IMG/VR virus record: IMGVR_UViG_3300045988_067813
Span: 1-64,000 of that record
Length of the DNA stretch: 64,000 bases
Source of the DNA: a virus
Strand: one strand, 5' to 3'
Part shown: positions 1 to 64,000 of the stretch, one piece after another
Layout of the letters: every line of letters starts with the position of its first letter
How positions within the stretch are numbered: the first letter of the stretch is position 1
The notes under the pieces: model-generated
Databases searched by the model: none
Seen by the model: only the letters and a program-made list of their open reading frames with translations
Told to the model about the DNA's origin: nothing
Translations under genes and position numbers: made by a program

Positions 1-15
1 CAAGAATAATTATAT

Positions 16-44
16 ATAATATAGCTAACTTATACTTCCACCAA
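16..44 (-). promoter_or_regulatory. Leftward-facing copy of a thrice-repeated SigA-type promoter (TTGGTG-17 nt-TATTAT read on minus strand)
   Basis: The reverse complement of 1-60 aligns with 8828-8880. There are 28 identical nt (ATGTATCTTTTTGGTGGAAGTATAAGTT), then TATATTATATATA. The -35/-10 geometry is conserved in all three copies. Confidence 0.5.
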
Positions 45-103
45 AAAGATACATATTCTACATATCGCACAAAAGGATAAATAGAATAATCTACAATTAC
101 CTC

Positions 104-132
104 TTGATTTTTAATTGGCTGTGTGATATACT
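104..132 (+). promoter_or_regulatory. Early promoter TTGATT-17-TGaTATACT (extended -10), preceded by ACCTCTTGA box
   Basis: -35 at 104-109, 17-nt spacer, -10 at 127-132 with TG at 124-125. It lies about 20 nt upstream of the SD GTGAGGA and ATG 152. Confidence 0.55.
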
Positions 133-151
133 ATTCTGTGAGGACTTAATC

Positions 152-1099
152 ATGAAAACAAAAATTATTTGGCACTTTGACAGTGATAAAAAAGAACGAG
201 GAACTACCTTTGCCACAAAGGAAGAGTACACACTCGCTATACAGTTTGAAGATAAAGCGCTAGTAGACCAAGACTTAAAATCTCAAGTTAAAAAATTCAT
301 TAAAACTCGCTACAAGGTCTCTGTGCATCAACTTACCTATCGTGAAAGACCAATGTACACAGTAAGCAAGCTATTTGGAGGAGCTAAAGGGCTGTGTGAA
401 GAGCTTAACCTTTCCACAGAAGAGCTTTGTGAGTTATCTAATTCCTTTCACTCACCTCACAAGAAATCAAGGCTTATTGTGGACTATTTACTCCCTGTAC
501 TGAAAGACCAAGACTTTGCTAATTGGTTCTACTCTACTGTGTATAATTTATACAACAACACCATAGAACCTCTTTTGTTAGTTCCTAGTACACTTCCACA
601 AGAGTTCTATGAATGGCTATCAAAAGAAAGTAGATACACAAAGCTAATTCCTATTCTCACAGGTAAAACCATTCCTAGTGGAGTCATGGTAGGAGATTAC
701 ATTTATGAACACAGAGGTAGCTATTCCTTAATTTATGAAGCCTATTCTAAGCTCCTTTCAGACTACATAGCACAAGAGAGTGGAAAAGCTCCACAGTACC
801 TTAATAACATACAACAGAGAACCACAATGGCACTCAAGAAGTATGGTGTATTGGTATCACACAAGCTAGAATCCATGAACCTTAACTATAAGTCATACAT
901 GGGTATGTTTCATACAACAGCACCTAAGATGACCCATTACATACACACAATAGCTAATGAAGTAAGGTTTGACCCTTATGACATGTTATACTCCATAGTC
1001 CTTAATTCCGTAGAATACTATGCCAAGAAGCCTAGTCATAAGAGAAATGTAACTATAGAATACTTTAAAGAACAACAGATAACACTTAAACGACTGTAG
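152..1099 (+). CDS. Hypothetical early protein (315 aa)
   Basis: Long ORF. ATG 152 (MKTKIIW) follows SD GTGAGGA. The track's TTG 104 start coincides with the -35 box, so it is rejected. No motif recognised. Confidence 0.75.
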   Translation: MKTKIIWHFDSDKKERGTTFATKEEYTLAIQFEDKALVDQDLKSQVKKFIKTRYKVSVHQLTYRERPMYTVSKLFGGAKGLCEELNLSTEELCELSNSFHSPHKKSRLIVDYLLPVLKDQDFANWFYSTVYNLYNNTIEPLLLVPSTLPQEFYEWLSKESRYTKLIPILTGKTIPSGVMVGDYIYEHRGSYSLIYEAYSKLLSDYIAQESGKAPQYLNNIQQRTTMALKKYGVLVSHKLESMNLNYKSYMGMFHTTAPKMTHYIHTIANEVRFDPYDMLYSIVLNSVEYYAKKPSHKRNVTIEYFKEQQITLKRL

Positions 1100-1659
1100 G
1101 AAATCCTATGGTCTTTTATTATGCGTTAAAGTAGAATATTAGAATGGAGTAACATGTTTTTAAATGATTTAGGTCATAGATGAATAGGGGAATTAGGGTA
1201 GGCTTGTTAAGGGTTTACTTTTTAATTGGGTAACATGTTTTTGAAGGGTAATTTTTATTGGTGAATGGAGAGAACGAAGCCCACACTCCCAGTTCCATTT
1301 TTTAATCAACCCTATTATTATATTAAATTTTTAATCTTGCCAACCCTTGCCAATTTACATAGAAATAAATGTCTAATATACTTGAGCTAAGGGGGTAAAA
1401 TTATTTTATATGATTACTCAGAAAAGTTTACATAATTTATTTTATGTGAATTACCACCAAAACCACCCAAACAAAAACATAAATGCTTGATTATATTTAC
1501 CTATTATCTTACAATCCTATACATCCTTTTCTCTTGTCTCTCTTGTATCTATCCATAATTTTATACATAGTAAAATTGTATAATTTACTATACTAAAATT
1601 CTACCTAAATATACTAAATAAAATTTTTATAAAATATCGCAAATTATCGCAAAAAACTA

Positions 1660-1688
1660 TAGACAAATGAAAACAAAAGTGCTATAAT
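1660..1688 (+). promoter_or_regulatory. Near-consensus promoter TAGACA-17-TGcTATAAT
   Basis: Extended -10 TGCTATAAT at 1680-1688. ATATCGCA/TTATCGCA boxes lie just upstream (1634-1651). Confidence 0.6.
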
Positions 1689-1774
1689 AGTATTAACAAG
1701 TAAAGAGAAACAGAAAAACGCTTAAAAACGTTGATACTAATAATAAAATATTATGAAATATCGCACTTTTTCTC

Positions 1775-1803
1775 TTGACTTATATAAAGCAATCTGCTAT
1801 AAT
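1775..1803 (+). promoter_or_regulatory. Consensus promoter TTGACT-17-TGcTATAAT
   Basis: -35 at 1775-1780, -10 at 1798-1803 with TGC extension. An ATATCGCA box sits at 1758-1765. It lies 48 nt upstream of ATG 1851. Confidence 0.7.
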
Positions 1804-1850
1804 AATAGTAGATAAAATATAACAAGCCTAAAGGCAAAAGGAGAAAAACC

Positions 1851-2108
1851 ATGAAAACACCTAAATTTGACTATAATAACACTGAACTATATACTTCTCG
1901 TTATTCTCAGTATGGCTATTGCCTATTCATTATGGTAGATATTGAAAATAATACTTTCGTGTTTGGGCAAAGCAACTCAACATGTGTAAGTCTTCACCGT
2001 GCAGAATACAGAGTAATGGAAAGAATGACTCAAAAGCAAGTAAAAGATTTAAGAGATAGATATTTACAACGTGGATACACTCAACTAACTACAAAAGACT
2101 TCATTTAA
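1851..2108 (+). CDS. Hypothetical small early protein (85 aa)
   Basis: ORF with strong SD AAAGGAGAAAAACC-ATG, directly downstream of a consensus promoter. Confidence 0.75.
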   Translation: MKTPKFDYNNTELYTSRYSQYGYCLFIMVDIENNTFVFGQSNSTCVSLHRAEYRVMERMTQKQVKDLRDRYLQRGYTQLTTKDFI

Positions 2109-2397
2109 GCCTTCTGGGTACAAGCCTAGCGCCAATCTTGCAAGGGGTTGGGGGCTATATTCTTCTAACGTGCTACAATCATATTAAGCATTATAATACT
2201 AGTCAAAGCCCTCTTAATGTAAGGGATATGCTTTCTAGACTTGCTTAAAACATTGTAAAAAGCAGAACAGAAGAAAAAGTAAACAGATTGCCCCTATAAA
2301 GCTATAAAAAGGGGGAATAGTCAGAAGATAGCACTGTACTAACGCAAAATACAATAAAATCGAAGGGAATAGCCCCAAGGCTATAGAGGTTTAATTT

Positions 2398-2691
2398 ATG
2401 CTTGAGTTTAAAACTCGTTATACTAGCATTATAATTGATGAATTAAGCACTGTAAAAAGAATTGGTAAATATCCAATAAACTACAAAGCTGTTACACGTT
2501 TAGACGGTAGAAGAGTCACAGCAAAAGAAAACTATGTCAGCTTTATCTTTGAAAAATATGAGATTCTGATAGCTTGTAATAACTCTAAAAAAGTTTGTGA
2601 ATTGATTGAAGAAACTTTCTTGAATCCTATCAAGTATAAACACAATAAGACAACCATAAAAGCTGAAAGCATTAACATTTATAAGATTTAA
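2398..2691 (+). CDS. Hypothetical small early protein (97 aa)
   Basis: ORF preceded by SD AGAGG. A hairpin ATAGCCCCAAGGCTAT lies just upstream. Confidence 0.65.
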   Translation: MLEFKTRYTSIIIDELSTVKRIGKYPINYKAVTRLDGRRVTAKENYVSFIFEKYEILIACNNSKKVCELIEETFLNPIKYKHNKTTIKAESINIYKI

Positions 2692-2752
2692 AGGTTTGGG
2701 GATTCTTTCCCCTTACCTAACTATTAAAGAATAAGAAAGAGAGAAAAGAAAA

Positions 2753-3112
2753 ATGAGTAAAACACTTGAAAAATTGATTGTAAGAGCTTATGAGCTAGGA
2801 GAGTCAAATTTAAATGGTCGTATGATGGAATATGGTTATAAAAGGGAATTAAGAAGTAAATGGGCTTTTGTGTATGATAAACAAGCGGAAATCTTGACTA
2901 TGAAACACTGGGGAACTACTATCTTAACTTATGATTTTACAACTGATACCATTATAGAAGCTTATGGACAGTCAAAAAGTGATGCTGATGCTATAAATTG
3001 GTTTGGACGTACTCAAAACGCTATTGTAAAAGCTTCTTACCGTCCATCTGTAGATAACTTTCTGGTAACTGGACATTTCTATGGAGATTTAGAGACTAAA
3101 AAAGTAAACTAA
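2753..3112 (+). CDS. Hypothetical early protein (119 aa)
   Basis: ORF with an A/G-rich SD region (AGAGAGAAAAGAAAAATG), followed by hairpin AAGGGGG-TAAAATT-CCCCCTT (3111-3131). Confidence 0.7.
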   Translation: MSKTLEKLIVRAYELGESNLNGRMMEYGYKRELRSKWAFVYDKQAEILTMKHWGTTILTYDFTTDTIIEAYGQSKSDADAINWFGRTQNAIVKASYRPSVDNFLVTGHFYGDLETKKVN

Positions 3113-3175
3113 GGGGGTAAAATTCCCCCTTGGGATTTAAGGAATTAAGGAAACATTAGGAAGAATAAAACTAAC

Positions 3176-3481
3176 ATGGAAACTAATAATAAAAATTATA
3201 AAATCTTTAAAATTCTGGGCTTGGCTGTTGTGCTATTCTATGCTTTTATCTTTATCGGTAGTAGTTTCTCTACTACTGGGGTAAAAGATGCCAAACCTAT
3301 TGAGTATAAAAGCGACTACTTAAACCAAAAAATGGAACTAAGAGACGCTGAAATCTTGGGAAAATTTTGGAATGATAAAGGGCATTTTATAGTAGTATAT
3401 GATGAGGACACAAAAGCCCCAGAATTGTTCCAGATTGATTTTTCTGAGTGGAATCTAATAAGTGTAGGGGATACATATTAA
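3176..3481 (+). CDS. Membrane-anchored small protein (N-terminal TM helix)
   Basis: Hydrophobic stretch ILGLAVVLFYAFIFIGSSF near the N-terminus. Confidence 0.65.
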   Translation: METNNKNYKIFKILGLAVVLFYAFIFIGSSFSTTGVKDAKPIEYKSDYLNQKMELRDAEILGKFWNDKGHFIVVYDEDTKAPELFQIDFSEWNLISVGDTY

Positions 3482-3542
3482 AACGCTGTAGGGGGCTTGT
3501 GAGAGCCTTCTAGAGCTATGATAGATAGAAAGGTATTATAAA

Positions 3543-3698
3543 ATGAAAATTAAAAAGATGAAACTACTAAAATTTATGGCATTGCCTACTTTCTTGGGGT
3601 ATAGCGTATTAGCTAACCTTAACTACACTTTTTCACTGATGATTCTTTGTGGGTTTGTGGCTGTTATAGCCTTGCAATTCATGTATATTACAGACTAG
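3543..3698 (+). CDS. Small hydrophobic protein, 51 aa (not in ORF track)
   Basis: My translation is MKIKKMKLLKFMALPTFLGYSVLANLNYTFSLMILCGFVAVIALQFMYITD. It fills an otherwise empty gap and has two hydrophobic segments. Confidence 0.4.
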   Translation: MKIKKMKLLKFMALPTFLGYSVLANLNYTFSLMILCGFVAVIALQFMYITD

Positions 3699-3709
3699 GA
3701 GAGGTTAAA

Positions 3710-3949
3710 ATGTATCCAACAATTAAAGATAAAAAAAGGGATTTAAAAAATGCCTGGTTAACTGCTAAAAATAAGCTTGTGACTGTAGAAGTATTAGATA
3801 CATTCTTAATTGAAATTTTTGTCTTATATAGTTATGACCACAAAGAAGAACCTCCTTTCTTGCTTGGTAAGGATTTACAAAAGTCACTGAATTTACCCTT
3901 TGATGTTAAGTATAGACAGCTTGAAAGGGTTTTAGGTGGTCTAAAATGA
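3710..3949 (+). CDS. Hypothetical small protein (79 aa)
   Basis: ATG 3710 (MYPTIKDKK) after SD TAGGAGAGG. ATGA overlap with the next gene. Confidence 0.65.
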   Translation: MYPTIKDKKRDLKNAWLTAKNKLVTVEVLDTFLIEIFVLYSYDHKEEPPFLLGKDLQKSLNLPFDVKYRQLERVLGGLK

Positions 3950-4140
3950 AGTTAGAAATTGGTCAAACAGTTAAATTAAATAGAAGTATGGGTCAATGTG
4001 AAAAGGGTGAAGTATTCAAAGTTGTTAGAATAAGTGGGTTTTTAGCTGTTCTTAAAAGTATAGTAACAAATGATGAATATTTTGTATATATAAATTTTAG
4101 TGGGGTTGATTTAATAGAAAAGGAGATTTTCCATGTTTAA
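3946..4140 (+). CDS. Array-1 paralog, short single-domain form (ends EIFHV)
   Basis: IGQTVKL...EKGEVFKVV resembles the second half of the longer paralogs. Its stop overlaps the next start in cATGTTTAA. Confidence 0.7.
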   Translation: MKLEIGQTVKLNRSMGQCEKGEVFKVVRISGFLAVLKSIVTNDEYFVYINFSGVDLIEKEIFHV

Positions 4141-4348
4141 TATAGGTGATATTATTGAGCTAACCCAAGATACATTCATGTATGAAAAGGGCATAATTTG
4201 TCAAATTGTGGAAGTGGATGAAGATAATTCTAATTATGGGTTTGTTAAAATTTTAAAATATCCTGATGGTAGAGAAGGTGACGGTAAGGAAAGGCACGCA
4301 AACCTAACTCTATTTAAGTTAGTAGCTAAGGAATGTTTCTATGTTTAA
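4133..4348 (+). CDS. Array-1 paralog, short form (ends ECFYV)
   Basis: MFNIGDIIEL...EKGIICQIV. ATGTTTAA overlap junctions at both ends. Confidence 0.75.
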   Translation: MFNIGDIIELTQDTFMYEKGIICQIVEVDEDNSNYGFVKILKYPDGREGDGKERHANLTLFKLVAKECFYV

Positions 4349-4676
4349 AGTTGGTGATATAGTGTGGTCTAATACTAATAGATATAGCATGACATGCTAC
4401 CATAGACCCTGTAAGGTTGTAAGGGTAGATAGTTTTAGTAGAATGATTGTAGAAGTCATTGATACAGGAAAGTATTATCCAGTTGAAACTAAAGAATTTG
4501 AGCATATCACAGAAGATGGAATATTTTACATTGGGGATATTTTAGAATATAAAGGTATGATACTCATTTTCCAGAGTTACCAAGATTATTCCACAGTATT
4601 GTGTAATACTCTTGATGAATCCCCCATTAGAGTAGAGATTAAGGATATAAGGAAAGTAGGTGGTTTCTTTGTTTAA
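4341..4676 (+). CDS. Array-1 paralog, two-domain form (ends GGFFV)
   Basis: MFKVGDIVWSNTNRYSMTCYHRPCKVV plus a second GDILEYKG half. Confidence 0.8.
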   Translation: MFKVGDIVWSNTNRYSMTCYHRPCKVVRVDSFSRMIVEVIDTGKYYPVETKEFEHITEDGIFYIGDILEYKGMILIFQSYQDYSTVLCNTLDESPIRVEIKDIRKVGGFFV

Positions 4677-5010
4677 AGTTGGTGATATAGTGTGGTCTAA
4701 ATCCCATAGGTATTCAGTTACTTTCTATCATAGACCTTGTAGGGTTTTAAAAATTTTAGGGTCAGAAATGAGGGTGCAAGTATTAGATAATGGTTACTCT
4801 TTTGTAGTTGATGTACTTAAATTTGAGCTTGTGCCAGAGGGTGGAATACTTGAGCCAGGAGATAAGCTTATCCATAGTAAGACTAAAGAAATGCTTATTT
4901 TTACAAAGTACCATGATTGTGAGTATATAAAGTGTAGAAATTCAGATAATGAAGTTAAGCAGTATAAAATTCAAGATGTAGAAAAGTATAAGGAAATATT
5001 TTATGTTTAA
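4669..5010 (+). CDS. Array-1 paralog, two-domain form (ends EIFYV); TTG start inferred
   Basis: The junction is TTGTTTAA instead of ATGTTTAA. The product (M)FKVGDIVWSKSHRYSVTFYHRPCRVL aligns from residue 1 with its neighbours. The track's GTG 4660 is an in-frame alternative. Confidence 0.7.
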   Translation: MFKVGDIVWSKSHRYSVTFYHRPCRVLKILGSEMRVQVLDNGYSFVVDVLKFELVPEGGILEPGDKLIHSKTKEMLIFTKYHDCEYIKCRNSDNEVKQYKIQDVEKYKEIFYV

Positions 5011-5341
5011 AAAAGGAGATATTGTAAGAGCTACTACACGAAGATATGTTTATACAAGTTATATGCGACCATGTTTAGTCAAGGAATATGATTCATCAGG
5101 AAAATTACTGATAGAGCCTTTTGATGATGGTTCTACTTATGATGTAGATGATACAGCTTTTGAAATTGTACCTACTAGAGAAATATTCAAACAAGGTCAA
5201 GAAATACTTGTAAAAGGCTTTAAAGATAGGGTTGTGTTTAAAAAATATCTTAGTAGAGGTGAAATTAGGATAACAGAGGATGAATGGTTTCACGATATTA
5301 GTATAGATGATGTTATTTATCTAAGGGGGTTTTATGTTTAA
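5003..5341 (+). CDS. Array-1 paralog, two-domain form (ends RGFYV)
   Basis: MFKKGDIVRATTRRYVYTSYMRPCLVK. ATGTTTAA junctions. Confidence 0.8.
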   Translation: MFKKGDIVRATTRRYVYTSYMRPCLVKEYDSSGKLLIEPFDDGSTYDVDDTAFEIVPTREIFKQGQEILVKGFKDRVVFKKYLSRGEIRITEDEWFHDISIDDVIYLRGFYV

Positions 5342-5681
5342 AGAAGGGGACATTGTATGGTGCACAAGTGATGATGATTACAGAATAACTTGTTATCACA
5401 GACCTTGCAGAGTTGTGGGTTATGATAGTCAGGGCTATTTATTACTAAAAGCCTTTAACCAATCTAATTCAATAAAACATGATGTAAACGAAAAGTTGTT
5501 TGAATTAGTACCAGTACACAAAATATTGAAGCCTGGTCAACTGATTAAAATTAAGGGATTGGATAGATTAGTAGAGTTCAAAAAGTATAAAGATAGAGGT
5601 TATGTTGAAGTGGTTGATAATGGCTGGTTTTCAGAATACTATGTAGACGATATTATATTTGAAGAAGGGTTTTATATCTAA
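5334..5681 (+). CDS. Array-1 paralog, two-domain form (ends EGFYI)
   Basis: MFKEGDIVWCTSDDDYRITCYHRPCRVV. ATGTTTAA at the 5' junction and TAATG at the 3' junction. Confidence 0.8.
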   Translation: MFKEGDIVWCTSDDDYRITCYHRPCRVVGYDSQGYLLLKAFNQSNSIKHDVNEKLFELVPVHKILKPGQLIKIKGLDRLVEFKKYKDRGYVEVVDNGWFSEYYVDDIIFEEGFYI

Positions 5682-6025
5682 TGTTAGCGAACTTAACAGG
5701 TCACGATATTTATATTGTGGATAGACATGGAAATATAGTAACTACAATACAGCCTTGTGAAACAGAAGAGCCTCTGAGAGCTGAGGTTACTATGCGAAGA
5801 CAGAAAAAAATTGAAGGAATAAAATTAACTAAACTCTTTTATACTAGCAATATCACAGAGCGAAAAATGCAAGAATTACTTAACAAGTATGATGGTATTA
5901 TTGTATCTAAGATAACAGCAGAGTGCTTGAAAGAGTTAGGCTACACGGATAAGATTTATATTACTGGAAGAAAGTTTTATAGACATGGTGAGCTTATCGG
6001 TGTGAAAGAATTATGTATTTTATAA
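5681..6025 (+). CDS. Hypothetical protein (114 aa)
   Basis: ORF coupled by a TAATG overlap to the array. No motif recognised. Confidence 0.65.
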   Translation: MLANLTGHDIYIVDRHGNIVTTIQPCETEEPLRAEVTMRRQKKIEGIKLTKLFYTSNITERKMQELLNKYDGIIVSKITAECLKELGYTDKIYITGRKFYRHGELIGVKELCIL

Positions 6026-6043
6026 GGTAAAGGAAAGAAGAAA

Positions 6044-7585
6044 ATGAAAATGCAATCAGTAACAAGAGAAAATATGGAAACATTCAAGGAATCAATGCTA
6101 TCAAAAAAGGAATTTGAGGAGCTTGTAGGAGAGGTAAAAACAAACAAAGAGCTTGCTGAAAGACTTGCACAGATTGAAGCACCAGCAGATATTGAAGGGT
6201 ATGGAGCTGACTTTGTGGAAGCTGTTAAGACCTTAAATAGTCAAACAGACTTTCTTGAGGTTATCAGAGCATGGGATTTGGTGGATAAGCTACGAAAGTA
6301 TCAAAGCCTATTCCCTAGTGGCTATACATTTAAGGATATGTACCTAACTAGCCCTCTCCCTACTGTACTTGTGGGAGTTGATAAAGAGCGTACACTCTTA
6401 AAATATCCTGAAAAGTGGTATGAAGACCACAAAGAAGAGCTTTCTAAAGTATTAGACTTGCTTATTTATCGTAAGAAAAATGGAGGTGATTCTTACACAG
6501 AGCGAAACAGTAACATTGAAGACTTAGATAGATTTATTTCAGATAATAACCTAGGTAGTTATCCTAAAGTGTTTTCTTATATGCTTATGAGAAGCACAGA
6601 TGGAAGATATGCTAATGATGGGGATAAAGTTAAGGTATTACCAAAATTCCAAAAATATATCTCTAAGAAATTTGACAAAAAAATTAAAGAGCTTAATGGG
6701 GATTTAGTAAAAATTTCTTATTCAAGTATGGTAAAAGACTATTTTGGGCTTAATTTAGATGAATCAAAAAATGCTCCTAAGTTGTCTAAACAGCTTAAAA
6801 AAGCAGGAATTAGCTACACTGATGAAGAAATCCGCCATTTTGGGGAAGTAAGAAACTGGTGGGATGATTGGAATGTTTTTAACAAGTCAACAATTAAAAA
6901 TAAGGTTTTTCGTGCAAGAGATTTATGGGTAGATAAAGCAGATTTTACTATTCCAGTTATTGTTGACGATTGGGCTTTCAATGACTCTTGTAATAAGTCT
7001 GATAGCGGTGCTGGTGCTGATACCCATCTTGTGTTACGAAGTTTTGGGTTTGAATATCTCAAAGGGTATTCTGTAGGGTACACAAGAGATAATGGATATT
7101 CCCTATACCCTGCTATGAGAACTTATTTCTTAAGGAAAGACAGCGATATTGCTCATGCTGGAACTTATGCCGATTTTAGTAGCACCAGAGCAAAAGCTTG
7201 TTATGAATTTACTACTGTCCTCTTGTGTATCTTCTTTAACAAAAAAGTAGATGATTTTTACAAGATTAAAGGTATGAATATTGATTGTCAATATTACAAT
7301 GACAAAAAAGGAGGAAGTATTTACTTTTGGGCTAACCAAGCAAAAAATGACTATGCTAAATTTGGTACAGCAGAGCTTTTTGAAGAATATGATGCGCTTG
7401 TAATGGAAGATTACATAAATAATAATGAAAGTCTACGAAATACATTAAATAATTATTTAAAATCTAATGAATATAGATTATTACAAGAAAAGTACATGAA
7501 TTTTATTGGTTTACAGCTATCAGATAAAGCACCAGAAGTTAGAGAGCTATCACCTCTTACAAAAGAATTGTTGGAATTGATTTAA
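6044..7585 (+). CDS. Hypothetical large early protein (513 aa)
   Basis: Long ORF with SD AAAGGAAAG. I could not assign a family. Confidence 0.8.
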   Translation: MKMQSVTRENMETFKESMLSKKEFEELVGEVKTNKELAERLAQIEAPADIEGYGADFVEAVKTLNSQTDFLEVIRAWDLVDKLRKYQSLFPSGYTFKDMYLTSPLPTVLVGVDKERTLLKYPEKWYEDHKEELSKVLDLLIYRKKNGGDSYTERNSNIEDLDRFISDNNLGSYPKVFSYMLMRSTDGRYANDGDKVKVLPKFQKYISKKFDKKIKELNGDLVKISYSSMVKDYFGLNLDESKNAPKLSKQLKKAGISYTDEEIRHFGEVRNWWDDWNVFNKSTIKNKVFRARDLWVDKADFTIPVIVDDWAFNDSCNKSDSGAGADTHLVLRSFGFEYLKGYSVGYTRDNGYSLYPAMRTYFLRKDSDIAHAGTYADFSSTRAKACYEFTTVLLCIFFNKKVDDFYKIKGMNIDCQYYNDKKGGSIYFWANQAKNDYAKFGTAELFEEYDALVMEDYINNNESLRNTLNNYLKSNEYRLLQEKYMNFIGLQLSDKAPEVRELSPLTKELLELI

Positions 7586-7598
7586 AAGGAGAAATAAC

Positions 7599-8723
7599 AT
7601 GAAATACACATTTATTGACGTACTAACTAAAACACAATCAGAAATGCAAGAATGGCTTCCAGAAGTATTGGCTGACTATGGTTATCAAATTAAGGTAACA
7701 GACTACATGATTCAAGCAATTAGTACAGAAGAGAATCAGCCTTGTCTTGTGGCTCATTTAGACACAATCAACACAAAACGCAAGAACTCTGGTTATAGTT
7801 ATGGTACTTACTACCAAAATACCACAGTCACAAGCACAGAAAAAGACCGTACACCAGAAGAGGAAGATATTCTAGTCACAGAGCGCTATATCTTATTGTC
7901 TCCTGAGTGCAAGTCTAGTATTCAATGTTTGGGTGCTGATGACCGTGTAGGAGTTAAGACTATCCTAGATATTCTTGAGACAGGTCTCAGACCTCATATT
8001 CTCTTCACTACAGACGAAGAAGTGGGTTGTGTGGGTTCTAGGAAGGCAGTAGAAGAAAATGCGTTAGAGGGGCTAAAAATGGCTTCTATGCTTATTCAAA
8101 TTGACCGAGGGGTTCATGAACGTTCTTGGCATGAAATGGTAACTTATGACTTTGACCCAGAATCACACAAGGAAATCTTTGATGAGTTACGAAAGACCTA
8201 CACAATGGCTACAGGTTCATACACAGACGTAGCAGTGCTTGGACCTCATTTAGATAAACCTATTGTGAATGTATCAGCTAGTTATATGCACGAACATACC
8301 ACAGACGAATTTATCAATCTAGATGCCTATAAGTATAACACACAAGGTCTAATCAAGTTCATTGAATGGGCACAGAAGCAAGACACAAGCGAATGGAAGT
8401 ATGTAGCTAAATATGTACCACCAAAACCAAAAATCACACGCACTACAGACTTTACTAACTTTCCTCCTAAATTTGGAGAGCAAAGACCTAGCCTATGGGA
8501 AAGAGATAAAGGGTATGCTAAAGCAGAAGACTACTTTAAAGAAATGTGTAAATCTCAATTTATGCACCCTATCACAATCTTTGACCGTTATATAGCAGAA
8601 GGTTATGAAGAAGAAGACTTACTAGATTGCTTAGACTTAGCATATAGTCTAGGAGCTGAGTTCACAAACGTGTGGCAATTAAATTATATTCTTGAAGGTA
8701 AGATTTACCAACACGTTGTATAA
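7599..8723 (+). CDS. Putative clan-MH Zn metallopeptidase/amidohydrolase (M20/M28/M42-like) with extra C-terminal region
   Basis: Ordered ligand-like motifs: VAHLDT (H-x-D), GADDRVG (bridging D), TTDEEVGCVGS (E-E), YTDVAV, YMHEHT (terminal H). Confidence 0.5.
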   Translation: MKYTFIDVLTKTQSEMQEWLPEVLADYGYQIKVTDYMIQAISTEENQPCLVAHLDTINTKRKNSGYSYGTYYQNTTVTSTEKDRTPEEEDILVTERYILLSPECKSSIQCLGADDRVGVKTILDILETGLRPHILFTTDEEVGCVGSRKAVEENALEGLKMASMLIQIDRGVHERSWHEMVTYDFDPESHKEIFDELRKTYTMATGSYTDVAVLGPHLDKPIVNVSASYMHEHTTDEFINLDAYKYNTQGLIKFIEWAQKQDTSEWKYVAKYVPPKPKITRTTDFTNFPPKFGEQRPSLWERDKGYAKAEDYFKEMCKSQFMHPITIFDRYIAEGYEEEDLLDCLDLAYSLGAEFTNVWQLNYILEGKIYQHVV

Positions 8724-8730
8724 AAGAAAA

Positions 8731-8756
8731 AAGGACAGCTCATTTGCTGTCCTTTT
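8731..8756 (+). terminator. Rho-independent terminator after the early block
   Basis: 9-bp stem AAGGACAGC/GCTGTCCTT with loop TCATTT. An A-run lies upstream and T's downstream. Confidence 0.65.
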
Positions 8757-8827
8757 AAGGTTACTTTATGTACTTATAAGTATATCACACACAGCAGAAT
8801 CTTGCAAGTAAAAGACTCTATATACTA

Positions 8828-8905
8828 TGTATCTTTTTGGTGGAAGTATAAGTTTTCTTTATATTATATATACTCTTGTATATGTGATAAATAAATACAT
8901 AATCT
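8828..8905 (+). repeat. Repeat element copy A: promoter TTGGTG(8837)-17-TATATT(8860) plus TGTATATGTGATAAATAAATACATA box
   Basis: Aligns with copy B (8941-9026) and, inverted, with 1-60. Confidence 0.6.
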
Positions 8906-8940
8906 ATCTTATTCTACACAGATATTATATGATATGTAAA

Positions 8941-9026
8941 CATTTGATGGAAGTATAAGTTTTCTTTATTATATACTATATACTAGGAATTAGTATTTGT
9001 ATATGTGATAAAAGAATACATACCCT
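8941..9026 (+). repeat. Repeat element copy B: promoter TTGATG(8944)-17-TATTAT(8967) plus TGTATATGTGATAAAAGAATACATA box
   Basis: Direct repeat of copy A about 107 bp downstream. GGAAGTATAAGTTTTCTTTAT is shared. Confidence 0.6.
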
Positions 9027-9057
9027 ATATCTAAAATACCAAACCCTAGACCAAGCA

Positions 9058-9090
9058 AAATGTTCGTAGTCAAGCTACAAACATTTTTTG
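9058..9090 (+). terminator. Strong rho-independent terminator
   Basis: 12-position stem AAATGTTCGTAG/CTACAAACATTT with 11 pairs and one mismatch, a 5-nt loop, then TTTTTT. Confidence 0.7.
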
Positions 9091-9120
9091 GGGACGATAT
9101 AAATTTCTTGAAGTTGGTTA

Positions 9121-9149
9121 TTGCTTTCTGTGTGTGATTGTGCTATACT
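9121..9149 (+). promoter_or_regulatory. Promoter TTGCTT-17-TGcTATACT for the replication module
   Basis: -35 at 9121-9126, extended -10 at 9141-9149. The CTGTGTGTGAT spacer motif is shared with the promoter at 104-132. Confidence 0.55.
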
Positions 9150-9182
9150 AGATTTATCAATTAACGAATGAGAGGTTACTTT

Positions 9183-10067
9183 ATGTATTTCAAAGTACAT
9201 GTAAATATGTTCCAGCACAAGGATTTAAAAAATCTATCTGACATATTCTTGTATAGCTTTCTGTGTGGATTTGCCAAGGAAGACCAAAAAGAGGTTTATT
9301 CTCACTACACTAACCAGCAACTTGTGGATATTTTTGGCTGTTCATCACAAACCATCTCTAACTCAATTACTCGTCTTGTGAAATTAGGATTGGTTAAACG
9401 CTATGAAGATACTCGTTTCAGTGAATCTCACTGTGATTTTTTCTGTAGACGGACTATTGTAGCTGATACTACACTATACCGTAGCTATGCTGGAGAACAT
9501 TATCTTTCTGTGAATACTAATTGGTTATCGGATTGGAAATTGCCATTCAGAGCTGTTCAGTTACTAGCATTGTTTTGGTCTAGTTATTTTATGAATAACT
9601 CTAGGATTGTTGAATTTACTACTGAGCAAGTAATGGATATTATGGGAAATGTAAATTACAGAACATATATCAACAACTACAACCTTTTAGAAGAATTAGG
9701 ATTGATTAAGGTTAACTCAGAGAAGCATGAGCAGTATAAATGTATTGAGCTTTGTGTGGAATACCTTGGAGAAGAGGTAAATCCAGAAGAAGTTCTAGGC
9801 TCTGCTGTGGAAACTGAAAGCATTAAGTCTTCTGTGGGAAAGCTAAAATCTGTGATTTCATATTTCACAAAATACCTAAGACAAAAAAGCAGTAAGGTAG
9901 TTAAGAATCTGCTACACAAGTTAGACCCTTCAATCACTGTGAAGAGAACATTAGAGCCTTTGTGGCAAGCCTTTGACTATTATGATAGACTATCAATCAG
10001 GTCAAGAATCCCAGAAGATGCAGACCCTAGAGATGGTTATTTTGTACAAGGAGAAGGATATGCCTAA
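9183..10067 (+). CDS. Putative replication initiator/replisome-organizer-like protein with two winged-helix-like segments
   Basis: ATG 9183 follows SD GAGAGG. The N-terminus MYFKVHVNMFQHKDLKNL resembles the phage replisome organizer N-domain. Two HTH-like stretches are present: QQLVDIFGCSSQTISNSITRLVKLGLVKR and TEQVMDIMGNVNYRTYINNYNLLEELGLIKV. Confidence 0.45.
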   Translation: MYFKVHVNMFQHKDLKNLSDIFLYSFLCGFAKEDQKEVYSHYTNQQLVDIFGCSSQTISNSITRLVKLGLVKRYEDTRFSESHCDFFCRRTIVADTTLYRSYAGEHYLSVNTNWLSDWKLPFRAVQLLALFWSSYFMNNSRIVEFTTEQVMDIMGNVNYRTYINNYNLLEELGLIKVNSEKHEQYKCIELCVEYLGEEVNPEEVLGSAVETESIKSSVGKLKSVISYFTKYLRQKSSKVVKNLLHKLDPSITVKRTLEPLWQAFDYYDRLSIRSRIPEDADPRDGYFVQGEGYA

Positions 10068-11820
10068 GAATAAGTTTATTGAACTCTTACAACGAAACTT
10101 TGGAGAGAAAGACCTTGTGAACTTTGGGGTAAATAAAAAGTATTACTTAGAACGTAAAGCTAAGGAAGACCCAGAGTTTGAAGATAGATTCAGTCGTGAC
10201 TTTGAACAAGCAAAGCACTTTGTGAAGAATATTGGTTCACAAGTTAAAGCTCTAAGAAACAAGTATGACCTTTACTTATCGTTCACACCTACTGGTGGGC
10301 AAGAGCGTAAGAAAACCAATGCACAAGACACTTATATCATTGCACAAGATATTGATGGAGCACCTATTCCTACAGACCTACCTCCTAGCTATTTTTGGGA
10401 AACAAGCCCTAACAAATATCAAGGGGTATGGGTATTAGATAACAAGGTAAATCCACAAGAGCATGAGATTCTGTGTAGAAAACTTGTTAAAAAGTATGGT
10501 TTTGACCCTTGTGGTGTGGATATTGTACACCTATACAGAATCCCTGGTACCGTGAATCACAAGTATGCTACAGACTTTAAGGTTAGTGGTATGAAAGGTG
10601 ATGGTACTGTGTACCGTAAGCGTGAGTTTGTGAAGTTCCTAGAGGACGTAGACATTTCTACACGCAAGATGGCTGATGAAGGGGATATTGAGTATATCCA
10701 ATATGACTTAGATGCTGTGTTATCTGAGTATAATGCCTTTCCTGAGTTCACTCATCAGCTTGCTATTGATAGGTCTGAATGGGCTTGGAAATTAGAGCAG
10801 AAGATGATTTTTGGTGGAGCTAGTAAGGAAGAGGTTAAGTTTGTGCTCTTAAATGCTCCTGACAAGATGGCTAAGTTCACAGAAGAGACTGTAGACGCAG
10901 AAGTACACAGAGCCTTTGCTAAATCAGAAGAAGGTGAAGAAGAAGCTGTAGAAGCTGTTACAGAGCTTCCTAAGAAAGTAACCATTGAAGAAAATAAAGG
11001 TAAGACCTTATCTACTGTGAGACAAAAAGGGGAGAAGAAAAAGAACAAGTTTAATATCGTCAGAGTTGATGAGATTGAACCTTTTGACCCTACAGACTTT
11101 TGGCTCATTGAAGATTTCTGGGAGAATGGTTCTGTGGGAGTTATTGGAGCACCTTCTAAATCATTCAAGTCAACTTTTGCCTTAAACTTAGCTTGTGCTG
11201 TGGCTACTGGTAAGCCTTTTGATGGTAGAGAAGTTAAGCAAGGTGCTGTGTTGATTATCCAAGGTGAAAATAACTTGTCTATGGAGCAACATAAGATTTA
11301 TGCCATTACTGGTTCTGAAACACCTCCTCCTATTTACTTTGTGGAAGATGCTATCAATATGCAACAAATGCACAAGTTAGAGAATGATATTAGAGAGTTA
11401 GAAATTAAGCTCCTAATCATTGACCCTATGTACTTGCTATTTGGTAGTGGAGATATTAACCGTCACCAAGATATTGTAGAGCGTTTAGAAATTCTCACAA
11501 AACTATCTAAGAATACTGGTTGTGCTGTGATGTTGATTCACCACAGTAGAAAGTTAGAGCGTGGAGCTAAGATTCAAACTGCTGATATGTATGGTTCGGC
11601 ATTTATTGAGGGTTGGTATGAGTCTATGATTCTTCTTCAACGTAAATCCAATAACTCAAGTACCCTTACTACATATTTCCGTAACCATAAATCAGGAGAT
11701 GTGTATGACCTTGTGGTAGATGATAACATGGGCTGTAAAGCTTATGCACGCAAGGGTGAGAGTGCTTATGAAGCTCCTGAGACAGATTTTAGTGTATTGG
11801 CAGGTGAGGAAGATGAGTAA
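10060..11820 (+). CDS. Primase-polymerase / RepA(DnaB)-like helicase fusion
   Basis: ATG 10060 follows SD GGAGAAGGA. N-terminal half: IIAQDIDG, YQGVWVL, HLYRIPGTVNHK (prim-pol/RepB-primase-like). C-terminal half: P-loop GVIGAPSKSFKST, Walker B LLIIDPMY, MLIHHSRK (AAA_25/RepA-like). Confidence 0.7.
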   Translation: MPKNKFIELLQRNFGEKDLVNFGVNKKYYLERKAKEDPEFEDRFSRDFEQAKHFVKNIGSQVKALRNKYDLYLSFTPTGGQERKKTNAQDTYIIAQDIDGAPIPTDLPPSYFWETSPNKYQGVWVLDNKVNPQEHEILCRKLVKKYGFDPCGVDIVHLYRIPGTVNHKYATDFKVSGMKGDGTVYRKREFVKFLEDVDISTRKMADEGDIEYIQYDLDAVLSEYNAFPEFTHQLAIDRSEWAWKLEQKMIFGGASKEEVKFVLLNAPDKMAKFTEETVDAEVHRAFAKSEEGEEEAVEAVTELPKKVTIEENKGKTLSTVRQKGEKKKNKFNIVRVDEIEPFDPTDFWLIEDFWENGSVGVIGAPSKSFKSTFALNLACAVATGKPFDGREVKQGAVLIIQGENNLSMEQHKIYAITGSETPPPIYFVEDAINMQQMHKLENDIRELEIKLLIIDPMYLLFGSGDINRHQDIVERLEILTKLSKNTGCAVMLIHHSRKLERGAKIQTADMYGSAFIEGWYESMILLQRKSNNSSTLTTYFRNHKSGDVYDLVVDDNMGCKAYARKGESAYEAPETDFSVLAGEEDE

Positions 11821-12289
11821 AGGAACTTATCAAGAGCCTACTTGGTTACAAGGTGTGCTAAAAGATGAGAATGTTTCAAGAGAATTTAAAATCTTTATTG
11901 AAATTTTTGATGGAGTGTTACAGTCAAGAGATACTACAGTACAGAGTTACATAAACAGGAACATGAAAGATATAGTTGCTCCGCCAGCTCTGCTGAAAAA
12001 CTTAAGAAGGGGTAATTTACCGCCTTTGTATTGTTTGAGACATTTTGACTTTTTAAATGATGAAGAGGTAGATTATCTTGAATGGTTTATGGTAAACAAA
12101 GACCATATTACTAGGAAGAAGTATGTAAAACATAACGTAGACGATATTTTTGAGAAATGGGAAGGAAAACCTTGCCCAGAAAATGCTTCAAGATTCTCAA
12201 AAAAAGATGAAAATAAGGCTATCAGAAGAGTTAGACGTAAGCAACAATTACTAAAATATCTTCAAAGAGCTTATGAGTTGGGGGTATGA
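11813..12289 (+). CDS. Hypothetical protein (158 aa)
   Basis: ATG 11813 (MSKGTYQEP) overlaps the upstream stop (ATGAGTAA). Confidence 0.6.
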   Translation: MSKGTYQEPTWLQGVLKDENVSREFKIFIEIFDGVLQSRDTTVQSYINRNMKDIVAPPALLKNLRRGNLPPLYCLRHFDFLNDEEVDYLEWFMVNKDHITRKKYVKHNVDDIFEKWEGKPCPENASRFSKKDENKAIRRVRRKQQLLKYLQRAYELGV

Positions 12290-12290
12290 T

Positions 12291-12503
12291 ATGGCACTTA
12301 TATCAATAAAACCAACGAAAAGAAGTGGTAGTCTAGGGCTAGAGTATAGTGAGGTACTATTGCTAGATGAGGATAGAATGATTACAAAACTGATGCTCAC
12401 ACAGCACGGTTCTGTGATGGTCTACTGTGGAAGAGACATGGTAGGATTCTATAATGGTTATGTAGAAGATTTGTTAGTTGGATTGGGGTGGAATGAATGT
12501 TAA
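12291..12503 (+). CDS. Hypothetical small protein (70 aa)
   Basis: ATG 12291 after SD GGGGGT. Overlaps the start of the polymerase gene. Confidence 0.55.
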   Translation: MALISIKPTKRSGSLGLEYSEVLLLDEDRMITKLMLTQHGSVMVYCGRDMVGFYNGYVEDLLVGLGWNEC

Positions 12504-14392
12504 ATACAATAGATACCTCAAAACCAGTATGTTTGGATATTGAAACTAAAGGTCTTGATAGACATAGACATGCTATTACCTCAATTCAGCTAGGATTCAC
12601 ATATACTGAAACACAAGTATATACTAGGAAGTTCTTTAACTGGGATAAGCTAGGCAAGAAGAGACAGATAGCCTTAATGAAAAAACTTAAGGAATGTAAA
12701 TTAGTTACCCACAATGGTAAATTTGACTTACTATTCCTTTATGTTAAGACTGGTATATCCTTAAACCTATGGCTAGATACTCTTGTGCTTGCTCACGTTT
12801 GTGGAGAAGAAGAGCTAGGTCTTAAACCACTCACAGAGAAGTATTTTCATGTTAAGTATGATATAGCTAAAGAAGCTAAGGTAGGAGAAATCACAGATAA
12901 ATTTAAGGCTTATGGTCTTGATGATGTTCTGTACCCTATGAAGCTCTTGAAGATTTTCCAAAAGAAAATTGCACGCTATGACTTGCTTAAGGTATTTAAA
13001 CATGAAATGAGAGTCTATAAAGCCTACTATGAGGTTGAAAAAGGTGGAGTACCTATTAGTCCTAGAAGACATGAGGTGCTTGAAAAGCTTGAAACAGAGC
13101 TTAGACCCTACACAGAAAAACTCTTGACTTATGGAGATATAAACTGGAACTCTAATGCACAAGTAGCAAGTATTCTCTTTGCTCCTAAAGATGAGCCAGT
13201 CTATGATGAGCAAGGTGAGAGATTACCTAATACCTATGCTGTTGTGGATTCTAATGGTAAAACCATTGCTGAGTTCAAGGAACGTAAAGAAGCCAATGCA
13301 CACAAGAAAGAGCATAACATTGATGGTAAAGTCAAGATGGTTAAGCATTATCTTCCTGTGGTTATTGGTTATGGTCAAGGTCTTGAAGTAGTTGAACGTA
13401 CTAAAGCTGGTGCTCCTTCTGTGGGAGTAGATACACTATCTAATTATGTAGGTAATGACTGTGTGGATACTTTGCTTGAATATAAACGTATATCTAAGCT
13501 GATTACCTTTATTGAATCATGGGAAGACCTACAAGTAGACGGTAAGATTTACCCTAGCTTTAATATTACAGCAAGAACAGGTCGAACTACTTGTAATAAC
13601 CCTAATTTACAGCAGTGTCCTCAGGATAGCTATGTGCGTAACCTTATTGAAGCTAGACCAGGTTGGAAACTAGCTGAACTTGACTACTCACAGTTAGAGC
13701 TTCGTGTGGCTAGTTGGTTATCAGGTGACATAAATATGCAACACGCTTATCAATCAGGTAGTGACTTGCACAGTAAGACTACAGAGCTTCTGTTTGGTGA
13801 TACTAGTGAGTTAAGCCATGATGAGCAGAAGAGAAAGCGTACCCAAAGTAAGAGTGCGAACTTCGGATTTTTATACGGAATGGTTGCAAAAACATTTATT
13901 ACCTATGCTAAAGGATATGGACTAGACCTTACACAAGAGGATAGTGAGAAAATCCGTGCTGATTTCTTTAATGCCTATCCTAGATTGCTTGTGTGGCATG
14001 AAGAGTGTAAGGAATTTGCTAGACAGCATGGTTATATAGAGTCACCTATTGGACGTAAAAGATGGTTTGATAATATCAATAGCTATGACTTTAAAAAGCG
14101 TTCTGCTGATGAAAGACAAGCCATTAACTCACCAGTGCAAGGTTTTGGGTCTGACCTGTGTACCAGTGCTTTAGCTGAGATTGTATTCAGCAAGGAACTA
14201 GACCACACAAGATTTAATGTACTAGGCTCTGTGCATGATGCCATTCTTTTTGAGATTAAAGATGACTATGTAGAAGAACTAGTACCTAAACTACAATCAA
14301 TTATGGAGAATCCTCCTATAGTCGAAGGGTTAGATGTACCTATCCCTCTTGTGGCTGATGTAGAAGTTTCTTCATGTTGGGGAGGACACTAA
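12497..14392 (+). CDS. polA: Family A DNA polymerase with 3'-5' exonuclease domain
   Basis: Exo I CLDIETKGLD, Exo II HNGKFDLLFL, Exo III YGLDDVLYP. Pol motif A DYSQLELRV, motif B RTQSKSANFGFLYGM, motif C SVHDAILFE. Confidence 0.9.
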   Translation: MLNTIDTSKPVCLDIETKGLDRHRHAITSIQLGFTYTETQVYTRKFFNWDKLGKKRQIALMKKLKECKLVTHNGKFDLLFLYVKTGISLNLWLDTLVLAHVCGEEELGLKPLTEKYFHVKYDIAKEAKVGEITDKFKAYGLDDVLYPMKLLKIFQKKIARYDLLKVFKHEMRVYKAYYEVEKGGVPISPRRHEVLEKLETELRPYTEKLLTYGDINWNSNAQVASILFAPKDEPVYDEQGERLPNTYAVVDSNGKTIAEFKERKEANAHKKEHNIDGKVKMVKHYLPVVIGYGQGLEVVERTKAGAPSVGVDTLSNYVGNDCVDTLLEYKRISKLITFIESWEDLQVDGKIYPSFNITARTGRTTCNNPNLQQCPQDSYVRNLIEARPGWKLAELDYSQLELRVASWLSGDINMQHAYQSGSDLHSKTTELLFGDTSELSHDEQKRKRTQSKSANFGFLYGMVAKTFITYAKGYGLDLTQEDSEKIRADFFNAYPRLLVWHEECKEFARQHGYIESPIGRKRWFDNINSYDFKKRSADERQAINSPVQGFGSDLCTSALAEIVFSKELDHTRFNVLGSVHDAILFEIKDDYVEELVPKLQSIMENPPIVEGLDVPIPLVADVEVSSCWGGH

Positions 14393-14862
14393 TGCACTTA
14401 TATGACAAGTACAGTTACTCTATGGAAGACTATAAAAAGCTCAGAGAGAAGAATAGACTGTGCTTTCAAGCAGATATAGAACACTACTGTAGAAACCAAA
14501 TTGACTATGAACCTAAGTATGAGATTGGTGTAGAGGGTAGAGAATATGTGATGTGCAAGTTTATAAAGGGGCTTAGAAACATTAACAAACACTATGGAGA
14601 AAATGTTACTATTTTTGCTAGTTTTGATGAAATGTACAAGCTCAACTTTAGACTACCATCTAACATAGACTTTATGATTATGCACAACAGCGCTGTAACC
14701 TTTATGAAAACACGCTACGTCTCACACAATATAGCCTTTACTTATGCTGTGGGGGATAGAGGGAATCAGTTACAGATTCACTATCCAGCTAACACACCAG
14801 AGGTAGAGGAACTTGCTAAGTTCATTATCAGAAATGGTTTTAGAGAGTATGTACGCAGTTGA
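14392..14862 (+). CDS. Hypothetical protein (156 aa)
   Basis: ATG 14392 in a TAATG overlap with the polymerase stop. Confidence 0.6.
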   Translation: MHLYDKYSYSMEDYKKLREKNRLCFQADIEHYCRNQIDYEPKYEIGVEGREYVMCKFIKGLRNINKHYGENVTIFASFDEMYKLNFRLPSNIDFMIMHNSAVTFMKTRYVSHNIAFTYAVGDRGNQLQIHYPANTPEVEELAKFIIRNGFREYVRS

Positions 14863-15034
14863 CGAATACTTTGATGGGGAATTAGTAGAAGAGCATGTAT
14901 TTCTCACCTATGAGAAAGCCTATGCCTTCTATGACCTCATGTTCAATAAGACTAAATCTACCTACTTTGTGAGGTATGAATACCGAGGTTTAATACATGA
15001 CAGTAAACAAGAACAGCTCAGTTGGTATTACTGA
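14849..15034 (+). CDS. Hypothetical small protein (start uncertain)
   Basis: ORF in a gene-dense region with a weak SD. Overlaps both neighbours. Confidence 0.35.
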   Translation: MYAVDEYFDGELVEEHVFLTYEKAYAFYDLMFNKTKSTYFVRYEYRGLIHDSKQEQLSWYY

Positions 15035-15497
15035 GGATATTATAACTAATATCATGCACTTAGGTGCTAGTGAATACCATCTTGAAATTCTTATCCGTAA
15101 ATATGAAGACCAAATTAAGTTTTGGTACAATATTGACACACCAGACTTGCAGTCAGAAGAAGACAAGATTGCTATCTATGACACAAAGGACAAAGTGAAT
15201 CAGATTACAATGACACTACAGCAGGTCACAGAACAGCGTAGAAGGGCTATGGAGCTACTTAAATCACAAGCTAATGATAATGGCAACCCTGACCTTTGGT
15301 GCTTGTTAAAACATGTTCTCGTGGCTGTGATAACGTCCTTTGAAGCATGGCAAGTAGATATTGCTAATGATAATGTTAAGTTTGTATTCTTGGAGCAGTC
15401 TCGTGTGGCTAATCAAGTATTGGCAATGTTCTTGGGCTATGAAATAACTCCTTGTAGCGCTTGTTTAACTGACCAATTAAAAGAGGATGGAAAATAA
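14997..15497 (+). CDS. Hypothetical protein (166 aa)
   Basis: ATG 14997 follows SD GAGGT at 8-nt spacing. Confidence 0.65.
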   Translation: MTVNKNSSVGITEDIITNIMHLGASEYHLEILIRKYEDQIKFWYNIDTPDLQSEEDKIAIYDTKDKVNQITMTLQQVTEQRRRAMELLKSQANDNGNPDLWCLLKHVLVAVITSFEAWQVDIANDNVKFVFLEQSRVANQVLAMFLGYEITPCSACLTDQLKEDGK

Positions 15498-15531
15498 AAG
15501 GGAAAATTTTTAAATTTTCTCTAATTTCCTC

Positions 15532-15560
15532 TTGACAAATATCCGAATATAGGTTAAACT
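15532..15560 (+). promoter_or_regulatory. Promoter TTGACA-17-TAAACT preceded by CCTCTTGAC box
   Basis: Same architecture, and the same CCTCTTGACA, as the promoter at 18755-18783. Confidence 0.6.
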
Positions 15561-15584
15561 AGTATATGTAGAAAGGAGCAAGAC

Positions 15585-16259
15585 ATGAAAGAACAAATTT
15601 TAAAAAGTCTTGAGACCATGAGCAAAGCTCAGTTGAGTAAGGAAATTGGTATCTCACCATTCATCTTAAACAAGTTTATCTCTAGTAAAATGGAAACAAT
15701 TAGAACTGAATACTTGGATAAGGTAAAAGCCTATTACGGAGAAGAGGAGTTACCTAAACAAGAAAGAGCTACACTCTCTGTAGAAGTACCTGAATTATCC
15801 AAAGAAGAGATTAAATTTTTCAACACACTAAATGTTAGTGGGATTTATGATAAAATTAGCACACTAGGCTACATTAACTATGTATTTATGTCTAAAGTAA
15901 GACAATCACAACCTTGGTTTATCCGTTTAGCACGAGGTAAGAAGGCTGATGATGTAAAAGATATTGTTAAACGCTTAGGATTGGCTGTTCTGTGTGGACG
16001 TTACCTTGAGAAAGAGGTTGAGAAAACTTATGCAATTAAGTTACCATCAGAACACTACTTTTGTAAATATGGTAATGGAAGCACTGGTTGGTCTGTAGAG
16101 CCTAATAAATTTACAATTAAGTCAACTAATAAAGAAGAACTAGCTAAAGAGTATCCTGAATTTAAGGAGTTCATTGTTGAGCTTGGTGTGCTAATTGAGC
16201 ATTACAATGGAAAGCCAAGAGGATATACAATTAATGAGCGTACTAGGAAGAAGAATTAG
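15585..16259 (+). CDS. HTH-domain protein (putative regulator)
   Basis: N-terminal MSKAQLSKEIGISPFILNKFI helix-turn-helix-like segment. SD AAAGGAG. Confidence 0.55.
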   Translation: MKEQILKSLETMSKAQLSKEIGISPFILNKFISSKMETIRTEYLDKVKAYYGEEELPKQERATLSVEVPELSKEEIKFFNTLNVSGIYDKISTLGYINYVFMSKVRQSQPWFIRLARGKKADDVKDIVKRLGLAVLCGRYLEKEVEKTYAIKLPSEHYFCKYGNGSTGWSVEPNKFTIKSTNKEELAKEYPEFKEFIVELGVLIEHYNGKPRGYTINERTRKKN

Positions 16260-16647
16260 AGAGCTACGTCTCTCAAATAAGATGACACAAATGCAACTAT
16301 CTAAGCGATTGGGTTATAAAAATAACTCTCGTGTGGCTAGTTGGGAAAATGGTCATAATATACCGTCTGCTATGAATGTTAAGCGACTATCTGAGGTGTT
16401 TGAGGTGGATTTGATGCAATATGTTAAAGAAGGTGTGCCTACTATTGACATTGAGGTTGGACGAATTATCAGAAAAGCTAAACAGCTTGGTAAAACTCGT
16501 ATGCAGACAATAAAAGCCCTAGATAAAAAAGGACTGATAACAGAAGAAAATGAAAAGAAAGTTTTTGAAGCTGTACTGTCTGGTAAGTGGGTGTCTACTA
16601 TTGCTCCTAAGCCTAGCACTAATGCTGATGCTGAACAGAGTGAATGA
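16234..16647 (+). CDS. XRE-family HTH transcriptional regulator
   Basis: LRELRLSNKMTQMQLSKRLGYKNNSRVASWENGHNIPSAMNVKRLSEVFEV is a classic Cro/C1-type HTH. ATG 16234 follows AGAGGA. Confidence 0.75.
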   Translation: MSVLGRRIRELRLSNKMTQMQLSKRLGYKNNSRVASWENGHNIPSAMNVKRLSEVFEVDLMQYVKEGVPTIDIEVGRIIRKAKQLGKTRMQTIKALDKKGLITEENEKKVFEAVLSGKWVSTIAPKPSTNADAEQSE

Positions 16648-16780
16648 GTTAGATAAGAAACTTACCACAGTCAAGAATGATTTGAATGTAGAGAGAACAC
16701 AGCGTACTGGAGCAGATTACTCAATAGGTATGAGGTTTGATACTCTCATTCATTACTTGCAAGAAGGGAAACAACCATGA
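16622..16780 (+). CDS. Small coiled-coil protein (start uncertain)
   Basis: ORF overlapping the end of the XRE gene. ATGA overlap with the next gene at 16777. Confidence 0.3.
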   Translation: MLMLNRVNELDKKLTTVKNDLNVERTQRTGADYSIGMRFDTLIHYLQEGKQP

Positions 16781-17211
16781 AAATAACAATGAGGATACCA
16801 AGAGAAATTGGTGAGTGGATTGAATACTGTAAGTCTTGTAGCATTACACTTTATGGTGCATTAGACCCAGTAGATAAGTTTGGTATGTCTATTGCTGAAA
16901 CTTTTAAGGGTGATGCACATAAGTGTGCTAAATGGGCTAGAACAAACTCTAATGATTTTGCTTATGCTTGGGTAAATGGTTATGAAGTAGATGAGAAATA
17001 CTACTATATAGTTATACCTTGTGGTGAGGGTACATATAGAAGAGTGTTTATGAATAGCAATAGAAACTTAGTAATAAGTGGGTTTACATATCATTCTGAG
17101 GAAGAAGCTAGAAAAATAGCAAAAGATAGTAGTTTTAAACTTACAAAGAAGATGATTAAAGATTCTCCTTTATCATGGGCTTGGCAGTTTGCTAAAGAAT
17201 TGGAGTTGTAA
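16777..17211 (+). CDS. Hypothetical protein (144 aa), DUF1642-like C-terminal flavour
   Basis: ORF coupled by an ATGA overlap. The C-terminus KLTKKMIKDSPLSWAWQFAKELE resembles tails of streptococcal-phage DUF1642 proteins (recollection only). Confidence 0.55.
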   Translation: MKITMRIPREIGEWIEYCKSCSITLYGALDPVDKFGMSIAETFKGDAHKCAKWARTNSNDFAYAWVNGYEVDEKYYYIVIPCGEGTYRRVFMNSNRNLVISGFTYHSEEEARKIAKDSSFKLTKKMIKDSPLSWAWQFAKELEL

Positions 17212-17213
17212 TT

Positions 17214-17492
17214 ATGAAATATTTGAAAGTTAGTGATAAGTTAAAGACTACAGTAGATAGGCTTATAGCAGGTGGGCATAATGCTAAATATATTTACCTA
17301 GTTAGTATTAAGTTCATAACAGATAAGGAAATGGAGTTCTATATCCCATCATTTGAACTAGCAAGGTTTGAAAGTTATCTAAGTGAATCAAAAATTTTTA
17401 GGTTGGCTTATATAGATTCTGGGGATGTTATGATAAATCCTAATACTATTATTGCTGTTTTGTTAGGACAGAAGGAGTTTACTAATGGATAA
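17214..17492 (+). CDS. Hypothetical protein (92 aa)
   Basis: ORF 3 nt after the previous stop. Confidence 0.6.
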   Translation: MKYLKVSDKLKTTVDRLIAGGHNAKYIYLVSIKFITDKEMEFYIPSFELARFESYLSESKIFRLAYIDSGDVMINPNTIIAVLLGQKEFTNG

Positions 17493-17940
17493 TTTATTAG
17501 AAGCATTAGCAAAAGGTATGAATGTATCTATAGATGGTATCTCGGAATTACTTGGCTCTATTAAGGACAACACACCACAGCTCTATGAACAACTTGTTAG
17601 GGAGTGGACTTACTATACTGTGCTAAGTAAAACTTCCTTTACTCTGTTTATTATAGTTGTGATTTTAGCAGTTGCATTAGTTGGAATCTATAAAAATTGT
17701 ATTGTTGATTGGTGTGGGTTAGACTATAAAGATGTTCCAGGTGATTTATCTAGATATGATTATGCTAAAGTTCTTACACAACAGAATGTGAATCAGAATA
17801 TGAACACTTTCAAGAAGCTACTAACTGCAATTATAGTGGTACTTGTATTAGCTTTTGTGGTTCATATTAGTAAGTATCTTCTAGCACCTAATTACTCAAT
17901 TATTGTAGATGAAATTCTACCTAAGTTGTCACATAAATAG
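17485..17940 (+). CDS. Membrane protein with two TM helices
   Basis: Hydrophobic segments FTLFIIVVILAVALVGIY and LLTAIIVVLVLAFVVHI. Confidence 0.65.
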   Translation: MDNLLEALAKGMNVSIDGISELLGSIKDNTPQLYEQLVREWTYYTVLSKTSFTLFIIVVILAVALVGIYKNCIVDWCGLDYKDVPGDLSRYDYAKVLTQQNVNQNMNTFKKLLTAIIVVLVLAFVVHISKYLLAPNYSIIVDEILPKLSHK

Positions 17941-17948
17941 GAGGAACT

Positions 17949-18758
17949 ATGAAATTTAGTGTATCTCGTGTGAACACCTACCTAGAGAATCCTTGGGAGC
18001 ATTGGTGTAAATACATTGCTGGGTATAAAGAGTTACCTTCTCCTGAACGTACAAAGTACATGGATAGAGGTACAGTATTCCACACAGCTATGGAACTAAT
18101 GGCACAGCATGATGGAAAACTCACAGAAGAACAGCTTAAAGAGATGACCCTTAAAGTGCATGAGTTTTCACCATTCAGTGATGAAGCTAGACACACAGGC
18201 TTGCTTGCTGTGGAACGCTATCTTGCAGAAGGTGAAACTGTAGATTTCACCAAGGTAGTAGAAACAGAGAAGAAGATTGAACTTAAATTACCTAATGGTC
18301 ATGAGTTCATTGGATTCATTGATGCTGTGATTGATAATGGTGATGGTACTGTGTCTCTTATTGACTACAAGACCTATAGTGAAGCACCACAAGAAGCCAA
18401 GATGAAGTATAGCCTTCAAGGTAACATGTACATGGAAGTCATGACTAAGCTAGGCTATAAAGTAAAAGATTTCTGCTTTGAATGTGTGAACCCTAAAGAG
18501 GTCTTAAAAGGCAGAATGTATCGTGTGAAGCATATTAAATTCCCTTACAATAAGTATCGTGGAGCTGATATGTTTGAGCAATTCTGTGAATTAACTACAA
18601 TGATTGCCAAAAACCCTAATCTTCGTATGTATACACCACCAGAAAAAAGACAACCTGGAGTATATGACTACTTCTATAAAGTCTATATTGGTGATGTTGT
18701 AGAAGATTTAGATGAATTTATTGAAAAAAGTTTTAAAAAAGTTGAAATTACCTCTTGA
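17949..18758 (+). CDS. PD-(D/E)XK (RecB/Cas4-like) nuclease
   Basis: GFIDAVIDNGDGTVSLIDYKT (D...D-x-K) followed by QGNMY (QxxxY). SD TAGGAGGAAC. Confidence 0.7.
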   Translation: MKFSVSRVNTYLENPWEHWCKYIAGYKELPSPERTKYMDRGTVFHTAMELMAQHDGKLTEEQLKEMTLKVHEFSPFSDEARHTGLLAVERYLAEGETVDFTKVVETEKKIELKLPNGHEFIGFIDAVIDNGDGTVSLIDYKTYSEAPQEAKMKYSLQGNMYMEVMTKLGYKVKDFCFECVNPKEVLKGRMYRVKHIKFPYNKYRGADMFEQFCELTTMIAKNPNLRMYTPPEKRQPGVYDYFYKVYIGDVVEDLDEFIEKSFKKVEITS

Positions 18759-18783
18759 CAAGGTAACACGTTTTTGATAAACT
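18755..18783 (+). promoter_or_regulatory. Promoter TTGACA-17-TGaTAAACT; -35 overlaps the stop codon of the nuclease gene
   Basis: ACCTCTTGACA box. The spacer carries GGTAACACGTTTTTGA, also seen at 1148 and 1228. Confidence 0.6.
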
Positions 18784-18848
18784 AGTCTTGTGGTGGTAGA
18801 GCTAATCACTTTAAACCCTCTACAAATATTATTAAGGAGGTTAGCACA

Positions 18849-19133
18849 ATGGCTAACAAAAAAGAACTATTTGTCTCACTCGCTCAAGAACTTGGAATTG
18901 AATTACCAACTGACTTTCTTGAACCACGTTACATTATCTTCGTAGGTAAGAAACCACGTCGTGTTAAAGCACCATACATTGCTATCAATGCTAATGGAGA
19001 GCTTTCTGGATTCACAGAAGAAGCTGACGTACTTGGTCATGGTACTGACAAGATTGGTAAATTCACTCTTGCTGAAATCGAAGAACGTTTCCCTCAATTC
19101 AATCATGAAGCGTTCCTAGTTAAAGTAGATTAA
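18849..19133 (+). CDS. Hypothetical, probably highly expressed small protein (94 aa)
   Basis: It has its own promoter, a perfect SD TAAGGAGGT and its own terminator. Confidence 0.75.
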   Translation: MANKKELFVSLAQELGIELPTDFLEPRYIIFVGKKPRRVKAPYIAINANGELSGFTEEADVLGHGTDKIGKFTLAEIEERFPQFNHEAFLVKVD

Positions 19134-19140
19134 AGGAGAT

Positions 19141-19170
19141 AGGCTACATAGTTTATCTGTGTAGCCTTAA
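19141..19170 (+). terminator. Hairpin terminator
   Basis: AGGCTACA(TAG)...(CTG)TGTAGCCT gives an 8-11 bp stem, followed by a T-rich tract. Confidence 0.5.
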
Positions 19171-19177
19171 CTTTTAT

Positions 19178-19336
19178 ATGGAATGTAAGATTTTTGAAGA
19201 TAAAAGTAGGCATGACCTTGAAAAAATGATAAATGAATTTATCAAATACAAGGTAGATGTAAGTATATCAATAACTTCTACTAAGTGGGGATACTCTACA
19301 TACTATACAGCTATTGTTTGCTATAAAGTGAGGTAA
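19178..19336 (+). CDS. Small protein, Cse60-like pattern (52 aa; not in track)
   Basis: My translation is MECKIFEDKSRHDLEKMINEFIKYKVDVSISITSTKWGYSTYYTAIVCYKVR. There is no clear SD. Confidence 0.35.
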   Translation: MECKIFEDKSRHDLEKMINEFIKYKVDVSISITSTKWGYSTYYTAIVCYKVR

Positions 19337-19339
19337 GAT

Positions 19340-19519
19340 ATGGCTAAAGATACTTTTACTAAAACGTTTAAAACAGCTAATCAAGAACAGTTTGATGCAA
19401 ACTTAAACAAGTTCCTTAGTAGTGAAGATAAAATTGTCACAAGCGTTAAGTTTGGTGATGGTCGTGTAACTTTTAATGGAATTATTGTAGAAAAAGAAGA
19501 AGAGAAAAAAGATGCTTAA
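19340..19519 (+). CDS. Small protein (59 aa; not in track)
   Basis: MAKDTFTKTFKTANQEQFDANLNKFLSSEDKIVTSVKFGDGRVTFNGIIVEKEEEKKDA. SD GTGAGGT. ATGCTTAA overlap with the DHFR start. Confidence 0.5.
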   Translation: MAKDTFTKTFKTANQEQFDANLNKFLSSEDKIVTSVKFGDGRVTFNGIIVEKEEEKKDA

Positions 19520-19997
19520 GTTTATTTGGGCACAAGATAAGAATGGACTTATTGGTAATAAAGGGAGATTACCTTGGTCTAACAGCGCTGACCTTAACTA
19601 CTTTAAAAACCAAACAACAGGTGGAGTAGTGGTTATGGGTCTAGCTACATGGGTATCAATCGGAAGTAAACCTCTTAAGGGTAGAATCAATGTGGTATTG
19701 ACACACAAAGATGAGATTGATGGCTATGATGATGAGAATGTTTACATTGCTAACTCTGTGGAGGAGGTCTTACAGTTTGAAAAAGAAACTGACCGAGATG
19801 TTTGGGTCATTGGAGGAGCAAGAACATTCAAAGCCTTTGAAGATTACTGTGAGGAAGTAGTAGTAAGTACCATTGATGGAGATTACAGTGGTGATACCTA
19901 CTACACAGGCTTAAAAGATAAGCTCACAGAAGATAAAGTAGTAGTAACAACGAAAGGTGAAGGCTTCACTGTGAAGCACTATAGGTTAGTAGAATGA
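19512..19997 (+). CDS. folA: Dihydrofolate reductase
   Basis: LIGNKGRLPW, VVMGLATWVSIG, RINVVLT, VWVIGGARTF. Confidence 0.85.
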   Translation: MLKFIWAQDKNGLIGNKGRLPWSNSADLNYFKNQTTGGVVVMGLATWVSIGSKPLKGRINVVLTHKDEIDGYDDENVYIANSVEEVLQFEKETDRDVWVIGGARTFKAFEDYCEEVVVSTIDGDYSGDTYYTGLKDKLTEDKVVVTTKGEGFTVKHYRLVE

Positions 19998-20296
19998 TTG
20001 AAGCACTTTTAGCAGTGATTACTGTACTGATTATAGCTCTGTGTGTATCCATTTACTTTCTAATAGTCCTACAAGGCTCTAAAACGTCTCTAGAAGACGA
20101 TAAAGAGCATCTTGGACATATTATAAGCAACTACAGAAAAAGTGAAGAGAGACAAATTGAGAGCCTTCTAGGAGGTATTGATGGTGTCACTTCTGTAAGC
20201 CTATCTCCAATCCGTTACTTGGAGTTGATGAAAGCTGAGGAAGACTTGGCTGAATACAGACTAAAGATTAGGAAGATTGGAGATTATCATGAGTGA
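19994..20296 (+). CDS. Membrane-anchored protein (N-terminal TM)
   Basis: LLAVITVLIIALCVSIYFLIVL. ATGA overlap with DHFR. Confidence 0.6.
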   Translation: MIEALLAVITVLIIALCVSIYFLIVLQGSKTSLEDDKEHLGHIISNYRKSEERQIESLLGGIDGVTSVSLSPIRYLELMKAEEDLAEYRLKIRKIGDYHE

Positions 20297-20381
20297 TGAC
20301 TTATATAAGTTACTAGAACAAGCTCTAATTGTTATCTTTGCTCTCTCCGTGTTTTATATTGACAGACGAGGTAAGAAGTAA
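20289..20381 (+). CDS. Tiny hydrophobic ORF (30 aa; not in track)
   Basis: MSDDLYKLLEQALIVIFALSVFYIDRRGKK. Overlap-coupled at both ends (ATGAGTGA, TAATG). Confidence 0.3.
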   Translation: MSDDLYKLLEQALIVIFALSVFYIDRRGKK

Positions 20382-20767
20382 TGGGCGAAGATATTAGAAA
20401 TCCAGAGCGCTATACACACACAAAATTAGAGTGTTGGGATTTTTGGTTAGATGCTATGCTCAATCCACTAATCTGCTCTGCTGTTAAGTATGTGTGGAGG
20501 TATAAGTACAAGAATGGTTTAGCTGACCTTGAGAAAACAATAGAATTTCTTGAGAAGGCTGAAAACTCAATGTTAGAAGTGTACTATACTGAAAAAGAGT
20601 ATTACCTAGATGATGAAGATGTCAAAGATGGACTTGATGCTACTCAAATTCTTTTTATGAAAGGTGCTACCCTTACTACTAGAAGCTCTACATACCTAAC
20701 AGGTATTGACATTATGAAATATGCCTTAGTAAAACTTATAGAGGAATACAAAACAACAAATGACTAA
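20381..20767 (+). CDS. DUF3310-like phage protein
   Basis: LECWDFW...AVKYVWRYKYKNGLADLEKTIEFLEK matches my recollection of the DUF3310 signature (..KY..R...K.g..DL.KA..YL). Confidence 0.5.
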   Translation: MGEDIRNPERYTHTKLECWDFWLDAMLNPLICSAVKYVWRYKYKNGLADLEKTIEFLEKAENSMLEVYYTEKEYYLDDEDVKDGLDATQILFMKGATLTTRSSTYLTGIDIMKYALVKLIEEYKTTND

Positions 20768-21278
20768 AATTGAATTAGCCCTTGTGATTATTGTAGCTGT
20801 GTACTTTGGATTGAATTTCTTTGTACACCTATATGAATTGCTACATAATTTCAAAGTAATTAAACTAAAGGTACGAGATGATGGTGTGAACCCTGTCAAT
20901 CGTATTGTAGTTGGAGATTGGATTGACCTAGAATCCAACACAAAACTAAGCTATAAAGCTGGTGACACAGTAGTAATTGACTTTGGTGTAGCTATGGAGC
21001 TTCCTAAAGGTTATGAAGCACACATACTACCACGCTCAAGCACTTTCCAAAACACTGGTCTATTACTCACAAACAGTATGGGTGTCATTGATAACTCTTT
21101 CTGTGGAGATAATGACTTTTGGGGTGCTAAGTTCTATGCTACTAGAGAAGGTAGCATTGAGAAAGGTCAACGCTTGTGTCAGTTCAGAATTATGAAGAAC
21201 CAACCTGAGTTACATTTCAAGGAAGTATTGAGCCTTGGTAATGCTGACCGTGGTGGGTATGGTTCAACTGGAAAGTAG
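20760..21278 (+). CDS. dut: Trimeric dUTPase with an N-terminal hydrophobic extension
   Basis: GDWIDLES, LPRSS, GVIDNSFCGDND, QRLCQFRIM, DRGGYGSTGK. It is preceded by LALVIIVAVYFGLNFFVHL. Confidence 0.85.
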   Translation: MTKIELALVIIVAVYFGLNFFVHLYELLHNFKVIKLKVRDDGVNPVNRIVVGDWIDLESNTKLSYKAGDTVVIDFGVAMELPKGYEAHILPRSSTFQNTGLLLTNSMGVIDNSFCGDNDFWGAKFYATREGSIEKGQRLCQFRIMKNQPELHFKEVLSLGNADRGGYGSTGK

Positions 21279-21284
21279 GATAGA

Positions 21285-22028
21285 ATGAAGCTAAAGAAAC
21301 TTAATAAAATTAAGCTACACACAATGACTGTGTTCTATGGAGCACCTGGGTCTGGTAAGTCTAGCTTTATCAACTCATTACCAGGTAATGTATTGATTAT
21401 TGACACAGACCGTGGACTTGCTTCTGTGGAACAAGATGACCGTTTCTCTGTAGCTGAGTGTACTAGCTGGAATGATGTGATTGAAGCTCTAAGCTTTGCT
21501 AAAGACTTTGATAGTATCGCTGTAGACCACTTATCTAATGTTCAAGAGCTTTGCTACAAAGATATTATGGAAACTAATAACGTCAAGAAAATGCTTATTA
21601 ACCATTATGGTGAAGCATCTACTCGCTTGAAAGCATTTATTGATGAGCTTGTGGACTTATCTTATCAAGGTAAGAATGTGTATGTTATTGCACAAGAAAA
21701 GAACTTGAACATTGAAGATGTAGTAGATGAGAATGTACCAGCACAGACTGTACCTAACCTTATGGATAGTGTGGCTAAGTACATTACAGCATCATCTCGT
21801 ATCATTGGTCATACAGAGCGTGTGACTAAATCTAAGATTGTTAAGGGTGAGAAAAAGGTTAAGGACTTCTACCAAGTACGTCTTGCAGGAAATCCTATCT
21901 ATACCCTTAAGGTAACTCGTAAGCCTGGTCTTACAATCCCTGACACAATGGTTAACCCTACATGGGAAGCTGTTGTGGGATTGACTGATGGTAGCACACA
22001 AGCAAAAACGAAAGAGGTTAAAGAATAA
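21285..22028 (+). CDS. AAA_24 / Sak4-like RecA-fold ATPase (recombination)
   Basis: VFYGAPGSGKSSFINSLPGNVLIIDTDRG (P-loop then the D-x-D-x-G typical of AAA_24). Confidence 0.65.
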   Translation: MKLKKLNKIKLHTMTVFYGAPGSGKSSFINSLPGNVLIIDTDRGLASVEQDDRFSVAECTSWNDVIEALSFAKDFDSIAVDHLSNVQELCYKDIMETNNVKKMLINHYGEASTRLKAFIDELVDLSYQGKNVYVIAQEKNLNIEDVVDENVPAQTVPNLMDSVAKYITASSRIIGHTERVTKSKIVKGEKKVKDFYQVRLAGNPIYTLKVTRKPGLTIPDTMVNPTWEAVVGLTDGSTQAKTKEVKE

Positions 22029-22447
22029 TGTCAATTATTACTGTACAAGCAACTAAAAGAGAAGATTTTGCCTATGAACCTGGAAGATATGAAGCGGTTA
22101 TCCAAGGTGTAGAGCAGACTGTATCACGCTCACAGATTGATATGGTTAAAGTAACACTTAAAGGTGACTTTGGTAAAAACGCTCCTCACACAATCACTTC
22201 ATTCATGTTGGATAACAAGATTGGACGTGAACAACTTTATAGCTTACTCTCAGCATTAGGTATGCAAGATGAAGAAGCTGTAGATACTGATGACCTTCAA
22301 GGTAAATATGTAGGTATTGTAATTAAAGAGGGTCAACCTTATAATGACAAACCTTCATGGAACGTTGTAGACTTCTTTGCTCTTGATGAAGATGATTCTG
22401 ATGATGACGTAGATGTAGACACAGACGATTGGTCTGATGCAGAGTAA
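22028..22447 (+). CDS. SSB-like / DUF669-like protein with acidic C-terminal tail
   Basis: Positioned after Sak4-like. C-terminus DEDDSDDDVDVDTDDWSDAE. Confidence 0.45.
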   Translation: MSIITVQATKREDFAYEPGRYEAVIQGVEQTVSRSQIDMVKVTLKGDFGKNAPHTITSFMLDNKIGREQLYSLLSALGMQDEEAVDTDDLQGKYVGIVIKEGQPYNDKPSWNVVDFFALDEDDSDDDVDVDTDDWSDAE

Positions 22448-22631
22448 TTAAATAGTAGGGTGAGTGACTAACAAACTAAACTATAACAGAAGAAAGATTT
22501 AATTTCTAATTAACACCTAGTCACTCCTCTCATAGAGCTGGTAGGAAACACTCCTTAATTTGTTAAATTTTCATGCTGATTTTACCTGTAATACGTTTTC
22601 CTTAAGCCATTAGCAGATTACCTGCCAGTTC

Positions 22632-22660
22632 CATGAGGGGAAGCCCTCGTCATGATTTTT
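22632..22660 (+). terminator. Terminator-like hairpin within the long leader
   Basis: GAGGG-GAAG-CCCTC, with an outer CAT/ATG pairing, followed by ATTTTT. Confidence 0.4.
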
Positions 22661-22883
22661 ACTCTTAATATAATTCTAGCGTGGAAGGATTTTCCTTCCT
22701 AAATGCACACAATTATTTATGGTATCCTCTGTCTCCTGTTTTTTAAAAATGATTGTCATAAATAATAAATTATCAAAAGATTGAATAGCACTCTCAGGGT
22801 AAGTTTCAAATTCATAGTCAAATTCCAATACAGAACGCTTTCGCTTTATAGTAATTAAATTGTGTGCATCTAGGAGGGTAAAT

Positions 22884-23786
22884 ATGTCAATAACATTAGA
22901 TGGTCTTAAAGAGTATGTACTCCTAAGACGTGATGCCTTTGAATACAAGTATGATTTGAATGGTATGAAAAGAAACCCCTTGTACCGTAAGCACTATCCA
23001 AACAACCTTAAATACTTAGATAAAACTTCACAGATTCTAATTAGGACAATGAACAATCACCCTGTACCTATTAGAGAGAAATTACTTACTGTGCTAGTGT
23101 ATCGTTTTGTTGGTGATAAGGACTTTGTGAGAAGACATACGAATAAGCAAGGTATGATAACACTCAAAGAGCTTAATATCTTGGCTAAGAAGCTAGACAA
23201 TGAAAAGACTAGACTAGTACACAGATATGCAACACCACTGAGCAAAAGAGGAATCACAGGGCTTAGTAGAGGAGAGTTCTTACTCGCTGTGGCTTGTGAC
23301 TTCTTGGATAAACTTCCACCAGATAACTTCTACAAGTGGAAGACCTCAGAGATTGCTAGACAGTTCATTGAGTTTGAGAATGTATATGGAATCAGTTATA
23401 CTATGGCTTATCAGTTAGCTTCTGATATAAGTTATATAAATGAGCTGTGTGTTAAGATTGATTTTATAAAGGCTATACCTGAGAGAGCTAGAGAAATGTT
23501 CTCTTACATTACAGGTCAACCTTATAGACTAGAACGCTATGAACAATTCACCTATGAGTTTATGGATTGGTATGCAAACCAAGATTTTCTAGAGAATAAA
23601 GAAAGACTTGTGCTACCTCATGATGTTACACAAATGTTGTTAGGATATAGGCTCTATACTTTTGGAGGAGCACTAATAACTAGACACAGAATAGAACGTA
23701 AGCCTAGAAGAATTACAGGTGGTATTGTTATTTCAAGGAGTATGTATGAGTATTATAAAGAAAGTGTGGATTCTAAAAAGGATTGA
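22884..23786 (+). CDS. Hypothetical protein; weak resemblance to alpha-glutamyl/putrescinyl thymine pyrophosphorylase (aGPT-Pplase) family
   Basis: ATG 22884 after SD TAGGAGGG. The segments NPLYRKHYPNNLKYLDKTSQ, LVYRFVG and GISYTMAYQLASDISY resemble my recollection of aGPT-Pplase motifs. Unverified. Confidence 0.3.
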   Translation: MSITLDGLKEYVLLRRDAFEYKYDLNGMKRNPLYRKHYPNNLKYLDKTSQILIRTMNNHPVPIREKLLTVLVYRFVGDKDFVRRHTNKQGMITLKELNILAKKLDNEKTRLVHRYATPLSKRGITGLSRGEFLLAVACDFLDKLPPDNFYKWKTSEIARQFIEFENVYGISYTMAYQLASDISYINELCVKIDFIKAIPERAREMFSYITGQPYRLERYEQFTYEFMDWYANQDFLENKERLVLPHDVTQMLLGYRLYTFGGALITRHRIERKPRRITGGIVISRSMYEYYKESVDSKKD

Positions 23787-23973
23787 TGAGCTAGGTAATT
23801 GCTACCACACCTTAGAAATTAGTAATTATGTCACACGGAACAAATTCATTAGAGAATGGATTGGAGATGAGACTGTGTACACAAGAACTAAAGAGGGTGA
23901 CGTAGATATTATCCTTAAACGTAACGGAGAGGAGCTGTGGTACTATGAAGACTACCCAGAATCTTACCGCTGA
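23746..23973 (+). CDS. Hypothetical small protein (75 aa)
   Basis: ATG 23746 follows SD CAAGGAG. Confidence 0.5.
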   Translation: MSIIKKVWILKRIDELGNCYHTLEISNYVTRNKFIREWIGDETVYTRTKEGDVDIILKRNGEELWYYEDYPESYR

Positions 23974-24217
23974 TAAAGCATCAGATAAGTATATAGAACT
24001 TGAGAAGCTTTATAAAGAGATTGGTAAGGAGATAAAAGAAACTCTTGACCACAGAAAGCTTAAGAAGCTCAGACGTAAACGTAAGCTCATTAGAGCTGAA
24101 CAGAATATGCTTTACCCTTATATGGTCAACACAGGTTATGTAGCTTACACAGAGCATGTATTAGGTTTAAAGGGTAATCAAGCCCTATATGGCAGATATA
24201 TAAGAGGTAAGAAATGA
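23945..24217 (+). CDS. Hypothetical basic small protein (90 aa)
   Basis: ORF with a lysine/arginine-rich middle (HRKLKKLRRKRKLIR). Confidence 0.55.
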   Translation: MKTTQNLTADKASDKYIELEKLYKEIGKEIKETLDHRKLKKLRRKRKLIRAEQNMLYPYMVNTGYVAYTEHVLGLKGNQALYGRYIRGKK

Positions 24218-24501
24218 TAGACATTGAAATTCTAAGAAGAAAGGCTAAGAGAGGTATCTCATTCCCTAAGCAGACTCCACAGTGGGTTGAATTGTTTGGT
24301 GTGAGATGCCTAGCCATTGGATTTTATAGAGGTGATGAGAGACGTATTCTATTTCTAGCTAATAAACCTACAAGTGGATTCCATAATGGACATAAGATAT
24401 TTAAGTTTATTCTATCGCTAGAAGCTAGATGCTATGAGCTACCATTCACAGGACAAGTAGACTTAGGTATAGAGAAGTTCTCTAGGGGGTTTTATATATA
24501 G
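24214..24501 (+). CDS. Array-2 paralog (ends RGFYI)
   Basis: VRCLAIGFYRGDERRILFLANKPTSGFHNGH aligns with the following four ORFs. Confidence 0.7.
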   Translation: MIDIEILRRKAKRGISFPKQTPQWVELFGVRCLAIGFYRGDERRILFLANKPTSGFHNGHKIFKFILSLEARCYELPFTGQVDLGIEKFSRGFYI

Positions 24502-24510
24502 GAGTATATA

Positions 24511-24822
24511 ATGGAAACATTAGATGAACTAATAAGAAAAATAGAAGATAATTTAGAAGAAGATTGGGTAAAGTTAAAAGAAATTCCAAAGAGGTGTATA
24601 TTAAAGAAAGCCTATGAATTAGTAAATGTGCCTGGTTATTTTGTTACAATATATTATCCAGATAGTGGGGGTGAAGAGTTTTTGTTTATATCGGATGTAA
24701 AGAATAAACAAGAGTTTCATGATGCTCCTTCTTTATTTAAAACAAAATGCTTTAAGCATAGGTGTAGATGGGTATGGGGAAATGACGTAGAAATTGAAGA
24801 GTGTAAGGGTTTTTACATTTAG
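24511..24822 (+). CDS. Array-2 paralog (ends KGFYI)
   Basis: PKRCILKKAYELVNVPGYFVTIYYPDSGGEEFLFISD. SD TAGGAG. Confidence 0.75.
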   Translation: METLDELIRKIEDNLEEDWVKLKEIPKRCILKKAYELVNVPGYFVTIYYPDSGGEEFLFISDVKNKQEFHDAPSLFKTKCFKHRCRWVWGNDVEIEECKGFYI

Positions 24823-24836
24823 GAGAATATGATACA

Positions 24837-25133
24837 ATGGATGAATTGTTTAAAACTATAAAAAGTAACTTAGCTTATTATTATAAGGTAAAACATAAAC
24901 CTAAAAGGTGTTGTCTTAATGATTATCTTGGTTTAATAAAAGAACCTGGATATGTTGTTAAACTAATTCATGATGATGGCTGTGTAGATTTATTATTTAT
25001 AGCTGATGAGAGACAAAAGAAACAAATTTATGGCTATGGTTTTATCATTGAACGGAGTGAAGCATTAGCTAGACGTTGTTTGTTATTAGAAGATAAGGCT
25101 GTTAAAATCATAGAGAAAGGACTATGGATATGA
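24837..25133 (+). CDS. Array-2 paralog (ends KGLWI)
   Basis: PKRCCLNDYLGLIKEPGYVVKLIHDDGCVDLLFIADE. SD TAGGAG. Confidence 0.75.
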   Translation: MDELFKTIKSNLAYYYKVKHKPKRCCLNDYLGLIKEPGYVVKLIHDDGCVDLLFIADERQKKQIYGYGFIIERSEALARRCLLLEDKAVKIIEKGLWI

Positions 25134-25414
25134 CGAATATAGAAAAAGTAATAAAAGCTATTAAAGAGAAAGGGTTTACTATTATACAATATCCTTGTGA
25201 TGCTTCTATACAAAAGGAAGATGAGGAACAAGTATTCTTTGGTAAAACTCCTTTTGGAGAAAATGTATATGAATTGTTTATAAATAATGAGCCTGATGGA
25301 CGTAATTTCCATAATGGTTGCTCAGTGTTAGGTAGTCACAATAGAATACCAGATATAATATGGTTTAAAGAAGTACATGATAAAATAACTATACTTGGAC
25401 AGTTTTATATTTGA
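25124..25414 (+). CDS. Array-2 paralog (ends GQFYI)
   Basis: Similar length and C-terminus. ELFINNEPDGRNFHNG resembles ANKPTSGFHNGH. Confidence 0.65.
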   Translation: MDMTNIEKVIKAIKEKGFTIIQYPCDASIQKEDEEQVFFGKTPFGENVYELFINNEPDGRNFHNGCSVLGSHNRIPDIIWFKEVHDKITILGQFYI

Positions 25415-25424
25415 GGGTATAAAG

Positions 25425-25718
25425 ATGGAAAAACATCAAGAGGAATATTTAGAATTATTAAAAGATAAGTATGTAATAAATAATATCTACCAAAGAGTTA
25501 CTTATAAAAGAGTTAAAGGTATAGTTGATATTGGGATTGCAGTAGAAGTAAAAAATTTAGATACTGGGACAGTATTTGCAGTATTCATAGCAGACAAGCC
25601 AAGAAAGTATTTACATAAGTTTGCATCACGATTAGAGAGTGGACATCTACCACCTTGTGTGTGGCTTGCTAAATTATCTGATAAAGAATTTGAGATACAT
25701 AAAGGATTCTTCATATAA
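25425..25718 (+). CDS. Array-2 paralog (ends KGFFI)
   Basis: ATG 25425 follows SD GAGGG. GTVFAVFIADKPRKYLHKF aligns with LLFIADERQKKQ. Confidence 0.7.
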   Translation: MEKHQEEYLELLKDKYVINNIYQRVTYKRVKGIVDIGIAVEVKNLDTGTVFAVFIADKPRKYLHKFASRLESGHLPPCVWLAKLSDKEFEIHKGFFI

Positions 25719-25750
25719 AACAAAAGAGCCTAATTGGCTCTCTTTTATTT
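25719..25750. terminator. Bidirectional terminator at the convergence of the early (+) and late (-) blocks
   Basis: AAAACAAAAGAGCC-TAATT-GGCTCTCTTTTATTT. A GC stem is flanked by an A-run and a T-run. Confidence 0.75.
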
Positions 25751-26602
25751 ATTCTTTTTATCATCACAGTTACAGTCATCTTTAGGAATCTCTGTGAACT
25801 TCAAGCAGTCAGGTAGGTCTTTACCTTCAATGATAGGCACATACTCAACCTTGAATTGGTGAAGTCTGAATATACCACTAGCTGAGTTTTCTGGAACAAC
25901 TCTTACCTTAATGTATTGACCAGCAGGTACAATGATTGTGTCAGACATTTCCATAGCACCATCAGATATACCAGTCATTTGCCAATGCACAGAGCGTTGT
26001 TTAACCATGTCTGTAGTATAGCTTTCTCCACTGTGATAGACTACAATCTGCATTGTGTTATCCTCTTGTGGGTTTAATGTAGTACCATCAGCACACCAAC
26101 GTAGGAACACACGGTACTGTCTATCTGTGAGCTGTCTACGCTTATCATCATTCTCAAAGTCCACACCAGTAGTAGAATCCATGTAGAGGTCAATGTCATA
26201 CTCTTTAGTAATAGGAGCATAGAATGTAGCAGAAGATACAGCAGAGTTACGAGAGTAGTTCGTGTGTACCTTACCCATATCTCCAATAGATGCTACATAC
26301 TCACCCATACACTGTACCATATCCCACAAAGCACAGATATTCTCAATGTAGTGGTTAAGCTGACAAGCTAGTTTCTTAATGAATGATGAGAAGAACTTAG
26401 GGTTATAGCACTTCTGTGATTCTGCCATACAAGCAAAACGTCCTACACCTTTGTTATTCTCTTCCACAAGCCTATCACAGTCAGCAATAGGAATATCTTC
26501 ACAGTCACAGCTATCATACCAGCATCTATCTTTAGGATTCTCATTGTAACTCTTGAAAGATGCTTCATTCAGTCTTGTGTTTTTGTTATCTTCGTAAGCC
26601 AT
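25745..26602 (-). CDS. Cys-ladder N-domain tail fibre/baseplate accessory protein (285 aa)
   Basis: CWYDSCDCEDIPIADCD...C...C...LAC...IC...C. C-terminal CNCDD. Last gene of the late operon. Confidence 0.7.
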   Translation of the reverse strand: MAYEDNKNTRLNEASFKSYNENPKDRCWYDSCDCEDIPIADCDRLVEENNKGVGRFACMAESQKCYNPKFFSSFIKKLACQLNHYIENICALWDMVQCMGEYVASIGDMGKVHTNYSRNSAVSSATFYAPITKEYDIDLYMDSTTGVDFENDDKRRQLTDRQYRVFLRWCADGTTLNPQEDNTMQIVVYHSGESYTTDMVKQRSVHWQMTGISDGAMEMSDTIIVPAGQYIKVRVVPENSASGIFRLHQFKVEYVPIIEGKDLPDCLKFTEIPKDDCNCDDKKNK

Positions 26603-27960
26603 TATCTACCAATCTTTCCTTGTTGTTTCCATGTACCATCTTTCCTTATAGCGTTACCAGAAGCAGAGTAAGGTGGAAGGTATACCCCTGTGCTGGTTGT
26701 ACCATAAGGTTTACCAGCGTCCTCAGCATTGATACTTGTATCTTGCTTACCTCTTTTTCTGATAATCATGTCAATCTTCTTGGTTGTGAATGATAACCAT
26801 TGACCACTATTTCTAATAGCCCAAGGTCTAATCTTAGCTACTTTGTCATAGAGGATTGTAATATCTCTAGTCTCAGTAGGCTCAATAGGTGCTGTTGGTG
26901 TATAGTAAGTGAATGTCTCACCACGAGAAGCATTACCAAAGAAAGCTAACTCAAATGATGAGTTTGGACCTTCTCCAGTTGGGTCATAGATAGTTGTTCT
27001 TCCTAGCCTATTACCTCGTGCATTAAAATCAATCCTACTACCTACCCCAGCAAGTACAAATGAACCTCTAGGAATGTCATAATGTTTGTTATACTTAGCT
27101 CCTTTATCATCACCTATATAAGTACCATCATAACTAAGGTTAGAACCAGAAGGTCTAGAATACACAGTAGTTGAATCACTATAGTTAGCACTTACACGTT
27201 GATAATAGTCAGTATCTACTACGGCTGTGGAAGTGATTAGTTTAATAGGATTTCCTGATGAATCTTCAAAGTATATAGAGTAATTTATACTGTAGACATC
27301 ATAAAACCATATACCCAATCCATCAGTATCCTCATAAGGAGCTATCCAAATACCAGGAGTAACCCCATTAAAGGAGGTTTCATAATAATTATGTACTAAT
27401 ATTCTTAAGTAAACAGCTTTTCCAGAAATGGTATATGACACAGGATAAGGTAGTCTTATATTAAGACCTGGATACATACCCCTTGCCCCTTTTTTACCTG
27501 AATAATTGTATTCAGGGTTTCTACCATATCGGATAGGGCTTGCTAATACTTCTACACCAGGCTGTTCTGTGAATACTTTAAATGCGTTAAAATAGTCATA
27601 AGAACCTGGTCTACTTGTGTTAAATTGAGCTACACCAGATATATTACCATAATCAAAGAAACCAGATTGATTTCTATAACTATTGACTTTCTCTAAATTT
27701 CTCCTATTAGCAGATATAAGGCTCATGTACTCAGCCATATCTCTATTGTATTTCATAACAGCATAACTGCTATTATAACTACTCTCAGAAGGAGTTCTTT
27801 TTTGAGATTCATACAATTCCCTTGCATTATAACCTTGGAATGTTTTTTGTGTCTCAGCTATTAAAGTATCAAATGAATCATAGCCTACCCTCACAGGAGA
27901 AGCTAAGTCTTGTCCTGTTTGGGCATCTTTATAATAGATATTATAATTAAACTTAGCCAT
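26602..27960 (-). CDS. Putative receptor-binding (carbohydrate-binding-like) protein, paralogous to the C-terminal part of 31278-32555
   Basis: AVVDTDYYQRV...PRGSFVLAGVGSRIDF...FFGNASRGETF aligns with AVNDIDYRQGF...PLGSLVYAGVGTKIDW...FFGNDFEGETV. Confidence 0.6.
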   Translation of the reverse strand: MAKFNYNIYYKDAQTGQDLASPVRVGYDSFDTLIAETQKTFQGYNARELYESQKRTPSESSYNSSYAVMKYNRDMAEYMSLISANRRNLEKVNSYRNQSGFFDYGNISGVAQFNTSRPGSYDYFNAFKVFTEQPGVEVLASPIRYGRNPEYNYSGKKGARGMYPGLNIRLPYPVSYTISGKAVYLRILVHNYYETSFNGVTPGIWIAPYEDTDGLGIWFYDVYSINYSIYFEDSSGNPIKLITSTAVVDTDYYQRVSANYSDSTTVYSRPSGSNLSYDGTYIGDDKGAKYNKHYDIPRGSFVLAGVGSRIDFNARGNRLGRTTIYDPTGEGPNSSFELAFFGNASRGETFTYYTPTAPIEPTETRDITILYDKVAKIRPWAIRNSGQWLSFTTKKIDMIIRKRGKQDTSINAEDAGKPYGTTSTGVYLPPYSASGNAIRKDGTWKQQGKIGR

Positions 27961-29084
27961 TAAATTCCTCCTGTAAGGTCATTCTCTGTGCTACCATTGT
28001 TTGTTCTAATAAAGGCATTACCGTCAGGTTGTCCTCCAAAGAGGTTGATATTACCTGTAGCAAGGTGTCTATTAGGTTTAAGATTACCCTTGAAGATAGT
28101 ATCTCCAGTTTGTTCCCAAGCACCAGAGCCTTTAAGGTCTTCAAGTAACTTAGTGAAAGCATCTTTAAGCTCATTGTACTGATTCACCGTAACATAGTTA
28201 CTTAGGTCAGGCTGAGGAATCTCCACAGAATTACCATTAGAAATGGTTAGCCTATTGTTTGAGATAGAGAGTGTCTGATTATCATTGTCTCTCTTAGCTT
28301 CAAGCACACCAAGTCTACGTTTAATATCTGCATCATTGTAAGGAGTAGGGGTAGGAATATCTACCTCTCCACCTCCATTAGATAACACAATCTTGTTGCC
28401 CTGTTTACTTATAGTTTGCTTGTCATTTCTAAGTGCCCATGAACCCATGTTTTGAACAGTAATATTATTACCATTCACAGAGGTTACTTTGTAGAACTCT
28501 GTGTTAGAAGCATCATTCCCTGACCAGTAGTCTTGAATAGTATCACCAACTTTAACTCCATCAGGGTTTATTAAATATGATTTTTGTATTGTAGTAGTAG
28601 CTCCTACTGCTCCAGATGATATATCTCCTTTAGCCCATCTAGTAACAGTATCTTTGTCTGTTCTATCCTCTAAAGCCTTGACTCTATTTCTTAATGCTGT
28701 GTCATCATAAGCAATACCAATAGTATCCTTATCATCAAACTCCACAGTCTTAGGCTGACCAGTCACAAAGTTATAAGTAAGTTTTACCTTATTACCAGTA
28801 CGACTAGCAGTTACTCCTGTAACAAAGTTATCTGTCTTACCCTCTAATGCTGTGAGCCTACGTTTAACATCAGTATCATTGTAGATAGTATCTCTGTCCT
28901 CTGGGAGTGTAATAGAGTTTCCCCCACTAATAGAAACAGTTCTATTGTTGATTGTGAGGGTTTGGTTATCTCTATCTTGTTTATTCTCTAAAGCAGTTAT
29001 TCTAGCTTTTAATGGAGCATCATCATAGGCTGTAACAGTAGGTGTTGGTTGTTGCTCATTCTTAATATAAGTAGTCTTTGACAT
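27960..29084 (-). CDS. Modular tail fibre protein (374 aa)
   Basis: Contains the [28 protein letters not shown] and DKDTV..ALE modules. Its C-terminal ATGNINLFGGQPDG.AFIRTNNGSTENDLTGGI is shared with 30718-31278. Confidence 0.75.
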   Translation of the reverse strand: MSKTTYIKNEQQPTPTVTAYDDAPLKARITALENKQDRDNQTLTINNRTVSISGGNSITLPEDRDTIYNDTDVKRRLTALEGKTDNFVTGVTASRTGNKVKLTYNFVTGQPKTVEFDDKDTIGIAYDDTALRNRVKALEDRTDKDTVTRWAKGDISSGAVGATTTIQKSYLINPDGVKVGDTIQDYWSGNDASNTEFYKVTSVNGNNITVQNMGSWALRNDKQTISKQGNKIVLSNGGGEVDIPTPTPYNDADIKRRLGVLEAKRDNDNQTLSISNNRLTISNGNSVEIPQPDLSNYVTVNQYNELKDAFTKLLEDLKGSGAWEQTGDTIFKGNLKPNRHLATGNINLFGGQPDGNAFIRTNNGSTENDLTGGI

Positions 29085-30715
29085 TAGTTTAACCTCGGTA
29101 TGTTGTAGTATTTATTGTCACTTTGGTTTTTCAGAACAACAGTTCCTTGCACAGATTGGATATAGAATCTCACATTTTTAAGTGTAAGATTTAACTTACC
29201 TATTACAACATCATTCTTTTTAACCTCAATTTCAATAGGCTCTGATGAATCAAGTTCTTCTTTAGTAATATAATGTGTGTAATACTCTGTATGAGAACTT
29301 AGCACAACACTCCATATAATTTTAGGTTTCAGAGAAACCATTGCTTTATTATTTGAGTCTTTCCAACTAGCATATATATTACTATCAAACCTAATACCGT
29401 TACTTAAAGTAGTATACCCATCAAAATCTACTATAGTGTTATTTGTTGATAGTCCTGTGATTCTGAAATTACTACCAGATATGTTAGATGCACCTACACC
29501 AGTATAGTTAAAATTACCTTCATAATCAAATAAGATACCTGCTTCCATAAGAAGGTTTCTCTGTTCAGTTCCATCATTATTCACAGCATAAGAAATACTA
29601 TCTTTAATAGCACTATCATATCTTTTATCTGATGTTATTGGTATATGCCTTGTACTACTTGGGTAAGGGAATGATAAATCCTTATTCAAAGCCATTTCAA
29701 TGTGGAATGTATTATCACTATCAAGGAATAACCCATTACCTTTAGCCTTATACTTAGTGTCTTTATCCTCTTTAGCTTCTAAAGCATTAAGTCTATTGAC
29801 CACAGAGGAGTCATCATAAGGTTGTACATTATTAGGCTGTGGTAATTCTACTTCACCCCCACCATTAGAGAGAATGAGCTTATTACCCTCTTTTGTGATG
29901 GTCTGTTTGTCATTAGGTAGAGTTACACTATTACCATTAGAGATACTTAACACACGAGAGCTATTATCTAGTGTGAGATTCTGATTATCTCTATCTTGCT
30001 TGGCTTCTAATGTCTCAATTCTATCAAATAATGCTTTATTAGGATAAGGTCTGGATTCTAAGTTATCTAACCTTTCCTTTACAGCCCTATCATCATATAC
30101 TGTGTCCTTATCTGGTTTGTCCTCTAAGGCTTTAACCCTAGCTTTTAAGGCTGTATCATCATAGGCTAAACTAATTGTATCCTTATCCTCAAATTCAACC
30201 TCTTTAGGAGCGCCATTCACAAAGGTATAGGTAAGCTTAACCTTATTTCCTTCTCTTGAAACAGTCACACCACTCACAAAGTTATCAGCTTTATCTTCCA
30301 CAGCTTGAATACGTCTACGGAGTTCAGCATCATTATACACGGTGTCTCTATCTTCTGGTAGGTTGATTGCATTACCATTACTGATAGTGATTGTTCTACC
30401 ATTGATAGCAAGGCTCTGTGTATCATTAGGAAGGGTTACTGTATTCCCTCTTGTAATTGTAAGTTCTCTTGTGCTTCTATCTAATTCAAGATTCTGTGGC
30501 TTCTGTACAGCTCCTCCAGCTCCTCCCATGAGAATCCAACTAGACCTATCAGGAGCTAGAGCATACATATTCCCATCAGGAGTTCTGAACAAATGGTCAA
30601 AGTCACCCATGAAAGTGTCAGGAAGACTATCCACAGGAGCAATCCAAGTGTCTTTAGGGTAAGTGCAATCTCTACAAAATGTATTGGGATTTCCTCCACA
30701 AGAATAACAACCCAT
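29084..30715 (-). CDS. Modular tail fibre protein with unique C-terminal head domain (543 aa)
   Basis: N-terminal CYSCGGNPNTFCRDC. Modules TITISNGNAINLP and [17 protein letters not shown]. Unique C-terminal region of about 210 aa. Confidence 0.75.
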   Translation of the reverse strand: MGCYSCGGNPNTFCRDCTYPKDTWIAPVDSLPDTFMGDFDHLFRTPDGNMYALAPDRSSWILMGGAGGAVQKPQNLELDRSTRELTITRGNTVTLPNDTQSLAINGRTITISNGNAINLPEDRDTVYNDAELRRRIQAVEDKADNFVSGVTVSREGNKVKLTYTFVNGAPKEVEFEDKDTISLAYDDTALKARVKALEDKPDKDTVYDDRAVKERLDNLESRPYPNKALFDRIETLEAKQDRDNQNLTLDNSSRVLSISNGNSVTLPNDKQTITKEGNKLILSNGGGEVELPQPNNVQPYDDSSVVNRLNALEAKEDKDTKYKAKGNGLFLDSDNTFHIEMALNKDLSFPYPSSTRHIPITSDKRYDSAIKDSISYAVNNDGTEQRNLLMEAGILFDYEGNFNYTGVGASNISGSNFRITGLSTNNTIVDFDGYTTLSNGIRFDSNIYASWKDSNNKAMVSLKPKIIWSVVLSSHTEYYTHYITKEELDSSEPIEIEVKKNDVVIGKLNLTLKNVRFYIQSVQGTVVLKNQSDNKYYNIPRLN

Positions 30716-30717
30716 TA

Positions 30718-31278
30718 TTAGATACCTCCTGTTAAGTCGTTTTCTGTACTTCCGTTATTAGTACGGATAAAGTATTGTCCGTCTGGTTGACCACCGAACA
30801 AGTTGATATTACCAGTAGCAATATTTCTGTTAGGTACAAAGTCACCATCTAGTCCACCTTGCCAAGCTCCACTAGCTTGTAAGTTGTTTATAATCTTATT
30901 TAAAGCTCTCTTAAGCTTCTCATTCTCTGCTCTTAAATCAGCATCATTGTAGGGTTGTGAAGGACTAGGAATGTTCCCTGTAAAACTAATAGTACCATCT
31001 TTAGAAATACTAATTAAGTTACCTGCTTTATAGGTAGGAGCAGTAGAACCTCCACCAGCATTATTAGCTAACCAACATAGCTGATTAGATACATTCTTAT
31101 TGAAACACCACTGTGAGTAGGCAAACTTGGCTGTTTGGTCTACAATCTCACACATTTGGCTATCCCTAAGAACTAGAGCGTGCATTTTTATTTTATCATC
31201 ATTCTGTGCTAAGAGTGATTGGCAAGCTGTCTTACCAACTACTATATCCTCACACTGACAGTTTACACAATCTGACAT
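30718..31278 (-). CDS. Cys-ladder N-domain short fibre protein (186 aa)
   Basis: SDCVNCQCED... plus the shared C-terminal ATGNINLFGGQPDGQYFIRTNNGSTENDLTGGI. Confidence 0.7.
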   Translation of the reverse strand: MSDCVNCQCEDIVVGKTACQSLLAQNDDKIKMHALVLRDSQMCEIVDQTAKFAYSQWCFNKNVSNQLCWLANNAGGGSTAPTYKAGNLISISKDGTISFTGNIPSPSQPYNDADLRAENEKLKRALNKIINNLQASGAWQGGLDGDFVPNRNIATGNINLFGGQPDGQYFIRTNNGSTENDLTGGI

Positions 31279-32555
31279 TAGTTATCTCCTAAACAATCAA
31301 AATCGCATGACATTAAGTCACATTCTTCTATAGGGGGTATAGGTTTTGGAGGTTCATGAAGGTCTACAGTTTCTCCTTCAAAGTCATTACCAAAGAAGTC
31401 CATCCACCAGTTATTATCTCCTCCACCATCAGTATCAATGTAGTTTACTCCAGGGTGGTTAGCTATAATCTCCCAATCAATCTTTGTGCCTACTCCTGCA
31501 TACACAAGAGAGCCTAGAGGAATACTGCTTTCATTTTTAGCATCAAAGCTATCCTCAGCACTGATGTACCCACCATTCATTACAAGTCTTGAACCTGGAG
31601 GGTTTTTAACAAGGGTTTTACTATTATTAAAACTAGCCCAAAATCCTTGTCTATAGTCAATATCATTCACAGCATTTACTACCATAAGATTGATAGGCTG
31701 GTCAGATTCATCTAAGAACTCAAAAGTACCAGTTACCTTATAGTAGTTACCCACATGGATTCTAATAGCACCATCACCATTTCTAACAATTATCCAGTTA
31801 CTACTCTCTGTTTGTGCGTGTGAACTTAGTTCATAACTATTGATAGTTACCCTTAAGTTGATGGTTTTACCACTACTAGTCCTTCCTACTCTTGTTAGAG
31901 TTGTGGATATTCCTGGATATAAGTCTGTAGAGTAGTAGTCCACTTGAGTATTATTATCAAAAGTGATACCCCCAGAAGCATAGTCAACACCATCTTTAGA
32001 GGTTGCTAGTGATAGTTTGGAGAAGTAAGAAAAACTACCAGTCCTAGAAGAATCAAAGTCGCCTGATACAAAGATGCCATCAACCTCTTCTACAGTAGGG
32101 TCTTTTTTCATTTCCTCTAACCGTTTCTTGGCTTTAGCCAATCTTACAAGTTGCTCTTCGTAGATGGCTTTAGCTTCGTTGTAGATACCTTTTTTATCAT
32201 TAGGAGTATTAGGCTCTTTCTGCTTGTACTTCTTAATCATGTCCTTGTTACGCTTTACTGTGATTGAGTTAGCTTCAATGATATTAGCTTTCATACAATG
32301 TAAGGTTACACACAAAGACTTAATCTTCTTCTGTAAGCACACCATACGTTGTAGTACATCACAGATAGTCTTGATAATCTTTCTTAATCTACACCAAAGC
32401 CTAAATACACCCTTCTGTGTATTAGGAACAACATCACACTGCTCAGAGTCTTTGATTATATCACCAGCACGCTTAATATCCTCTTGTGATTCATTCTTGT
32501 CACAGTATTTACCAGTGATTACTTTATCATCACAACGACAATCACAAACGTCCAT
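31278..32555 (-). CDS. Cys-ladder N-domain + coiled coil + receptor-binding-like C-domain (425 aa)
   Basis: ATG 32555 (MDVCDCRCDD) follows SD TAGGAGG. The C-domain is paralogous to 26602-27960. C-terminus CDLMSCDFDC. Confidence 0.7.
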   Translation of the reverse strand: MDVCDCRCDDKVITGKYCDKNESQEDIKRAGDIIKDSEQCDVVPNTQKGVFRLWCRLRKIIKTICDVLQRMVCLQKKIKSLCVTLHCMKANIIEANSITVKRNKDMIKKYKQKEPNTPNDKKGIYNEAKAIYEEQLVRLAKAKKRLEEMKKDPTVEEVDGIFVSGDFDSSRTGSFSYFSKLSLATSKDGVDYASGGITFDNNTQVDYYSTDLYPGISTTLTRVGRTSSGKTINLRVTINSYELSSHAQTESSNWIIVRNGDGAIRIHVGNYYKVTGTFEFLDESDQPINLMVVNAVNDIDYRQGFWASFNNSKTLVKNPPGSRLVMNGGYISAEDSFDAKNESSIPLGSLVYAGVGTKIDWEIIANHPGVNYIDTDGGGDNNWWMDFFGNDFEGETVDLHEPPKPIPPIEECDLMSCDFDCLGDN

Positions 32556-32563
32556 AAGACCTC

Positions 32564-32926
32564 CTAGCACTTATCACAGCTAACCTCACAAGGTGTAACT
32601 GGTTGTTCTTTTAATACACTCAGAACCTCTGCAATACTGTCATTTTGACATTTAACAGTACCACACAAGCTATCTACTTTCTTCTCTAAGCACTCTAGCT
32701 TTCTAATGATATAACACAAGAAACCTACAATGTTTTTGATTACACACCACACACCATAGAAGGCTTGTCTAATAGCTTCTTGAAGATTACACCACTCAGA
32801 GGTTGAGATTTTCCTCATTGCTGGTCTAATCTTTAGGTCATTTAGCTCTAGTAACTTAGCACAGTTCTCTGGTCTTGGCTCAACTTTCTCACACTCACAG
32901 TGCTTATTTAAACAGTTATCTGCCAT
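32564..32926 (-). CDS. Stand-alone Cys-ladder domain protein (120 aa)
   Basis: NCLNKHCECEK...WC...WC...LC...EC...LC...KC. Aligns with the N-termini of three other fibre-region ORFs. Confidence 0.65.
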   Translation of the reverse strand: MADNCLNKHCECEKVEPRPENCAKLLELNDLKIRPAMRKISTSEWCNLQEAIRQAFYGVWCVIKNIVGFLCYIIRKLECLEKKVDSLCGTVKCQNDSIAEVLSVLKEQPVTPCEVSCDKC

Positions 32927-33129
32927 TATTCATTCTCTTTCTTGTATGTGATATTAGACAGCCCTAAGACTGTTCCCAAGAATGTATTAAAGGCTGTGAG
33001 GACTACCACAGGGGTAGTCATCTCATAACCTAATTGCACTCCTACCACACCAATAAAAGTAATGAAGGCAGGTAGTGCTGTAGTTGCTATAAATTTAGCA
33101 ATATCATAAAAATCATTACTCATTTTCAT
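32926..33129 (-). CDS. Dp-1-type (class II, two-TM) holin
   Basis: MKMSNDFYDIAKFIATTALPAFITFIGVVGV...VVVLTAFNTFLGTVLGLSNITYKKENE. Two TM helices and a charged C-terminus. Matches my recollection of the Phage_holin_Dp1 family. Confidence 0.55.
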   Translation of the reverse strand: MKMSNDFYDIAKFIATTALPAFITFIGVVGVQLGYEMTTPVVVLTAFNTFLGTVLGLSNITYKKENE

Positions 33130-33139
33130 TTAGGTTCTC

Positions 33140-33673
33140 CTAAGCAAACAATCCAACAAAGTTAAGAATCACACGTTTTCCTACCAATGATTGAGGTACT
33201 GTAGTTACTCTAACAGTTCTACCTTGATACCACATAGAGATAGGCTCATTATTGATATAGGCTTGTACCTCAATAAACTCAATAGGTTGTGGAGTACCTG
33301 CTGGAAACTCAGCTATAACCTCACTATGGTTGATTGTAGAGTAGAAGGTTGCATCTAACTTCATTACACCAAAAGAAGTAACTGGGTTATAGGATAACAC
33401 AGGAGGTCTATCTCCATTGTTGTATCTTAGTTTAGTAGGCTGTTTAAACGTACCACTATACTTTGTTAGAGACTGTGCTCTCTTATTATTATCAGCAATA
33501 GCCTTATCTACTTCACCTTTTGTGTAGTGCTTTTCAAAGGCTACATCAGCATTGATTGTGAATACCTCTTCCCCATTCTCCTGTGACTTAACCACAGTAA
33601 GTCCATCAGTAGTAGACTTTAGGTTGTAGAGTGTATCTTTATCTTCTAGTTTGTTATAATTCTTAGTTGTCAT
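33140..33673 (-). CDS. Fibre-region structural protein (177 aa), MTTKNYN family
   Basis: Shares the N-terminus MTTKNYN with the adjacent ORF 33683-34138. Confidence 0.65.
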   Translation of the reverse strand: MTTKNYNKLEDKDTLYNLKSTTDGLTVVKSQENGEEVFTINADVAFEKHYTKGEVDKAIADNNKRAQSLTKYSGTFKQPTKLRYNNGDRPPVLSYNPVTSFGVMKLDATFYSTINHSEVIAEFPAGTPQPIEFIEVQAYINNEPISMWYQGRTVRVTTVPQSLVGKRVILNFVGLFA

Positions 33674-33682
33674 TTAGTACCC

Positions 33683-34138
33683 CTAATTATTTAAAGTAAT
33701 ATAAGGTCTGTCTGTGTAATAGCTGACCTCACAAGTGTTTATCTTATCCCATATATCTGCCCATTGGTCTTTATACTTATCAAAAACATGATATGTCATA
33801 TCTCCATTAGGTTCAATTTCCTCATAACCAACAGGCTCACCAGTTTCTTTAAGAGTAAGTGGAACTGTTACTGTAATAATAGGTCTAAATCCATCAGGCA
33901 TCTCATACATGTTACGGACTGCAAAACTATCAAAAGTTAAATGGGTAAAGTTCCATATTTGGTTTATATACATAGACTGACCACTGTGTGTACTTAATTT
34001 TACATGTATTTGACCAATTTTACTATTAGGAAGATTTACACTATTACCGTTAGAGATGCTAAGTTTATAACCTTCAAGGGAAAGTGTTTGACTATCAGTA
34101 CCACTAAGTTCATTGATGTTGTAATTTTTAGTAGTCAT
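33683..34138 (-). CDS. Fibre-region structural protein (151 aa), MTTKNYN family with SISNGN module
   Basis: MTTKNYN... [25 protein letters not shown]. Confidence 0.65.
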   Translation of the reverse strand: MTTKNYNINELSGTDSQTLSLEGYKLSISNGNSVNLPNSKIGQIHVKLSTHSGQSMYINQIWNFTHLTFDSFAVRNMYEMPDGFRPIITVTVPLTLKETGEPVGYEEIEPNGDMTYHVFDKYKDQWADIWDKINTCEVSYYTDRPYITLNN

Positions 34139-34139
34139 A

Positions 34140-34706
34140 TTATAAACTTACCTCTTTTGTTTCATACTCAAGAAAAATCTTTGATAAAGTTATTGTTGGA
34201 TTTATAATGTTTATTGTATATTCTCTATCTGCATTTATAACAAGAGGTTCACCTTTAAAGTTATTTGTGTTAAGTTGTTTAGAATATACTTTCCTAGAAC
34301 CATCTTCATTTTCAACAAATACATTATAAAAGCATTGTAGTTGGAACTGACCATCATATCTGTATGAGATTCTACCATCTAGGTAATACTTACTCTTATC
34401 TGTTTTATTATTTGAATTTACTAAATCCAAGTGAAAATAATCATCATACCATGTGGTTTTAGATGTACTTAATAAGAGTATTTTAGATGTATAATCAAGA
34501 GTGTTAGACATACCAAAGTTATCTTTAACTGCCCATGTTAATCTCATAGCCATAAATAAGTCATCTTGTGTAAGATTATCATTGTTATAGCCAAAATTAG
34601 CTCCTGCAATATTATCAAATGTATTTAGCCCTCTATTAAATATCTCTTTGTTAACCTTTTTAGACTTGATAGTAAAGGCTTTTGATTTATAACTTTTAAG
34701 TGCCAT
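34140..34706 (-). CDS. Hypothetical structural protein (188 aa)
   Basis: ORF in the late operon, 1 nt upstream of the next start. Confidence 0.6.
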   Translation of the reverse strand: MALKSYKSKAFTIKSKKVNKEIFNRGLNTFDNIAGANFGYNNDNLTQDDLFMAMRLTWAVKDNFGMSNTLDYTSKILLLSTSKTTWYDDYFHLDLVNSNNKTDKSKYYLDGRISYRYDGQFQLQCFYNVFVENEDGSRKVYSKQLNTNNFKGEPLVINADREYTINIINPTITLSKIFLEYETKEVSL

Positions 34707-34726
34707 TATTCTTTAAATAGTTTAAA

Positions 34727-34742
34727 GGGGGATAAAACCCCC
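34727..34742 (-). terminator. GC hairpin (possible attenuator) after the 1290-aa fibre gene
   Basis: GGGGG-TTTTAT-CCCCC on the minus strand, followed by TTTAAA. Confidence 0.35.
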
Positions 34743-34748
34743 ACTAAA

Positions 34749-37700
34749 CTACCCTTTCTTTTGTACTTTGTAAGAGTTACTTGAAGCAGTAACAGCAGTG
34801 AATGTAGCTTCTACATAACCTTGCTCAACTCCACCTTTAGAGATTGAGATTCTAGCTGGCTCTGTACCTTGCAACTCAGCTAGGCTAAGTGCTTTACGAT
34901 ATTTAACCACTTCATTCTCATTCTCAGGTTCATACACAAGGTATGCTTTCACAGTAGAACCTGTATAGAAGAACTCTACATACACAAACTCATTGATAGA
35001 GTTTCTGTGTGAACCTTGAATCTCATCTCCAGTTGTACCAGAGGTGAATCCAACTTTACCTGCCACAGTAGTTTCTTCACCTCCGAATGGAGATTTAACC
35101 CTAGCTGATACATTACCACTAAGTACAAGCTCTTTAAACTGTACATCAGAAGCATCATAAACTAGGTTAATCACACCTTCACCTTGATTTAGGGCTATAG
35201 CTTTGACAGTCTTATCTAGTTCATATTCAAGCTCTGGTTTATTTTCAAGAGCTTCAACTCTACCTCTAAGAGCACTATCATCATAGGCTACTGATACAGT
35301 ATCGTTGTCTGTGAATGAGACTTCTTTGTTATCACCATTTACCATAGTGTAAGTCAACTTCACAGTATTACCTTCTCTAGATACACCTACGTTAGAGACA
35401 AAGTTATCAGTCTTACCTTCAAGAGCAGTAATCTTGTCACGCAACTCTTTATCATTATAGACTGTATCTTTATCCTCTTTAGTCTCAAGAGCTGTCAATC
35501 TAGCAGTCACAGCAGAGTCATCATAGATTGTATCCTTGTCAGGTTTAGCTTTAAGAGCTTCAACGTCTGTAGTCAAGGTGTTAATCTTGTTCTCATGCTC
35601 ATCTACCATATTGTCAGTAGTAGCAATGCTATCTTTGTTAGCTTGGATAAGTTTCTTAACTTCTGTATCATCATACACAGTATCCTTATCAACCTTAGTC
35701 TCAAGGGCTGTAAGACGTTCCTTAAGTGGAGCATCATCATATACTGTGTCTTTATCTTCTTTAGTTTCTAGGGCATTCAAGCGTTCTTTAATAGGTGCAT
35801 CATTATAGATAGTGTCATTATCTGCTCTATTCTCAAGGTCTTGCACACGAGCTTTAAGGGCTGTATCGTCATAAGCGATTGCCTTAGTATCATTGTCATT
35901 GAACTCAAGATTAGTAGATGAACCATCAATGTTAGTGTAAGTAAGGGTAACTACATTACCTTGTCTTGTCACACTAGCACCAGTCAAGAATGATTTAGTC
36001 TTCTCTTTAAGAGCATTGATTTCTTCATCTTGTGAAGCATTCTTAGCTTTAACCACAGTATCATCATACTTAGGAAGCTCTACAGAGTTACCGTTAGAGA
36101 TAGACAATGTGTGGTCAGTAAGGCTCAATGTTTGTTTATCATTGTCCTCTTTAGCTTCAATAGCTTGGAGACGTGTATCCAAACCTTGAACCTTAGTATC
36201 AGCATCAGCTTTGTTGTCTGTGATAGACTTAGCCAATTCAGCATCTTTAGCTTTAAGAGCTTGGATTTCAGCATCTTGTGCATTATCCTTAATAGCCTGA
36301 GCACTTTCATCAGTAGTCACACGAGTAGTCAAAGCTTCAACTTTACCTTTAAGCTCAGTATCGTCATATACTGTATCTTTATCAGGCTTAGTTTCCAAAG
36401 CAGTAAGACGTTCTTTCACAGCAGTGTCATCATAAGCAAGAGTTACTGTATCAGAATCTTCAAACTCAACCTCTTTATTAGAACCATCAACATAACTATA
36501 AGTCAATTTGACTTTGTTACCTTCTTTGTTCACAGAGACACCAGATACGAAGTTATCTGTTTTAGCTTTGAGTGTGTTGATTTCATTAGTCAACTCTTGG
36601 TCTTTGTTAGCCAATTCTGTGTCTTTAGCCTTAAGCTCTTCCACATCAGCCTTCAAAGCACTGTCATCATATTTAGGAAGGGTAACTGCATTACCTCCAC
36701 TGATTGACAATGTATGGTCATCAAGAGTAAGAGTTTGGTTATCATTATCAACCTTGTTTTCCAAGGCTGTAATCTTACCTTCAAGCTCTGTATTCTTAGC
36801 GTCTTGAGCTTCTTTGTTAGCAGTTACACGACCAGCAAGAGCAGTATCATCATATACAGTATCTTTGTCTGGTTTAACTTCCAAGGCTTGGATTCTGTTT
36901 TCTAACTCTGTATTCTTACCATCTTGTGCTTGTTTATTCCCATCAACCTTAGTATCAAGGGCTGTAATAGAAGCAGTATTAGCTTGAATACCTTGCTTAA
37001 CTTCTGTGTCATTGTAGATAGTATCTTTATCTTCCTTATCTTCTAAGGCTTTGATACGAGTCTTCAATGGTTCATCATCATAGGCAAGGGTAACAGTATC
37101 ACTGTCCTCAAACTCTACTTCACTAGAAGAACCGTCCACACGAGAGTAAGTCAGTTTGACTTTACCAGCTTCCTTAGACACAGTAACATTATTGATAAAG
37201 TTGTCTGTTCTATTCTCAAGGGCTGTAATCTTCTCATCTTGTGCTGTATTCTTAGCTTCAATCTCAGTAAGTTTGTTCTCAACTACTGGTTTAGCTTCTT
37301 CAAGAACATTCACACGAGCTGTAAGAGCAGTGTTTTTAGCATCAGCATCAGCTTTAGCTGTACCAAGTACCAAGGTAAGGGCATCAGCTTTAGAGTCTAC
37401 ATAGTTTTTAACTTGCTCTGTGTAGTCCATAGCTTGATTCAGACCATCACCTAAGTGATTGATAGCATCTTTCACAGCAGTGTCATCATACTGTGGTAGG
37501 TCAACTTCATTACCATTAGAGATAGACAATTTATGTCCATCAATAGCCAATGTCTGTTTGTCTGAGTCTTCCTTAGATTCCAAAGCCTTAACTCTTGTGT
37601 CAAGTCCTTGTGCTTTATGGTCAATCAAGTCAACTGTTTTACCAAGAGTTTCACCCAATGTTTCAAGAGCAGTTTCTACTTCTGCATCTTTCTTCTTAAG

Positions 37701-38621
37701 GGCTTCAATCTCAGCATCTTGTGAACCATCTTTCTCAGCTTGTGCTTTGGCTTTATCCTCAGCATCTTTAGCCAATTTATCAGTTCTATTTTCAATCTCA
37801 GTCACAGCATTGGTAATGTCTCCTACCTCTGTGTGGATTGCTTTAACTTCTTCCTCAAGACCACCATCTAAGAGTTTGAGTTGGTCATTGATTTCATTGA
37901 TTGAGTTATCTAGTTCACTAGTCAACTCTTTCATGTCTTGAGAGTCTTTTTGTAAGTCTGCAATAGCCTTACCATGCTCTTCATCTAAGTGTTGCACAGA
38001 CTCATTCAAGTCTTTCACAGACTCTCCTAAGTCATCTAAAGCACCATCTTGACGTTCATTGTCTTTCTTAAGCTCAAGGACTTTAGCATCAATAAGGTCT
38101 ACTGTTTTCTCAATAGTCTTACCTACAGCTTCAAGAGCATCATCTAATTGGTCATCATGAGCTTTAAGAGCTTCTAACTTAGTATCTTGCTCAGAGTCCT
38201 TAGCTTCAATAGCTGAGAGTTTAGCTTCATGCACAGCATCTTTAGCTTCCAAGGCAGATACTTTAGTATCCAACTCTTTATCTTTAGCTGTCAATGAATC
38301 CAATACTGCTTGGAATGAAGGAGAAGTAGTCACAGTGAACGTTACGTCACCATTCTCATTATGTACTTCTTTCTTCACAGTGATTAGACCTTCACCTACT
38401 ACATCAATTACTTGCGGAGACAAGTCAATGGCATCATAACCACTTCTGTCAGGACGTAGTACATAAGCACGTTTGTCTTGACCTGCATTGTCTTTAGGCA
38501 CAAGGTAAATGAAATTAAGTTCAGCGGTCTCTTTTGGAGGAAGCTCACTTACAATCTTAACGATTGGGTCTTTCTTAAGAAGCTCTAGCAAGCAACCTAA
38601 ACCAACTTTAACTTTTGTCAT
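34749..38621 (-). CDS. Giant repeat-rich coiled-coil tail fibre / antireceptor (1290 aa)
   Basis: The N-terminal anchor (aa 1-100) resembles the N-terminal region of 29084-30715. Aa 105-1130 are built from reiterated modules. A unique C-terminal domain of about 160 aa follows. Confidence 0.85.
35232..38309 (-). repeat. Intragenic modular repeats of the 1290-aa fibre gene
   Basis: By eye: 3x [D(K/N)QTL..D.H.LSISNGN.V.LP.YDD], 4x [TDNF...V.V.(K/R)EGN.VKLTY..V.G...EVEF.D.DTV.(L/V)AYDD..L], about 10x [ALE.K.DKDT(V/I)Y(D/N)D]. Confidence 0.8.
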
Positions 38622-39586
38622 TTAGTTTCTCCTTTTTGGATTTTAATAATTCCATCTTTGTCCGTTGTGAATGTTCCATTAGTGTTCATCACACCCTCAT
38701 TATCCACAAAATACCAACCATCTCTACCCTTCACAAAGGTGTTTGTTTGCATATCGCCATTAGCTGGGTCAAGGTAGTACCACTTATCTTTGTCTTTCAA
38801 CCAACCAGTCTTCATAGCACCTTCTTCTTTGAAATAATACCACTTACTAGCAATATTCTTCCAACCAGTTACCATTTCACCAGAGCTGTTAAACCAATAC
38901 CAATAACCATCAGTGTGTTTTAACCAACGATTAGAGTACATATATCCACTACCATCAAAGTAGTACCATGTACCATCAATTTTCTTGAATTGATTCTTAG
39001 GATAAGTGCCATCAGCATATTCATACCAATAACCTGTGGTATTCTTTTTCCAACCCTCAGTACCACCAATACCATTCTCAATGTCTTTCTTGAATTGAGC
39101 TTTTGAAATTCCCCAACTCTCTAGGTAAGGGTAAGGGTCAACGTGGTCTGAATGGTTATCAGGTTGGTTATAAGTACAGTAGTAATGAGTTTTAATACCA
39201 GCTAAGTCATCAGTATCTAATGTTACTGGGATTCCACCTTCTACTGCAAGTTCACGAAGAAGTGTTACATATAGTCTATAGTCAATATCAAATTCTTCTT
39301 GTGTTTTGTGACTCTCAATCAATTCCACAGAAGCGTAGGATTCAGCATTCCAACCTCCTCCAACGTCATAGCTTCCACGGTTAGTTTGAGCTGTTTGTAG
39401 CACTCTACCATTCCCTACAACGTGTGTAAAGAATCCTGAATCAATAGGTCTTCTTAGGTGGTAATCTGCTTCATTATCTACAGTGGAGTTTTTATTCCCT
39501 GTAGAGTGTGCATGAACTTGTCTATAAGGTGTAACTCCTACTTGTGGAGTATCCCACCTAATCTTGTGTTTTTCAATCGTTACCAC
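38618..39586 (-). CDS. LytA-like N-acetylmuramoyl-L-alanine amidase (Amidase_2) with choline-binding repeats (endolysin)
   Basis: [63 protein letters not shown]. Then six GW/YYF repeats ([38 protein letters not shown]...). GTG start 39586 follows SD AAGGAG. Confidence 0.9.
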
Positions 39587-39914
39587 TAGATTTCTCCTTA
39601 TTAAATAGTTCTTCTAGTTTACTATCCAATCCATGAATATAGTGATTACCTTGTAAGTTATCAAAGTATTCCTTCACAAGAGGTCTAGTCATTTCCCATT
39701 TCTCTTTTGCTGTGAACTCTGTTGAGTTATAAATCTGCAAGTATTCTGAGCGTAGGCTAGAGCGTTTAGCTCCCTTAGTAATTTCAATGAGCTGTTCTCT
39801 CTTACGATTTAAAAAGAATACTCCAAAACTACAAGCAGTCGTAATTAATAGAGTTAAACCTGTAACTACTGTTTGGTCTTCTAGGAGCTTTAATACAATA
39901 CTATTATTACCCAT
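39573..39914 (-). CDS. Single-TM membrane protein (holin-like/lysis regulator candidate)
   Basis: ATG 39914 follows SD AGGTGG. TM helix [20 protein letters not shown], then a charged C-terminal domain. Sits directly upstream of the amidase. Confidence 0.4.
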
Positions 39915-40236
39915 ATAGACCACCTGTTTCTATTTCTAGGATTGGGTCTTCTCCACCTTCTGCAAGTTTCTCAAGGTCTTTAAGGATTTCCTCTTTACCT
40001 TTACCCACACAAGGCATCTCAATAACCTTTTCTTCTGGAGTAGGTGTTGGTGTAGGAGTTACTCCACTACCGTTACCTTTTCCATTGTCAAGGCTACAGT
40101 CAAAGTCAATTTGTATTCCATCACACTGACCATCTAATTGCTCACAAGTTGCTTTAGGAATCTGTGAATAACGTTTAGACCAGTCAATGTATGAAATACC
40201 ACAGAGTTTATCTGCTTCATCTAATACATAGACCAT
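39907..40236 (-). CDS. Hypothetical Cys-containing protein with TPTPTPTP linker (109 aa)
   Basis: ORF with SD GAGGT. ATCEQLDGQCDGIQIDFDC cluster. Confidence 0.6.
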   Translation of the reverse strand: MVYVLDEADKLCGISYIDWSKRYSQIPKATCEQLDGQCDGIQIDFDCSLDNGKGNGSGVTPTPTPTPEEKVIEMPCVGKGKEEILKDLEKLAEGGEDPILEIETGGLYG

Positions 40237-40238
40237 GT

Positions 40239-41306
40239 TTACCTCACATAAACGTCAAAAGACGTTTTATCATTAGTTGTATATACTTTACCCTTAAATC
40301 CGAAGGGTGTGTTGTAAGTTCTGCCTATAATATCACCATAAGTCTTAGGAGCTGACATGATTATATTACCATCACCATCAGACAAGAATCCATAGGCATT
40401 GAATCCCTTACCAGGAACTTGTACATTCTCAGGGAAAGAGCTTCCTGCTGAGTAAGTCCATTCATAGTTGGCTTCTTTTATACGACCTAGTGAAACAAAC
40501 TGTGCTAGGGAATAGATTTTCTGTGTACCAGATTGGTCTATCCCATCAGTAGTTTTGTCTGTAAACCAGTCATAACCATTAGGTGTTTCATATTTCTTCT
40601 TCTCTTCCTTCTTAGTGGTAGAGTAGTCATCTAGCTTCTTCACACAAGAGATAGGTATATAAGCCACAGAGCCATCATACTTATCATAGATAAGCCATTC
40701 ACCATTTATCTTACCTGTGACCTTGTTACACTTATAGAATGTTTCTATCACAGTGCTGTCTCCAGGAGATTTAATTCCCTCAACTTTATCACAAGTAATC
40801 TCAAAGAAGTCTCTAGCAATAAACTTGTCAGTCTCTTTGGCATTACCTATTTTAGCACCATTGGCATCAGTAGGCTCATAGTTGTCTTGAGATTTGATAC
40901 GAACTATTCTGAGGATTTCATTACCATAACCATATATAGCTCTTCTATGCTCCACAGTACAAGCCTTTTGGTAATGTTGCTCTATAATTAAGGCATTTGA
41001 TAAGTCTCCCCCACCATACACAAAGACGTGACCATAGCCACCATCTCCAGGCTCTTTATTAGTAGAGATTATATCTCCTACTTTAAGCTCCATACCTTCT
41101 GTATAAGGGATAACATCAGCAAAATCAGATATACCTTCTCCAGTACCAATTTCATTACCATTACCCCACAGTTCAAACCCAAACTGCTTTGATACATAAA
41201 GGGCTAAGTCCACACACTGATAAGGAGTGTCTGCATCAGCAGGTCCACCATCATAATCAAGACATTGACCTACATATTGTTGGGCTATCTTATAAGCATT
41301 TGTCAT
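40239..41306 (-). CDS. CHAP-domain peptidoglycan hydrolase with C-terminal extension
   Basis: Catalytic-type motifs PYQCVDLALYV (Cys) and YGHVFVYGG (His). Confidence 0.75.
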   Translation of the reverse strand: MTNAYKIAQQYVGQCLDYDGGPADADTPYQCVDLALYVSKQFGFELWGNGNEIGTGEGISDFADVIPYTEGMELKVGDIISTNKEPGDGGYGHVFVYGGGDLSNALIIEQHYQKACTVEHRRAIYGYGNEILRIVRIKSQDNYEPTDANGAKIGNAKETDKFIARDFFEITCDKVEGIKSPGDSTVIETFYKCNKVTGKINGEWLIYDKYDGSVAYIPISCVKKLDDYSTTKKEEKKKYETPNGYDWFTDKTTDGIDQSGTQKIYSLAQFVSLGRIKEANYEWTYSAGSSFPENVQVPGKGFNAYGFLSDGDGNIIMSAPKTYGDIIGRTYNTPFGFKGKVYTTNDKTSFDVYVR

Positions 41307-41317
41307 AATAATTATAC

Positions 41318-41602
41318 CTAAAATTCATCATCTAGTAAACTCAAACACAAGTGAGTAAGGTGTGTAAAATCATAGCTAAATTCCTCTTTATCAAGCTGAA
41401 TTATGTTAGATTTTCTAAAGCAGATAACCTCTTTATCCTCAATCCTTAATGAGAAATCATCAGAGTGAATGAACTCACGAGCACCACCAGCATCATTACT
41501 ATAAATAAGCTGTCTCACAAACTGTTCTACAATGTCTTCTGCAAGGATTCTATTTCTCATTCTATGAACAAGGTCTTTTCTAATCTTCTTATTCTTGGGC
41601 AT
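41318..41602 (-). CDS. Hypothetical protein (94 aa)
   Basis: ORF in the late operon, overlapping the upstream gene. Confidence 0.55.
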   Translation of the reverse strand: MPKNKKIRKDLVHRMRNRILAEDIVEQFVRQLIYSNDAGGAREFIHSDDFSLRIEDKEVICFRKSNIIQLDKEEFSYDFTHLTHLCLSLLDDEF

Positions 41603-41795
41603 CTACTTCCATCTCCTTCAATACTTGTTTCAGTTTATACTCTAACCAATATATTTCACCCTTTAGCTTTTCATTAGCTATCACAGATTGATAGTCTGTA
41701 GGGTGTTGTGCTAGGTGTCCTTCTAGCTTGTATTGTTTAGTCTCTCTGTGAACCTTTCTTAGCAAGGTGTTCTTATATGTACCATATAGGCTCAT
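41589..41795 (-). CDS. Hypothetical protein (68 aa)
   Basis: SD TAGGAGGAAC before the ATG. Confidence 0.6.
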   Translation of the reverse strand: MSLYGTYKNTLLRKVHRETKQYKLEGHLAQHPTDYQSVIANEKLKGEIYWLEYKLKQVLKEMEVDAQE

Positions 41796-41803
41796 AGTTC
41801 CTC

Positions 41804-43057
41804 CTAGTTAATATGACTATATTTTAAGAAGTTTCTAAGGGTAATCTTAGCTTCACCTAGTGCATACACAGTGAATACCTTCTCACCAGCACTGAACAAA
41901 GCACTACGCTGTGAATCATTTAGATACCATGCAGAATACATTAAGTCATAGCCTTCTAGTGGTTTGTTATTAGGGAAAATACCCTCTCCACTAGCATCAT
42001 CACCAATCCAATTACAACCCCACTGTCTTCTAAAGATTTCAGTAAGGTCAATCTCAGCAGTCTCTCCTGTATGCTCATTCTTAGCTGACACAGTTAAGTG
42101 AACGTCTGCAATAGGATTTACTTTTCCTCCATCACAGCCACTCTTATTCTGCTCAACAATGAACTTTAAGAACCATCTTTGGAATCTATCCAAGTCTGAT
42201 GGAACTAACACACGGAAGGAAGCTGATGATTGGTCTTTGTTAATTGGTACTACATCTTCTGGGTCTGGTTTATCATTGTCTGTGTTTCCACTACCATCAC
42301 CCTCTAAAACATTCTTAATGAACTCATAGTGCTTCTTAGCAAACTCCACACGTTCTGCTGGTTTGTTGCCCTCTTGTCTTCCCCAATCTCGTAAGAATCT
42401 TAGAGTAAGCTCTTCAATGTCTCCATCACTAGAAGCTACCTCTTTTACAACGTTAGCTAGACCTTCTTCTGACAACATGAACTTAATCTGTGTACCAAAT
42501 GAGAAAATACTTCTACGCTTGTCCTTCTTAGCAAAGTCATATAAGGCTTTAGTTCTCACACCAGTCCATTGACCTAAACCAATACCAATCCAGTGCTTAC
42601 CATCTACTAGATAACCACTCTCATCAAGGGTTAGGTTTTTATATAAACTAGCAAAAGCTCCCCATGAGCCTAATAGTTTTTCTGCTGTGGGTTCATCTTC
42701 CATCAGCCCATACTTGTTATCTGTTAAATAGTCATTCTCATAATGTTTAGCCTTAACTTCACTCTCAAGACCAAAGAATCCTACAATAGCAGAAGCTCCC
42801 TCTGGTTTAGTTCCAGGGATTTCTTTCTTAAGTGCTTTAACTAGTTTCTTGATACGTCCTTGAACATCTTTATCTTCACCATCATCATCTACTTCCTCCT
42901 TACCATAAGGAGCACAAGCCTTTGCAGTGTGGAATGATGATACATAGTCAAGGGCATAGAGGTCAGTTACACCTCCACGTCTTTGTTTTGATTGCTGAAT
43001 AACCCTAGCCTTAGTTCTAGCCACAGAGTTTACTAGCTTTACATAACTGTTTGACAT
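41804..43057 (-). CDS. Virion-associated tail lysozyme-domain protein
   Basis: HWIGIGLGQWTGVRTKALYDFAKK matches the GIG.(A/G)QWT..R signature of the phage tail lysozyme domain. SD TAGGAGGG. Confidence 0.6.
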   Translation of the reverse strand: MSNSYVKLVNSVARTKARVIQQSKQRRGGVTDLYALDYVSSFHTAKACAPYGKEEVDDDGEDKDVQGRIKKLVKALKKEIPGTKPEGASAIVGFFGLESEVKAKHYENDYLTDNKYGLMEDEPTAEKLLGSWGAFASLYKNLTLDESGYLVDGKHWIGIGLGQWTGVRTKALYDFAKKDKRRSIFSFGTQIKFMLSEEGLANVVKEVASSDGDIEELTLRFLRDWGRQEGNKPAERVEFAKKHYEFIKNVLEGDGSGNTDNDKPDPEDVVPINKDQSSASFRVLVPSDLDRFQRWFLKFIVEQNKSGCDGGKVNPIADVHLTVSAKNEHTGETAEIDLTEIFRRQWGCNWIGDDASGEGIFPNNKPLEGYDLMYSAWYLNDSQRSALFSAGEKVFTVYALGEAKITLRNFLKYSHIN

Positions 43058-43065
43058 ATTCCCTC

Positions 43066-44343
43066 CTACTGGTTCACAGTAATATCTCTATCACTGTACA
43101 AGAACTTGGATAGTTTTAGCTTTTGTAAGTGTGTATTGCCTACATCATACTCATCAGTAATATGAGTAACATAGAACCAATCACTTTGCTTAAGAATCTT
43201 CTCATAATACTTGGTACAAGCAGTCAATTCCCACACACCAGCATTAAGAGTAAACATTACCCTATCACCTACACCTAGAGTTCTAGGCTCTAAAGGCTCT
43301 ATTGTAATGTCATAGGTAACTTTACGTCTAGAGTTAATTAAACGTCTTATAGCTGTCCTATAGAGCTGTTCTGTGGCTCTAAGCCTATCTGAATCTGTAA
43401 TCTCTCTATTGTCATCAGCAATGGATTGTGTGTCATTATCAGTCACAGTACCCCAATAAAGCTCTCCAGCTTCTAAAGCAATACCTTCTTCGTCCATTAC
43501 AGCAAACTCATCACCAATAATTTCAGGAGCAAACACAGGAAGCTGTGGGTAATCATAGTAGCGCTGAGAGTTTACTTTATTACCTGTCTTAATTACAGGG
43601 AAACCTTTTAACATGAACTTAGGGTTATGGAAAATATCTCTAAGAGTAAGGGAACTAGCTCCACTATCAGATTTATCTGACATGGCTACAGCTATATTCA
43701 CAGTATCTTCATAGTTTTCCTCTACCTCATTTAAAGCAATCAGCTTTGTGTGTTCATTGATTAGTACATCTCTCTTATGACCAAAGATACCAAACTGAAT
43801 TAGATAAGGGTCTTGTCTACTAACTCTCCAATAGAGAGCTGTAGTCTTCTCACACACCTTAGTTAAGAACTCTAGGAAAGTCTCATTAGAAAACTCATAC
43901 TCAATCAAGTTCTTCTCAGCATAGTCATCTAGGTACTCAATCTTGAAATCATTTAGTAGGTCATCTTTGTGTTGTTCACCCTTCCAATAACCCATAGCTT
44001 GTTCCACAGCAGATACCACAGACCTAGCTTTTACTGTTACGTTTGTAGGAAGAGTTCTTTTACCTAATCTACCAATTATATGAGAGGTATCTACATTCAC
44101 AGTCATATTAGTAAAGTCATTTACCTTATTACCTACATAACCTCTATATTCCCAATCATCAGTCTTAATAATGATATGAGTGTTACCATTCATCATCTTA
44201 CCATATCTGATAGGAAGTGTGAGCTTAATAGAAGGAACTTCCATAAGGGAGAACTCTACTGAGATTCCCCCTAAGAAGTCATCTTTGGCTATAATTGCTG
44301 AACCTAGTCCAGAGCTTACTGAATTTTCAATATAACCAATCAT
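43066..44343 (-). CDS. Tail-associated (Tal/baseplate hub-like) protein
   Basis: Second gene after the tape measure. Assigned by size and synteny only. Confidence 0.45.
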   Translation of the reverse strand: MIGYIENSVSSGLGSAIIAKDDFLGGISVEFSLMEVPSIKLTLPIRYGKMMNGNTHIIIKTDDWEYRGYVGNKVNDFTNMTVNVDTSHIIGRLGKRTLPTNVTVKARSVVSAVEQAMGYWKGEQHKDDLLNDFKIEYLDDYAEKNLIEYEFSNETFLEFLTKVCEKTTALYWRVSRQDPYLIQFGIFGHKRDVLINEHTKLIALNEVEENYEDTVNIAVAMSDKSDSGASSLTLRDIFHNPKFMLKGFPVIKTGNKVNSQRYYDYPQLPVFAPEIIGDEFAVMDEEGIALEAGELYWGTVTDNDTQSIADDNREITDSDRLRATEQLYRTAIRRLINSRRKVTYDITIEPLEPRTLGVGDRVMFTLNAGVWELTACTKYYEKILKQSDWFYVTHITDEYDVGNTHLQKLKLSKFLYSDRDITVNQ

Positions 44344-45446
44344 ACTGTTACACCCTCATAATCAATAAAGATACAAGCATTTTCACTTTCTACACCACTA
44401 ACTGACACTGTATTGACTCCCTTCTTGATATAAGGTGTTTCAGCACAGAGAGTAAGTACAGAGAGGGAAACTTCTTTATAGCTGAACTCTATACATTCCC
44501 AAGACTTAGCATATCTGATTTCTCCTTTATAATTAGCTGTAAGAACTCCATTGTACTCACCACTAATCTTGAAGTCAACATCATTTATTCTAACCACAGG
44601 GTCTTTAAACTGACCATCTAAGGCAAAGCTCCACTTATGACTGTCTAGCACAGTATCAGAGATAAAGCTACCATTCAAGACCTCATGCACACAGTTATCA
44701 CAGATTGCATGTTTATAGAAGTCCTTAAGGGATTGATTGCATTTACCTTTTGAGCAGTTATAGACTATTCTCCATTTAGAGTTACACTCTTCAAAGAAGT
44801 CATTCATGAACTCTACATTGGCTTGTGCTGTACACAGGTCAATCATATCGTCCATATCCCTACAGTCTTGCTCACAGCACTCACAGATATTATTACAATT
44901 AGGTAGACCATTACAGCAATGTCTTGACTTGGCTACACAACTAGCTTTCATATCTAGGAAGTCACAGTTATCAAAAGGTTCAAGGAAGGTCTTGGCTTCA
45001 TCAGCCTTATACCACACACCATCAGGGTTATCAAACTCAACTTTAAACACAAGGTAGTCATCATCAGTGATTATCCACTCTTTTTTAGGCTGAATACTTG
45101 TAACATAGGCATTACACCACACGAGTTGTAGCCCTGTGTTCACAGCCCATAGCTTTCCAGGAGTGAAGAGCTGTTCAATGATAAAGTCATAGTGTGCTTG
45201 TATATGTTCCTCTGACCAATTATGAGTTCTTAATGCAATTTTAAGTGAGATAGAGTTACTATCTACTAATGATTTAGACCCAATATTTCCAACATAAGAC
45301 CCATTGGTAAAAGTGCGTGAGGTTTTACTCTCACGCAAGCTAATACTCTCTGTCTGTTCATCAATAGATTTTCTACCAAGGAACACTAGGTCATTGAATT
45401 GGATATATCGTTTGGGCTTTGAGAAATTTTCATCACACGCAAACAT
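44340..45446 (-). CDS. Distal tail protein (Dit)-like, with Cys-rich insertion
   Basis: Immediately follows the TMP (TAATG overlap). Central cluster CVAKSRHCCNGLPNCNNICECCEQDCRD. Confidence 0.5.
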   Translation of the reverse strand: MFACDENFSKPKRYIQFNDLVFLGRKSIDEQTESISLRESKTSRTFTNGSYVGNIGSKSLVDSNSISLKIALRTHNWSEEHIQAHYDFIIEQLFTPGKLWAVNTGLQLVWCNAYVTSIQPKKEWIITDDDYLVFKVEFDNPDGVWYKADEAKTFLEPFDNCDFLDMKASCVAKSRHCCNGLPNCNNICECCEQDCRDMDDMIDLCTAQANVEFMNDFFEECNSKWRIVYNCSKGKCNQSLKDFYKHAICDNCVHEVLNGSFISDTVLDSHKWSFALDGQFKDPVVRINDVDFKISGEYNGVLTANYKGEIRYAKSWECIEFSYKEVSLSVLTLCAETPYIKKGVNTVSVSGVESENACIFIDYEGVTV

Positions 45447-48400
45447 TAAACATACCTCATCAATTTATCTACACCAAACATACCGTTTAGATATTGAGAT
45501 TTATTATCAATATTTTGACTAATTTTGGCATTATTTGTGTTATATACATTGTTAATTATAGTTGATTTATTCATGGTTTGCAAGGCATTTACACCGTACT
45601 TGTTAAGGTTATTTAGGAAGTTAGTACCTAGACTATCCACAGCCTTTTTACGAAGGACATACTCTCCAGGAGTAAGCATTGCTGGCACTGTGTCAGTACC
45701 TCTGCTCTTCCAACCTACTCCAAGACCTTGTGAATGGTACTCAGGAATAATACCTCCAGTGCTAAATGCAGGAATAAATCCACGTTTTTGTTGTTTAGGC
45801 TTATTATTTCCCCCAGTAAATAACCCACTAATAAAGTCTCTAGCTGAGTTATAAGCATTTACAACTGCATCCCAAATACCTTTTAGAGCTTCTACAAAGC
45901 CATTTTTAGACTCTTCAACTTGATTAGTAGGTACGTTTTGCATAGGAACTTTTGCTTTATCAGACCCTTCTTGTAGTTTCTTGGCAGTAGAATCCATAGT
46001 ACCACTAACATTATTGTAGAGTTCCTGACCATTAGTATCTAGCTTAGAAGTGTCCACAGAAGCAGGGTCATACCCTTTAAGGATTTCTTGAGCCTTCTCT
46101 AAAGGAATAGTACCATCTTTAACAAACTTACCTACAATGTTGTATAGGTCTGTTGCAACTATTGAGTATTTCTCTTGAGGAGCTTCTTGTTGAGTCTCTT
46201 GTGCCACTTTCTCAATAGCATCTTTAAAGCTTGTAGCAGAACCATTTACAATCTTCTCTAGAATCTTGTTCTGTAAGTCCACACTGGTGATTCCCATCTT
46301 AGTAAGAACCTCTCTAGCTTTTTCTTCACTCTTCTTGATAGTACCAACAAAGGCATTCTTATCAGATAGAGTTGTATACAGATTTTCATACTCTTTAGAA
46401 TTAAGGTCTAAACCATTAGAAATGAACTTACCTATCTTAAGATTTACAGTTTTACCAAGCTCTTCTAACTTTTCTCTGAACTCTGCTACTTTATGACTTC
46501 TTTGTTCAGCAGTAACATTATGAGTCATAAGGTTTGTACTATGAAGGTCTTTAAGGTACTTATCTAGTTCCTCACCATTCATAGAACCTAGTTTTTTAGC
46601 AGTATCCTCACTAATAACTCCTCCATGATTCTCAGCTTCTTTCTTAATAGCATCAATCTTAGAAGTATTTTCCTCTTTGGCTGATTTACCTAGAGTAGTA
46701 GAACCGTTTCTAAGGTTAGTTGCTAACTCTTTTAGTTGTTCTAGGGTGTACCCTCTGATACCTTCTATATTTAGTCCAACCTCTTCTAAAGAACTTAAGA
46801 TGGCATTTTTCTGGTCTTCATTATTTGCAAAGTTAGAACCTTCCAATGAAGAAGAAAGCTTAGAATCCAATGCTGAAATATCTCCAAATGTAGGAGTGCT
46901 ATCTTCTTTATAAGACAAGCCTAGTTTAGCTAAATTATCCTTATAAGATTGTAGGTTTCTATTCCTACGAGCTTGTTCTCCTTTGGTAAGTGTGTTCACA
47001 GTTTCAATCACAGTACCTGCTTCATCTTTAAATTCTACAAAAGGTCTACCCAATGCAGAATAAAGCTGTTCAATGGTAGCTAAAAGTTTCTCATCAGATA
47101 ACCCTGTTTGAGACTTAAGGTCAGCCCACTTCACAAGTTTACCATTCAACTCTACAAAGTAATTCTCAATACCTTTAGGAACTGCTTGTGTATTAAGACC
47201 CACAGAACGCTTACCTGTATTCAAGTCACCATTAGATAGAGTTGTAAGTGAATCCACAAAAGCTGATGCTAGTTGGAGACCATTCTCACCATTACCTAAC
47301 TGTGCAAAGAAATTACCTTGAACCTCTGATACTTGCTTACCAAGGTCTTTAATATAAGCTAAAGCTTGTTCTCCTTGCTCTTTCTTGAGTTGTTGAGCTT
47401 CTTTGTCTGCTTCTTTTTGTAGAGCTTGTTGTTCTTTTCTTCTGTTGTAGTTACCCCACAAGCTTGTTCCAAGACCAATAGCTCCTCCAATAATAGCTCC
47501 AGGTACTCCTCCTAACATAGCCCCAGTACCAGCCCAAGTAGCTGTACTTGCCACAGCATCACTAAGGTCTTTCCAACCTTGCCCTACATTTGAGTTTTGA
47601 ATACCTGTGTTTACAGCATCTAGCACTAGGCTTCCTCCAAGAGTAGCCACACCTTTAGCAACAGAAGCTATCTTAGGAATGTATTTACCAAACTTGATGA
47701 ACCCTGCTCCAATAGCTGAAACTCCTGCTGTGAACTTGTTGATTGCTGTAGGTTTAGGGATAGCTGATACAGACTGATTATAAGCAACAACACTGTCTAA
47801 GAAAGCATTCTTAACTCCTTGTTTAAACCCTACACCTTTACCTTTAGGTGCACCTTGTACTGGTGCTCCTGGAACTCCTCCACCAAAGTTACCTCCTAAC
47901 CCTAGTGGATTGATTCTACCATTAGTAGCAGAAGCCATAGCAGTAGCCACAGTAGTTAATGAGGTAATGATACCAGTAGCCCAAGAGACAAACTTAGTAC
48001 CAATATAACCCAATACAATGTACTTACCTACTCCACCAAGTAGAGTGGCAATACCTGATGTTACATTGACTACTAGTGTTAGGAAATCTAGGATTTTCTT
48101 AAGACCACCCTCTACTGAACCACCAATAGCCACAATAGTTTGCTTTATAGCATTGGTTACAGCTTTTACAAAATTCTCCACAGCTTTGAAGAAGGATTTT
48201 GCACTAGAAGATGATAGGGCAGAAATGATACCTTTACCTAATTCTGTTAGAATAGGTTTAAGGTGCTCTATAATACCCACCAGAGCTTCTCTAAGGCTGT
48301 CTACAGCTCTATTAAATGCTCCTTGGTCAAATGTACTGATTCCAGTTATAATGTCTCCTAGAGCCTTTAGAGCTGTTTTAAGCACAATAGCAAAATTACT

Positions 48401-50236
48401 AATTAGATTAGTCTTAGTTGCTACAGTATCCACAAAGGTAATAACTGATTTGGCTAGTGTACTGATTCCCTCAAATACACCTTTTATATCTTGAGGATTG
48501 ATTGACTTAACAATATTATTAAGGGTTTTAGAAAGCTCATCATAGATAGATACTACTTGTTTTACAGCTTCTGATTTAACAGCTAACTTAGCCAAGTTAT
48601 TGTATACATCTACATACTGTGAAAGTACCTTGAGAACTTGTGCATTGATAGCCTGTGTTGTTAATTTAGAGATACTGCTCAAGAAATCTGATGCACTATG
48701 AACAATGTCTTTAGTGAACTTACCAAACTCTGTACCTGAATTTTTCAACACAGTGAGCATGTCTTTTGTGATATTGAAGAATCTGTTACCTACGTCAAGA
48801 CCTTTTACACCTTCTTTAAAGTCACTAGCAAACTTCTCAATACCTTTAAGGATTTGGCTTCCAAAGGCTAACTTCCAAGCTGAACCAAATTGGTTTACTT
48901 GTTGGATTGTTCCTCCAATAGCATCACCAAGTTTAGTAACATATACTTTAAATTTATCTGTACCTACAATTTCTGTGATACCTTTAATAAAGTCACGAGT
49001 AGCAACGTATACTTGGTTTAGTGCTCCTGGTTTAGCATTACCCTCTTCATCAATCTCATCAAATACAAGAAGGTTAGATAGGGTTTCCTTAAAGTTAGCA
49101 ATAGCTTGTCTAGGAGTAACAATAGAGGTAACTAGGTTTTGAAATATATCTTGATTCCCTAGTTTGTTTACTGCATCTAGATATTCATTGGCTGTAATCA
49201 ACTTCTTACGAGTTGCATCAGTGATAGAATCCTCACCTTTAGACTTGGCAATCTTAAGAAGCTCCTCATTCAATTTAGAAGCTCCTAGAGCTGATAGACG
49301 TTCACGAATGAAACGGTAGTCACCTTGGTTTAGATAACCATTGGCAAGCATTTGAGAGGTCTGTGTGGTAACTGTTTTCATACCTTGAACTGGGTTCTTA
49401 GTCTGAGCTAGTAAACCTGCATAACCTCTAACAATATCCTCAGCATCTTTACGTCCATAGGCAGTATAAGTAGAAGCTTGTTCTAAGAGGTCAGTAGCAT
49501 CAAACACAGAAGCCTTACCATAGTCACCCAGACGTTTAATGGATTTATTTGTCTCTTTCTCACTAAACCCTAGAGCTTCCATGTTGATTCTATAAACCTG
49601 TATGGCATCACCAAGGTTATTGGCTTCATCTTTAAGCTGACCAACACCACTCTTCACAGCACCTAGTGTACCTTGAATAGCATTACCTAAAGCACCAGTT
49701 ACCTTGTTCCCTACTAAGCCCATGATATTGTTCTGAATACCCATCACAGTAGAGTTAACCTTATTAAACACAGAGAGTAGCCCTTTTGCTGGGTTTACTG
49801 CTCCTAGCTTAATCATTTGTGATGACAATCCCATTGTAGAGGTTGTAACATCTTGAACAGCTTTATGAAGGTTTCTCCATGATTGGTAGTCTTGGTCACG
49901 GACTTTTACATATTCAGCTACTTTCTCTTTAGGTCTAGTTACTTGGGTTTTATCAACAGAGATTACACTAGAATCTGTAGTCTTTCCCTTTGTACTTCTA
50001 ACATTGATTGGGATATTCTCAATTTGTTTTTTAAGGGATAGAAAGTCTCTAAGAGCTTTATCTGTATTAAGATTCAAGTTAACATTAAAAGAGAGCGGAG
50101 AAGTATTCTTTCCGCCCATCTTTTTTAGTTTCTTCTCAAAGTCTAACACAGAATCCCTAAGAGCTGACACAGACTTCTGGGCTTTTTCAATTTCCTTTAA
50201 ACCTGTAATATCAACCTTAATGGTTCTAATTGTCAT
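45446..50236 (-). CDS. Tape measure protein (1596 aa)
   Basis: Largest ORF in the window. Helical/coiled-coil composition, with a Gly-rich hydrophobic core (GGVPGAIIGGAIGLGTSLWGN). Confidence 0.9.
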   Translation of the reverse strand: MTIRTIKVDITGLKEIEKAQKSVSALRDSVLDFEKKLKKMGGKNTSPLSFNVNLNLNTDKALRDFLSLKKQIENIPINVRSTKGKTTDSSVISVDKTQVTRPKEKVAEYVKVRDQDYQSWRNLHKAVQDVTTSTMGLSSQMIKLGAVNPAKGLLSVFNKVNSTVMGIQNNIMGLVGNKVTGALGNAIQGTLGAVKSGVGQLKDEANNLGDAIQVYRINMEALGFSEKETNKSIKRLGDYGKASVFDATDLLEQASTYTAYGRKDAEDIVRGYAGLLAQTKNPVQGMKTVTTQTSQMLANGYLNQGDYRFIRERLSALGASKLNEELLKIAKSKGEDSITDATRKKLITANEYLDAVNKLGNQDIFQNLVTSIVTPRQAIANFKETLSNLLVFDEIDEEGNAKPGALNQVYVATRDFIKGITEIVGTDKFKVYVTKLGDAIGGTIQQVNQFGSAWKLAFGSQILKGIEKFASDFKEGVKGLDVGNRFFNITKDMLTVLKNSGTEFGKFTKDIVHSASDFLSSISKLTTQAINAQVLKVLSQYVDVYNNLAKLAVKSEAVKQVVSIYDELSKTLNNIVKSINPQDIKGVFEGISTLAKSVITFVDTVATKTNLISNFAIVLKTALKALGDIITGISTFDQGAFNRAVDSLREALVGIIEHLKPILTELGKGIISALSSSSAKSFFKAVENFVKAVTNAIKQTIVAIGGSVEGGLKKILDFLTLVVNVTSGIATLLGGVGKYIVLGYIGTKFVSWATGIITSLTTVATAMASATNGRINPLGLGGNFGGGVPGAPVQGAPKGKGVGFKQGVKNAFLDSVVAYNQSVSAIPKPTAINKFTAGVSAIGAGFIKFGKYIPKIASVAKGVATLGGSLVLDAVNTGIQNSNVGQGWKDLSDAVASTATWAGTGAMLGGVPGAIIGGAIGLGTSLWGNYNRRKEQQALQKEADKEAQQLKKEQGEQALAYIKDLGKQVSEVQGNFFAQLGNGENGLQLASAFVDSLTTLSNGDLNTGKRSVGLNTQAVPKGIENYFVELNGKLVKWADLKSQTGLSDEKLLATIEQLYSALGRPFVEFKDEAGTVIETVNTLTKGEQARRNRNLQSYKDNLAKLGLSYKEDSTPTFGDISALDSKLSSSLEGSNFANNEDQKNAILSSLEEVGLNIEGIRGYTLEQLKELATNLRNGSTTLGKSAKEENTSKIDAIKKEAENHGGVISEDTAKKLGSMNGEELDKYLKDLHSTNLMTHNVTAEQRSHKVAEFREKLEELGKTVNLKIGKFISNGLDLNSKEYENLYTTLSDKNAFVGTIKKSEEKAREVLTKMGITSVDLQNKILEKIVNGSATSFKDAIEKVAQETQQEAPQEKYSIVATDLYNIVGKFVKDGTIPLEKAQEILKGYDPASVDTSKLDTNGQELYNNVSGTMDSTAKKLQEGSDKAKVPMQNVPTNQVEESKNGFVEALKGIWDAVVNAYNSARDFISGLFTGGNNKPKQQKRGFIPAFSTGGIIPEYHSQGLGVGWKSRGTDTVPAMLTPGEYVLRKKAVDSLGTNFLNNLNKYGVNALQTMNKSTIINNVYNTNNAKISQNIDNKSQYLNGMFGVDKLMRYV

Positions 50237-50251
50237 ACTTTTCTCCTATGG

Positions 50252-51607
50252 TTACGCTACGTCCTCAACGTTTCTACGGATTTCATAGAAGTTACCATTT
50301 TCATCACGAGACACAGTAAATGTAAGTGACAAGGTAATTTCACCTTCCGTACCAAACTCACGAGAGTTTTCAGTAATAAGGACATTGTTGAATACATAGT
50401 ATTCTTTAATTCCACGAGTGTTTTCAACTTCTTGAATAACACGGAAGTGAGTGTTACGGAGACGTTTGTCATTAGCAACAATCAATTCTACATCACGTTC
50501 ACCATTGTAAGTAACCAACAATTTCTCACCAATGTACATTGGGTTTACTAGCACAGTACCACGGTCATATCCATGATATTGTTGTGTCATAGCAATGAAC
50601 TCATCATCTTCAAGCTCAATACCTGGAGACATTGGCATACTAGACAAGTAAGTACATGCACAACGGTCTGATGAAACTGTGATTGTGTTACAATCTTCGT
50701 AGTAAAGGTCAGGAATCAACAATGAGCCATAACGTTTACCATCTACAGTGATTTCTTCAACAGTGAAGCTATCTGTCACAGGAACACCACTGGTCATTTT
50801 CTTAGACATAGATTGAAGTGGGTTCAACCAGTAGTCATTACATGAAGTAGTAGTTGCTGTAATTTCTTTAGTAATCTCAACTTGAGCTTTATCATATTGA
50901 CGACCAAAGCAACGAGCATCAGTGGCAGGCACAGAGACGTTATGTGTGAATGAAGTCAAACATGAAAGCAATACATTAGAGAACTTACGAAGCTCAGAAC
51001 GGTCATTCACAATAGCTGGTGAAGAGAATCCAATGTGACCTGTAAGAGCATCATCTCCCTTATAAGTTACCTCATAAGTTACAACAACACCGTGGTCAGT
51101 AGGTTTCCAACCTGTACCTGTCTGAGTCATTACTCTTGAATCTGCAAAGTCCACAGTACGAAGAACGTAACCTGGAGCTGATGTATTGAATGTGTAAGTG
51201 TACACATAAGAGTTTGTTTGAGCTACATCTTTAAAGTCAGATACAATAGCTTTAAACTCATATTTACCAGCTTTTGGTAATTTCAAGTATACCATGTTGA
51301 ACCCTAGAGCAAAGTCATCAGCATCAGAACGAACTTGGAACTTAGCAGAAGCCTTCTTATCAGCAGGGTTTACATACAAAGTACCAGTGTTCAAACACTT
51401 AATAGGGTTACAGTTGATTTGGTCTTCTGGCACATCTTTACGGACATAGCTCACAAGAGTTCCTGCTGGAATCTGAATTTGTTTGCTTGTTTTCCAACGT
51501 ACACAAGGACGAATCTCTTCTGTGATAGATACAATGATTTTAGCATCTTTATCTTGTGTGTTGTAACCGTACATAGGGTGTGACATATCTACAAAACAGT
51601 TAGACAT
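50252..51607 (-). CDS. Candidate large tail tube protein (451 aa)
   Basis: Directly upstream of the TMP. Beta-rich composition. No sequence motif recognised. Confidence 0.4.
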   Translation of the reverse strand: MSNCFVDMSHPMYGYNTQDKDAKIIVSITEEIRPCVRWKTSKQIQIPAGTLVSYVRKDVPEDQINCNPIKCLNTGTLYVNPADKKASAKFQVRSDADDFALGFNMVYLKLPKAGKYEFKAIVSDFKDVAQTNSYVYTYTFNTSAPGYVLRTVDFADSRVMTQTGTGWKPTDHGVVVTYEVTYKGDDALTGHIGFSSPAIVNDRSELRKFSNVLLSCLTSFTHNVSVPATDARCFGRQYDKAQVEITKEITATTTSCNDYWLNPLQSMSKKMTSGVPVTDSFTVEEITVDGKRYGSLLIPDLYYEDCNTITVSSDRCACTYLSSMPMSPGIELEDDEFIAMTQQYHGYDRGTVLVNPMYIGEKLLVTYNGERDVELIVANDKRLRNTHFRVIQEVENTRGIKEYYVFNNVLITENSREFGTEGEITLSLTFTVSRDENGNFYEIRRNVEDVA

Positions 51608-51832
51608 CTATTTCTCCTTTTTGTCTTGGTTTACATTTGGTTTTACAGGAGCAGTTTCTTCCTTAACTACAGGCTTAACTGTTTCCTGAACTTGCTTTTT
51701 TGAGCTTTCATCTACCATGTGTTCTCTCACACGAGCAATAGCTTGAAGCTCTAATTTTCCACCATGACGGTTAGCAATCTCATTACGAGACATAAAGAAC
51801 TCATCAAGGTTTAATGGTTGTTCTACAGCCAT
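51608..51832 (-). CDS. Small lysine/glutamate-rich protein (74 aa)
   Basis: ORF whose 3' end supplies the SD AAGGAG for the next gene. Confidence 0.55.
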   Translation of the reverse strand: MAVEQPLNLDEFFMSRNEIANRHGGKLELQAIARVREHMVDESSKKQVQETVKPVVKEETAPVKPNVNQDKKEK

Positions 51833-51842
51833 CTCTTTCTCC

Positions 51843-52415
51843 TTATAAACATGTGAATATTGAGAGCGTTGCAGGGAATGAGAACATTTCTACCTCATCT
51901 ACTAACTCATTAGAGAAGTCCTCTGGACAACCAATGTCTTGAACTTGCACACGGATTGGTAAGTACCAACCATCTAATGAAGCTACATCTTGAGCGAATG
52001 TCTTTCTCTGAATACCTCTCGGTGTTTTAACTTGGTGAACCAACATATTCTTAAGTTGGCAATGTACTTCTTCTCTATACTCTAGTTTACCCTCTGGGGT
52101 GTTCTCAATACAAACCTTACCAGTAGGAGGTGTAACTGGAGAGTAGTACACAGAGAAGTTTACATATACCTTAGAGAAACACTTAGCACTATTATCACAA
52201 GTAATATCAATGGCTAGGAATGGGAACTCCACACCTTGATTTAGTTGGAAATGCTCAGACGTTCCTACATGTTGGTTAAATTGTACGTCAAAGTTATCAT
52301 AACGTTTTCTTGGGTCTAGCTCATCTATATGGTCTGGTTGAATGAAGTAGTCAAGCACATCAGCACCATACATTTGTAGCCATTTTTTAATGTTGATATA
52401 CACAGCACTAATCAT
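51843..52415 (-). CDS. Neck/tail-completion protein (190 aa)
   Basis: Assigned by synteny between the HK97 gp10-like protein and the tail genes. Confidence 0.45.
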   Translation of the reverse strand: MISAVYINIKKWLQMYGADVLDYFIQPDHIDELDPRKRYDNFDVQFNQHVGTSEHFQLNQGVEFPFLAIDITCDNSAKCFSKVYVNFSVYYSPVTPPTGKVCIENTPEGKLEYREEVHCQLKNMLVHQVKTPRGIQRKTFAQDVASLDGWYLPIRVQVQDIGCPEDFSNELVDEVEMFSFPATLSIFTCL

Positions 52416-52894
52416 TTAGCTAATCTCCCTGGTATCTTAACTGTGCCCTTACTTCCCTGTGCATACAGATAATTTCTTCCTGGAGCTGTGTCCTTAGAAG
52501 TGTAATGAGCTGTTCCTGAACCTCTTCTCCCTGATGGTCTTTGAGCTTTATATATACCATAGAATCCACTAGTTGAGTCCACAAGGTTATCACTATCACC
52601 TACAGTATCAAAAGCTGTAAAGATAAAAGGGAAAGCAGGGTTGTACTTGTAACCCTTAAACATATAAGTATTTACATAGTACCGTTCTTTTCCTCTCTTA
52701 GTTGGAGGATAATCATTTCTATCAGCATACACAGAGAAGCCATCACCAATCTTCTTCATCTTGATTGAACGAACCATACGACCTGTTCTCACAGAGCCTA
52801 TAGCCTTGGCTTCTAGCATACCTGTCACAGTAAAGTCTACAAACTCTTTTGCAAACTCTATCCCTTTCCAGTCATGAATATCAATCGTGGTCAC
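52412..52894 (-). CDS. HK97 gp10-like head-tail joining protein
   Basis: EAKAIGSVRTGRMVRSIKMKKIG matches the T-G-x-L/M-R-x-S-I signature. Confidence 0.6.
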   Translation of the reverse strand: MTTIDIHDWKGIEFAKEFVDFTVTGMLEAKAIGSVRTGRMVRSIKMKKIGDGFSVYADRNDYPPTKRGKERYYVNTYMFKGYKYNPAFPFIFTAFDTVGDSDNLVDSTSGFYGIYKAQRPSGRRGSGTAHYTSKDTAPGRNYLYAQGSKGTVKIPGRLAK

Positions 52895-53381
52895 GAGTAA
52901 TCACCCCCTGTAGTTGTTTTACATAAGGTTTACACTCTAAGAGTAGCTGTTCACTTTCACGTCCAGCAAGTCTCTCACCAGTTAATTTCACATCCCAGCA
53001 ACCAGGAAGAATCTCATACGTTCTACTAGCTACCACTTTCCAAAATAGATAACCAGCATCTTCTGGGCAACTAAATCTGTTACACCTTGTAGAAATTCTC
53101 TGTAATATGTAATACCCATGCTTAATGTCAAAGTCACAAGCATGAGATTGATTATGTAATGAAAAATAAAATGTTTCTAGCTGTCTTGAAGTCTCTAAGC
53201 CATGCGTTGTTGTAGCATCACTCTCAGCACCTCTTGACGTTGGCATGTGGTCTACACACTTTAAATGCTCCACTTCTTCCCATAAACACTTCATTACTTG
53301 CCTACTATTCTCATCATAAGTGGGAGTAGCAGTACCTTGTCTTAACACAAGGATTTCCTTATTATTCCAAGGGAGAGCCAT
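52881..53381 (-). CDS. Head-tail connector candidate (166 aa)
   Basis: Assigned by synteny. SD TAAGGAGG. Confidence 0.45.
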   Translation of the reverse strand: MALPWNNKEILVLRQGTATPTYDENSRQVMKCLWEEVEHLKCVDHMPTSRGAESDATTTHGLETSRQLETFYFSLHNQSHACDFDIKHGYYILQRISTRCNRFSCPEDAGYLFWKVVASRTYEILPGCWDVKLTGERLAGRESEQLLLECKPYVKQLQGVITRDHD

Positions 53382-53391
53382 GATAACCTCC

Positions 53392-53694
53392 TTATAGGGT
53401 CATCTCATTGTCCGTATTGGTATATGTACTCTCCATGTTATCTGGAACTTCCTCAAATTGGTTGCGAATATTTCCATCTTTGTCTGTGTATTTTAGGTTT
53501 TTCAAATACTTACCTAGAATATCGTCTACTGGATATACCTTATCTTTTTCAAAGATATAAAGACGACCACTATAATAAGTACGATACACAGTCTTATAAG
53601 TCTCCACACCATTGATTGAACGTCCAGTACCACACTTTGAACAGCCATAAGAGCGTGACTCTCTAGCATATTCACCATTATATCTTACTAACAT
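53392..53694 (-). CDS. Small neck-region protein (100 aa)
   Basis: ORF with a GCSKCGTG knuckle, overlap-coupled to the upstream gene. Confidence 0.5.
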   Translation of the reverse strand: MLVRYNGEYARESRSYGCSKCGTGRSINGVETYKTVYRTYYSGRLYIFEKDKVYPVDDILGKYLKNLKYTDKDGNIRNQFEEVPDNMESTYTNTDNEMTL

Positions 53695-54473
53695 TCTTTC
53701 CTTCTTCCAATGGTCAAATACATATTATCTGTGTAAACCCTCTTACACAGTGATAGTGAACTTAACGTTTGTAATGCCCATGTATTTATGAGCTTCACAT
53801 AATACCTATCAATACTTGTTTGGTCTACCGTCCATTCTCGTACAATATAGTCTACTGATTTCTGCTTAAGCACAGCTCCTACAGCCAATCTATCCATATT
53901 AGCACACTCATCTAAAGTACCACAGTCATTCTGATAGGCAATAAAGATATTTAGGAAGTGACACATTGCATCATACACACAATCAGGTAGAGTTTCAGAG
54001 GTATACCCAGCTTCATAGTCAAGCACAAGTTTATACTCAGCTTCACACGAACAAGGGTCACAGCATTTACAGCAAGGACTTAGCTCATCAGTTACATTCA
54101 CAAGGATTGTACCATCTACAAAAGACCAATTCCATTTATCTGTATCTAGCTCATACTCTTCACGCTCAAGACCTTTTCTCTTGTGCATATACACCTTAAG
54201 TGTGGTAGGGTCAAAACCTTTCCAATAGTAAGGCTTAACCTCCACCATAGCATCACACCCACAGAGGTGAAAACTCGTGAGTGGAATTACTTCATGTCTT
54301 AAGGCTCTTAGTATTGTCGAACATTCACCATCAGTCCAACAGAGCAATCTAGCAAGGACACGGAGAAAGCTCTCCATGTACCTTTGCATAGTTGCACCAT
54401 CATCACAGTCAAAACAACCACAACGTTCTTGAAGATTTTGAGTAATCTTGATTAGTTCAAGAGCTGGTTGCAT
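53688..54473 (-). CDS. Very Cys-rich head-associated protein (261 aa)
   Basis: Immediately after the MCP, with SD TAAGGAG. I counted 19 Cys, including RCGCFDCDD and SPCCKCCDPCSCE. Confidence 0.6.
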   Translation of the reverse strand: MQPALELIKITQNLQERCGCFDCDDGATMQRYMESFLRVLARLLCWTDGECSTILRALRHEVIPLTSFHLCGCDAMVEVKPYYWKGFDPTTLKVYMHKRKGLEREEYELDTDKWNWSFVDGTILVNVTDELSPCCKCCDPCSCEAEYKLVLDYEAGYTSETLPDCVYDAMCHFLNIFIAYQNDCGTLDECANMDRLAVGAVLKQKSVDYIVREWTVDQTSIDRYYVKLINTWALQTLSSLSLCKRVYTDNMYLTIGRRKEC

Positions 54474-54484
54474 AACTTATCTCC

Positions 54485-55672
54485 TTATTTAGCAGGGATT
54501 GTAGCCATTGGGAATGGGTTAAGACCTGTAAGAAGACCTTGGATACGTTCAAATACCACAGCAGGGCAAGTTTGCTCAAGAGGAATGTTTGCCACAAGAA
54601 GGTGAGAGATATGTGAGTTAGTGTGTACCAAACCGAAGTTTTCATACTTGTCACAGATTACTTCACACCCTGGTTTTGAAACATCTTCTGTACGAACTGT
54701 GTGGATTGAAGATTGAGGTACGAACAAGTCGTATTGAGTCAATGCTTCTACACGAGCCAAGTCAATTACATAGGCTTCACCAGTCATTGTTTGTTCAAGG
54801 TCATAAGGCAAGTGGTAAGATACACCGAATGGGATACCCTTGAATGAGATAGACTCACCATTCACAGACCAACCTTGAGGTAATTTACCATCTTTACCAG
54901 GTACAATTTCAGCTTTGATTCCACGAAGAGTTAGTGGGTGTACATAGATTTTGTAACGAGCTGATTGGTTATCCAATACATCTAGGTAGCAAGCTACTTG
55001 ACGGAAAGCACCAATAACTGAACCAGAAGCATCAATAGGAGTTACCCCTGGGTGAGACATCATTTCAGCCACACCAGCAAAAGGACGTAGACCTTGACCA
55101 CTAAAGTTCAACATACCTTGAACGATATGACGTTGAACGATAAAGGCGAATGTGTACCATGCCATGAACTGTTCTGCTTCTTCATAAGACATACCCAAAC
55201 GTTGGAAGATATTGATAAGGTCTCCTTGTTTGAAGTGCATCTTGTCTTTCATCAAGCGGTCAAGACGAGTTTCACAGTCTTTAAAACATAGGTAACGTAC
55301 AGGAGTAGCATCACCAGTAGCTTGCATAGTGAATTTCTCAGTAAAACAGCAGGCATCAGAATTGTCATTAGCAAAGTCTGGAGCTTTTGTTCCCCAAGTA
55401 ATTCCCTCGATAACCCAGTCACCGTTCTTAGCTTGTCTCAAAGCACCAAAACTTGATTGCTCAAAACGCTTAAGAATGTCGTTAACTAGTTCATCACCCA
55501 TACCAACTTCTCTTAGTGAGGGTACTGCTTTAGACCAGTCACGAGAGATACCGAATGGGATTTTACCATCTTCATTAGTGAAGTTTTCTTTAGTTGCTAG
55601 TTGGGCTTTAGTACGCTCATACAAGTTGTCAATAGCTTCACCCAACAAAATATCAAAATTAGTTGTACTCAC
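54485..55672 (-). CDS. Major capsid protein (HK97-fold candidate); GTG start
   Basis: GTG 55672 follows a perfect SD GGAGGA at 7 nt, one nt after the upstream stop. About 395 aa, positioned after the protease/scaffold. Confidence 0.7.
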   Translation of the reverse strand: MSTTNFDILLGEAIDNLYERTKAQLATKENFTNEDGKIPFGISRDWSKAVPSLREVGMGDELVNDILKRFEQSSFGALRQAKNGDWVIEGITWGTKAPDFANDNSDACCFTEKFTMQATGDATPVRYLCFKDCETRLDRLMKDKMHFKQGDLINIFQRLGMSYEEAEQFMAWYTFAFIVQRHIVQGMLNFSGQGLRPFAGVAEMMSHPGVTPIDASGSVIGAFRQVACYLDVLDNQSARYKIYVHPLTLRGIKAEIVPGKDGKLPQGWSVNGESISFKGIPFGVSYHLPYDLEQTMTGEAYVIDLARVEALTQYDLFVPQSSIHTVRTEDVSKPGCEVICDKYENFGLVHTNSHISHLLVANIPLEQTCPAVVFERIQGLLTGLNPFPMATIPAK

Positions 55673-55673
55673 T

Positions 55674-56750
55674 TTATTGTCCTCCAAAGCGAACACGTCC
55701 AAAACGGTTCACAGGTTGTTCTTCTTTGATTTCTGCTTTTTCTACCACAGGGTTAGCTTTTTCTAACAATGTAGCCAATTTAGCAAGTTGCTCATCTACA
55801 ACATTTTCACTAGCTTCTTTTTCAGCCACTTTAGCTTTCAACTCAGCATTTTCTGTTTTAAGGGCTTCAACTTCTGTAGTCAACGCTTCGATAGATGCGA
55901 TAGCTTGTGCTAATGTATCACCTTCAACAGTAGATTGTTCTTCTTTAACTTCTTCTACTGCTGGTTTTTCAACTTCTGCAACTTCCTCTGTAGCAACTAC
56001 TTCTTCTGTAATTGCTTCTTCTGTAGATACTTCTGCTGAAAGGTGAGCAAGCACTTTATCTAGAATTTCTTTCTTATTCAAGTGTTCTTCCTCATTTCTT
56101 ACTAATAGTGATGGCTCATATCCACCACTCTTTGCATTTCCTGGATTTCCCACAAAGGAGAATCCTGTAATTTCAATTTCGTCTGTGATTGGTACGTCAA
56201 TATCCCCACCATGCTCAATGTTATAAACAACTAGCTTGGCATATTCTTCAATGTCACTGTCTTGTATCTCTTTAGCATACCACAGAAACTCTGATGAAAT
56301 GGCAAAAGGCTCATCTTGTAAGATAAGGTCTTTCATGTTGCTCAATTCTAGATTTACATGGGGTTTTACCAATAGGTCATAACGACCAGTCTCATCTTGT
56401 ACCAATTTAAGGTCTGATTTTCTAAAATAACCTTCTCTAACAGGGTAAGAGTTTAAATCTCTGTGTCCTGTAGAGACATATCCTTCAAAAGTACCATCAA
56501 TACTGTCATACCATTTCTTGAGTGTACCTTTACACAAATACAAACGAATGGTGTCGTCTGTATAGAGCACAGAACCCTCTGATAGTAGTGTCATGTACCC
56601 TTCTGAATTATCAACCTTATCCACAGACAGACGTTCTACCTCTTGCTTGTGAGCTGAGAGGTTCATCATTGCATCAAGATTATCTTTCTTCTCAATATAG
56701 CTATTGATTTCATTCATAATTCTCTCTGCTATCTGTGTTTTAACTGGCAT
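55674..56750 (-). CDS. Prohead protease / scaffold fusion candidate
   Basis: The N-terminal half has VSTGHRD and AISSEF (His/Ser candidates). The C-terminal half is an acidic coiled coil (EALTTEVEALKTENAELKAKVAEKEA). Confidence 0.5.
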   Translation of the reverse strand: MPVKTQIAERIMNEINSYIEKKDNLDAMMNLSAHKQEVERLSVDKVDNSEGYMTLLSEGSVLYTDDTIRLYLCKGTLKKWYDSIDGTFEGYVSTGHRDLNSYPVREGYFRKSDLKLVQDETGRYDLLVKPHVNLELSNMKDLILQDEPFAISSEFLWYAKEIQDSDIEEYAKLVVYNIEHGGDIDVPITDEIEITGFSFVGNPGNAKSGGYEPSLLVRNEEEHLNKKEILDKVLAHLSAEVSTEEAITEEVVATEEVAEVEKPAVEEVKEEQSTVEGDTLAQAIASIEALTTEVEALKTENAELKAKVAEKEASENVVDEQLAKLATLLEKANPVVEKAEIKEEQPVNRFGRVRFGGQ

Positions 56751-57076
56751 TAGTCAATAACCTCAAACAAATTGTACTTTAATTTTCTCACTTTCTTACC
56801 ACCACAAGATGCACAATAGGAATACTCGTATGGAACTCCATCTTTCTTCAATCCTGCTTCTGTTTCTGGTGTGAAAGGTAGTTGTTCTGTAGCTTCCTTA
56901 ATACTTTCAAGAAGAACTTGGTCAGTAGTTGTATACCAACCATTGCTCTCTTGATTGTTATCTGGGTAGAACTCAAAGAACTTACGTTGATTTTGAATAA
57001 TACCACGTTCGTTTAAGAAGTTTACACGAACTACTAAATCACGTTGGAGAAAGCGAGCAACCCTAAACTTACTCAT
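56750..57076 (-). CDS. Hypothetical head-module protein (108 aa)
   Basis: ORF with a CASCGG knuckle, overlap-coupled on both sides. Confidence 0.55.
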   Translation of the reverse strand: MSKFRVARFLQRDLVVRVNFLNERGIIQNQRKFFEFYPDNNQESNGWYTTTDQVLLESIKEATEQLPFTPETEAGLKKDGVPYEYSYCASCGGKKVRKLKYNLFEVID

Positions 57077-57203
57077 TATCTACCACCTTAACTAATGTGC
57101 CCTCTGTAATCTTAGAGATGACATCAGATTCACGTCCAAATTGCTTTGCACGCACTTCACGGAGGTATTCTTCGTAAGTTTGACTTACTGTTTTAACTTC
57201 CAT
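57069..57203 (-). CDS. Small ORF (44 aa; not in track)
   Basis: My translation is MEVKTVSQTYEEYLREVRAKQFGRESDVISKITEGTLVKVVDNE. TAATG overlap upstream and ATGAGTAA overlap downstream. Confidence 0.45.
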   Translation of the reverse strand: MEVKTVSQTYEEYLREVRAKQFGRESDVISKITEGTLVKVVDNE

Positions 57204-57487
57204 TATTTATCTCCAGCGTATGTAATAGGGAAACCATAGCAATCAAACTCAGTATCTTTGAGTTTAACTTCTTCCACAGTGTAGTCGAATGAGTATTTAT
57301 CCCCACAGCAGTAAGTAAATGATTTAAACTTGTTATCTTCTACATCATAATACTGAACTTGCTCTTGACCAACTACAACTTTGCGTACTTGTGCTAGAAT
57401 TGTTTCTGCCAATGGTGATTTGAACTCTTTAGTTTCACCAGCTACTTCTAGCTTTAAGTGCATAATTGGAACTTTAATCGTAGCCAT
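57203..57487 (-). CDS. Hypothetical, probably abundant head-module protein (94 aa)
   Basis: ATG 57487 (MATIKV) follows SD AAAGGAG, just downstream of the promoter at 57521-57548. Confidence 0.65.
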   Translation of the reverse strand: MATIKVPIMHLKLEVAGETKEFKSPLAETILAQVRKVVVGQEQVQYYDVEDNKFKSFTYCCGDKYSFDYTVEEVKLKDTEFDCYGFPITYAGDK

Positions 57488-57520
57488 GTATATGCTCCTT
57501 TCCATGAATGTTCTAATAAT

Positions 57521-57548
57521 AGTATAACAAAAAAAGAGAGTTTGACAA
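57521..57548 (-). promoter_or_regulatory. Promoter TTGTCA-16-TATACT embedded in a terminator
   Basis: The -35 lies in the loop and 3' arm of the terminator hairpin. The -10 lies after the T-run. Confidence 0.5.
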
Positions 57549-57553
57549 CTCTC
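57528..57553 (-). terminator. Rho-independent terminator
   Basis: GAGAGTT-GTCA-AACTCTC followed by TTTTTTT (minus strand). Confidence 0.7.
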
Positions 57554-57564
57554 ATGACTTTTAG

Positions 57565-58149
57565 TTAGAACTCAATGTTAGAAATTACTTTTGCAGTACC
57601 ATGTTCAAGTTTATACTTGTTGATAATATCCATAATGTCTTCCATTGCTTGTGTATCAAAGGTAGTATCAAAGTCGTTAATGAACTCATCTTCCTTGATA
57701 TGGATAACTCCACGTACCTCTGGTTTAGGTTTCTTACCATCTTTTGCACCATTACCTATTACATAACCAATAACATAGTTAGCATAGATATGTCCTGATG
57801 ATTGTTCCATCAAGGCACGTTGGTCAACCACAAAGGTGTATACTTTCTCAGTAGAGCCATCTTCCAATGTTTCAGTAGCAACTTTCACACGATTGTCAAA
57901 GGCTACGTCTACGTTCACAGCGTAAGAAGTACGAGGTGTACGAAGCATATTACCGTTAGCACCGATTGTAGGAATCTTTTGTGTAACGTTCATTTCTCCA
58001 CCATTGATTAGCACTTCTGCATCAAGGTCTGTAATTTCTGCATACTTACGAAGAGTATATACAGGTTTACCAGAACGTACATATTCAGGAGTAATCTTGC
58101 TACGTTTCTCATCTAAGAAACCAAGTACATCTGAAATAAGGTTAGTCAT
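57565..58149 (-). CDS. Hypothetical protein (194 aa)
   Basis: SD GGAGGA. ATGACTAA overlap with the upstream gene. Confidence 0.65.
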   Translation of the reverse strand: MTNLISDVLGFLDEKRSKITPEYVRSGKPVYTLRKYAEITDLDAEVLINGGEMNVTQKIPTIGANGNMLRTPRTSYAVNVDVAFDNRVKVATETLEDGSTEKVYTFVVDQRALMEQSSGHIYANYVIGYVIGNGAKDGKKPKPEVRGVIHIKEDEFINDFDTTFDTQAMEDIMDIINKYKLEHGTAKVISNIEF

Positions 58150-58561
58150 CTAGTTTTCCTCCATGACGGTACATGTTTCTCAGTCCGTCTTTTTTGTCTT
58201 CAATGTTTGCTCTCTGCTTATCCACAGATAGGATTTGATATACATAAGGCTTAGGCTTACCATAGTCTGTCACATACTTACCTTGACTTTGTTCATCTAG
58301 GTTTAAGTAGTCATTATAGCTTGTGAAGGCTTTTTCATTAGCCAACTTAGCATAAATCACAGTAACATCAGGGTAGTACATTCTATCAAGAACATAGCCA
58401 TAGTCCATATTGTACTCTTTACACAGAGTGAGAGCCATTTCTTCTACGTCATCAAGCTCAACTACTACCATATCCTCATAAGCTAGACCTTTATACTCAT
58501 CTAGTGGTTTAATTGCCCCTTGAGTAAATGCCCAGTTATAACGGACTAGGTAACTAATCAA
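58142..58561 (-). CDS. Hypothetical protein (139 aa; TTG start uncertain)
   Basis: ORF overlapping the upstream stop. No clear SD. Confidence 0.5.
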   Translation of the reverse strand: MISYLVRYNWAFTQGAIKPLDEYKGLAYEDMVVVELDDVEEMALTLCKEYNMDYGYVLDRMYYPDVTVIYAKLANEKAFTSYNDYLNLDEQSQGKYVTDYGKPKPYVYQILSVDKQRANIEDKKDGLRNMYRHGGKLDD

Positions 58562-59099
58562 CTTGAAAAAATGAAGGGTTCTCTCTTAAGATTTTTCCAC
58601 AGTTTTCAATGAGTGATACATCTGTGATATAAGCTGTAAGGTGTTCAGGAATACCTAGAACCTCTCCTACCAATTTCTCACAAGCATCAATCACGTTATC
58701 ATCAAACACTTCATAGATTTTAAATAAATCATCTGGTGTGTAGATTTCTGTAGAGCCATCTTCTCTAAAGTCTGTGAAGGCAATAGAGATGATTGAAGCA
58801 TAGTTACGAACCTTACGAGCAATACGAGGTGTAATATACTTTTCTTTAGCAGTGACCTCTTGTACATAGGCTTTACCATCTTGTACAATCTCAGCTCCAG
58901 CAGGAGCTTGACCAACAATAGGCAACCATAAAGTCACAGTATAGTCTTTTGGAGTAATACTTCCAATCTTAGTGCTATCTCCATTTACCACAGAGTTTGT
59001 AGCTGTTTGGATAGCCACAGGAGCATCACTTTGGACTGCATCTTGGAAGTTACCTTGGAGTTTTGCTAACTCCTCAATACTCATAATCTTACTTGTCAT
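58554..59099 (-). CDS. Hypothetical protein after portal (181 aa)
   Basis: ORF with SD AGGTAAG. Confidence 0.6.
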   Translation of the reverse strand: MTSKIMSIEELAKLQGNFQDAVQSDAPVAIQTATNSVVNGDSTKIGSITPKDYTVTLWLPIVGQAPAGAEIVQDGKAYVQEVTAKEKYITPRIARKVRNYASIISIAFTDFREDGSTEIYTPDDLFKIYEVFDDNVIDACEKLVGEVLGIPEHLTAYITDVSLIENCGKILRENPSFFQVD

Positions 59100-59106
59100 T
59101 TCTTAC

Positions 59107-60450
59107 CTACACAATCAAATTTTTCTTCAAATAGGCTTCTGCCATATTCTCATCAATACCTTTGAGTCTATCATAAACATCAAGGATATAAATGTCATTA
59201 TTGTAGTTGTAGTTTGTTGTAAACTCATAACTATCAAACTTAATATGTTCTGTCAGCCCAGTAGCGTTTTGGAGCAACTTAACAATCTGCCCAATGAAGT
59301 GGTCACGCATTGGAATAATGGTGTTCTTCATAGAGTTATCAATGATACTGTAAGTACCAATGTTAGACACAGTTTTGTTAAGGTCAAAGAGACGTGCTGG
59401 AACTCCAAACATTTGACAGATAATAGCTGGAACATACTGTGATAGGTAGTCCAAGAAATCTGTAGCTTTTGTATCACGCTCAAGTTGCTCAAGGTTTTGG
59501 AAGTTTCCTGAATACACAATGGCATCATTGAACTCTGTCTCAGATAGCTTCTCTGCAAAAGCATTCATATCTTCCACAATCTTCTTGTTACGCTCTTCTT
59601 TGGCTTGTCTACCCATATCAAGTAAATCACCACTTCCGAAGGACGTACCTTGCTCTACACTTTCCTCAATCTGTTCTTCTAGTGTATCCTTGGCTTGCAA
59701 TGCAATAGTACCAATACCATTCCTAGAAATATCATAGTTCATACGATTCAGAATGTTGAGGATAAGTTCAACACGCTTACGGTCTTTAAGCAATGGAGAC
59801 ATACAGAATACTTGAGAGGTATCTAACCTCACACAAGCGAATTGGTCTTCTGTAACAACCATTACCTCATTCTTGAACCGTTTAGGGTCTTTTAGAATTT
59901 CCTTAATATCGTCCTCAGAATAATCACTAGCTACTCTAGGATTCCCTGTCTTGCGGTCATAAGGTGTCACAAAGATATTATTATTTTTAATCAAGTATGT
60001 AAGAGTCTGTCTAAGCACAGGCATCTTAGGATAATCAATCACACAAGCAAGAATATCTTTAGGGTGAACTCCCACAAGACCATCACCAGTGTTTAGGATT
60101 CCATAATAACCATACTTACGATAGCCTTTGGCTACTTGTTTTAACACATCATAGTTTCGCTGACCATTGTAGTTATGTGCATATAGATACTTTCTGAGTG
60201 TTTCGTCCTTAGTGAAGTCTTCTGTGGTTAGATAGTTTGTAAACATATAGTTCACAATGTTATCTAGGATATAATCAACATCAGGAAGGTCAAGAGCTAG
60301 TTTTTCAATGTCCTCTAGATTCTCACCTACTGGTGAACCTCTAAAACCTGAACTTTGAAAAATTAGCCTATCTTTATACTCAGCATTGAAGTATCTATCC
60401 ATTGCACAAGAGCCACCACAGTCATCTTTTTTGCACTTTCCACAGCTCAT
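59107..60450 (-). CDS. Portal protein candidate (447 aa) with Cys-rich N-terminus
   Basis: Follows TerL with a TAATG overlap. Size is typical of portals. N-terminus MSCGKCKKDDCGGSCAMD. Confidence 0.65.
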   Translation of the reverse strand: MSCGKCKKDDCGGSCAMDRYFNAEYKDRLIFQSSGFRGSPVGENLEDIEKLALDLPDVDYILDNIVNYMFTNYLTTEDFTKDETLRKYLYAHNYNGQRNYDVLKQVAKGYRKYGYYGILNTGDGLVGVHPKDILACVIDYPKMPVLRQTLTYLIKNNNIFVTPYDRKTGNPRVASDYSEDDIKEILKDPKRFKNEVMVVTEDQFACVRLDTSQVFCMSPLLKDRKRVELILNILNRMNYDISRNGIGTIALQAKDTLEEQIEESVEQGTSFGSGDLLDMGRQAKEERNKKIVEDMNAFAEKLSETEFNDAIVYSGNFQNLEQLERDTKATDFLDYLSQYVPAIICQMFGVPARLFDLNKTVSNIGTYSIIDNSMKNTIIPMRDHFIGQIVKLLQNATGLTEHIKFDSYEFTTNYNYNNDIYILDVYDRLKGIDENMAEAYLKKNLIV

Positions 60451-62090
60451 TAAGAACCTCCAAGGTAGAATAACTCAGCTACATGTAATGATAGCAACAC
60501 ACTATCCAATTCATCAGGAGAGTGTTTTAACAATTTCTTAATTTCTGATTTAGGACGTATTTTAACCAATCTATCCTCTGGTTTCTGAATCTCAGACACA
60601 AAGGACATTTGACGACTAATACTATCCCACACAGATTTAACAAACGATACCCTTTGTGCTTCCATCATACCTCTTAACATTAGGTGCATCTCTGCTCTTC
60701 TGTTATAGGCATATTCAGCACTAGGGTCTTTTGCCAATACTTTAATTTCTGTAGGTTTTCCACCAAAGTTAATGTCATACACAGGACACTTTAGCTTTCC
60801 ACCCAGTCTTCTCATTTTCAGTGGTTGAACGATATGTGCTCCTCCACCAGCATCTATACCAATAGCTTTGGCATTGAGTCTGTTAGCTAGAGTCACAATC
60901 TTATCAACAATTTCTATGGCAGTTATACCATCTATCCACTCAGCAGGCTTAATATCTTTCGTATCTAGCACAGTGAAGTGATTATGCTTATCTACCACAG
61001 TAACAGTAACTTGAATACTGTCAGCACCCTTATAGGCACTATCCACACCAATGAAGTAATCATAGTCCTCTGATTTAGGGTCAAAGGAATCTAGCACATT
61101 AGGTGATGAATCAAAGAACGCTGAACGCTCTGTAGGAAACTCACACAGAAGGTTTTCACGAATAGAATCCTCTGTAATGGTGAACTGGGAACGCATAAGC
61201 TCTTCTTTGGTGTATCTGATACTACCCTCTTCAATGGCTGTCACAACGTCAAGCCACATAACAAACTCATCCTCAGCTAAGTCCTCATTGGTCATGAAAT
61301 CATAGAAGTTGTTAAGTGAACGAGGGTTAGAGATTAGATACATGATGAGCTTACGTCCATCATCAGACTCAAACTCCCTACGACCCATGTGACCAAGGGC
61401 TATAGGTGAAATATCTGATGCTTCATCTCCAAACATATTACCACCACGACCAATGACGTGGATTTTAGATGGGTCAGTGAAGTTAGAACCAGCACTAAGA
61501 CCCTCCAATTTACCTCCATTACGGAAGGTGAAACCCTCACTAGAGAATGAGGATAGACCACGTTTAAGTCGCTTATCTACTGCTGTTACGTCTTTCTCAT
61601 CAAACGATAGCATAGCCTTAACATCAGGGTGAGCATTTACCAAGATTTCTCTTGCGTGTTGGATAATGATACCAGAGTATTCTTGTGTTGAACCTACAGC
61701 ATAACAGTTTTCACCTTCATATGCAAAGTGGTTAGACATGATTCCACACAAGAATGACTTACCATAACGAGGAGTTGCCACACAGTAACCAGTCTTGTAA
61801 TCACCACTTAAGAAAGCTCCAAATTGGACTGCTTGAGACCACCAAAGCTCTAAATTAAACTCAGAAAGGGCTGTTGTAAACCCTAACTTGTAATATTCAA
61901 GCTCTTTCTTAAAGCCATGTCTTTCTCGAATGGTATTACGCTTAAAGTGTTTAGGGATTTTACCCTTCACAGCATCTTTAAGTTGGTCTTGTGGGGTTAC
62001 TTGGTCAAGAAGTATAGATAGCTTCTCACGATTGGAGAGTACCTTACGCTTTTGAATAAGTGACCCAACATCTGCATCTTGGGTGTGCAT
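60450..62090 (-). CDS. terL: Terminase large subunit
   Basis: Walker A VATPRYGKSF, Walker B-like MFGDEASDI, nuclease-half acidic motifs IGVDSAYKG and IGIDAGGG. Confidence 0.85.
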   Translation of the reverse strand: MHTQDADVGSLIQKRKVLSNREKLSILLDQVTPQDQLKDAVKGKIPKHFKRNTIRERHGFKKELEYYKLGFTTALSEFNLELWWSQAVQFGAFLSGDYKTGYCVATPRYGKSFLCGIMSNHFAYEGENCYAVGSTQEYSGIIIQHAREILVNAHPDVKAMLSFDEKDVTAVDKRLKRGLSSFSSEGFTFRNGGKLEGLSAGSNFTDPSKIHVIGRGGNMFGDEASDISPIALGHMGRREFESDDGRKLIMYLISNPRSLNNFYDFMTNEDLAEDEFVMWLDVVTAIEEGSIRYTKEELMRSQFTITEDSIRENLLCEFPTERSAFFDSSPNVLDSFDPKSEDYDYFIGVDSAYKGADSIQVTVTVVDKHNHFTVLDTKDIKPAEWIDGITAIEIVDKIVTLANRLNAKAIGIDAGGGAHIVQPLKMRRLGGKLKCPVYDINFGGKPTEIKVLAKDPSAEYAYNRRAEMHLMLRGMMEAQRVSFVKSVWDSISRQMSFVSEIQKPEDRLVKIRPKSEIKKLLKHSPDELDSVLLSLHVAELFYLGGS

Positions 62091-62724
62091 AGACTATATC
62101 TCCTCCAGTATAGCTTAATTGCTCAACAATGCCCACAGAAGGAGCTACTGCTGAAAAACTTTCTGTCACAGGTATAGTCAGTCCATTCATAGCTAAACAA
62201 GTAGGGCAAGTATTAGAATCACCAATACAGTTCCATGTTTTTAGAATGGAGTTCTCTGTAACAAGCTCAAATAACTTGGCACTTTCCACAGAAGCCTTTT
62301 CAATACCCATTTGGACTTCACTTAAAGCCAATCGCTCTAGGTTACTGCTGAACTCTTTGATAATATCATCAAAGCTCACAGTATCAATAGAATCAATCAG
62401 TTTGGCTCTAAGGTCACTAGCATGAGCATCTAAGATTTCTTTCAGTCTGCCATAGTTGCTTCTTGCAAAAGCAGAAGTATTCACACCGTTTCTAATTTCA
62501 ATTACTTCCTCTGGTGCTAAATCCACACCAAGCGCATCAAGGATATAATCAATCTCGTCTAAGAACACAGTTGAATACATGTCAATCAAGTACCCAATTA
62601 GGGAAGATTCAGCACTTATGTAATCTCCACTCACTACAACGGAGTTCACAAAGGCTTGAAGCAAGGATACTATCTCATCATAATGCTTTTGGAAGAGGTC
62701 TTCTCTAGGACTGTGTGATGCCAT
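62044..62724 (-). CDS. SPP1 gp7 / Mu F-like head morphogenesis protein
   Basis: C-terminal signature GDSNTCPTCLAMNG ... AHPRCRCW. Confidence 0.7.
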   Translation of the reverse strand: MASHSPREDLFQKHYDEIVSLLQAFVNSVVVSGDYISAESSLIGYLIDMYSTVFLDEIDYILDALGVDLAPEEVIEIRNGVNTSAFARSNYGRLKEILDAHASDLRAKLIDSIDTVSFDDIIKEFSSNLERLALSEVQMGIEKASVESAKLFELVTENSILKTWNCIGDSNTCPTCLAMNGLTIPVTESFSAVAPSVGIVEQLSYTGGDIVYAHPRCRCWVTYSKA

Positions 62725-63083
62725 TACATATCTCCAAACAACTCGTCAAGTTTGGCTTTGGTGTAGTTTTTAAGCTCATCAACACCATCTTTAGTATCAT
62801 GGTTCACATTGACTGTAGTTTGTGTAGCTTTACCTTCAATACGGTCAGCCCACTCTTTACGCTCATAGCTATCCTCGAAGGAAGCCATAATCTGTAACAT
62901 TGCATTTTTAGCTACTGGAGTGCAAGGAGGAATTTGGGAATAGACCTCAAAGCCAACTTCGCTAAGTAATGTTTCATCTACGTCAATTAGACCCCAACGC
63001 ATTTGGTAAAGCTCTAGTGACTTTTCATCAAGCAAGCTTAACTCTCTCATAGTCTCAGAGTATAATTTTGATTTACTAGCCAT
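62724..63083 (-). CDS. Small acidic protein, possible small terminase subunit
   Basis: First late-operon ORF after the tRNAs. Assigned by size and position only. Confidence 0.3.
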   Translation of the reverse strand: MASKSKLYSETMRELSLLDEKSLELYQMRWGLIDVDETLLSEVGFEVYSQIPPCTPVAKNAMLQIMASFEDSYERKEWADRIEGKATQTTVNVNHDTKDGVDELKNYTKAKLDELFGDM

Positions 63084-63108
63084 TATCTTTACCTTTCTAA
63101 AAATTTAA

Positions 63109-63182
63109 TACACCCTACTGGACTTGAACCAGTGACACTACGCTTAGAAGGCGTATGCTCTATCCAACTGAGCTAAGAGTGT
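63109..63182 (-). tRNA. tRNA-Arg (anticodon UCU)
   Basis: Hand-folded cloverleaf: acceptor ACACTCT/AGGGTGT, D arm GCTC/GAGC, anticodon stem TACGC/GCGTA with loop CTTCTAA, T arm ACTGG-TTCAAGT-CCAGT. 74 nt, no encoded CCA. Confidence 0.8.
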
Positions 63183-63238
63183 GTATGGTGGGAAATACCA
63201 CCATTTAGTATTCACAAGAGTGATACCTATCAACCAAA

Positions 63239-63263
63239 AGTGCGTAGTGGGATTTGAACCCAC
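63239..63263 (-). pseudogene. Orphan tRNA 3' half (T arm + 3' acceptor strand)
   Basis: GTGGG-TTCAAAT-CCCAC-TACGCAC on the minus strand. Only about 18 nt separate it from the end of tRNA-Cys, so no D or anticodon arm is possible. Confidence 0.5.
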
Positions 63264-63281
63264 GAATTATCCAAACACATA

Positions 63282-63353
63282 AGAGCGTAGAGGGATTTGA
63301 ACCCCCGTTGGTGAGGTTGCAGCTCACAGCCTTAACCACTTGGCTATACGCTC
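63282..63353 (-). tRNA. tRNA-Cys (anticodon GCA)
   Basis: Hand-folded: acceptor GAGCGTA/TACGCTC (perfect), anticodon stem GTGAG/CTCAC with loop CTGCAAC, T arm GGGGG-TTCAAAT-CCCTC. 72 nt. Confidence 0.75.
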
Positions 63354-64000
63354 AGTAGAAACGACTTAATCTCTTTGCTCTTCACAGGTAAATCTCTCTT
63401 AGCCAACCACTTCCTGTAGGCATTATCACTAACACCATACTTAGATGCTAACTTAACAAGAGATTCTTTAGACAGTAGGTCTTTAATAAGGTCTTCTCTA
63501 GTAGGTATGTTCTTCGCCTTTTCTGCATTATAACAATCAAGACAAAATATACCACTAGTTAAATCACCACAGATAGTACATTTATTCCTCTTGTTAGTCC
63601 ACAAAGTAGACTCTCTTTGGATATACTCATCTCCCTTAATATATTTATCAGGAAGCATATCATTGTCAGTGATTCTATATCCAGACCTAGACCTTGAAGT
63701 GAGTTCACCTAATGTATTTATGTTGTTTATGTTATCTCTTGGAGTAACTCTTCTAAGATTTGTATAGTGGTTATTAAGCTTATTGCCATCAATATGGTCA
63801 ATCTGTAGTCCATCAGACTTATCAAAATGACCTATATTTACCCAATAACTTAGAAAATGAGCTGACCTTTGGATAGTCTTACCATTTACTCTAAGTCTAT
63901 ACATTGCATAACCTCTTGAGTTTACATAAGGTTTTAGTTTCTTAACCTTGCGTCCAAGCAAGCTGAATACTTCACCGTATTCATTTACAACATAGTTTTC
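63344..64000 (-). CDS. HNH homing-type endonuclease (5' end runs off the window)
   Basis: LQIDHIDGNKLNNHYTNLRRVTPRDN (HNH), Zn ribbon CTICGDLTSGIFCLDC, C-terminal HTH-like LASKYGVSDNAYRKWL. The frame stays open to nt 64000 (ENYVVNEYGEVFS...). Its last 10 nt overlap tRNA-Cys. Confidence 0.8.
   Translation of the reverse strand, partial: ENYVVNEYGEVFSLLGRKVKKLKPYVNSRGYAMYRLRVNGKTIQRSAHFLSYWVNIGHFDKSDGLQIDHIDGNKLNNHYTNLRRVTPRDNINNINTLGELTSRSRSGYRITDNDMLPDKYIKGDEYIQRESTLWTNKRNKCTICGDLTSGIFCLDCYNAEKAKNIPTREDLIKDLLSKESLVKLASKYGVSDNAYRKWLAKRDLPVKSKEIKSFLLSV

Follow-up and report, generated by a model that had tools for sequence, protein, structure and literature searches.

Short terminal peptides as recognition elements in described systems

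The class II PDZ ligands (hydrophobic-x-hydrophobic-COOH) are among the closest described counterparts of the tail reported here, being likewise motifs of three to four residues at a free C-terminus. They require an aliphatic residue at P0, which the phage tails provide with their final Ile or Val, together with a hydrophobic residue at P-2 (position -3 in the numbering used here) and a variable P-1, to which the phage tails conform in all lineages. PDZ motifs occur on unrelated viral proteins (HPV E6, adenovirus E4-ORF1, HTLV-1 Tax and influenza NS1), as the tail does on unrelated phage proteins, and they dock as an added strand on a single receptor domain, a mode that by analogy might be expected of the phage tail. 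There is nevertheless a difference in location: the known PDZ domains of Firmicutes are largely extracytoplasmic, whereas the tailed phage proteins are devoid of signal peptides by inspection.

The SSB C-terminal tip and the β-clamp motifs are comparable in another respect: in both, a short peptide enters a hydrophobic pocket and many proteins converge on one site. However, the tip (D-D-D-I-P-F) sits on the hub and the phage tail on the clients, and the phage tails have neither an acidic run nor a Pro-Phe ending. Unlike the clamp motif (QL[SD]LF or QLxLxL), they ([KERG]-G-F-Y-I and similar) are not preceded by Gln-Leu. Both hubs are also strongly conserved, a poor fit with the lineage-specific flavours of the tail described below. 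The ssrA tag and ClpX C-motif 1 share with it an exposed, non-polar free C-terminus that can be attached to any body; yet they end in Leu-Ala-Ala or Ala-Ala-COOH, while none of about 240 homologues of the phage proteins ends in Ala-Ala, their ending being [FLM]-x-[IV], and the Gly at -4 with the β-branched last residue suggests a more specific site. A short constant peptide on diversified, multicopy, unrelated proteins is also seen in the capsid-targeting sequence of T4 internal proteins and the C-terminal signals of type IV secretion effectors. The T4 tag, in contrast to the phage tail, is N-terminal and cleaved, and the phage genes differ from both systems in lying on the replication strand with no packaging or export machinery linked to them. 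In terms of predicted fold, tandem Tudor/Agenet/SH3-like barrels, with two small β-barrels in tandem, would be comparable to the first of the two families only.

Organization of the two arrays

The window, i.e. the whole stretch of 64,000 nucleotides analysed here (positions 1 to 64,000 of the IMG/VR record IMGVR_UViG_3300045988_067813, from an uncultured phage), encodes two tandem arrays of small proteins, family 1 in array 1 and family 2 in array 2 (Table 1). Both are encoded on the same strand as the replication genes and not among the virion genes.

Table 1. Genes and signals of the two arrays in the window
Feature	Coordinates	Strand	Description
Array 1 gene 1	3946..4140	+	64 aa, one SH3-like domain, tail EIFHV
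Array 1 gene 2	4133..4348	+	71 aa, one domain (MFNIGD...), tail ECFYV
Array 1 gene 3	4341..4676	+	111 aa, two domains, tail GGFFV
Array 1 gene 4	4669..5010	+	113 aa from TTG 4669 (MFKVGD...), tail EIFYV
Array 1 gene 5	5003..5341	+	112 aa, tail RGFYV
Array 1 gene 6	5334..5681	+	115 aa, tail EGFYI
Conserved 114-aa protein gene	5681..6025	+	directly 3' of array 1 in every case
Array 2 gene 1	24214..24501	+	95 aa, tail RGFYI
Array 2 gene 2	24511..24822	+	103 aa, tail KGFYI
Array 2 gene 3	24837..25133	+	98 aa, tail KGLWI
Array 2 gene 4	25124..25414	+	96 aa, tail GQFYI
Array 2 gene 5	25425..25718	+	97 aa from ATG 25425, tail KGFFI
Terminator-like hairpin, two-way	25722..25744	.	ends + strand operon directly after array 2

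The final 8 nt of array 1 gene 1 (ATGTTTAA) double as the start of gene 2, and the junction of genes 2 and 3 (AAGGAATGTTTCTATGTTTAA) comprises a ribosome-binding site and the gene 3 ATG. The last gene, gene 6, overlaps the unrelated gene that follows by 1 nt only (TAATG). The conserved 114-aa product of the latter, which is translationally coupled to array 1, has no family match and is a possible partner of the tailed proteins. For gene 4 the start is most likely the TTG at 4669 rather than the GTG at 4660 of the ORF list; similarly, array 2 gene 5 most likely begins at the ATG at 25425 and not at the TTG at 25395.

Array 2 had been described as free of overlaps, which is wrong at one junction: its genes 3 and 4 overlap by 10 nt (CTATGGATATGA), and ATGA overlaps are frequent in array 2 of related phages. 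Gene 1 has its own ribosome-binding site (TAGGAG) after the stop, with an ATG 6 nt further on. Gene 5 has no downstream gene, and since the hairpin directly follows the array, this last tail is not shaped by one.

The shared tail is specific to the arrays and conserved across homologues

The eleven ORFs and their tails are as originally described: all end in [FL]-[YFWH]-[VI], an ending found in none of the 75 other called genes of the window, the 1596-aa protein ending in RYV. Open stretches of 30 codons or more in the six frames number 820, and of the 809 that lie outside the arrays only two have this ending. With the top 120 homologues taken per family, the tail is kept in 118 and about 113, respectively (i.e. 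about 230 of 240); the remainder are truncated, frameshifted or read-through versions, together with one intact copy bearing one extra C-terminal residue. In a search of 1.84 billion proteins, all intact members of 44 representatives end in G/x-[FLMIV]-x-[IV]. Every one of the eleven window proteins, and essentially every intact homologue, has Ile or Val at -1; F, L, M, V or I is found at -3 across all lineages, and -2 varies with the lineage among Y, F, W, H, K, T, L, M and V. When four-residue windows are ranked by conservation, the tail comes within the first three of 100 in family 2 and eleventh of 112 in family 1. A few apparently intact deviants have one residue added after the tail (FYVY, GLYVY) or a changed tail (KRVDL), which speaks against Ile/Val-COOH being strictly required.

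Beyond one lineage, the strict GF[YF][IV] signature originally proposed gives way to a weaker family-wide motif, (G)-[FLMV]-x-[IV], whose hydrophobic-x-[IV] core would be matched by about 4% of random proteins. Among pairs of other window proteins, the last four residues in a reduced alphabet are common to 3 of 2775 and the last three to 16 of 2775. For this particular pair of arrays, the coincidence between the two families thus amounts to about 0.1-0.6%; it would be unremarkable had any pair in the proteome been allowed. These figures lend weight to a reading in which the tail is a terminal strand serving the assembly of each family on its own, by strand exchange in a homo-oligomer or by packing on the body, with the likeness between families being accidental. 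Such a coincidence would involve two short hydrophobic β-strand endings after a Gly turn, and hydrophobic-x-hydrophobic after Gly indeed has the look of an edge strand after a tight turn. We regard this reading as unlikely in light of the structural and lineage evidence presented below.

Contribution of DNA signals and selection at the protein level

DNA signals belonging to the following gene dictate some of the motif. The array 1 junctions have the form AAGGAR-NNN-TTY-TATG-TTTAA, combining a ribosome-binding site with the next ATG, and the overlapping ATG or TTG start sets the Y and V of the array 1 tails and the LWI of array 2. Thus, FFV or FIV tails occur where the next start is TTG; in array 1 gene 3, TTT at -2 reflects the TTG, rather than ATG, with which gene 4 begins. 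In array 2 the codons of KGLWI (CTATGGATATGA) overlap the ATG GAT ATG start of gene 4, and ATGA-overlapped junctions carry GGAGG-type ribosome-binding sites on the -5 and -4 codons. In array 1 and at the overlapped array 2 junctions, the next ribosome-binding site falls on the -4 G and on the preceding K/E/R, so that both residues are confounded with it. The claim that the preceding G and F are not forced is therefore upheld for F and fails for G.

Taken to its extreme, this would make the tail a mere by-product of ribosome-binding sites, T-rich spacers and the start/stop overlaps of translational coupling, an explanation that we consider very improbable. As a complete account it is refuted by the non-overlapped and last-in-array genes, leaving junction signals as a partial contributor: several array 2 genes have a ribosome-binding site after the stop, with no overlap, and still keep G-F-Y-I; the tail also persists in the final gene of both arrays, behind which lies a terminator (array 2) or an unrelated gene overlapping by 1 nt (array 1); and non-overlapped array 1 genes of one related lineage (lineage C below) end in F-[KT]-[VI]. 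Moreover, an overlap leaves part of each codon free: the overlapping ATG of array 1 permits Y, H, N or D at -2, yet 113 of 120 array 1 homologues have Y (86 FYV with the ATG overlap and 27 FYI), a single one has H, and neither N nor D occurs; I/V is likewise chosen over L/K/E. No tail codon of array 2 is fixed, synonymous alternatives being present at each (GGG/GGA/GGT, TTT/TTC, TAT/TAC, ATA/ATT/GTA/GTG). This variation, the persistence of the tail in the last genes and its retention in most homologues indicate that selection maintains the core, (G)-hydrophobic-x-[I/V]-COOH, as protein, in agreement with the original prediction.

Predicted folds of the two families

The bodies of the two families, as originally noted, do not align with each other: hhalign gives a probability of 0.5% with profiles of the window paralogues and 1.6% with profiles of about 120 sequences, and the alignment covers the tail only (5-7 columns). 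As the secondary-structure layouts also differ, treatment of both arrays as one remote-homologue family was rejected; a very remote kinship as SH3-like barrels may exist.

An AlphaFold2 model of a family 1 protein (array 1 gene 6) has two all-β domains with a pLDDT of 82.8, in which the last five residues reach 59 against 86-92 for the body. In Foldseek searches it retrieved tandem Agenet, SGF29, 53BP1 and KIN17 SH3-like structures (probability 0.96-1.0, E at least 4.8e-3, TM 0.33-0.45). With E-values of only about 5e-3 and no sequence similarity to tandem Tudor/Agenet/SH3-like proteins, family 1 may be said to resemble them in its modelled fold. The family 2 model (array 2 gene 2) combines a helix with a sheet at a pLDDT of 90.4; the last three residues fall to 48 against about 95 for the body, and there is no secondary structure after residue 95. 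Foldseek recovered no significant structural match for it in PDB or BFVD, and a CAP-Gly assignment was rejected (best E 0.29, TM 0.46, no GKNDG-like motif, no Pfam match).

The models thus predict different folds for the two families and suggest that the tail is exposed outside either of them, as had been anticipated, the latter point being suggestive only since chain ends in AlphaFold2 commonly have low pLDDT. That the tail is left off the body despite alignments of about 120 sequences and high body confidence speaks against packing within each family, as does a family 1 relative in a more distant phage, which carries the SH3-like domain, lacks the tail and ends in SDLFE. On the other side, strand exchange would be invisible to a monomer model, both folds are β-rich, family 2 is weakly like CAP-Gly/chromo-barrel, and both could be SH3-like barrels with a topologically similar ending.

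Lineage-specific flavours common to both families

Three related phage lineages each have their own tail flavour, and this is common to both families. Lineage A has F-[YFW]-[IV] in arrays 1 and 2. In lineage C, F-[KT]-[VI] tails occur in both arrays (array 1: 2 of 3 against 0 of 11, p = 0.033; array 2: 3 of 6 against 0 of 11, p = 0.029). Lineage D has L or M at -3 in both arrays, encoded by several different codons, F being found at this position in 0/5 and 2/6 genes of arrays 1 and 2, as opposed to 6/6 and 4/5 in lineage A (pooled p = 0.002). The array 1 and array 2 loci of lineage D are linked by shared genes with 96% amino-acid and 92.6% nucleotide identity. This covariation draws on only three lineages, and the paralogs within them are not fully independent. 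Joint change of this kind is what the shared docking site of the original prediction would entail, and a tail that served only the assembly of its own family would give no reason to expect such concordant shifts (K/T at -2 in lineage C, F to L/M at -3 in lineage D). The concordance favours a common, co-evolving receptor, and suggests that one partner protein reads the tail of both families.

A shared receptor is also implied if the tail is a C-terminal degradation signal, with the outcome being destruction rather than recruitment: a host or phage protease or unfoldase would remove the proteins after they have acted, thereby timing their activity. The tail is hydrophobic, conserved and apparently exposed at the extreme C-terminus of numerous proteins that have no other relationship and are encoded in the block of replication genes on the + strand; ssrA-type tags exist, several lambda early proteins are protease substrates, and non-polar C-terminal residues reportedly destabilise bacterial proteins (Parsell, Silber and Sauer 1990). 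Lineage-specific flavours could track different hosts; yet host proteases are conserved, making flavour changes among close phages harder to explain. Further, the dissimilarity to the Ala-Ala-COOH ending of ssrA and ClpX C-motif 1, and the strict -1 Ile/Val and -4 Gly, point to a specific pocket and not to general non-polarity. Degradation is accordingly an improbable explanation.

A putative common receptor and its significance

We tentatively favour, as a reading that could well be right, an exposed C-terminal motif on two unrelated, small and diversifying families that docks into one common putative receptor, by which the original interpretation is partly supported. The tail, including its free carboxylate, would insert as a short extended strand into a pocket of this receptor, with the -1 and -3 side chains as buried determinants and -2 as a secondary contact; the variable bodies would thereby be brought to the receptor, which would co-evolve with the tails. 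The existence of the receptor, the mode of binding and the purpose of recruitment are what we infer from these patterns. Co-evolution of this kind would make a phage-encoded or variable host protein likelier than a strongly conserved host hub. A Pfam scan of 50 window proteins detected no PDZ or other peptide-binding domain. The sites originally named for docking (PDZ, tail-specific protease, clamp, SSB groove) are candidates, of which the clamp and SSB consensus motifs find no match in the tail sequences; the suggested host, a mitis-group Streptococcus, is likewise putative.

With somewhat less confidence, we propose that these arrays may represent a tail-tag system of phages, in which up to a dozen rapidly diversifying small proteins of unrelated fold are collected by a single receptor that reads their (G)-hydrophobic-x-[I/V]-COOH tag, co-evolves with it and is probably encoded by the phage; the literature searched contained no description of such a system for phages. 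If this is right, the tag would serve as an address that can be moved between proteins, and the arrays would be two interchangeable libraries of payloads for host takeover or counter-defence. Bacterial viruses would then have their own equivalent of the PDZ-binding motifs found at the C-terminus of animal-virus proteins.

A C-terminal tail common to two families of small phage proteins

Two tandem gene arrays, six family-1 genes in array 1 and five family-2 genes in array 2, encode small proteins that the original prediction held to share a G-F-[YF]-[IV] tail at their C-termini, and all eleven ORFs and endings that it reported are confirmed exactly. The ending is also as exclusive to them as had been claimed: [FL][YFWH][VI] terminates 0/75 of the other called genes and, in the composition-matched control that the prediction had proposed, here all open stretches of 30 codons or more in the six frames of the window, 2 of the 809 non-array stretches. 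The frequency expected from the amino-acid composition of the window is 1.9e-3 for this loose pattern and 3e-5 for GF[YF][VI]. As the genes within each array are paralogous, the independent count is two families rather than eleven proteins; unrelated pairs of window proteins have a common reduced-alphabet ending over the last four residues in 3/2775 cases and over the last three in 16/2775, which places coincidence for this one pair of arrays at about 0.1-0.6%.

A scan of IMG/VR for the DNA pattern AAAGGNTTTTATATHTAR yielded at least 120 matches; only 10 of those listed terminate an ORF of 50 aa or more, so that among the matches listed the tail is not a common ORF ending. Those 10 comprise eight copies of one ImmA/IrrE-like metalloprotease, one family-2 gene and one doubtful 57-aa ORF. 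The metalloprotease (142 aa, HEIMH motif, ending AIKGFYI), found in Lacticaseibacillus prophages (L052, L063, L078 and other IMG/VR loci; Lactobacillus phages iLp84 and PLE3), is the sole other real family ending this way among the matches listed, and its ending is probably a coincidence. A few apparently intact homologues have other endings: the protein P0082 (KIFYVY) and an ORF of locus L217 (RGLYVY) run one residue beyond the tail, and a member at L180 ends in KRVDL.

Features of the window and of related contigs (L-numbers denote loci on IMG/VR or Logan contigs)
Feature	Position	Strand	Remarks
Block of small unknown genes and replication and nucleotide-metabolism genes	1-25718	+	primase-helicase, family A DNA polymerase, PD-(D/E)XK nuclease, DHFR, dUTPase, AAA_24, DUF1642, DUF3310
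Two strong near-consensus sigma-70-like sites	1660-1688 and 1775-1803	+	11/12 matches, extended -10 TG
Array 1	3946-5681	+	six family-1 genes
Junction of array-1 genes 3 and 4	4660-4676	+	gene 4 probably starts at TTG 4669
114-aa protein	5681-6025	+	MLANLTGHDIYIV...GVKELCIL; no family match
DUF1642 protein	16777-17211	+
Array 2	24214-25718	+	five family-2 genes; gene 5 probably starts at ATG 25425
Overlapping array-2 genes	24837-25133 and 25124-25414	+
Two-way terminator-like hairpin	25722-25744		divides + and - strand blocks
Large late-type genes and two tRNAs	25745 to end	-
Late proteins of 374 and 186 aa	27960-29084 and 30718-31278	-	identical C-terminal octapeptide ENDLTGGI
tRNA-Arg(tct) and tRNA-Cys(gca)	63109-63182 and 63282-63353	-	phage-encoded
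Tail-less 81-aa SH3-like relative	L167:5382-5627		Logan contig SRR19906185_186848
Tail-less 81-aa SH3-like relative	L169:1753-1998		Logan contig SRR19906100_149933
Member ending RGLYVY	L217:144-341
Member ending KRVDL	L180:2771-3118
Dp-1-type holin family match	L166:17030-17233	-	lineage D relative

Distinct predicted architectures of the two families

The claim that the bodies of the two families do not align is borne out by profile-profile comparison, which aligns the tail only. No significant family was recovered for the array proteins in Pfam and PHROGs, and comparison of both families with PDB sequence profiles likewise gave nothing significant. Their homologues (257 clusters for family 1 and 149 for family 2) occur only on metagenomic contigs of about 58-65 kb from the same phage group. 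An exhaustive HMMER search of 1.84 billion representatives returned only 44 for family 2, and IMG/VR searched with a single family-2 protein gave no match. Family 1 has no relative in 185,579 species genomes and, thus, neither a prophage copy nor a host clue.

A single fold underlying both families had been named as the finding that would make them remote homologues; AlphaFold2 models, built on alignments of about 120 sequences and compared using Foldseek, instead display two different architectures. Family 1 is modeled as two all-beta domains (pLDDT 82.8), its nearest matches being tandem Agenet/Tudor/SH3-like domains (probability as high as 1.0, though E is about 5e-3). The two short array-1 genes seem to encode one copy of this domain, judging by their N-terminal MFNIGD-type strand; the family-1 profile matches gene 2 weakly (E 0.0025) and gene 1 not at all. 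The family-2 model (pLDDT 90.4) has a helix at the N-terminus and then a sheet, with no significant match in PDB and BFVD (best CAP-Gly, E = 0.29).

The tail is the least confident part of both models: pLDDT falls below 50 over the last three residues of family 2, versus about 95 for the body, with no secondary structure past residue 95, and averages 59 over the last five of family 1, to be read with the caveat that chain ends often score low in AlphaFold2. In conservation it ranks third among 100 four-residue windows of family 2 and eleventh among 112 of family 1. A conserved hydrophobic peptide that the model leaves unplaced is what would be expected of a binding motif. Further, a distant phage (L167/L169) encodes a relative of the family-1 domain (MKFKVGDII..., E = 3e-6 to the family profile) in single copy, which ends in SDLFE and is devoid of the hydrophobic tail, indicating that the tail is not an obligatory part of the family-1 fold.

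Translation signals over the tail and selection on the protein

The array-1 junctions follow the consensus AAGGAR-NNN-TTY-TATG-TTTAA, wherein the next gene has its ribosome-binding site in the purine run and its ATG in TATG, and GTT-TAA is fixed by the Met-Phe-Lys start of the next protein. With TTG as the next start, the tail reads FFV in the window or FIV in related phages. At the junction of genes 3 and 4, where the tail codon is TTT here and ATT in relatives, the mutual constraint between a start codon and the tail of the upstream protein is seen cleanly. In array 1, the overlap thus constrains Tyr, Val and part of the Gly/Glu before Phe. Accordingly, the claim that the preceding G/F is not forced stands for Phe at -3 (counting back from the last residue, -1), which is under protein-level selection, but not for that part of Gly/Glu which the array-1 overlap overlays. 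Nor is array 2 free of overlaps, as had been stated: one of its junctions has one, and its KGLWI ending, encoded by CTATGGATATGA, overlies an ATG GAT ATG start. Where related phages have ATGA overlaps, codons -5 and -4 coincide with GGAGG-like ribosome-binding sites.

Junction signals are therefore a real contributor to the tail sequence; as its full explanation, a pure by-product of such signals is refuted by genes that keep the tail where no overlap imposes it. In several array-2 genes the ribosome-binding site follows the stop (TAGGAG, TAAGGGG, TGAGGGG) and the ending is still G-F-Y-[IV], each codon of which varies synonymously (GGG/GGA/GGT, TTT/TTC, TAT/TAC, ATA/ATT/GTA/GTG). The last gene of array 2 ends in KGFFI with only the terminator behind it, and that of array 1 in EGFYI with a 1-base overlap with an unrelated gene. 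Moreover, an overlapping ATG permits Y, H, N or D at -2, and the family-1 homologues have Y in 113/120 cases (86 FYV with ATG overlap, 27 FYI), a single H, and neither N nor D. The synonymous codons, the tails of non-overlapped and last-in-array genes and this choice of Tyr together establish selection on the protein, as originally proposed. It acts mainly on -3 and -1, with an aromatic residue preferred at -2 in lineage A, the phage lineage to which the window belongs.

Two other DNA-level readings were rejected. The synonymous variants TTC TAC ATA and CTA TGG ATA argue against a promoter (-10-like TATATA), and a promoter scan over positions 23600-25900, which span array 2, gave no excess of sites. 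A junction cassette transferred from one array to the other is rejected for lack of nucleotide similarity beyond the tail codons.

Concordant lineage-specific tails in both arrays

Both arrays were taken from related contigs and the phages grouped into lineages A to D by the 300-aa protein encoded upstream of array 2, which is 66-74% identical between groups. Each lineage shows typical tail residues, or a tail flavor. Logan and ENA contain over 100 contigs of about 60-65 kb from these lineages.

Tail flavors of the two arrays by lineage
Lineage	Array 1	Array 2
A (window and close relatives)	F-[Y, rarely F/I/H]-[VI]	[F, some L/M]-[Y/F/W]-[IV]
B (contigs cover array 2 only, ending before array 1)		KGV[MV]V, KGLVV, GLKV
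C (e.g. contig 059250)	GLHV, KFT[VI], GFK[VI]	GLFI, SFTV/GFKV, CFKV, GFKI, CLVV, GFYI
D	L217: GLYV(Y), GLYI, GMLI, GLFV, GLFI; L176: GLYI, GLLI, GLIV, GLYI	L178, L166, L177: GLLI, GMLI/GMLV, GLLI, GMYI, GFYI/GFFI, SFFI

In lineage D, the array-1 locus L217 is tied to the array-2 locus L178 by an overlapping region of 96% amino-acid and 92.6% nucleotide identity. With one representative genome each for A, C and D, Phe occupies -3 in 10/11 tails of lineage A versus 2/11 of lineage D (p = 0.002), and Lys/Thr occupies -2 in 5/9 tails of lineage C versus 0/22 of A and D (p = 0.0007), a comparison of three informative lineages whose paralogs are not fully independent. The Lys/Thr preference of lineage C is present in both arrays and significant in each separately (p = 0.033, p = 0.029). 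The Leu/Met residues are specified by several codons (CTA, TTA, TTG, ATG), making mutational bias or a copied DNA cassette unlikely. Positional orthologs also differ by lineage, e.g. the first array-2 gene ends in RGFYI, RGLFI or IGLLI; thus, many genes of two unrelated families have shifted the same way within a lineage. If each family used its tail in strand exchange of its own, the resemblance between families being coincidental, this covariation across both families would be hard to account for. A shared, co-evolving reader of the tail would predict just such a concordant shift.

Array turnover and genomic setting

The arrays turn over quickly. Array 1 has 3-6 genes and array 2 has 3-7 (2-3 in lineage B), numbers that differ even among close relatives, and paralogs within an array are merely 20-45% identical. 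Many members in relatives are frameshifted, truncated, fused or read through, and pseudogenes are frequent (array 2 of L012, L016, L033, L036, L178 and L166; the homologs P0149, P0179, P0188 and P0214). Such copy-number variation, pseudogenes and low paralog identity are typical of genes under diversifying pressure, a pattern compatible with putative host-takeover or counter-defense roles. Always directly 3' of array 1, and translationally coupled to it, is the gene for a 114-aa protein, which is kept even in distant phages without tail-bearing genes (identity 96% down to 38%) and may be one candidate partner.

The window covers most of the genome, about 64 kb, of an uncultured phage, whose NCBI copy is the metagenome contig GCA_015473145.1. 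The two sigma-70-like sites lie upstream of the small-gene block leading into array 1, and from the gene layout we infer that both arrays are expressed early. By blastn, the arrays have no DNA-level match in 50,697 phage records; the closest known phages by DNA polymerase, Clostridium phage CP3 and Lactococcus phage KSY1, reach merely 35% identity. Hints to the host include the holin match in a lineage D relative and the DUF1642 protein, DUF1642 being typical of phages that infect Streptococcus and Lactococcus; among the source samples, some are human-associated (IMG 7000000xxx identifiers). Separately, the ENDLTGGI pair points to a C-terminal module, either duplicated or shared, in the tail-fiber region.

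Mechanistic interpretation and implications

The last residue of the tail is strictly Ile/Val, the third from the end is hydrophobic and the one separating them varies. Class II PDZ ligands bind as an added beta-strand with the carboxylate held and alternate side chains pointing inward, and the tail resembles them in this binding signature. By analogy, it is proposed to add to a receptor as a beta-strand, with its carboxylate held and alternate side chains facing in, such that one pocket would dock all tail-bearing proteins of both families. Since phages with conserved proteins of 60-75% identity already differ in flavor, a phage-encoded receptor or a variable host protein would be likelier than a hub under strong conservation, e.g. 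the sliding clamp or SSB, neither of whose consensus motifs matches the tail. This model predicts one receptor with lineage-matched specificity. Alternatively, the tail might be a C-terminal degradation signal, which would follow the same recognition logic with another outcome, and in that case would give phages of Gram-positive hosts a compact means of timing their early proteins.

Devices of this kind, C-terminal docking peptides, are already known. As the original prediction supposed, our literature search found no description of a phage with such a tail common to unrelated small-protein families; neither family is annotated, and family 2 is without a structural relative in PDB and BFVD. 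Few of the small early proteins of phages have, to our knowledge, a known function or offer a handle for study. If docking via the tail is true, a portable four-residue address common to unrelated families would allow the tail to serve as bait for its receptor, provide a rule to find further members by their ending and possibly act as a tag sending arbitrary proteins to the same site. The lineage flavors would be natural specificity-swap controls, and the copies ending in FYVY, LYVY and KRVDL would lend themselves naturally to probing the need for a free Ile/Val carboxylate.

Follow-up and report, generated by a model that had tools for sequence, protein, structure and literature searches.

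Six head-to-tail genes at positions 3946-5681 of the 64,000-nucleotide stretch of phage DNA analysed here (the window) are best read as an accessory, fast-evolving multigene family of small beta-barrel proteins that would have arisen by old tandem duplications, in which a dual-coding gene junction serves as a recombination site and whose products may bind host or defence targets; we give this reading as a whole a probability of about 0.65. Within an uncultured tailed phage of ~64 kb, the array occupies the early/replication arm and has replication genes downstream of it; sample names hint at a human source of such phages. A DNA search with positions 3000-7000 returned no match among GenBank phages, and the tape-measure protein and PolA have distant relatives only (23-35% identity). 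The layout given in the preliminary description, six consecutive genes of 64, 71, 111, 113, 112 and 115 aa on the + strand, was borne out by the ORF listing and the sequence. The two short genes were identified as ORFs: g1 (S1; 3946-4140) encodes a short, single-barrel-like protein of 64 aa with the C-terminus ..IFHV, and g2 (S2; 4133-4348) a protein of 71 aa with a single predicted small barrel and the C-terminus ..CFYV. The four long genes, identified by ORF and BLASTP, each encode a putative two-barrel protein, namely g3 (4341-4676; 111 aa, ..GGFFV), g4 (4669-5010; 113 aa from a TTG at 4669, ..IFYV), g5 (5003-5341; 112 aa, ..GFYV) and g6 (5334-5681; 115 aa, ..GFYI). An alternative GTG start of g4 at 4660 would give 116 aa, and in public gene calls g4 is recurrently truncated to 80 aa because the TTG start is missed. 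The left boundary of the variable array is a conserved + strand gene of 79 aa with no assigned function (3710-3949), and the right boundary is a conserved + strand gene of 114 aa (5681-6025) that probably encodes a Crn4b-like ring nuclease. The stop of g6 and the ATG of this following gene overlap as TAATG (5679-5683), unlike the internal junctions.

The six genes had been described as paralogs, which is unambiguous by BLASTP for g3-g6 (mutual E values of 1e-12 to 3e-29, 35-43% identity). By the same method g1 and g2 showed no significant similarity to the other members, and it is only through profile comparison that they are recognized as remote single-domain relatives. The g2 family matched the N-half of the long family (hhalign probability 91%, E 9e-7) and the g1 family matched the g2 family (87%, E 4e-6), the latter being the sole profile comparison that ties S1 to the family, as a direct profile comparison of the S1 family with the long family gave no signal. 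Together with the AF2 model of g2, these matches agree with the earlier observation that the short members resemble one half of a long one. The companion proposal, that each long member is an internal duplication, is plausible: the sequence signal between N-half and C-half is weak (hhalign probability 20-25%, P about 1e-3), and the presence of two predicted barrels is compatible with a duplication and adds credence to it. The long members fall into four old orthologous subfamilies (120 database homologs) and matched 257 proteins at E <= 0.01, and g2 has 183 homolog clusters, found in phage contigs of ~60-65 kb. For this phage group, the protein database includes over 100 contigs of 58-66 kb. 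An exhaustive HMMER search over 1.84 billion representatives was run for the array family and returned small relatives as well as giant proteins; all three of the giant proteins from it that were checked were cadherin-repeat proteins and were taken as false positives with a repeated D-x-G..V motif. No relative of the family turned up in a scan of bacteria with one genome for each species, and the array is therefore not part of a known prophage. None of the six proteins matched a curated family in Pfam, PHROG, NCBIfam, PADLOC or, by sequence, the PDB, the results being empty or noise.

The preliminary description had guessed at SH3/Tudor/KOW-like small barrels, and the AF2 models and Foldseek agree with it; judged from the predicted structures of g5 and g2, the array proteins would be SH3-like small beta-barrels. 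The g5 model (pLDDT 85.6, pTM 0.71) consists of two five-stranded small barrels, the first with strands at residues 7-10, 24-29, 35-39, 46-48 and 53-55 and the second with strands at 67-70, 77-82, 87-92, 95-100 and 104-106, and pLDDT drops under 50 at residues 108-110. Three conserved aromatics, Y15, Y20 and W9, sit in the predicted beta1-beta2 loop. The g2 model (pLDDT 80.4) comprises 4-5 strands and a short helix, and its tail is of low confidence. Foldseek matched the g5 model to the Kin17 tandem SH3-like/KOW domain, tandem Agenet, Spt5 KOW-KOW and the tandem Tudor domains of 53BP1 and SGF29 (E 3e-4 to 1e-2, probability 0.99-1.0, TM ~0.4); the matches of the g2 model were weak (best E 0.09), and every one was of SH3/KOW/Agenet type. 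The human Kin17 C-terminal domain (2CKK/9COJ), plant AGDP1 Agenet pairs, Spt5 KOW-KOW, 53BP1 and SGF29, the top Foldseek matches at E 3e-4 to 7e-3, likewise have two consecutive five-stranded barrels in ~110 residues, as predicted here. The likeness to these pairs is one of fold only, with 10-20% identity, a TM of ~0.4 and a high rmsd, the last because the orientation of the domains differs. In addition, these examples are eukaryotic chromatin or RNA proteins, whereas the array proteins are from a phage and have no Pfam KOW, Tudor or Agenet match; at E <= 1, none of the six had a Pfam match to the KOW motif.

Each internal junction of the array is an 8-nt overlap, four of them reading ATGTTTAA and one TTGTTTAA; in context, these are CATGTTTAA at 4132-4140, TATGTTTAA at 4340-4348, 5002-5010 and 5333-5341, and TTTGTTTAA at 4668-4676. 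All lie on the + strand. Junction 1 (4133-4140), in which the g2 start falls within the H-V-stop of g1, is preceded by AAGGAG (4120-4125), junction 2 (4341-4348) by AAGGAA (4328-4333), junction 4 (5003-5010) by AAGGAA (4990-4995) and junction 5 (5334-5341) by AAGGGGG (5323-5329), all four with ATGTTTAA; junction 3 (4669-4676), with TTGTTTAA, has AGGTGG at 4658-4663, 5 nt 5' of the TTG. Across the whole window ATGTTTAA is not enriched (7 matches vs 6.4 expected); all four of its + strand matches fall on consecutive gene boundaries within 1.2 kb, and the pattern is therefore not due to chance. The window has further 8-nt overlaps with an ATG at gene boundaries elsewhere, among them those at the stops that end at 17492 and 20767. 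The junction had been called invariant, which holds within this genome apart from the deviating TTGTTTAA at 4669 and does not hold among relatives, where the 8-nt overlap geometry is kept with different letters (ATGTTTAG, ATGTTTGA, ATGTGTAG, ATGTCTAA or ATGTCTAG) and where, in a sister clade (L006-L009), the long genes do not overlap at all and are parted by 10-nt SD-bearing spacers. TTGTTTAA is kept at the g3-g4 junction in every examined locus that has g3, and in loci without g3 the S2-g4 junction is ATGTTTAA. Two reading frames use the junction, one for the tail ..G-F-Y-V-stop of gene n and one for the head M-F-K of gene n+1, and we attribute the constancy of the octamer mainly to this dual coding, as the C-terminal tail G-F-Y-V/I and the N-terminal MFK are both protein-constrained; the second frame would hold the beginning of the first strand, M-F-K(x)GDIVW, of the downstream protein.

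Copy number in related genomes, to which the preliminary description had pointed as informative, varies at this locus: the number of long copies between conserved flanks ranges from one to four in related metagenomic phages, and the gene order is always S1-S2-g3-g4-g5-g6. The g3 gene is found in some relatives only, S1 is missing from the clade L006-L009, and the presence of S1 or S2 varies among relatives. Two indels correspond exactly to a unit, a 334-bp indel to the g4 unit, bounded by TTTTATGTTTAAA (L027 vs L019), and a 208-bp indel to the S2 unit, bounded by TATGTTTAA (L024/L002 vs L025); the bounding junction repeats are 13 nt and 9 nt, respectively, the flanks of these indels are 98-100% identical, and either gain or loss would fit. 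A cassette swap between relatives has its breakpoints at the g3/g4 and g5/g6 junctions. Intragenic homologous crossovers were found as well, as in-frame hybrid genes (g5N/g6C and g4N/g5C) in arrays shorter by one unit, the g5N/g6C hybrid corresponding to a 340-bp in-frame deletion with respect to the window. Finally, g3 begins with a tract of 31 nt (4342-4372, + strand) that is identical to 4670-4700 in g4 and that we read as a product of gene conversion: all seven of the other g3 orthologs read GTAGGRGATAARGTATGG (GDKVW), and the g3 of the window has the g4-type GTTGGTGATATAGTGTGG. The idea that the junction provides a microhomology for unequal recombination, raised when the array was first described, is thus supported by the unit-exact indels, the hybrids, the cassette swap and the conversion tract, and these comparisons indicate that the junction serves as a recombination site. 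The genomes compared here all come from metagenomic assemblies; repeats of 9-13 nt are too short for assembly collapse to be expected, and several of the arrangements recur in independent contigs.

The identical junction might instead be a passive relic, merely copied along by tandem duplication and with no role in expression or recombination. Every tandem duplication does copy its own boundary, and the missing genome-wide enrichment of ATGTTTAA would suit such a relic. However, nowhere in the unit is the DNA better conserved than at the junction and in the ~30 nt that follow it, and identity among the paralog units peaks at the junction at 0.68-0.79 (nucleotide) vs a mean of 0.48, in proteins that have diverged to 35-43% identity; moreover, two indels and a cassette swap have their breakpoints exactly at the junction. 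We therefore consider a passive relic very improbable. The same divergence and the four old subfamilies show that the paralogs are not recent near-identical copies from a dosage amplification. In T4, tandem amplification of the anti-toxIN gene tifA proceeds via 6-10 bp microhomologies, a 'genomic accordion' (PMC9391042). The array resembles it in the tandem copy-number change of an accessory gene at microhomologies (here 9-13 nt), and differs from it in that the T4 tifA amplicons are recent, identical and laboratory-selected (PMC9391042), whereas the array copies belong to old, diverged subfamilies and their microhomology, unlike that of the T4 amplicons, is a built-in dual-coding gene boundary. 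In the mechanism that we propose, old tandem duplications of a small SH3-like beta-barrel gene would have given rise to the single-barrel (g1, g2) and two-barrel (g3-g6) members, and recombination at the junction would add, remove, fuse and swap whole genes in frame. SegB-driven amplification is reportedly the subject of a further study on the phage 'genomic accordion'.

Overlapping stop/start coupling (ATGA, TAATG, 8-nt overlaps) is known from bacterial and phage operons, and the array, with five 8-nt overlaps and one TAATG, shows the overlap expected of coupled genes: as in those systems, the upstream gene contains both the next start, within its end, and the SD, within its coding sequence. 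What is notable in comparison with ordinary coupled overlaps is the repetition of the overlap and its use as a recombination site, not the overlap itself. The preliminary description had taken the coupling to be obligatory, and in the strict form of that idea the overlaps would force 1:1 synthesis of the six proteins into one hetero-oligomer. The 8-nt geometry is kept at nearly all main-clade internal junctions, even with a changed stop codon, and no promoter or terminator signal inside the run exceeded shuffles; both would fit an obligatory unit. However, every junction has an SD-like element of its own, 4-7 nt 5' of the start and within the final codons of the gene before it, an occluding or inhibitory mRNA structure was predicted at no junction (z -0.4 to +0.8), unrelated gene pairs of the window overlap in the same manner, and the L006-L009 clade has the 10-nt SD spacers between its long genes. 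In addition, there are natural arrays with 1, 2, 3 or 4 long members, or without S1 or S2, so that members are individually dispensable; since arrays of varied membership persist, a fixed-stoichiometry complex of all six is not required. The claim of obligatory coupling is not supported by these data, which argue against strict dependence, and we regard a forced hetero-oligomer as unlikely. No Rfam family was found within the array. We favor separate genes, each with its own SD-like element and with a start 8 nt inside the preceding stop; from the sequence, the array and its neighbors may be transcribed as one early operon, and the overlaps may permit termination-reinitiation coupling besides independent initiation.

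The prfB frameshift site has an SD-like element near its stop, and the array junctions recall it, with an SD-like element a few nt 5' of the stop and, from the coordinates, a +1 step of the gene frame at each of the five junctions. If ribosomes slipped there by programmed +1 frameshifting (..GUU UAA A..), the barrels would be made as polyproteins. Yet an ATG or TTG is conserved exactly where the homologous N-termini start, the sister clade has separate genes and spacers, homolog lengths and gene calls are all unit-sized, and re-pairing of tRNA-Val from GUU to UUU would be poor, and the chance that the junctions work in this way appears vanishingly small.

The array evolves much faster than its surroundings. 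The upstream flank gene shows 86-95% aa identity across relatives (dN 0.02-0.07), and dN is 0.2-0.7 in the array vs 0.04-0.07 in the flanks at similar dS, a 4-15x faster evolution; dS is close to saturation, and the dN/dS values are therefore rough. The fastest-evolving member is g1, with 25-42% aa identity to its orthologs. The downstream flank gene (5681-6025) probably encodes a Crn4b-like ring nuclease, judged from a weak HMM match and conserved motifs. Its protein matched the PADLOC model Unk_01 (PDLC01138; E 9e-6, 24 bits), as did all 20 of 20 homologs (best E 5e-7), with no other model matched. Unk01 is Crn4, and Crn4a has conserved T13 and H15 near the N-terminus and R112 near the C-terminus (PMC12830947). 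The family of the 5681-6025 protein has invariant N-L-T-G-(H) and G-R-K motifs, with T6 and R97 invariant and H8 present in at least 90% of homologs, and the spacing from H to R is 89 residues vs 86 in Crn4b. The protein is thus like Crn4/Unk01 (PMC12830947) in its model match, its N-terminal NLT-x-H and its invariant C-terminal Arg; the match is one of 24 bits, however, the hhalign probability against one Crn4b sequence is 30%, and searches of the PDB and Pfam gave no match. A tblastn search against GenBank phages gave nothing significant for this protein, and a search for Crn4-like homologs extended at the N-terminus by a possible barrel found none. AcrIII-1/DUF1874, suggested for this gene by size and a GHD motif, had no Pfam or PDB support, and Crn4/Unk01 fits instead.

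The faster evolution, the individual dispensability of the members and the position directly upstream of the probable Crn4-like gene lead us to infer, by guilt by association, a host-interaction or anti-defence role, in which the array proteins, as variable modules, would bind host or defence targets. The barrels could instead be housekeeping nucleic-acid-binding regulators, KOW/Tudor/Sm-like, with phage RNA, DNA or the transcription machinery, instead of host defences, as their targets. The nearest folds are KOW, Kin17, Tudor and Agenet, one distant relative had a sub-threshold match to a phage ProQ C-terminal-like domain, and the T4 proteins GoF, MotB.1 and also Frd.2, all early, have a small-barrel fold of LSm-like type, and RNA stability is altered in a mutant of one of them (PMC12152347). 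Like the array proteins, these T4 proteins are dissimilar in sequence, early, predicted to be small barrels and uncertain in function; their genes, however, are scattered and their topology is LSm-like, whereas the array is head-to-tail with a tandem SH3-like topology, and neither head-to-tail overlap nor copy-number dynamics is reported for them (PMC12152347), both of which the array has. Individual dispensability and an evolution much faster than that of the neighbors are unusual for core regulators, and the KOW, Sm and ProQ sequence motifs were all below threshold, which makes a housekeeping role quite unlikely compared with the binding of host or defence targets that we prefer.

A G-hydrophobic-aromatic-V/I tail ends the six array proteins as well as five proteins of an unrelated second array, array 2, whose relatives were retrieved through a conserved neighbor gene. 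The five array-2 proteins, whose genes meet at ordinary junctions, have the C-terminus G[FLQ][YWF]I and show no similarity to the array-1 proteins beyond these last residues. In total, [FLW][YFWH][VI] ends the products of 11 window genes; the background frequency of such tripeptides is 0.18%. The GFYI tail is kept in g6 although it has no embedded start codon there, the tail codons vary synonymously, and distant relatives have C-termini of the form hydrophobic-x-[VI]. These comparisons indicate that the tail is a protein-level feature; it is of low confidence in both AF2 models (g5 and g2). The tails follow the pattern of HbYX or class II PDZ-type tails (hydrophobic-aromatic-X or hydrophobic-x-hydrophobic at the C-terminus), and we presume a resemblance to such docking tails as a lead only; in the literature, nothing relevant was found on HbYX-type tails in phages. 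A speculative and rather improbable extension is that the tail is a docking or degradation signal that plugs at least 11 early proteins of two unrelated folds into one partner, a host AAA+ protease/ring complex or a phage hub, with the barrels as interchangeable target-binding adaptors. If true, different host (defence) proteins would be recruited or neutralized by tagged adaptors, of which the phage would have a recombining library. The tail common to two unrelated arrays suggests a testable common partner.

Overall, the array represents a small-barrel protein family without previous description, and an unusually clean natural case in which a two-frame gene boundary doubles as a recombination joint. 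Accessory families of phages are thought to hold most unknown host-takeover and anti-defence functions, and the adjoining gene for a probable viral Crn4-type ring nuclease makes this locus a candidate anti-defence island in uncultured phages.

The window appears to be a nearly complete genome from an uncultured tailed phage, with a + strand early/replication arm encoding a DnaD-like protein, a primase-helicase and a family A polymerase, a long − strand arm that includes a tape-measure protein, and two phage tRNA genes on the − strand, tRNA-Arg(TCT) at 63109-63182 and tRNA-Cys(GCA) at 63282-63353. No GenBank phage matched it at the DNA level, and the relatives that we compared are metagenomic contigs of 58-66 kb whose sample names suggest human-associated sources. 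Direct reading of the ORFs and junctions confirmed that positions 3946-5681 (+) carry six successive head-to-tail genes (g1-g6; 64, 71, 111, 113, 112 and 115 aa) joined by a repeated stop/start overlap. At every junction, the downstream gene has its start codon 8 nt within the ..(Y/H/F)-V-stop of the preceding gene; this octamer is ATGTTTAA at four junctions (4133, 4341, 5003 and 5334) and TTGTTTAA at the remaining one, between g3 and g4 (4669), while g6 joins the following gene by another type of overlap, TAATG. Across the whole window the octamer is not enriched overall (7 matches vs 6.4 expected); all four + strand copies fall on consecutive gene boundaries, indicating that the pattern is real.

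The preliminary description had proposed that the junctions impose obligatory translational coupling, which our results do not support. Sequence inspection placed a Shine-Dalgarno-like element ahead of each junction, within the last codons of the upstream gene: AAGGAG (4120-4125), AAGGAA (4328-4333), AGGTGG (4658-4663), AAGGAA (4990-4995) and AAGGGGG (5323-5329), all on the + strand and upstream of the junctions at 4133, 4341, 4669, 5003 and 5334, respectively. No significant RNA structure was detected at the junctions (z −0.4 to +0.8), and no Rfam family mapped to the array. The 8-nt ATG-inside-stop overlap was also seen at unrelated gene pairs, in which the stop ends at 17492 or 20767 on the + strand and at 58142, 27953 or 39907 on the − strand; this style of overlap is thus a general habit of the genome. 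Within the array, no promoter-like or terminator-like signal rose above shuffled controls. Outside it, strong promoter-like sites were seen at ~1660-1800, and a hairpin at ~8730-8756; the former include two near-consensus sigma-70-type sites (1660-1688 and 1775-1803, +; 11/12 matches, extended −10 TG), both located upstream of the run of early genes to which the array belongs. From these results we infer that the array lies on one early transcript, on which each gene would be initiated independently at its own Shine-Dalgarno element, with possible termination-reinitiation.

The g3-g4 junction carries TTG as its start in every g3-containing locus examined, because g3 ends in F-F-V or F-I-V and not F-Y-V, whereas in loci without g3 the junction between g2 and g4 carries ATG. 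TTG at 4669 is probably a better start for g4 than GTG at 4660, since AGGTGG lies 5 nt upstream and the N-termini of homologs begin there. Public gene calls give g4 (4669-5010) 113, 116 or just 80 aa; the 80-aa calls begin at an internal ATG and the 116-aa call extends to the GTG, both missing the family-matching TTG. The truncated 80-aa type is found in two relatives, at 4636-4878 of L029 and 2266-2508 of L042.

For the constancy of the junction, which the preliminary description had related to coupling and microhomology, we found another and more informative cause. Two reading frames run through the octamer, giving ..Y-V-stop in one and M-F-(K/N/S) in the other, and both protein ends are conserved, the head (MFKxGDIVW) forming the first strand and the tail reading G-F-Y-V/I. 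In relatives the geometry of the junction is kept with different letters (ATGTTTAG, ATGTTTGA, ATGTGTAG, ATGTCTAA and ATGTCTAG). Several observations argue that the tail is a feature of the protein: g6 retains GFYI without an embedded start codon, the F and Y codons differ synonymously among relatives, distant members of the family likewise terminate in hydrophobic-x-[VI], and the five proteins of a second paralog array (array 2; 24214-25718, +; 95, 103, 98, 96 and ~98-107 aa) share such ends across ordinary junctions (GFYI, GFYI, GLWI, QFYI and GFFI, in order). Profile comparison showed no relation between array 2 and array 1. In total, 11 genes of the window have this tail; the background frequency of the tripeptide is 0.18%. 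In the array-2 stretch of relatives L031-L041, 4-6 tail-bearing genes were counted, by tail and not by family membership, and these tails are kept despite synonymous codon changes.

By sequence, g3-g6 are clearly paralogs (BLASTP over the full length, 35-43% identity, E 1e-12 to 3e-29). Neither g1 nor g2 gave a significant BLASTP match to other members; in profiles of orthologs, S2 (the g2 family) matched the N-terminal half of the long proteins (hhalign 91%, E 9e-7) and S1 (the g1 family) matched S2 (87%, E 4e-6), with no link between the S1 and long-family profiles. Within the long proteins, the N- and C-terminal halves aligned collinearly but weakly (probability 20-25%, P ~1e-3). The AlphaFold2 model of g5 (59-sequence alignment; pLDDT 85.6, pTM 0.71) has two sets of five strands with low-confidence terminal residues, and Foldseek matched it to PDB structures (E 3e-4 to 1e-2, TM ~0.4) including the Kin17 tandem SH3-like/KOW domain, tandem Agenet pairs, Spt5 KOW-KOW and the tandem Tudor domains of 53BP1, SGF29 and FXR, and, among viral models, to phage proteins that are uncharacterised or, in a few cases, named 'KOW domain-containing'. 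The g2 model (pLDDT 80.4) is a single small barrel with a short helix, and its weak matches are to the same type of fold. These models and matches support, as a prediction, the earlier guess of small SH3/Tudor/KOW-like beta-barrels. None of the six proteins matched a family in Pfam, PHROG, NCBIfam or PADLOC, or a PDB entry by sequence; the family is new and the fold already known. A sequence identical to g2 is on record as 'MAG TPA: hypothetical protein [Caudoviricetes sp.]', and the family was absent from representative bacterial genomes. Approximately 45 distant single-barrel relatives (P0161-P0245; 56-82 aa) from other lineages begin with MFKVGD(I/L)VWC, and many have the ending A(K/R)(V/I)V, so that the family reaches well beyond this phage group.

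Among about 25 related loci, the array is always bounded by the same two conserved genes (79 aa upstream, 114 aa downstream), gene order is constant (S1-S2-g3-g4-g5-g6), and each of the four long genes belongs to an orthologous subfamily of its own and is not a recent copy. All four long genes are present in the window, L001, L016 and L017; some relatives have three (g3, g4 and g6), some two (g4 and g6, or g4 and g5), and L019 only g6, while S2 is absent from L025. The preliminary description had set one pattern against its reading, a copy number that stays fixed across genomes whose junctions are unrelated. This is not what the main clade shows, but it applies to a sister clade (L006-L009), which lacks S1 and has ordinary spacers of 10 nt, containing GGAGGT or GGGGGT, between its two long genes. 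In L017 (5194-6438), g6 is cut after approximately residue 95 and its reading frame continues through ~320 aa of unrelated sequence, which may reflect either an insertion in the array or a chimeric assembly; L016 has a frameshift in the g6 tail.

Recombination at the junctions, as had been suggested, was supported by four kinds of event. A 334-bp indel between L027 and L019 corresponds to the g4 unit, is bounded by TTTTATGTTTAAA and has flanks 98-100% identical; a 208-bp indel between L024/L002 and L025 corresponds to the S2 unit, is bounded by TATGTTTAA and is identical on either side. L001 and L002 are 92-100% identical across S1, S2, g3, g6 and the flank, and differ by a cassette swap in which g4+g5 stands against g4' (~60% identical); its breakpoints fall on the g3/g4 and g5/g6 junctions. 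In-frame hybrid genes join the N-half of g5 to the C-half of g6 (P0023, P0110) or the N-half of g4 to the C-half of g5 (P0053); the arrays of P0023 and P0053, the two contexts examined, are each one unit shorter, and the P0023 locus (L042) differs from the window by a 340-bp in-frame deletion whose crossover lies where the second barrel begins. In addition, positions 4342-4372 of g3 in the window are identical to 4670-4700 of g4, a conversion tract within which 7/7 other g3 orthologs differ. The octamer as substrate held in part, since a conserved boundary region of ~40 nt and other conserved motifs also serve; nucleotide identity among the four long units peaks at the junction region (0.68-0.79 vs a mean of 0.48). 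Because the copies are old and diverged, distinct members have been shuffled, lost or gained, rather than amplified for dosage. The mechanism is known in principle, with a laboratory precedent in the tandem amplification of a T4 anti-defence gene bounded by microhomology (PMC9391042).

The array members are individually dispensable in nature, and their dN to orthologs is 0.2-0.7, compared to 0.04-0.07 in the two flanking genes, at similar, near-saturated dS. Two genes downstream of the array, a 374-aa protein (7599-8723, +) matches PHROG 'peptidase' families (E 4e-44); its M20/M42-type signals (ArgE/DapE/PepT; E 6e-7 to 1e-2) are weak, and Pfam gave no match. Directly downstream of g6, the highly conserved 114-aa gene (5681-6025, +), entered by the TAATG overlap, matched the PADLOC model Unk_01 (E 9e-6), as did 20/20 diverse homologs, which matched no other model. 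Published work characterised Unk01 as Crn4, a family of type III CRISPR ring nucleases that has conserved T, H and R residues and whose members in phages and plasmids are proposed to be anti-CRISPRs (PMC12830947). The 5681-6025 family retains N-L-T-G-H at 4-8 and G-R-K at 96-98, with T6, H8 and R97 conserved; hhalign to a single Crn4b sequence was weak (30%), and PDB and Pfam searches gave no Crn4 link. The protein is thus a probable, though not certain, Crn4b-like ring nuclease and a candidate anti-type III CRISPR or anti-cOA enzyme. The main alternative for the array is a set of nucleic-acid-regulatory proteins, a role proposed for small-barrel early proteins of T4 (PMC12152347). High dN, dispensability and the Crn4-like neighbour together suggest that the array most likely provides variable modules that, early in infection, bind host or defence targets. 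The leads best worth following are the C-terminal tail common to both arrays and this Crn4-like neighbour.

Follow-up and report, generated by a model that had tools for sequence, protein, structure and literature searches.

Chemically cross-linked virions have recently become known from a few unrelated phages. [quoted passage not shown] Jabs, a siphophage of Mycobacterium abscessus, has about 1,700 disulfides, which its authors propose to form during or after lysis; disulfides link its capsid, tail terminator, tube rings and Dit, and join candidate receptor-binding proteins to a Dit insertion that bears cysteine (bioRxiv 10.64898/2026.07.24.740622). In the cyanophage Pam3, also a myophage, the N-terminal helical domain of the fibres is disulfide-bonded to cysteine-rich regions of the baseplate (PMC9942802). 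An earlier note on the DNA studied here had called metal binding or disulfide stapling of a particle undescribed for a Gram-positive siphovirus. The published networks of Milano, Pam3 and Jabs narrow that claim, which stands for the Firmicutes in so far as our literature search found no report of a disulfide-networked virion among phages of Streptococcus or of other members of that group.

The window (the whole stretch analysed, 64,000 nucleotides) is nearly the whole genome, roughly 64 kb, of a lytic siphophage of mitis-group streptococci, and the phage is common among mouth streptococci. The host was assigned because ORF 38618-39586 encodes a LytA-like lysin with Amidase_2 and choline-binding repeats; its best genome matches were S. 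pneumoniae and Streptococcus sp. (62-66% identity), in line with the streptococcal host assumed earlier. Judging from its proteins, Lactococcus phage P087 (Teubervirus) is a distant relative in the morphogenesis module, where synteny and homology extend from terminase to Tal (22-32% identity); no nucleotide similarity was found between P087 and the window.

The particle of this phage is, on the evidence of its genes, most likely chemically cross-linked as well. We put a probability of about 0.5 on the most likely reading, a lineage-wide cysteine cross-linking system in which disulfides would form after lysis and a phage tRNA-Cys would lend support; the odds are likewise about even that this lineage uses its conserved cysteines as a structural element of the particle. 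Milano resembles this phage in its 1.4% cysteine, the enrichment of its structural proteins and the conservation of cysteines in relatives (PMC10491603), and differs in its contractile tail, its Gram-negative host and the absence of any sequence relationship. The cysteines of Milano are mostly at single positions, whereas CxCxC or CC runs occur here. Jabs differs in its actinobacterial host, shows no homology, and has neither dense cysteine clusters nor a shared N-terminal cysteine module in its fibres. The disulfides of Milano were established by cryo-EM and DTT assays and Jabs is known from structural data, whereas those of the present phage are predicted from its genes.

Cysteine content was computed per gene and compared with a small set comprising three mitis-group phages, P087 and 20.5k host codons. 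Cysteine made up 1.40% of the late-gene products, compared with 0.46% in Dp-1, 0.59% in SM1, 0.29% in MM1, 0.99% in P087 and 0.70% in the host sample (long ORFs of Streptococcus genome loci). It was the most enriched amino acid relative to that sample (2.0-fold; the runner-up, 1.25-fold). The excess that the earlier note considered striking for a streptococcal phage therefore holds. The early-gene mean was 1.41%, so that the signal is not the average but the concentration of cysteine in about ten proteins. Across the 40 late proteins cysteine was over-dispersed (chi2 = 324, df 39, p = 1e-46): about ten were cysteine-dense and four large ones nearly cysteine-free (0/1596 in TMP; 1/1290, 0/452 and 0/374 in the others). 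The same test was not significant for the early proteins (p = 0.54). Neighbouring cysteines no more than 4 residues apart numbered 37, against 23 +/- 3.8 in within-protein shuffles, and binomial tails calculated against the phage's own 1.4% mean reached 8e-9 for the adaptor, 1.7e-8 for a 120-aa protein and 4e-7 for Dit. All ten cysteine strings quoted earlier were found on the minus strand in the ORFs named for them, and the two earlier cysteine counts, 20 for the Dit-like protein (368 aa) and 19 for the product of 53688-54473 (261 aa), were exact. Within two residues of cysteine, Asp (1.37-fold) and Trp (2.4-fold) were enriched and Glu was not; the acidic context described earlier is thus modest and limited to Asp.

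Cysteines in gut-phage capsids have been surveyed and found to be enriched, conserved, mostly isolated and buried, and a role in hydrophobic packing was argued (bioRxiv 10.64898/2026.07.03.736451). Isolated packing residues of this kind, or an AT-rich drift towards TGT that the tRNA-Cys merely follows, would agree with the unclustered 1.4% average of the early genes and with the use of AT-rich TGT for 82% of the phage's cysteine codons. Such an origin is nevertheless very improbable given the extreme over-dispersion among the late proteins, the low values (0.29-0.59%) in late genes of other low-GC streptococcal phages, and runs like CCKCCDPCSC, which are incompatible with packing. It is also opposed by the retention of cysteine positions at 23-29% identity and by the paralogous module described below, whose invariant columns are all cysteine.

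Across about 50 related contigs the best-conserved residues were cysteines, which far exceeded other residues in conservation in every cysteine-rich protein. Most of these proteins were assigned to the virion by homology and gene order. Those outside the fibre genes are as follows.

59107-60450, minus strand: portal protein (phrog_16496 portal; 8 Cys)
54485-55702, minus strand: major-capsid-like virion protein (P087 gp63 homologue, in the capsid position after the scaffold/protease gene; 8 Cys)
53688-54473, minus strand: head-tail adaptor-like protein (phrog_16343 'head-tail adaptor'; 19 Cys/261 aa)
52881-53381, minus strand: neck or tail-completion protein (7 Cys/166 aa)
51843-52415, minus strand: neck or tail-completion protein (P087 gp68 homologue; 6 Cys/190 aa)
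50252-51607, minus strand: virion structural protein, probable major tail protein (directly upstream of the tape measure; phrog_14985; 10 Cys)
44340-45446, minus strand: Dit-like hub (homologue 'distal tail protein' in phage AM6; phrog_16596; 20 Cys/368 aa)
39907-40236, minus strand: 109-aa possible virion protein inside the lysis cassette (5 Cys, CEQLDGQCDGIQIDFDC)

Every cysteine was invariant in the major-capsid-like protein (8/8, 48 homologues), the two neck or tail-completion proteins (7/7 over 32 homologues and 6/6 over 26, in the order listed), the probable major tail protein (10/10, 47 homologues) and the 109-aa protein (5/5, 6 homologues found). The portal carries a four-cysteine motif, CGKCKKDDCGGSC, at its N-terminus (residues 3-15, nt 60406-60444), and its mean cysteine conservation was 0.99 over 54 unique homologues. 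The adaptor contains the clusters CGCFDC (nt 54405-54422) and CCKCCDPCSC (nt 54045-54074) and ends in cysteine; 18/19 of its cysteines were invariant among contig homologues of 82-100% identity and 17/19 over 20 homologues with identity down to 53%, and no relative was found in Pfam, NCBIfam or PDB. The cysteines of the Dit-like hub are densest at residues 161-197 (nt 44856-44966); 18/20 were invariant over 48 homologues, and relatives of 51-60% identity retained 19-20.

Cysteine positions also persisted in P087 at 23-29% identity (hypergeometric p 1e-6 to 1e-15). The P087 cysteines aligned in 10/11 cases in the adaptor (gp64, 24% identity, p = 8e-12), 8/8 in the tail protein (gp70, 29% identity, p = 2e-15), 6/9 in Dit (gp74) and 5/7 in the major capsid protein (gp63, p = 2e-8), and three cysteines of the 52881-53381 protein aligned with gp66. 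For the adaptor, the tail protein, Dit and the major capsid protein, most cysteine positions are thus common to the two phages, P087 having fewer cysteines overall in the late genes, in the adaptor (11 vs 19 here) and in Dit (9 vs 20 here). The clusters singled out in the earlier note are accordingly conserved in homologues, near and distant.

An uncatalogued module in which seven cysteines are nearly invariant is common to the N-terminal parts of four fibre proteins. These four and a neighbouring fibre protein are encoded as follows.

32564-32926, minus strand: 120-aa protein, module only plus a C-terminal CEVSCDKC (13 Cys, 10.8%)
31278-32555, minus strand: 425-aa fibre-like protein (module at residues 1-100, nt 32256-32555, HMM E = 7e-34)
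30718-31278, minus strand: 186-aa fibre-like protein (module at residues 1-79, HMM E = 2e-27)
29084-30715, minus strand: 543-aa repeat-rich fibre protein (phrog_32123 repeats; N-terminal CxxC-x8-CxxC, nt 30665-30709)
25745-26602, minus strand: 285-aa protein (module at residues 24-115, nt 26258-26533, HMM E = 1e-32; C-terminal CNCDD)

In the module core, which holds seven cysteines, a helical hairpin follows a Cys-x2-4-Cys-x-Cys loop; seven columns were invariant across the four paralogues in the window, and all seven are cysteine. An AF2 model of the 120-aa protein showed the loop and the hairpin (pLDDT 78). In that protein 10/13 cysteines were invariant, against 2% of the other columns (39 sequences), and in the 285-aa protein 11/13 (19 homologues). 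The C-terminal parts differ: that of the 425-aa protein is variable and ends with CDLMSCDFDC, and the 186-aa protein has a 'SGAW...GNINLFGG' domain (phrog_17155 at residues 112-186). In each clade member the module genes number four; their positions are syntenic and their C-termini vary. A search of 1.84 billion proteins with the module profile yielded 66 representative clusters, with the module N-terminal in nearly every case and protein lengths of 65-750 aa; P087 gave no match. In distant relatives the module is fused to GbpC, BspA_v or MucBP adhesin domains; from its N-terminal position and varied fusions, it behaves as a docking domain. Two core cysteines, K4 and K7, were jointly missing in three sequences whose nearest neighbours retain both, which implies at least two independent losses, and K9 and K10 always occurred together. 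These results indicate that the cysteines have pairwise partners.

From these patterns we infer a disulfide chemistry, its timing and a pairing of hub with fibre. The conserved cysteines are concentrated in ring-shaped joints, namely the portal N-terminus, the head-tail adaptor, the neck proteins, the tail-tube protein and the Dit hub, and in the module, which stands at the head of four fibre or adhesin proteins whose C-terminal parts are interchangeable. The particle proteins would assemble in the reducing cytoplasm. Upon lysis into an oxidising, H2O2-rich niche, disulfides would form within and between subunits, and these would lock the rings and dock the fibre anchors covalently onto cysteine-rich hubs, by analogy with Milano, Jabs and Pam3. 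The pairing proposed here between module and hub has its closest analogue in Pam3 (PMC9942802), although the Pam3 baseplate proteins are different and without homology and each Pam3 fibre chain has a single cysteine (Cys28), against seven or more here. The odd number of core cysteines in the module counts against disulfides. In the window, a motif scan and BLASTP against P087 revealed no phage oxidoreductase or sulfhydryl oxidase.

Some four-cysteine knuckles may hold Zn, instead or first, and it is possible, if doubtful, that the clusters as a whole are metal centres (Zn, or Cu/Fe thiolate) that fold or bridge subunits in the reduced state, or a redox switch from Zn to disulfide. Comparison with solved structures gave no match that would tell the two chemistries apart. 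Clustered thiols in a reducing cytoplasm normally bind metal. The N-termini of the 29084-30715 protein (CxxC-x8-CxxC) and of the portal (C-x2-C-x4-C-x3-C) look like Zn knuckles, CxC, CC and CxxC runs occur in the adaptor and Dit, and CCKCCDPCSC and HCCNGLPNCNNICECC resemble metal-thiolate motifs more closely than typical disulfide staples. The number of cysteines in the adaptor cluster ranges from 5 to 7 among homologues, which fits poorly with fixed intrachain pairs, and the mild enrichment of Asp beside cysteine would also suit a metal site. On the other hand, no zinc-finger or metallothionein match was obtained in Pfam, NCBIfam or PDB, and the fact that K4 is lost together with the distant K7 while K1-K3 stay speaks against K1-K4 forming a simple Zn(Cys)4 site within the module. 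Mitis streptococci, moreover, live in an aerobic, peroxide-rich habitat in which thiolate-metal sites are prone to oxidation, and the structurally solved cysteine-rich phage virions found so far all use disulfides.

Two tRNA genes were identified, one of them the tRNA-Cys reported earlier.

63282-63353, minus strand: tRNA-Cys, anticodon GCA (ARAGORN; Rfam RF00005, 64.8 bits)
63109-63182, minus strand: tRNA-Arg, anticodon UCU, reads AGA (ARAGORN, Rfam RF00005)

The tRNA-Cys has the discriminator U73, and its CCA is not encoded. It was present in 50/52 related loci, both exceptions being broken off upstream, and tRNA-Arg(UCU) in 36/52. The codons most enriched over the small host sample (20.5k codons) were TGT (2.7-fold) and AGA (2.2-fold), that is, those read by the two phage tRNAs. 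The proposed tie between tRNA-Cys and cysteine richness gains quantitative support from this match and from the retention of the gene. The phage thus appears to carry its own tRNA-Cys because it uses cysteine codons at twice the host rate; the tRNA would prevent stalling of late translation, and tRNA-Arg(UCU) would serve the second over-used codon. Since the early genes are equally cysteine-rich on average, the demand is not confined to virion proteins.

That phage tRNAs serve to evade defences directed at tRNAs is an established idea, and tRNA-Cys is probably uncommon among phage tRNAs. A tRNA-Cys unrelated to the cysteine clusters, kept to counter tRNA cleavage or depletion by host defences, or left over from a larger array, would be in keeping with the five tRNAs of P087, with a tRNA-like remnant between the two genes and with a third tRNA at that place in a sister contig. 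It is improbable because the two tRNAs correspond to the two most over-used codons (were two of the 61 sense codons picked at random, both would match with a chance of about 1 in 1,830), because tRNA-Cys is the only tRNA kept across the related contigs, and because P087, similarly cysteine-using, also encodes one. A role of tRNA-Cys in meeting cysteine demand agrees with the general model of codon-compensating phage tRNAs, which match codons used more than by the host; the driver here is a demand for cysteine at twice the host level, beyond synonymous-codon preference alone. No tRNA-Cys link has been reported for Milano. P087 differs from this phage in having an annotated cysteine synthase gene, cysK, and a thioredoxin-domain gene, both absent from the window. 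The cysK of P087 is expressed during infection.

The cysteines of the window phage were concentrated in particular late proteins. All of the Cys motifs quoted in the earlier note were found in the ORFs that it named, and its counts for the distal tail protein Dit (20 Cys in 368 aa) and for the adaptor (19 Cys in 261 aa) were exact. The Cys-rich late proteins are listed below.

Cys-rich proteins of the late block
32564-32926, minus strand: 120-aa protein, 10.8% Cys
53688-54473, minus strand: adaptor, 261 aa, 7.3% Cys
44340-45446, minus strand: Dit, 368 aa, 5.4% Cys
25745-26602, minus strand: 285-aa protein, 4.6% Cys
39907-40236, minus strand: 109-aa protein, 4.6% Cys
52881-53381, minus strand: 166-aa protein, 4.2% Cys
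30718-31278, minus strand: 186-aa protein, 3.8% Cys
51843-52415, minus strand: 190-aa protein, 3.2% Cys
31278-32570, minus strand: 430-aa protein, 3.0% Cys

Cys made up 1.40% of the late gene products overall, and ~2.0% when four very large and nearly Cys-free proteins were left out (the tape measure, 0/1596, and three others, 1/1290, 0/452, and 0/374). The Cys-poor giants encoded at 45446-50236, 34749-38621, and 26602-29084 contrast sharply with the neighboring proteins. The late genes of mitis/pneumococcal phages contained only 0.29-0.59% Cys (MM1, 0.29%, with no Cys in its adaptors and one in its Dit; Dp-1, 0.46%; SM1, 0.59%), and those of the distantly related Lactococcus phage P087 contained 0.99%; these four phages and a host sample of long ORFs from Streptococcus genome loci (0.70% Cys) formed the whole, small comparison set. 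Because naive ORF calls inflate the Cys content of the host, only ORFs of at least 200 aa were used as the host sample. Cys was the most enriched amino acid relative to this sample (2.0-fold), and the claimed excess over host and phages was thus borne out. Furthermore, Cys was strongly over-dispersed among the late proteins (χ2 = 324, df 39, p = 1e-46), and close Cys neighbors numbered 37, compared with 23 ± 3.8 in shuffled sequences. The early genes had the same average content as the late genes (1.41%) without clustering, and over-dispersion was absent among their products (p = 0.54). Neither the Cys runs nor the over-dispersion is explained by simple drift in composition or by Cys buried for packing, the latter having been proposed for capsid proteins of gut phages. 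The acidic context attributed to the clusters was present as an excess of Asp near Cys, but this excess was only 1.37-fold.

The early genes occupy 1-25.7 kb of the plus strand; the densely packed late block lies on the minus strand (25.7-63.1 kb), with two tRNA genes at its far end. The window is essentially one complete phage genome; identical proteins are encoded on a 64,662-bp IMG/VR contig. At least 65 related IMG/VR contigs were found, many of which bear Human Microbiome Project sample numbers. The only protein relatives in the phage collection were 15 Lactococcus P087-group (Teubervirus) records (tblastn, 22-28% identity). The morphogenesis genes of P087 (terminase, portal, capsid, adaptor, neck, tail protein, tape measure, Dit, and Tal) were syntenic with those of the window, the BLASTP pairs showing 22-36% identity in conserved order, and PHROG matches were consistent with the roles assigned to these genes. 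As judged from gene order and similarity, the phage has a P087-like (Teubervirus-related) morphogenesis module; it is placed in a genus other than that of P087 because megablast of 16 kb of the window against 50,697 phage records detected no DNA similarity to known phages. An early plus-strand ORF (14997-15497) showed 32% identity to P087 gp77, a gene within the baseplate block of P087, and a 72%-identical copy is retained in the early region of the 59-kb relative L126. Cys-rich ORFs in a S. pneumoniae locus (L100) were rejected as spurious antisense ORFs, with no related phage there.

The lysis cassette (38618-41795) lies between the Tal/tail-lysozyme genes and the fiber cluster; it interrupts the structural genes, as is likewise the case in P087. 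Its two lysins are as follows.

Lysins of the lysis cassette
38618-39586, minus strand: LytA-like lysin with Amidase_2 and choline-binding repeats
40239-41306, minus strand: CHAP lysin, alongside small holin-sized ORFs

The best genome matches of the LytA-like lysin were S. pneumoniae and a Streptococcus metagenome-assembled genome (62-66% identity). On the basis of this choline-binding amidase and its best matches, the host is assigned to the mitis-group streptococci. The CHAP lysin as a host marker gave one weak partial phage match by tblastn, and the genome scan was empty. In the distant 59-kb relatives (L126, 6654-11410; L127, 10001-14452), GH25 lysins, one of them with a weak intein match, replace the choline-binding lysin.

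Alignments of 19-55 unique homologues per protein from related contigs demonstrated that Cys columns are far better conserved than other columns, as given below.

Invariant columns in related contigs
120-aa protein: 10 of 13 Cys columns, 2% of other columns
Dit: 18 of 20 Cys columns, 33% of other columns
Adaptor: 18 of 19 Cys columns, 59% of other columns

Every Cys column of the tail protein, both neck proteins, and the capsid protein was also invariant in these contigs, and Dit of the distant 59-kb relatives retained 19-20 Cys. In a collection of 5.8 billion proteins, adaptor homologues down to 52% identity kept the Cys pattern, the sole variation being in the central cluster (5-7 Cys). Cys positions survived even in P087 despite an overall identity of 23-29%.

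P087 cysteines aligned with cysteines of the window phage (hypergeometric p)
Adaptor and P087 gp64: 10 of 11, p = 8e-12
Tail protein and P087 gp70: 8 of 8, p = 2e-15
Dit and P087 gp74: 6 of 9, p = 1e-6
Capsid protein and P087 gp63: 5 of 7, p = 2e-8

Retention of the clusters in homologues, another point raised previously, was thus seen in related contigs, wider homologues, and P087. The streptococcal clade has gained extra Cys beyond an older set common with P087.

Four of the late proteins (32564-32926, 31278-32555, 30718-31278, and 25745-26602, all on the minus strand) share a module in their N-terminal 80-100 residues. Seven columns were invariant across the four paralogues, and every one was Cys. 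The core reads Met-x1-3-Cys-x2-4-Cys-x-Cys-x9-Cys...Cys...Trp-Cys-x9-Cys, followed by up to three additional Cys. When 1.84 billion representative sequences were searched with a profile, the module turned up in 66 clusters (34 of them at E ≤ 1e-10); its place was nearly always N-terminal, in proteins of 65-750 aa, and the seven core Cys were nearly invariant across the family. Neither the module nor the Cys clusters had a match among Pfam, PHROG, and NCBIfam models. In the AF2 model of the module (pLDDT 78), residues 1-18 form a Cys loop, and residues 19-42 and 45-106 are the two helices of a hairpin; this predicted fold had no significant PDB match, and its BFVD matches were only uncharacterized members of its own family. 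A lipobox at the N-terminal Cys was ruled out, there being neither a signal peptide nor a hydrophobic stretch.

In each member of the clade, four genes with the module stand at identical positions and differ in their C-terminal parts, and in the distant 59-kb relatives, which are suggested to infect other streptococcal hosts, the module is joined to GbpC, BspA_v, or MucBP adhesin domains. Because the N-terminal module is syntenic, the C-termini are variable, and varied adhesin domains are fused to it, the module is a candidate docking (anchor) domain for interchangeable receptor-binding proteins. Among its Cys positions, K4 and K7, both in the core, were lost together in three sequences whose nearest relatives retain both, which represents at least two independent events, and K9 and K10 always co-occurred. 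This covariation indicates that K4/K7 and K9/K10 are probably pairwise partners, and the co-loss of K4 and K7 gives an indirect hint of Cys pairs that may lie at bonding distance in the particle. Two module genes of the phage clade, one of them 80% identical to the gene for the 120-aa protein, were present on a 1.2-kb NCBI assembly contig (GCA_001292545.1 contig CYGL01007963.1), suggesting phage DNA inside a bacterial isolate assembly.

The earlier note had proposed that the clusters either bind metal or staple the particle by disulfides after release. Metal binding accords with the shape of several clusters, which resemble Zn-knuckles or metallothioneins, with the varying number of Cys within clusters, and with the folding of Cys-rich proteins in a reducing cytoplasm; two Cys pairs spaced as in Cys4 sites occur in 29084-30715 (CxxC-x8-CxxC) and in the N-terminal part of the portal protein. 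However, no Cys-rich protein had a curated Zn-finger match in Pfam or NCBIfam, and the first four Cys of the module (C-x2-4-C-x-C-x9-C) are non-canonical as a Zn site. The metallothionein-like runs (adaptor residues 134-143 and Dit residues 161-197) are short stretches within large conserved proteins, and the Cys-dense proteins had no metallothionein family match in Pfam or NCBIfam. Metal binding is a serious, though less likely, rival to disulfides. The two could also be combined, Zn binding coming first and disulfide formation afterwards. Fe-S clusters are considered unlikely in extracellular particles exposed to air. The adaptor had no PDB sequence or fold match; its mediocre AF2 model (pLDDT 68) showed a faint likeness to the LME-1 and PhiM1 adaptors (TM ~0.2).

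Taken together, the data point to Cys as a conserved structural device throughout the lineage, concentrated in the ring-shaped joints of the particle and in the anchors of four fibers. Based on these conserved Cys and on published structural precedents, we favor, at a probability of about one half, disulfide cross-linking, in which the bonds would form after lysis and the fiber anchors would dock covalently onto the Cys-rich adaptor and/or Dit. In phage Milano, Cys makes up 1.4% of the proteome and 2.4% of the structural proteins, most structural Cys are held in disulfides, and the robustness of the virion is sensitive to DTT (PMC10491603). Disulfide formation during or after lysis has been proposed for phage Jabs (bioRxiv 10.64898/2026.07.24.740622), and the fibers of Pam3 are attached through their N-terminal helical domain, which is disulfide-bonded to Cys-rich parts of the baseplate, and are freed by DTT (PMC9942802). 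As in these three virions, the structural Cys content of the window phage clearly exceeds that of comparable phages, and the structural Cys are conserved among relatives.

The earlier interpretation is accordingly supported in part: the observation itself is real, statistically solid, and conserved, whereas a Cys-rich, presumably cross-linked virion is not categorically new, because examples have been published in unrelated phages. What is new is that such a virion occurs in a widespread clade of oral streptococcal phages and in their relatives from Lactococcus, that the adaptor and Dit hold CxC and CC clusters of great density, that four adhesin fibers carry an uncatalogued N-terminal module with seven Cys, and that the Cys content is tied quantitatively to a tRNA-Cys retained throughout. 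If Cys cross-link the particle, the newly recognized strategy of disulfide-stapled virions extends to Firmicute phages, in a clade abundant in the human oral microbiome. The module could serve to dock receptor-binding proteins covalently and be transferable between them, which would be useful for phage engineering, and purification with reducing agents or chelators may inactivate such phages.

The tRNA-Cys(GCA) gene reported at 63282-63353 was confirmed as intact by ARAGORN and Rfam (64.8 bits; U73 discriminator), and a tRNA-Arg(UCU) gene adjoins it. Of 52 related loci, 50 carried tRNA-Cys, the remaining two being truncated upstream, and 36 carried tRNA-Arg(UCU). The two most enriched codons relative to long Streptococcus ORFs, a sample of only 20.5k codons, were TGT (2.7-fold) and AGA (2.2-fold), exactly those read by the two phage tRNAs; two codons drawn at random from the 61 sense codons would match in this way ~1 time in 1,830. 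From this codon analysis, supply of the doubled Cys demand by tRNA-Cys is well supported, although not proven, and offers a concrete, testable rationale for a phage-encoded tRNA-Cys. Alternatively, tRNA-Cys possibly counters tRNA-targeting host defenses. Literature searches found no report connecting the tRNA-Cys of phages with the Cys content of their virions.

P087 (locus L067, 17772-18707 and 13484-13720) combines tRNA-Cys and conserved virion Cys with a protein annotated as cysteine synthase and one with a thioredoxin domain; BLASTP found no homologue of either protein in the window, nor did a motif scan find a CxxC oxidoreductase-like ORF there. During infection, P087 cysK is both transcribed and translated, and the yield of P087 rises with sulfide (bioRxiv 10.1101/2021.01.05.425418). 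Rather than producing sulfide, this published 'auxiliary metabolic gene' might meet the need of the virion for cysteine, and the rationale for tRNA-Cys possibly extends to it. A more far-reaching proposal, which we regard as improbable, is that the clusters act as a maturation lock, triggered by redox change and particular to phages that infect oral streptococci producing peroxide, and that the lineage would have its own supply of cysteine for it. The hub clusters and anchor modules would stay reduced, and perhaps Zn-loaded, in the cytoplasm, and H2O2 made by the host, or air, would oxidize them after lysis, so that the adaptor ring, the Dit ring, and the four module-bearing adhesin fibers would be bonded covalently into a single network. 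The module with its seven Cys would be a novel, portable domain for 'covalent docking' that allows adhesin heads to be exchanged, and cysteine would be supplied with the help of tRNA-Cys throughout the lineage and, in P087, also of cysK and thioredoxin. If this were true, cysK of P087 would have to be reinterpreted as meeting virion cysteine demand.

Between the two tRNA genes, a minus-strand stretch (63225-63265, ggttcaaatcccactacgca) resembles the 3' half of a third tRNA; at the position of this remnant, a tRNA-His(atg) is predicted in the sister contig L002. An HNH-endonuclease-like ORF with CxxC...CxxC (63344-63961, minus strand) overlaps the 5' end of tRNA-Cys by ~10 nt.
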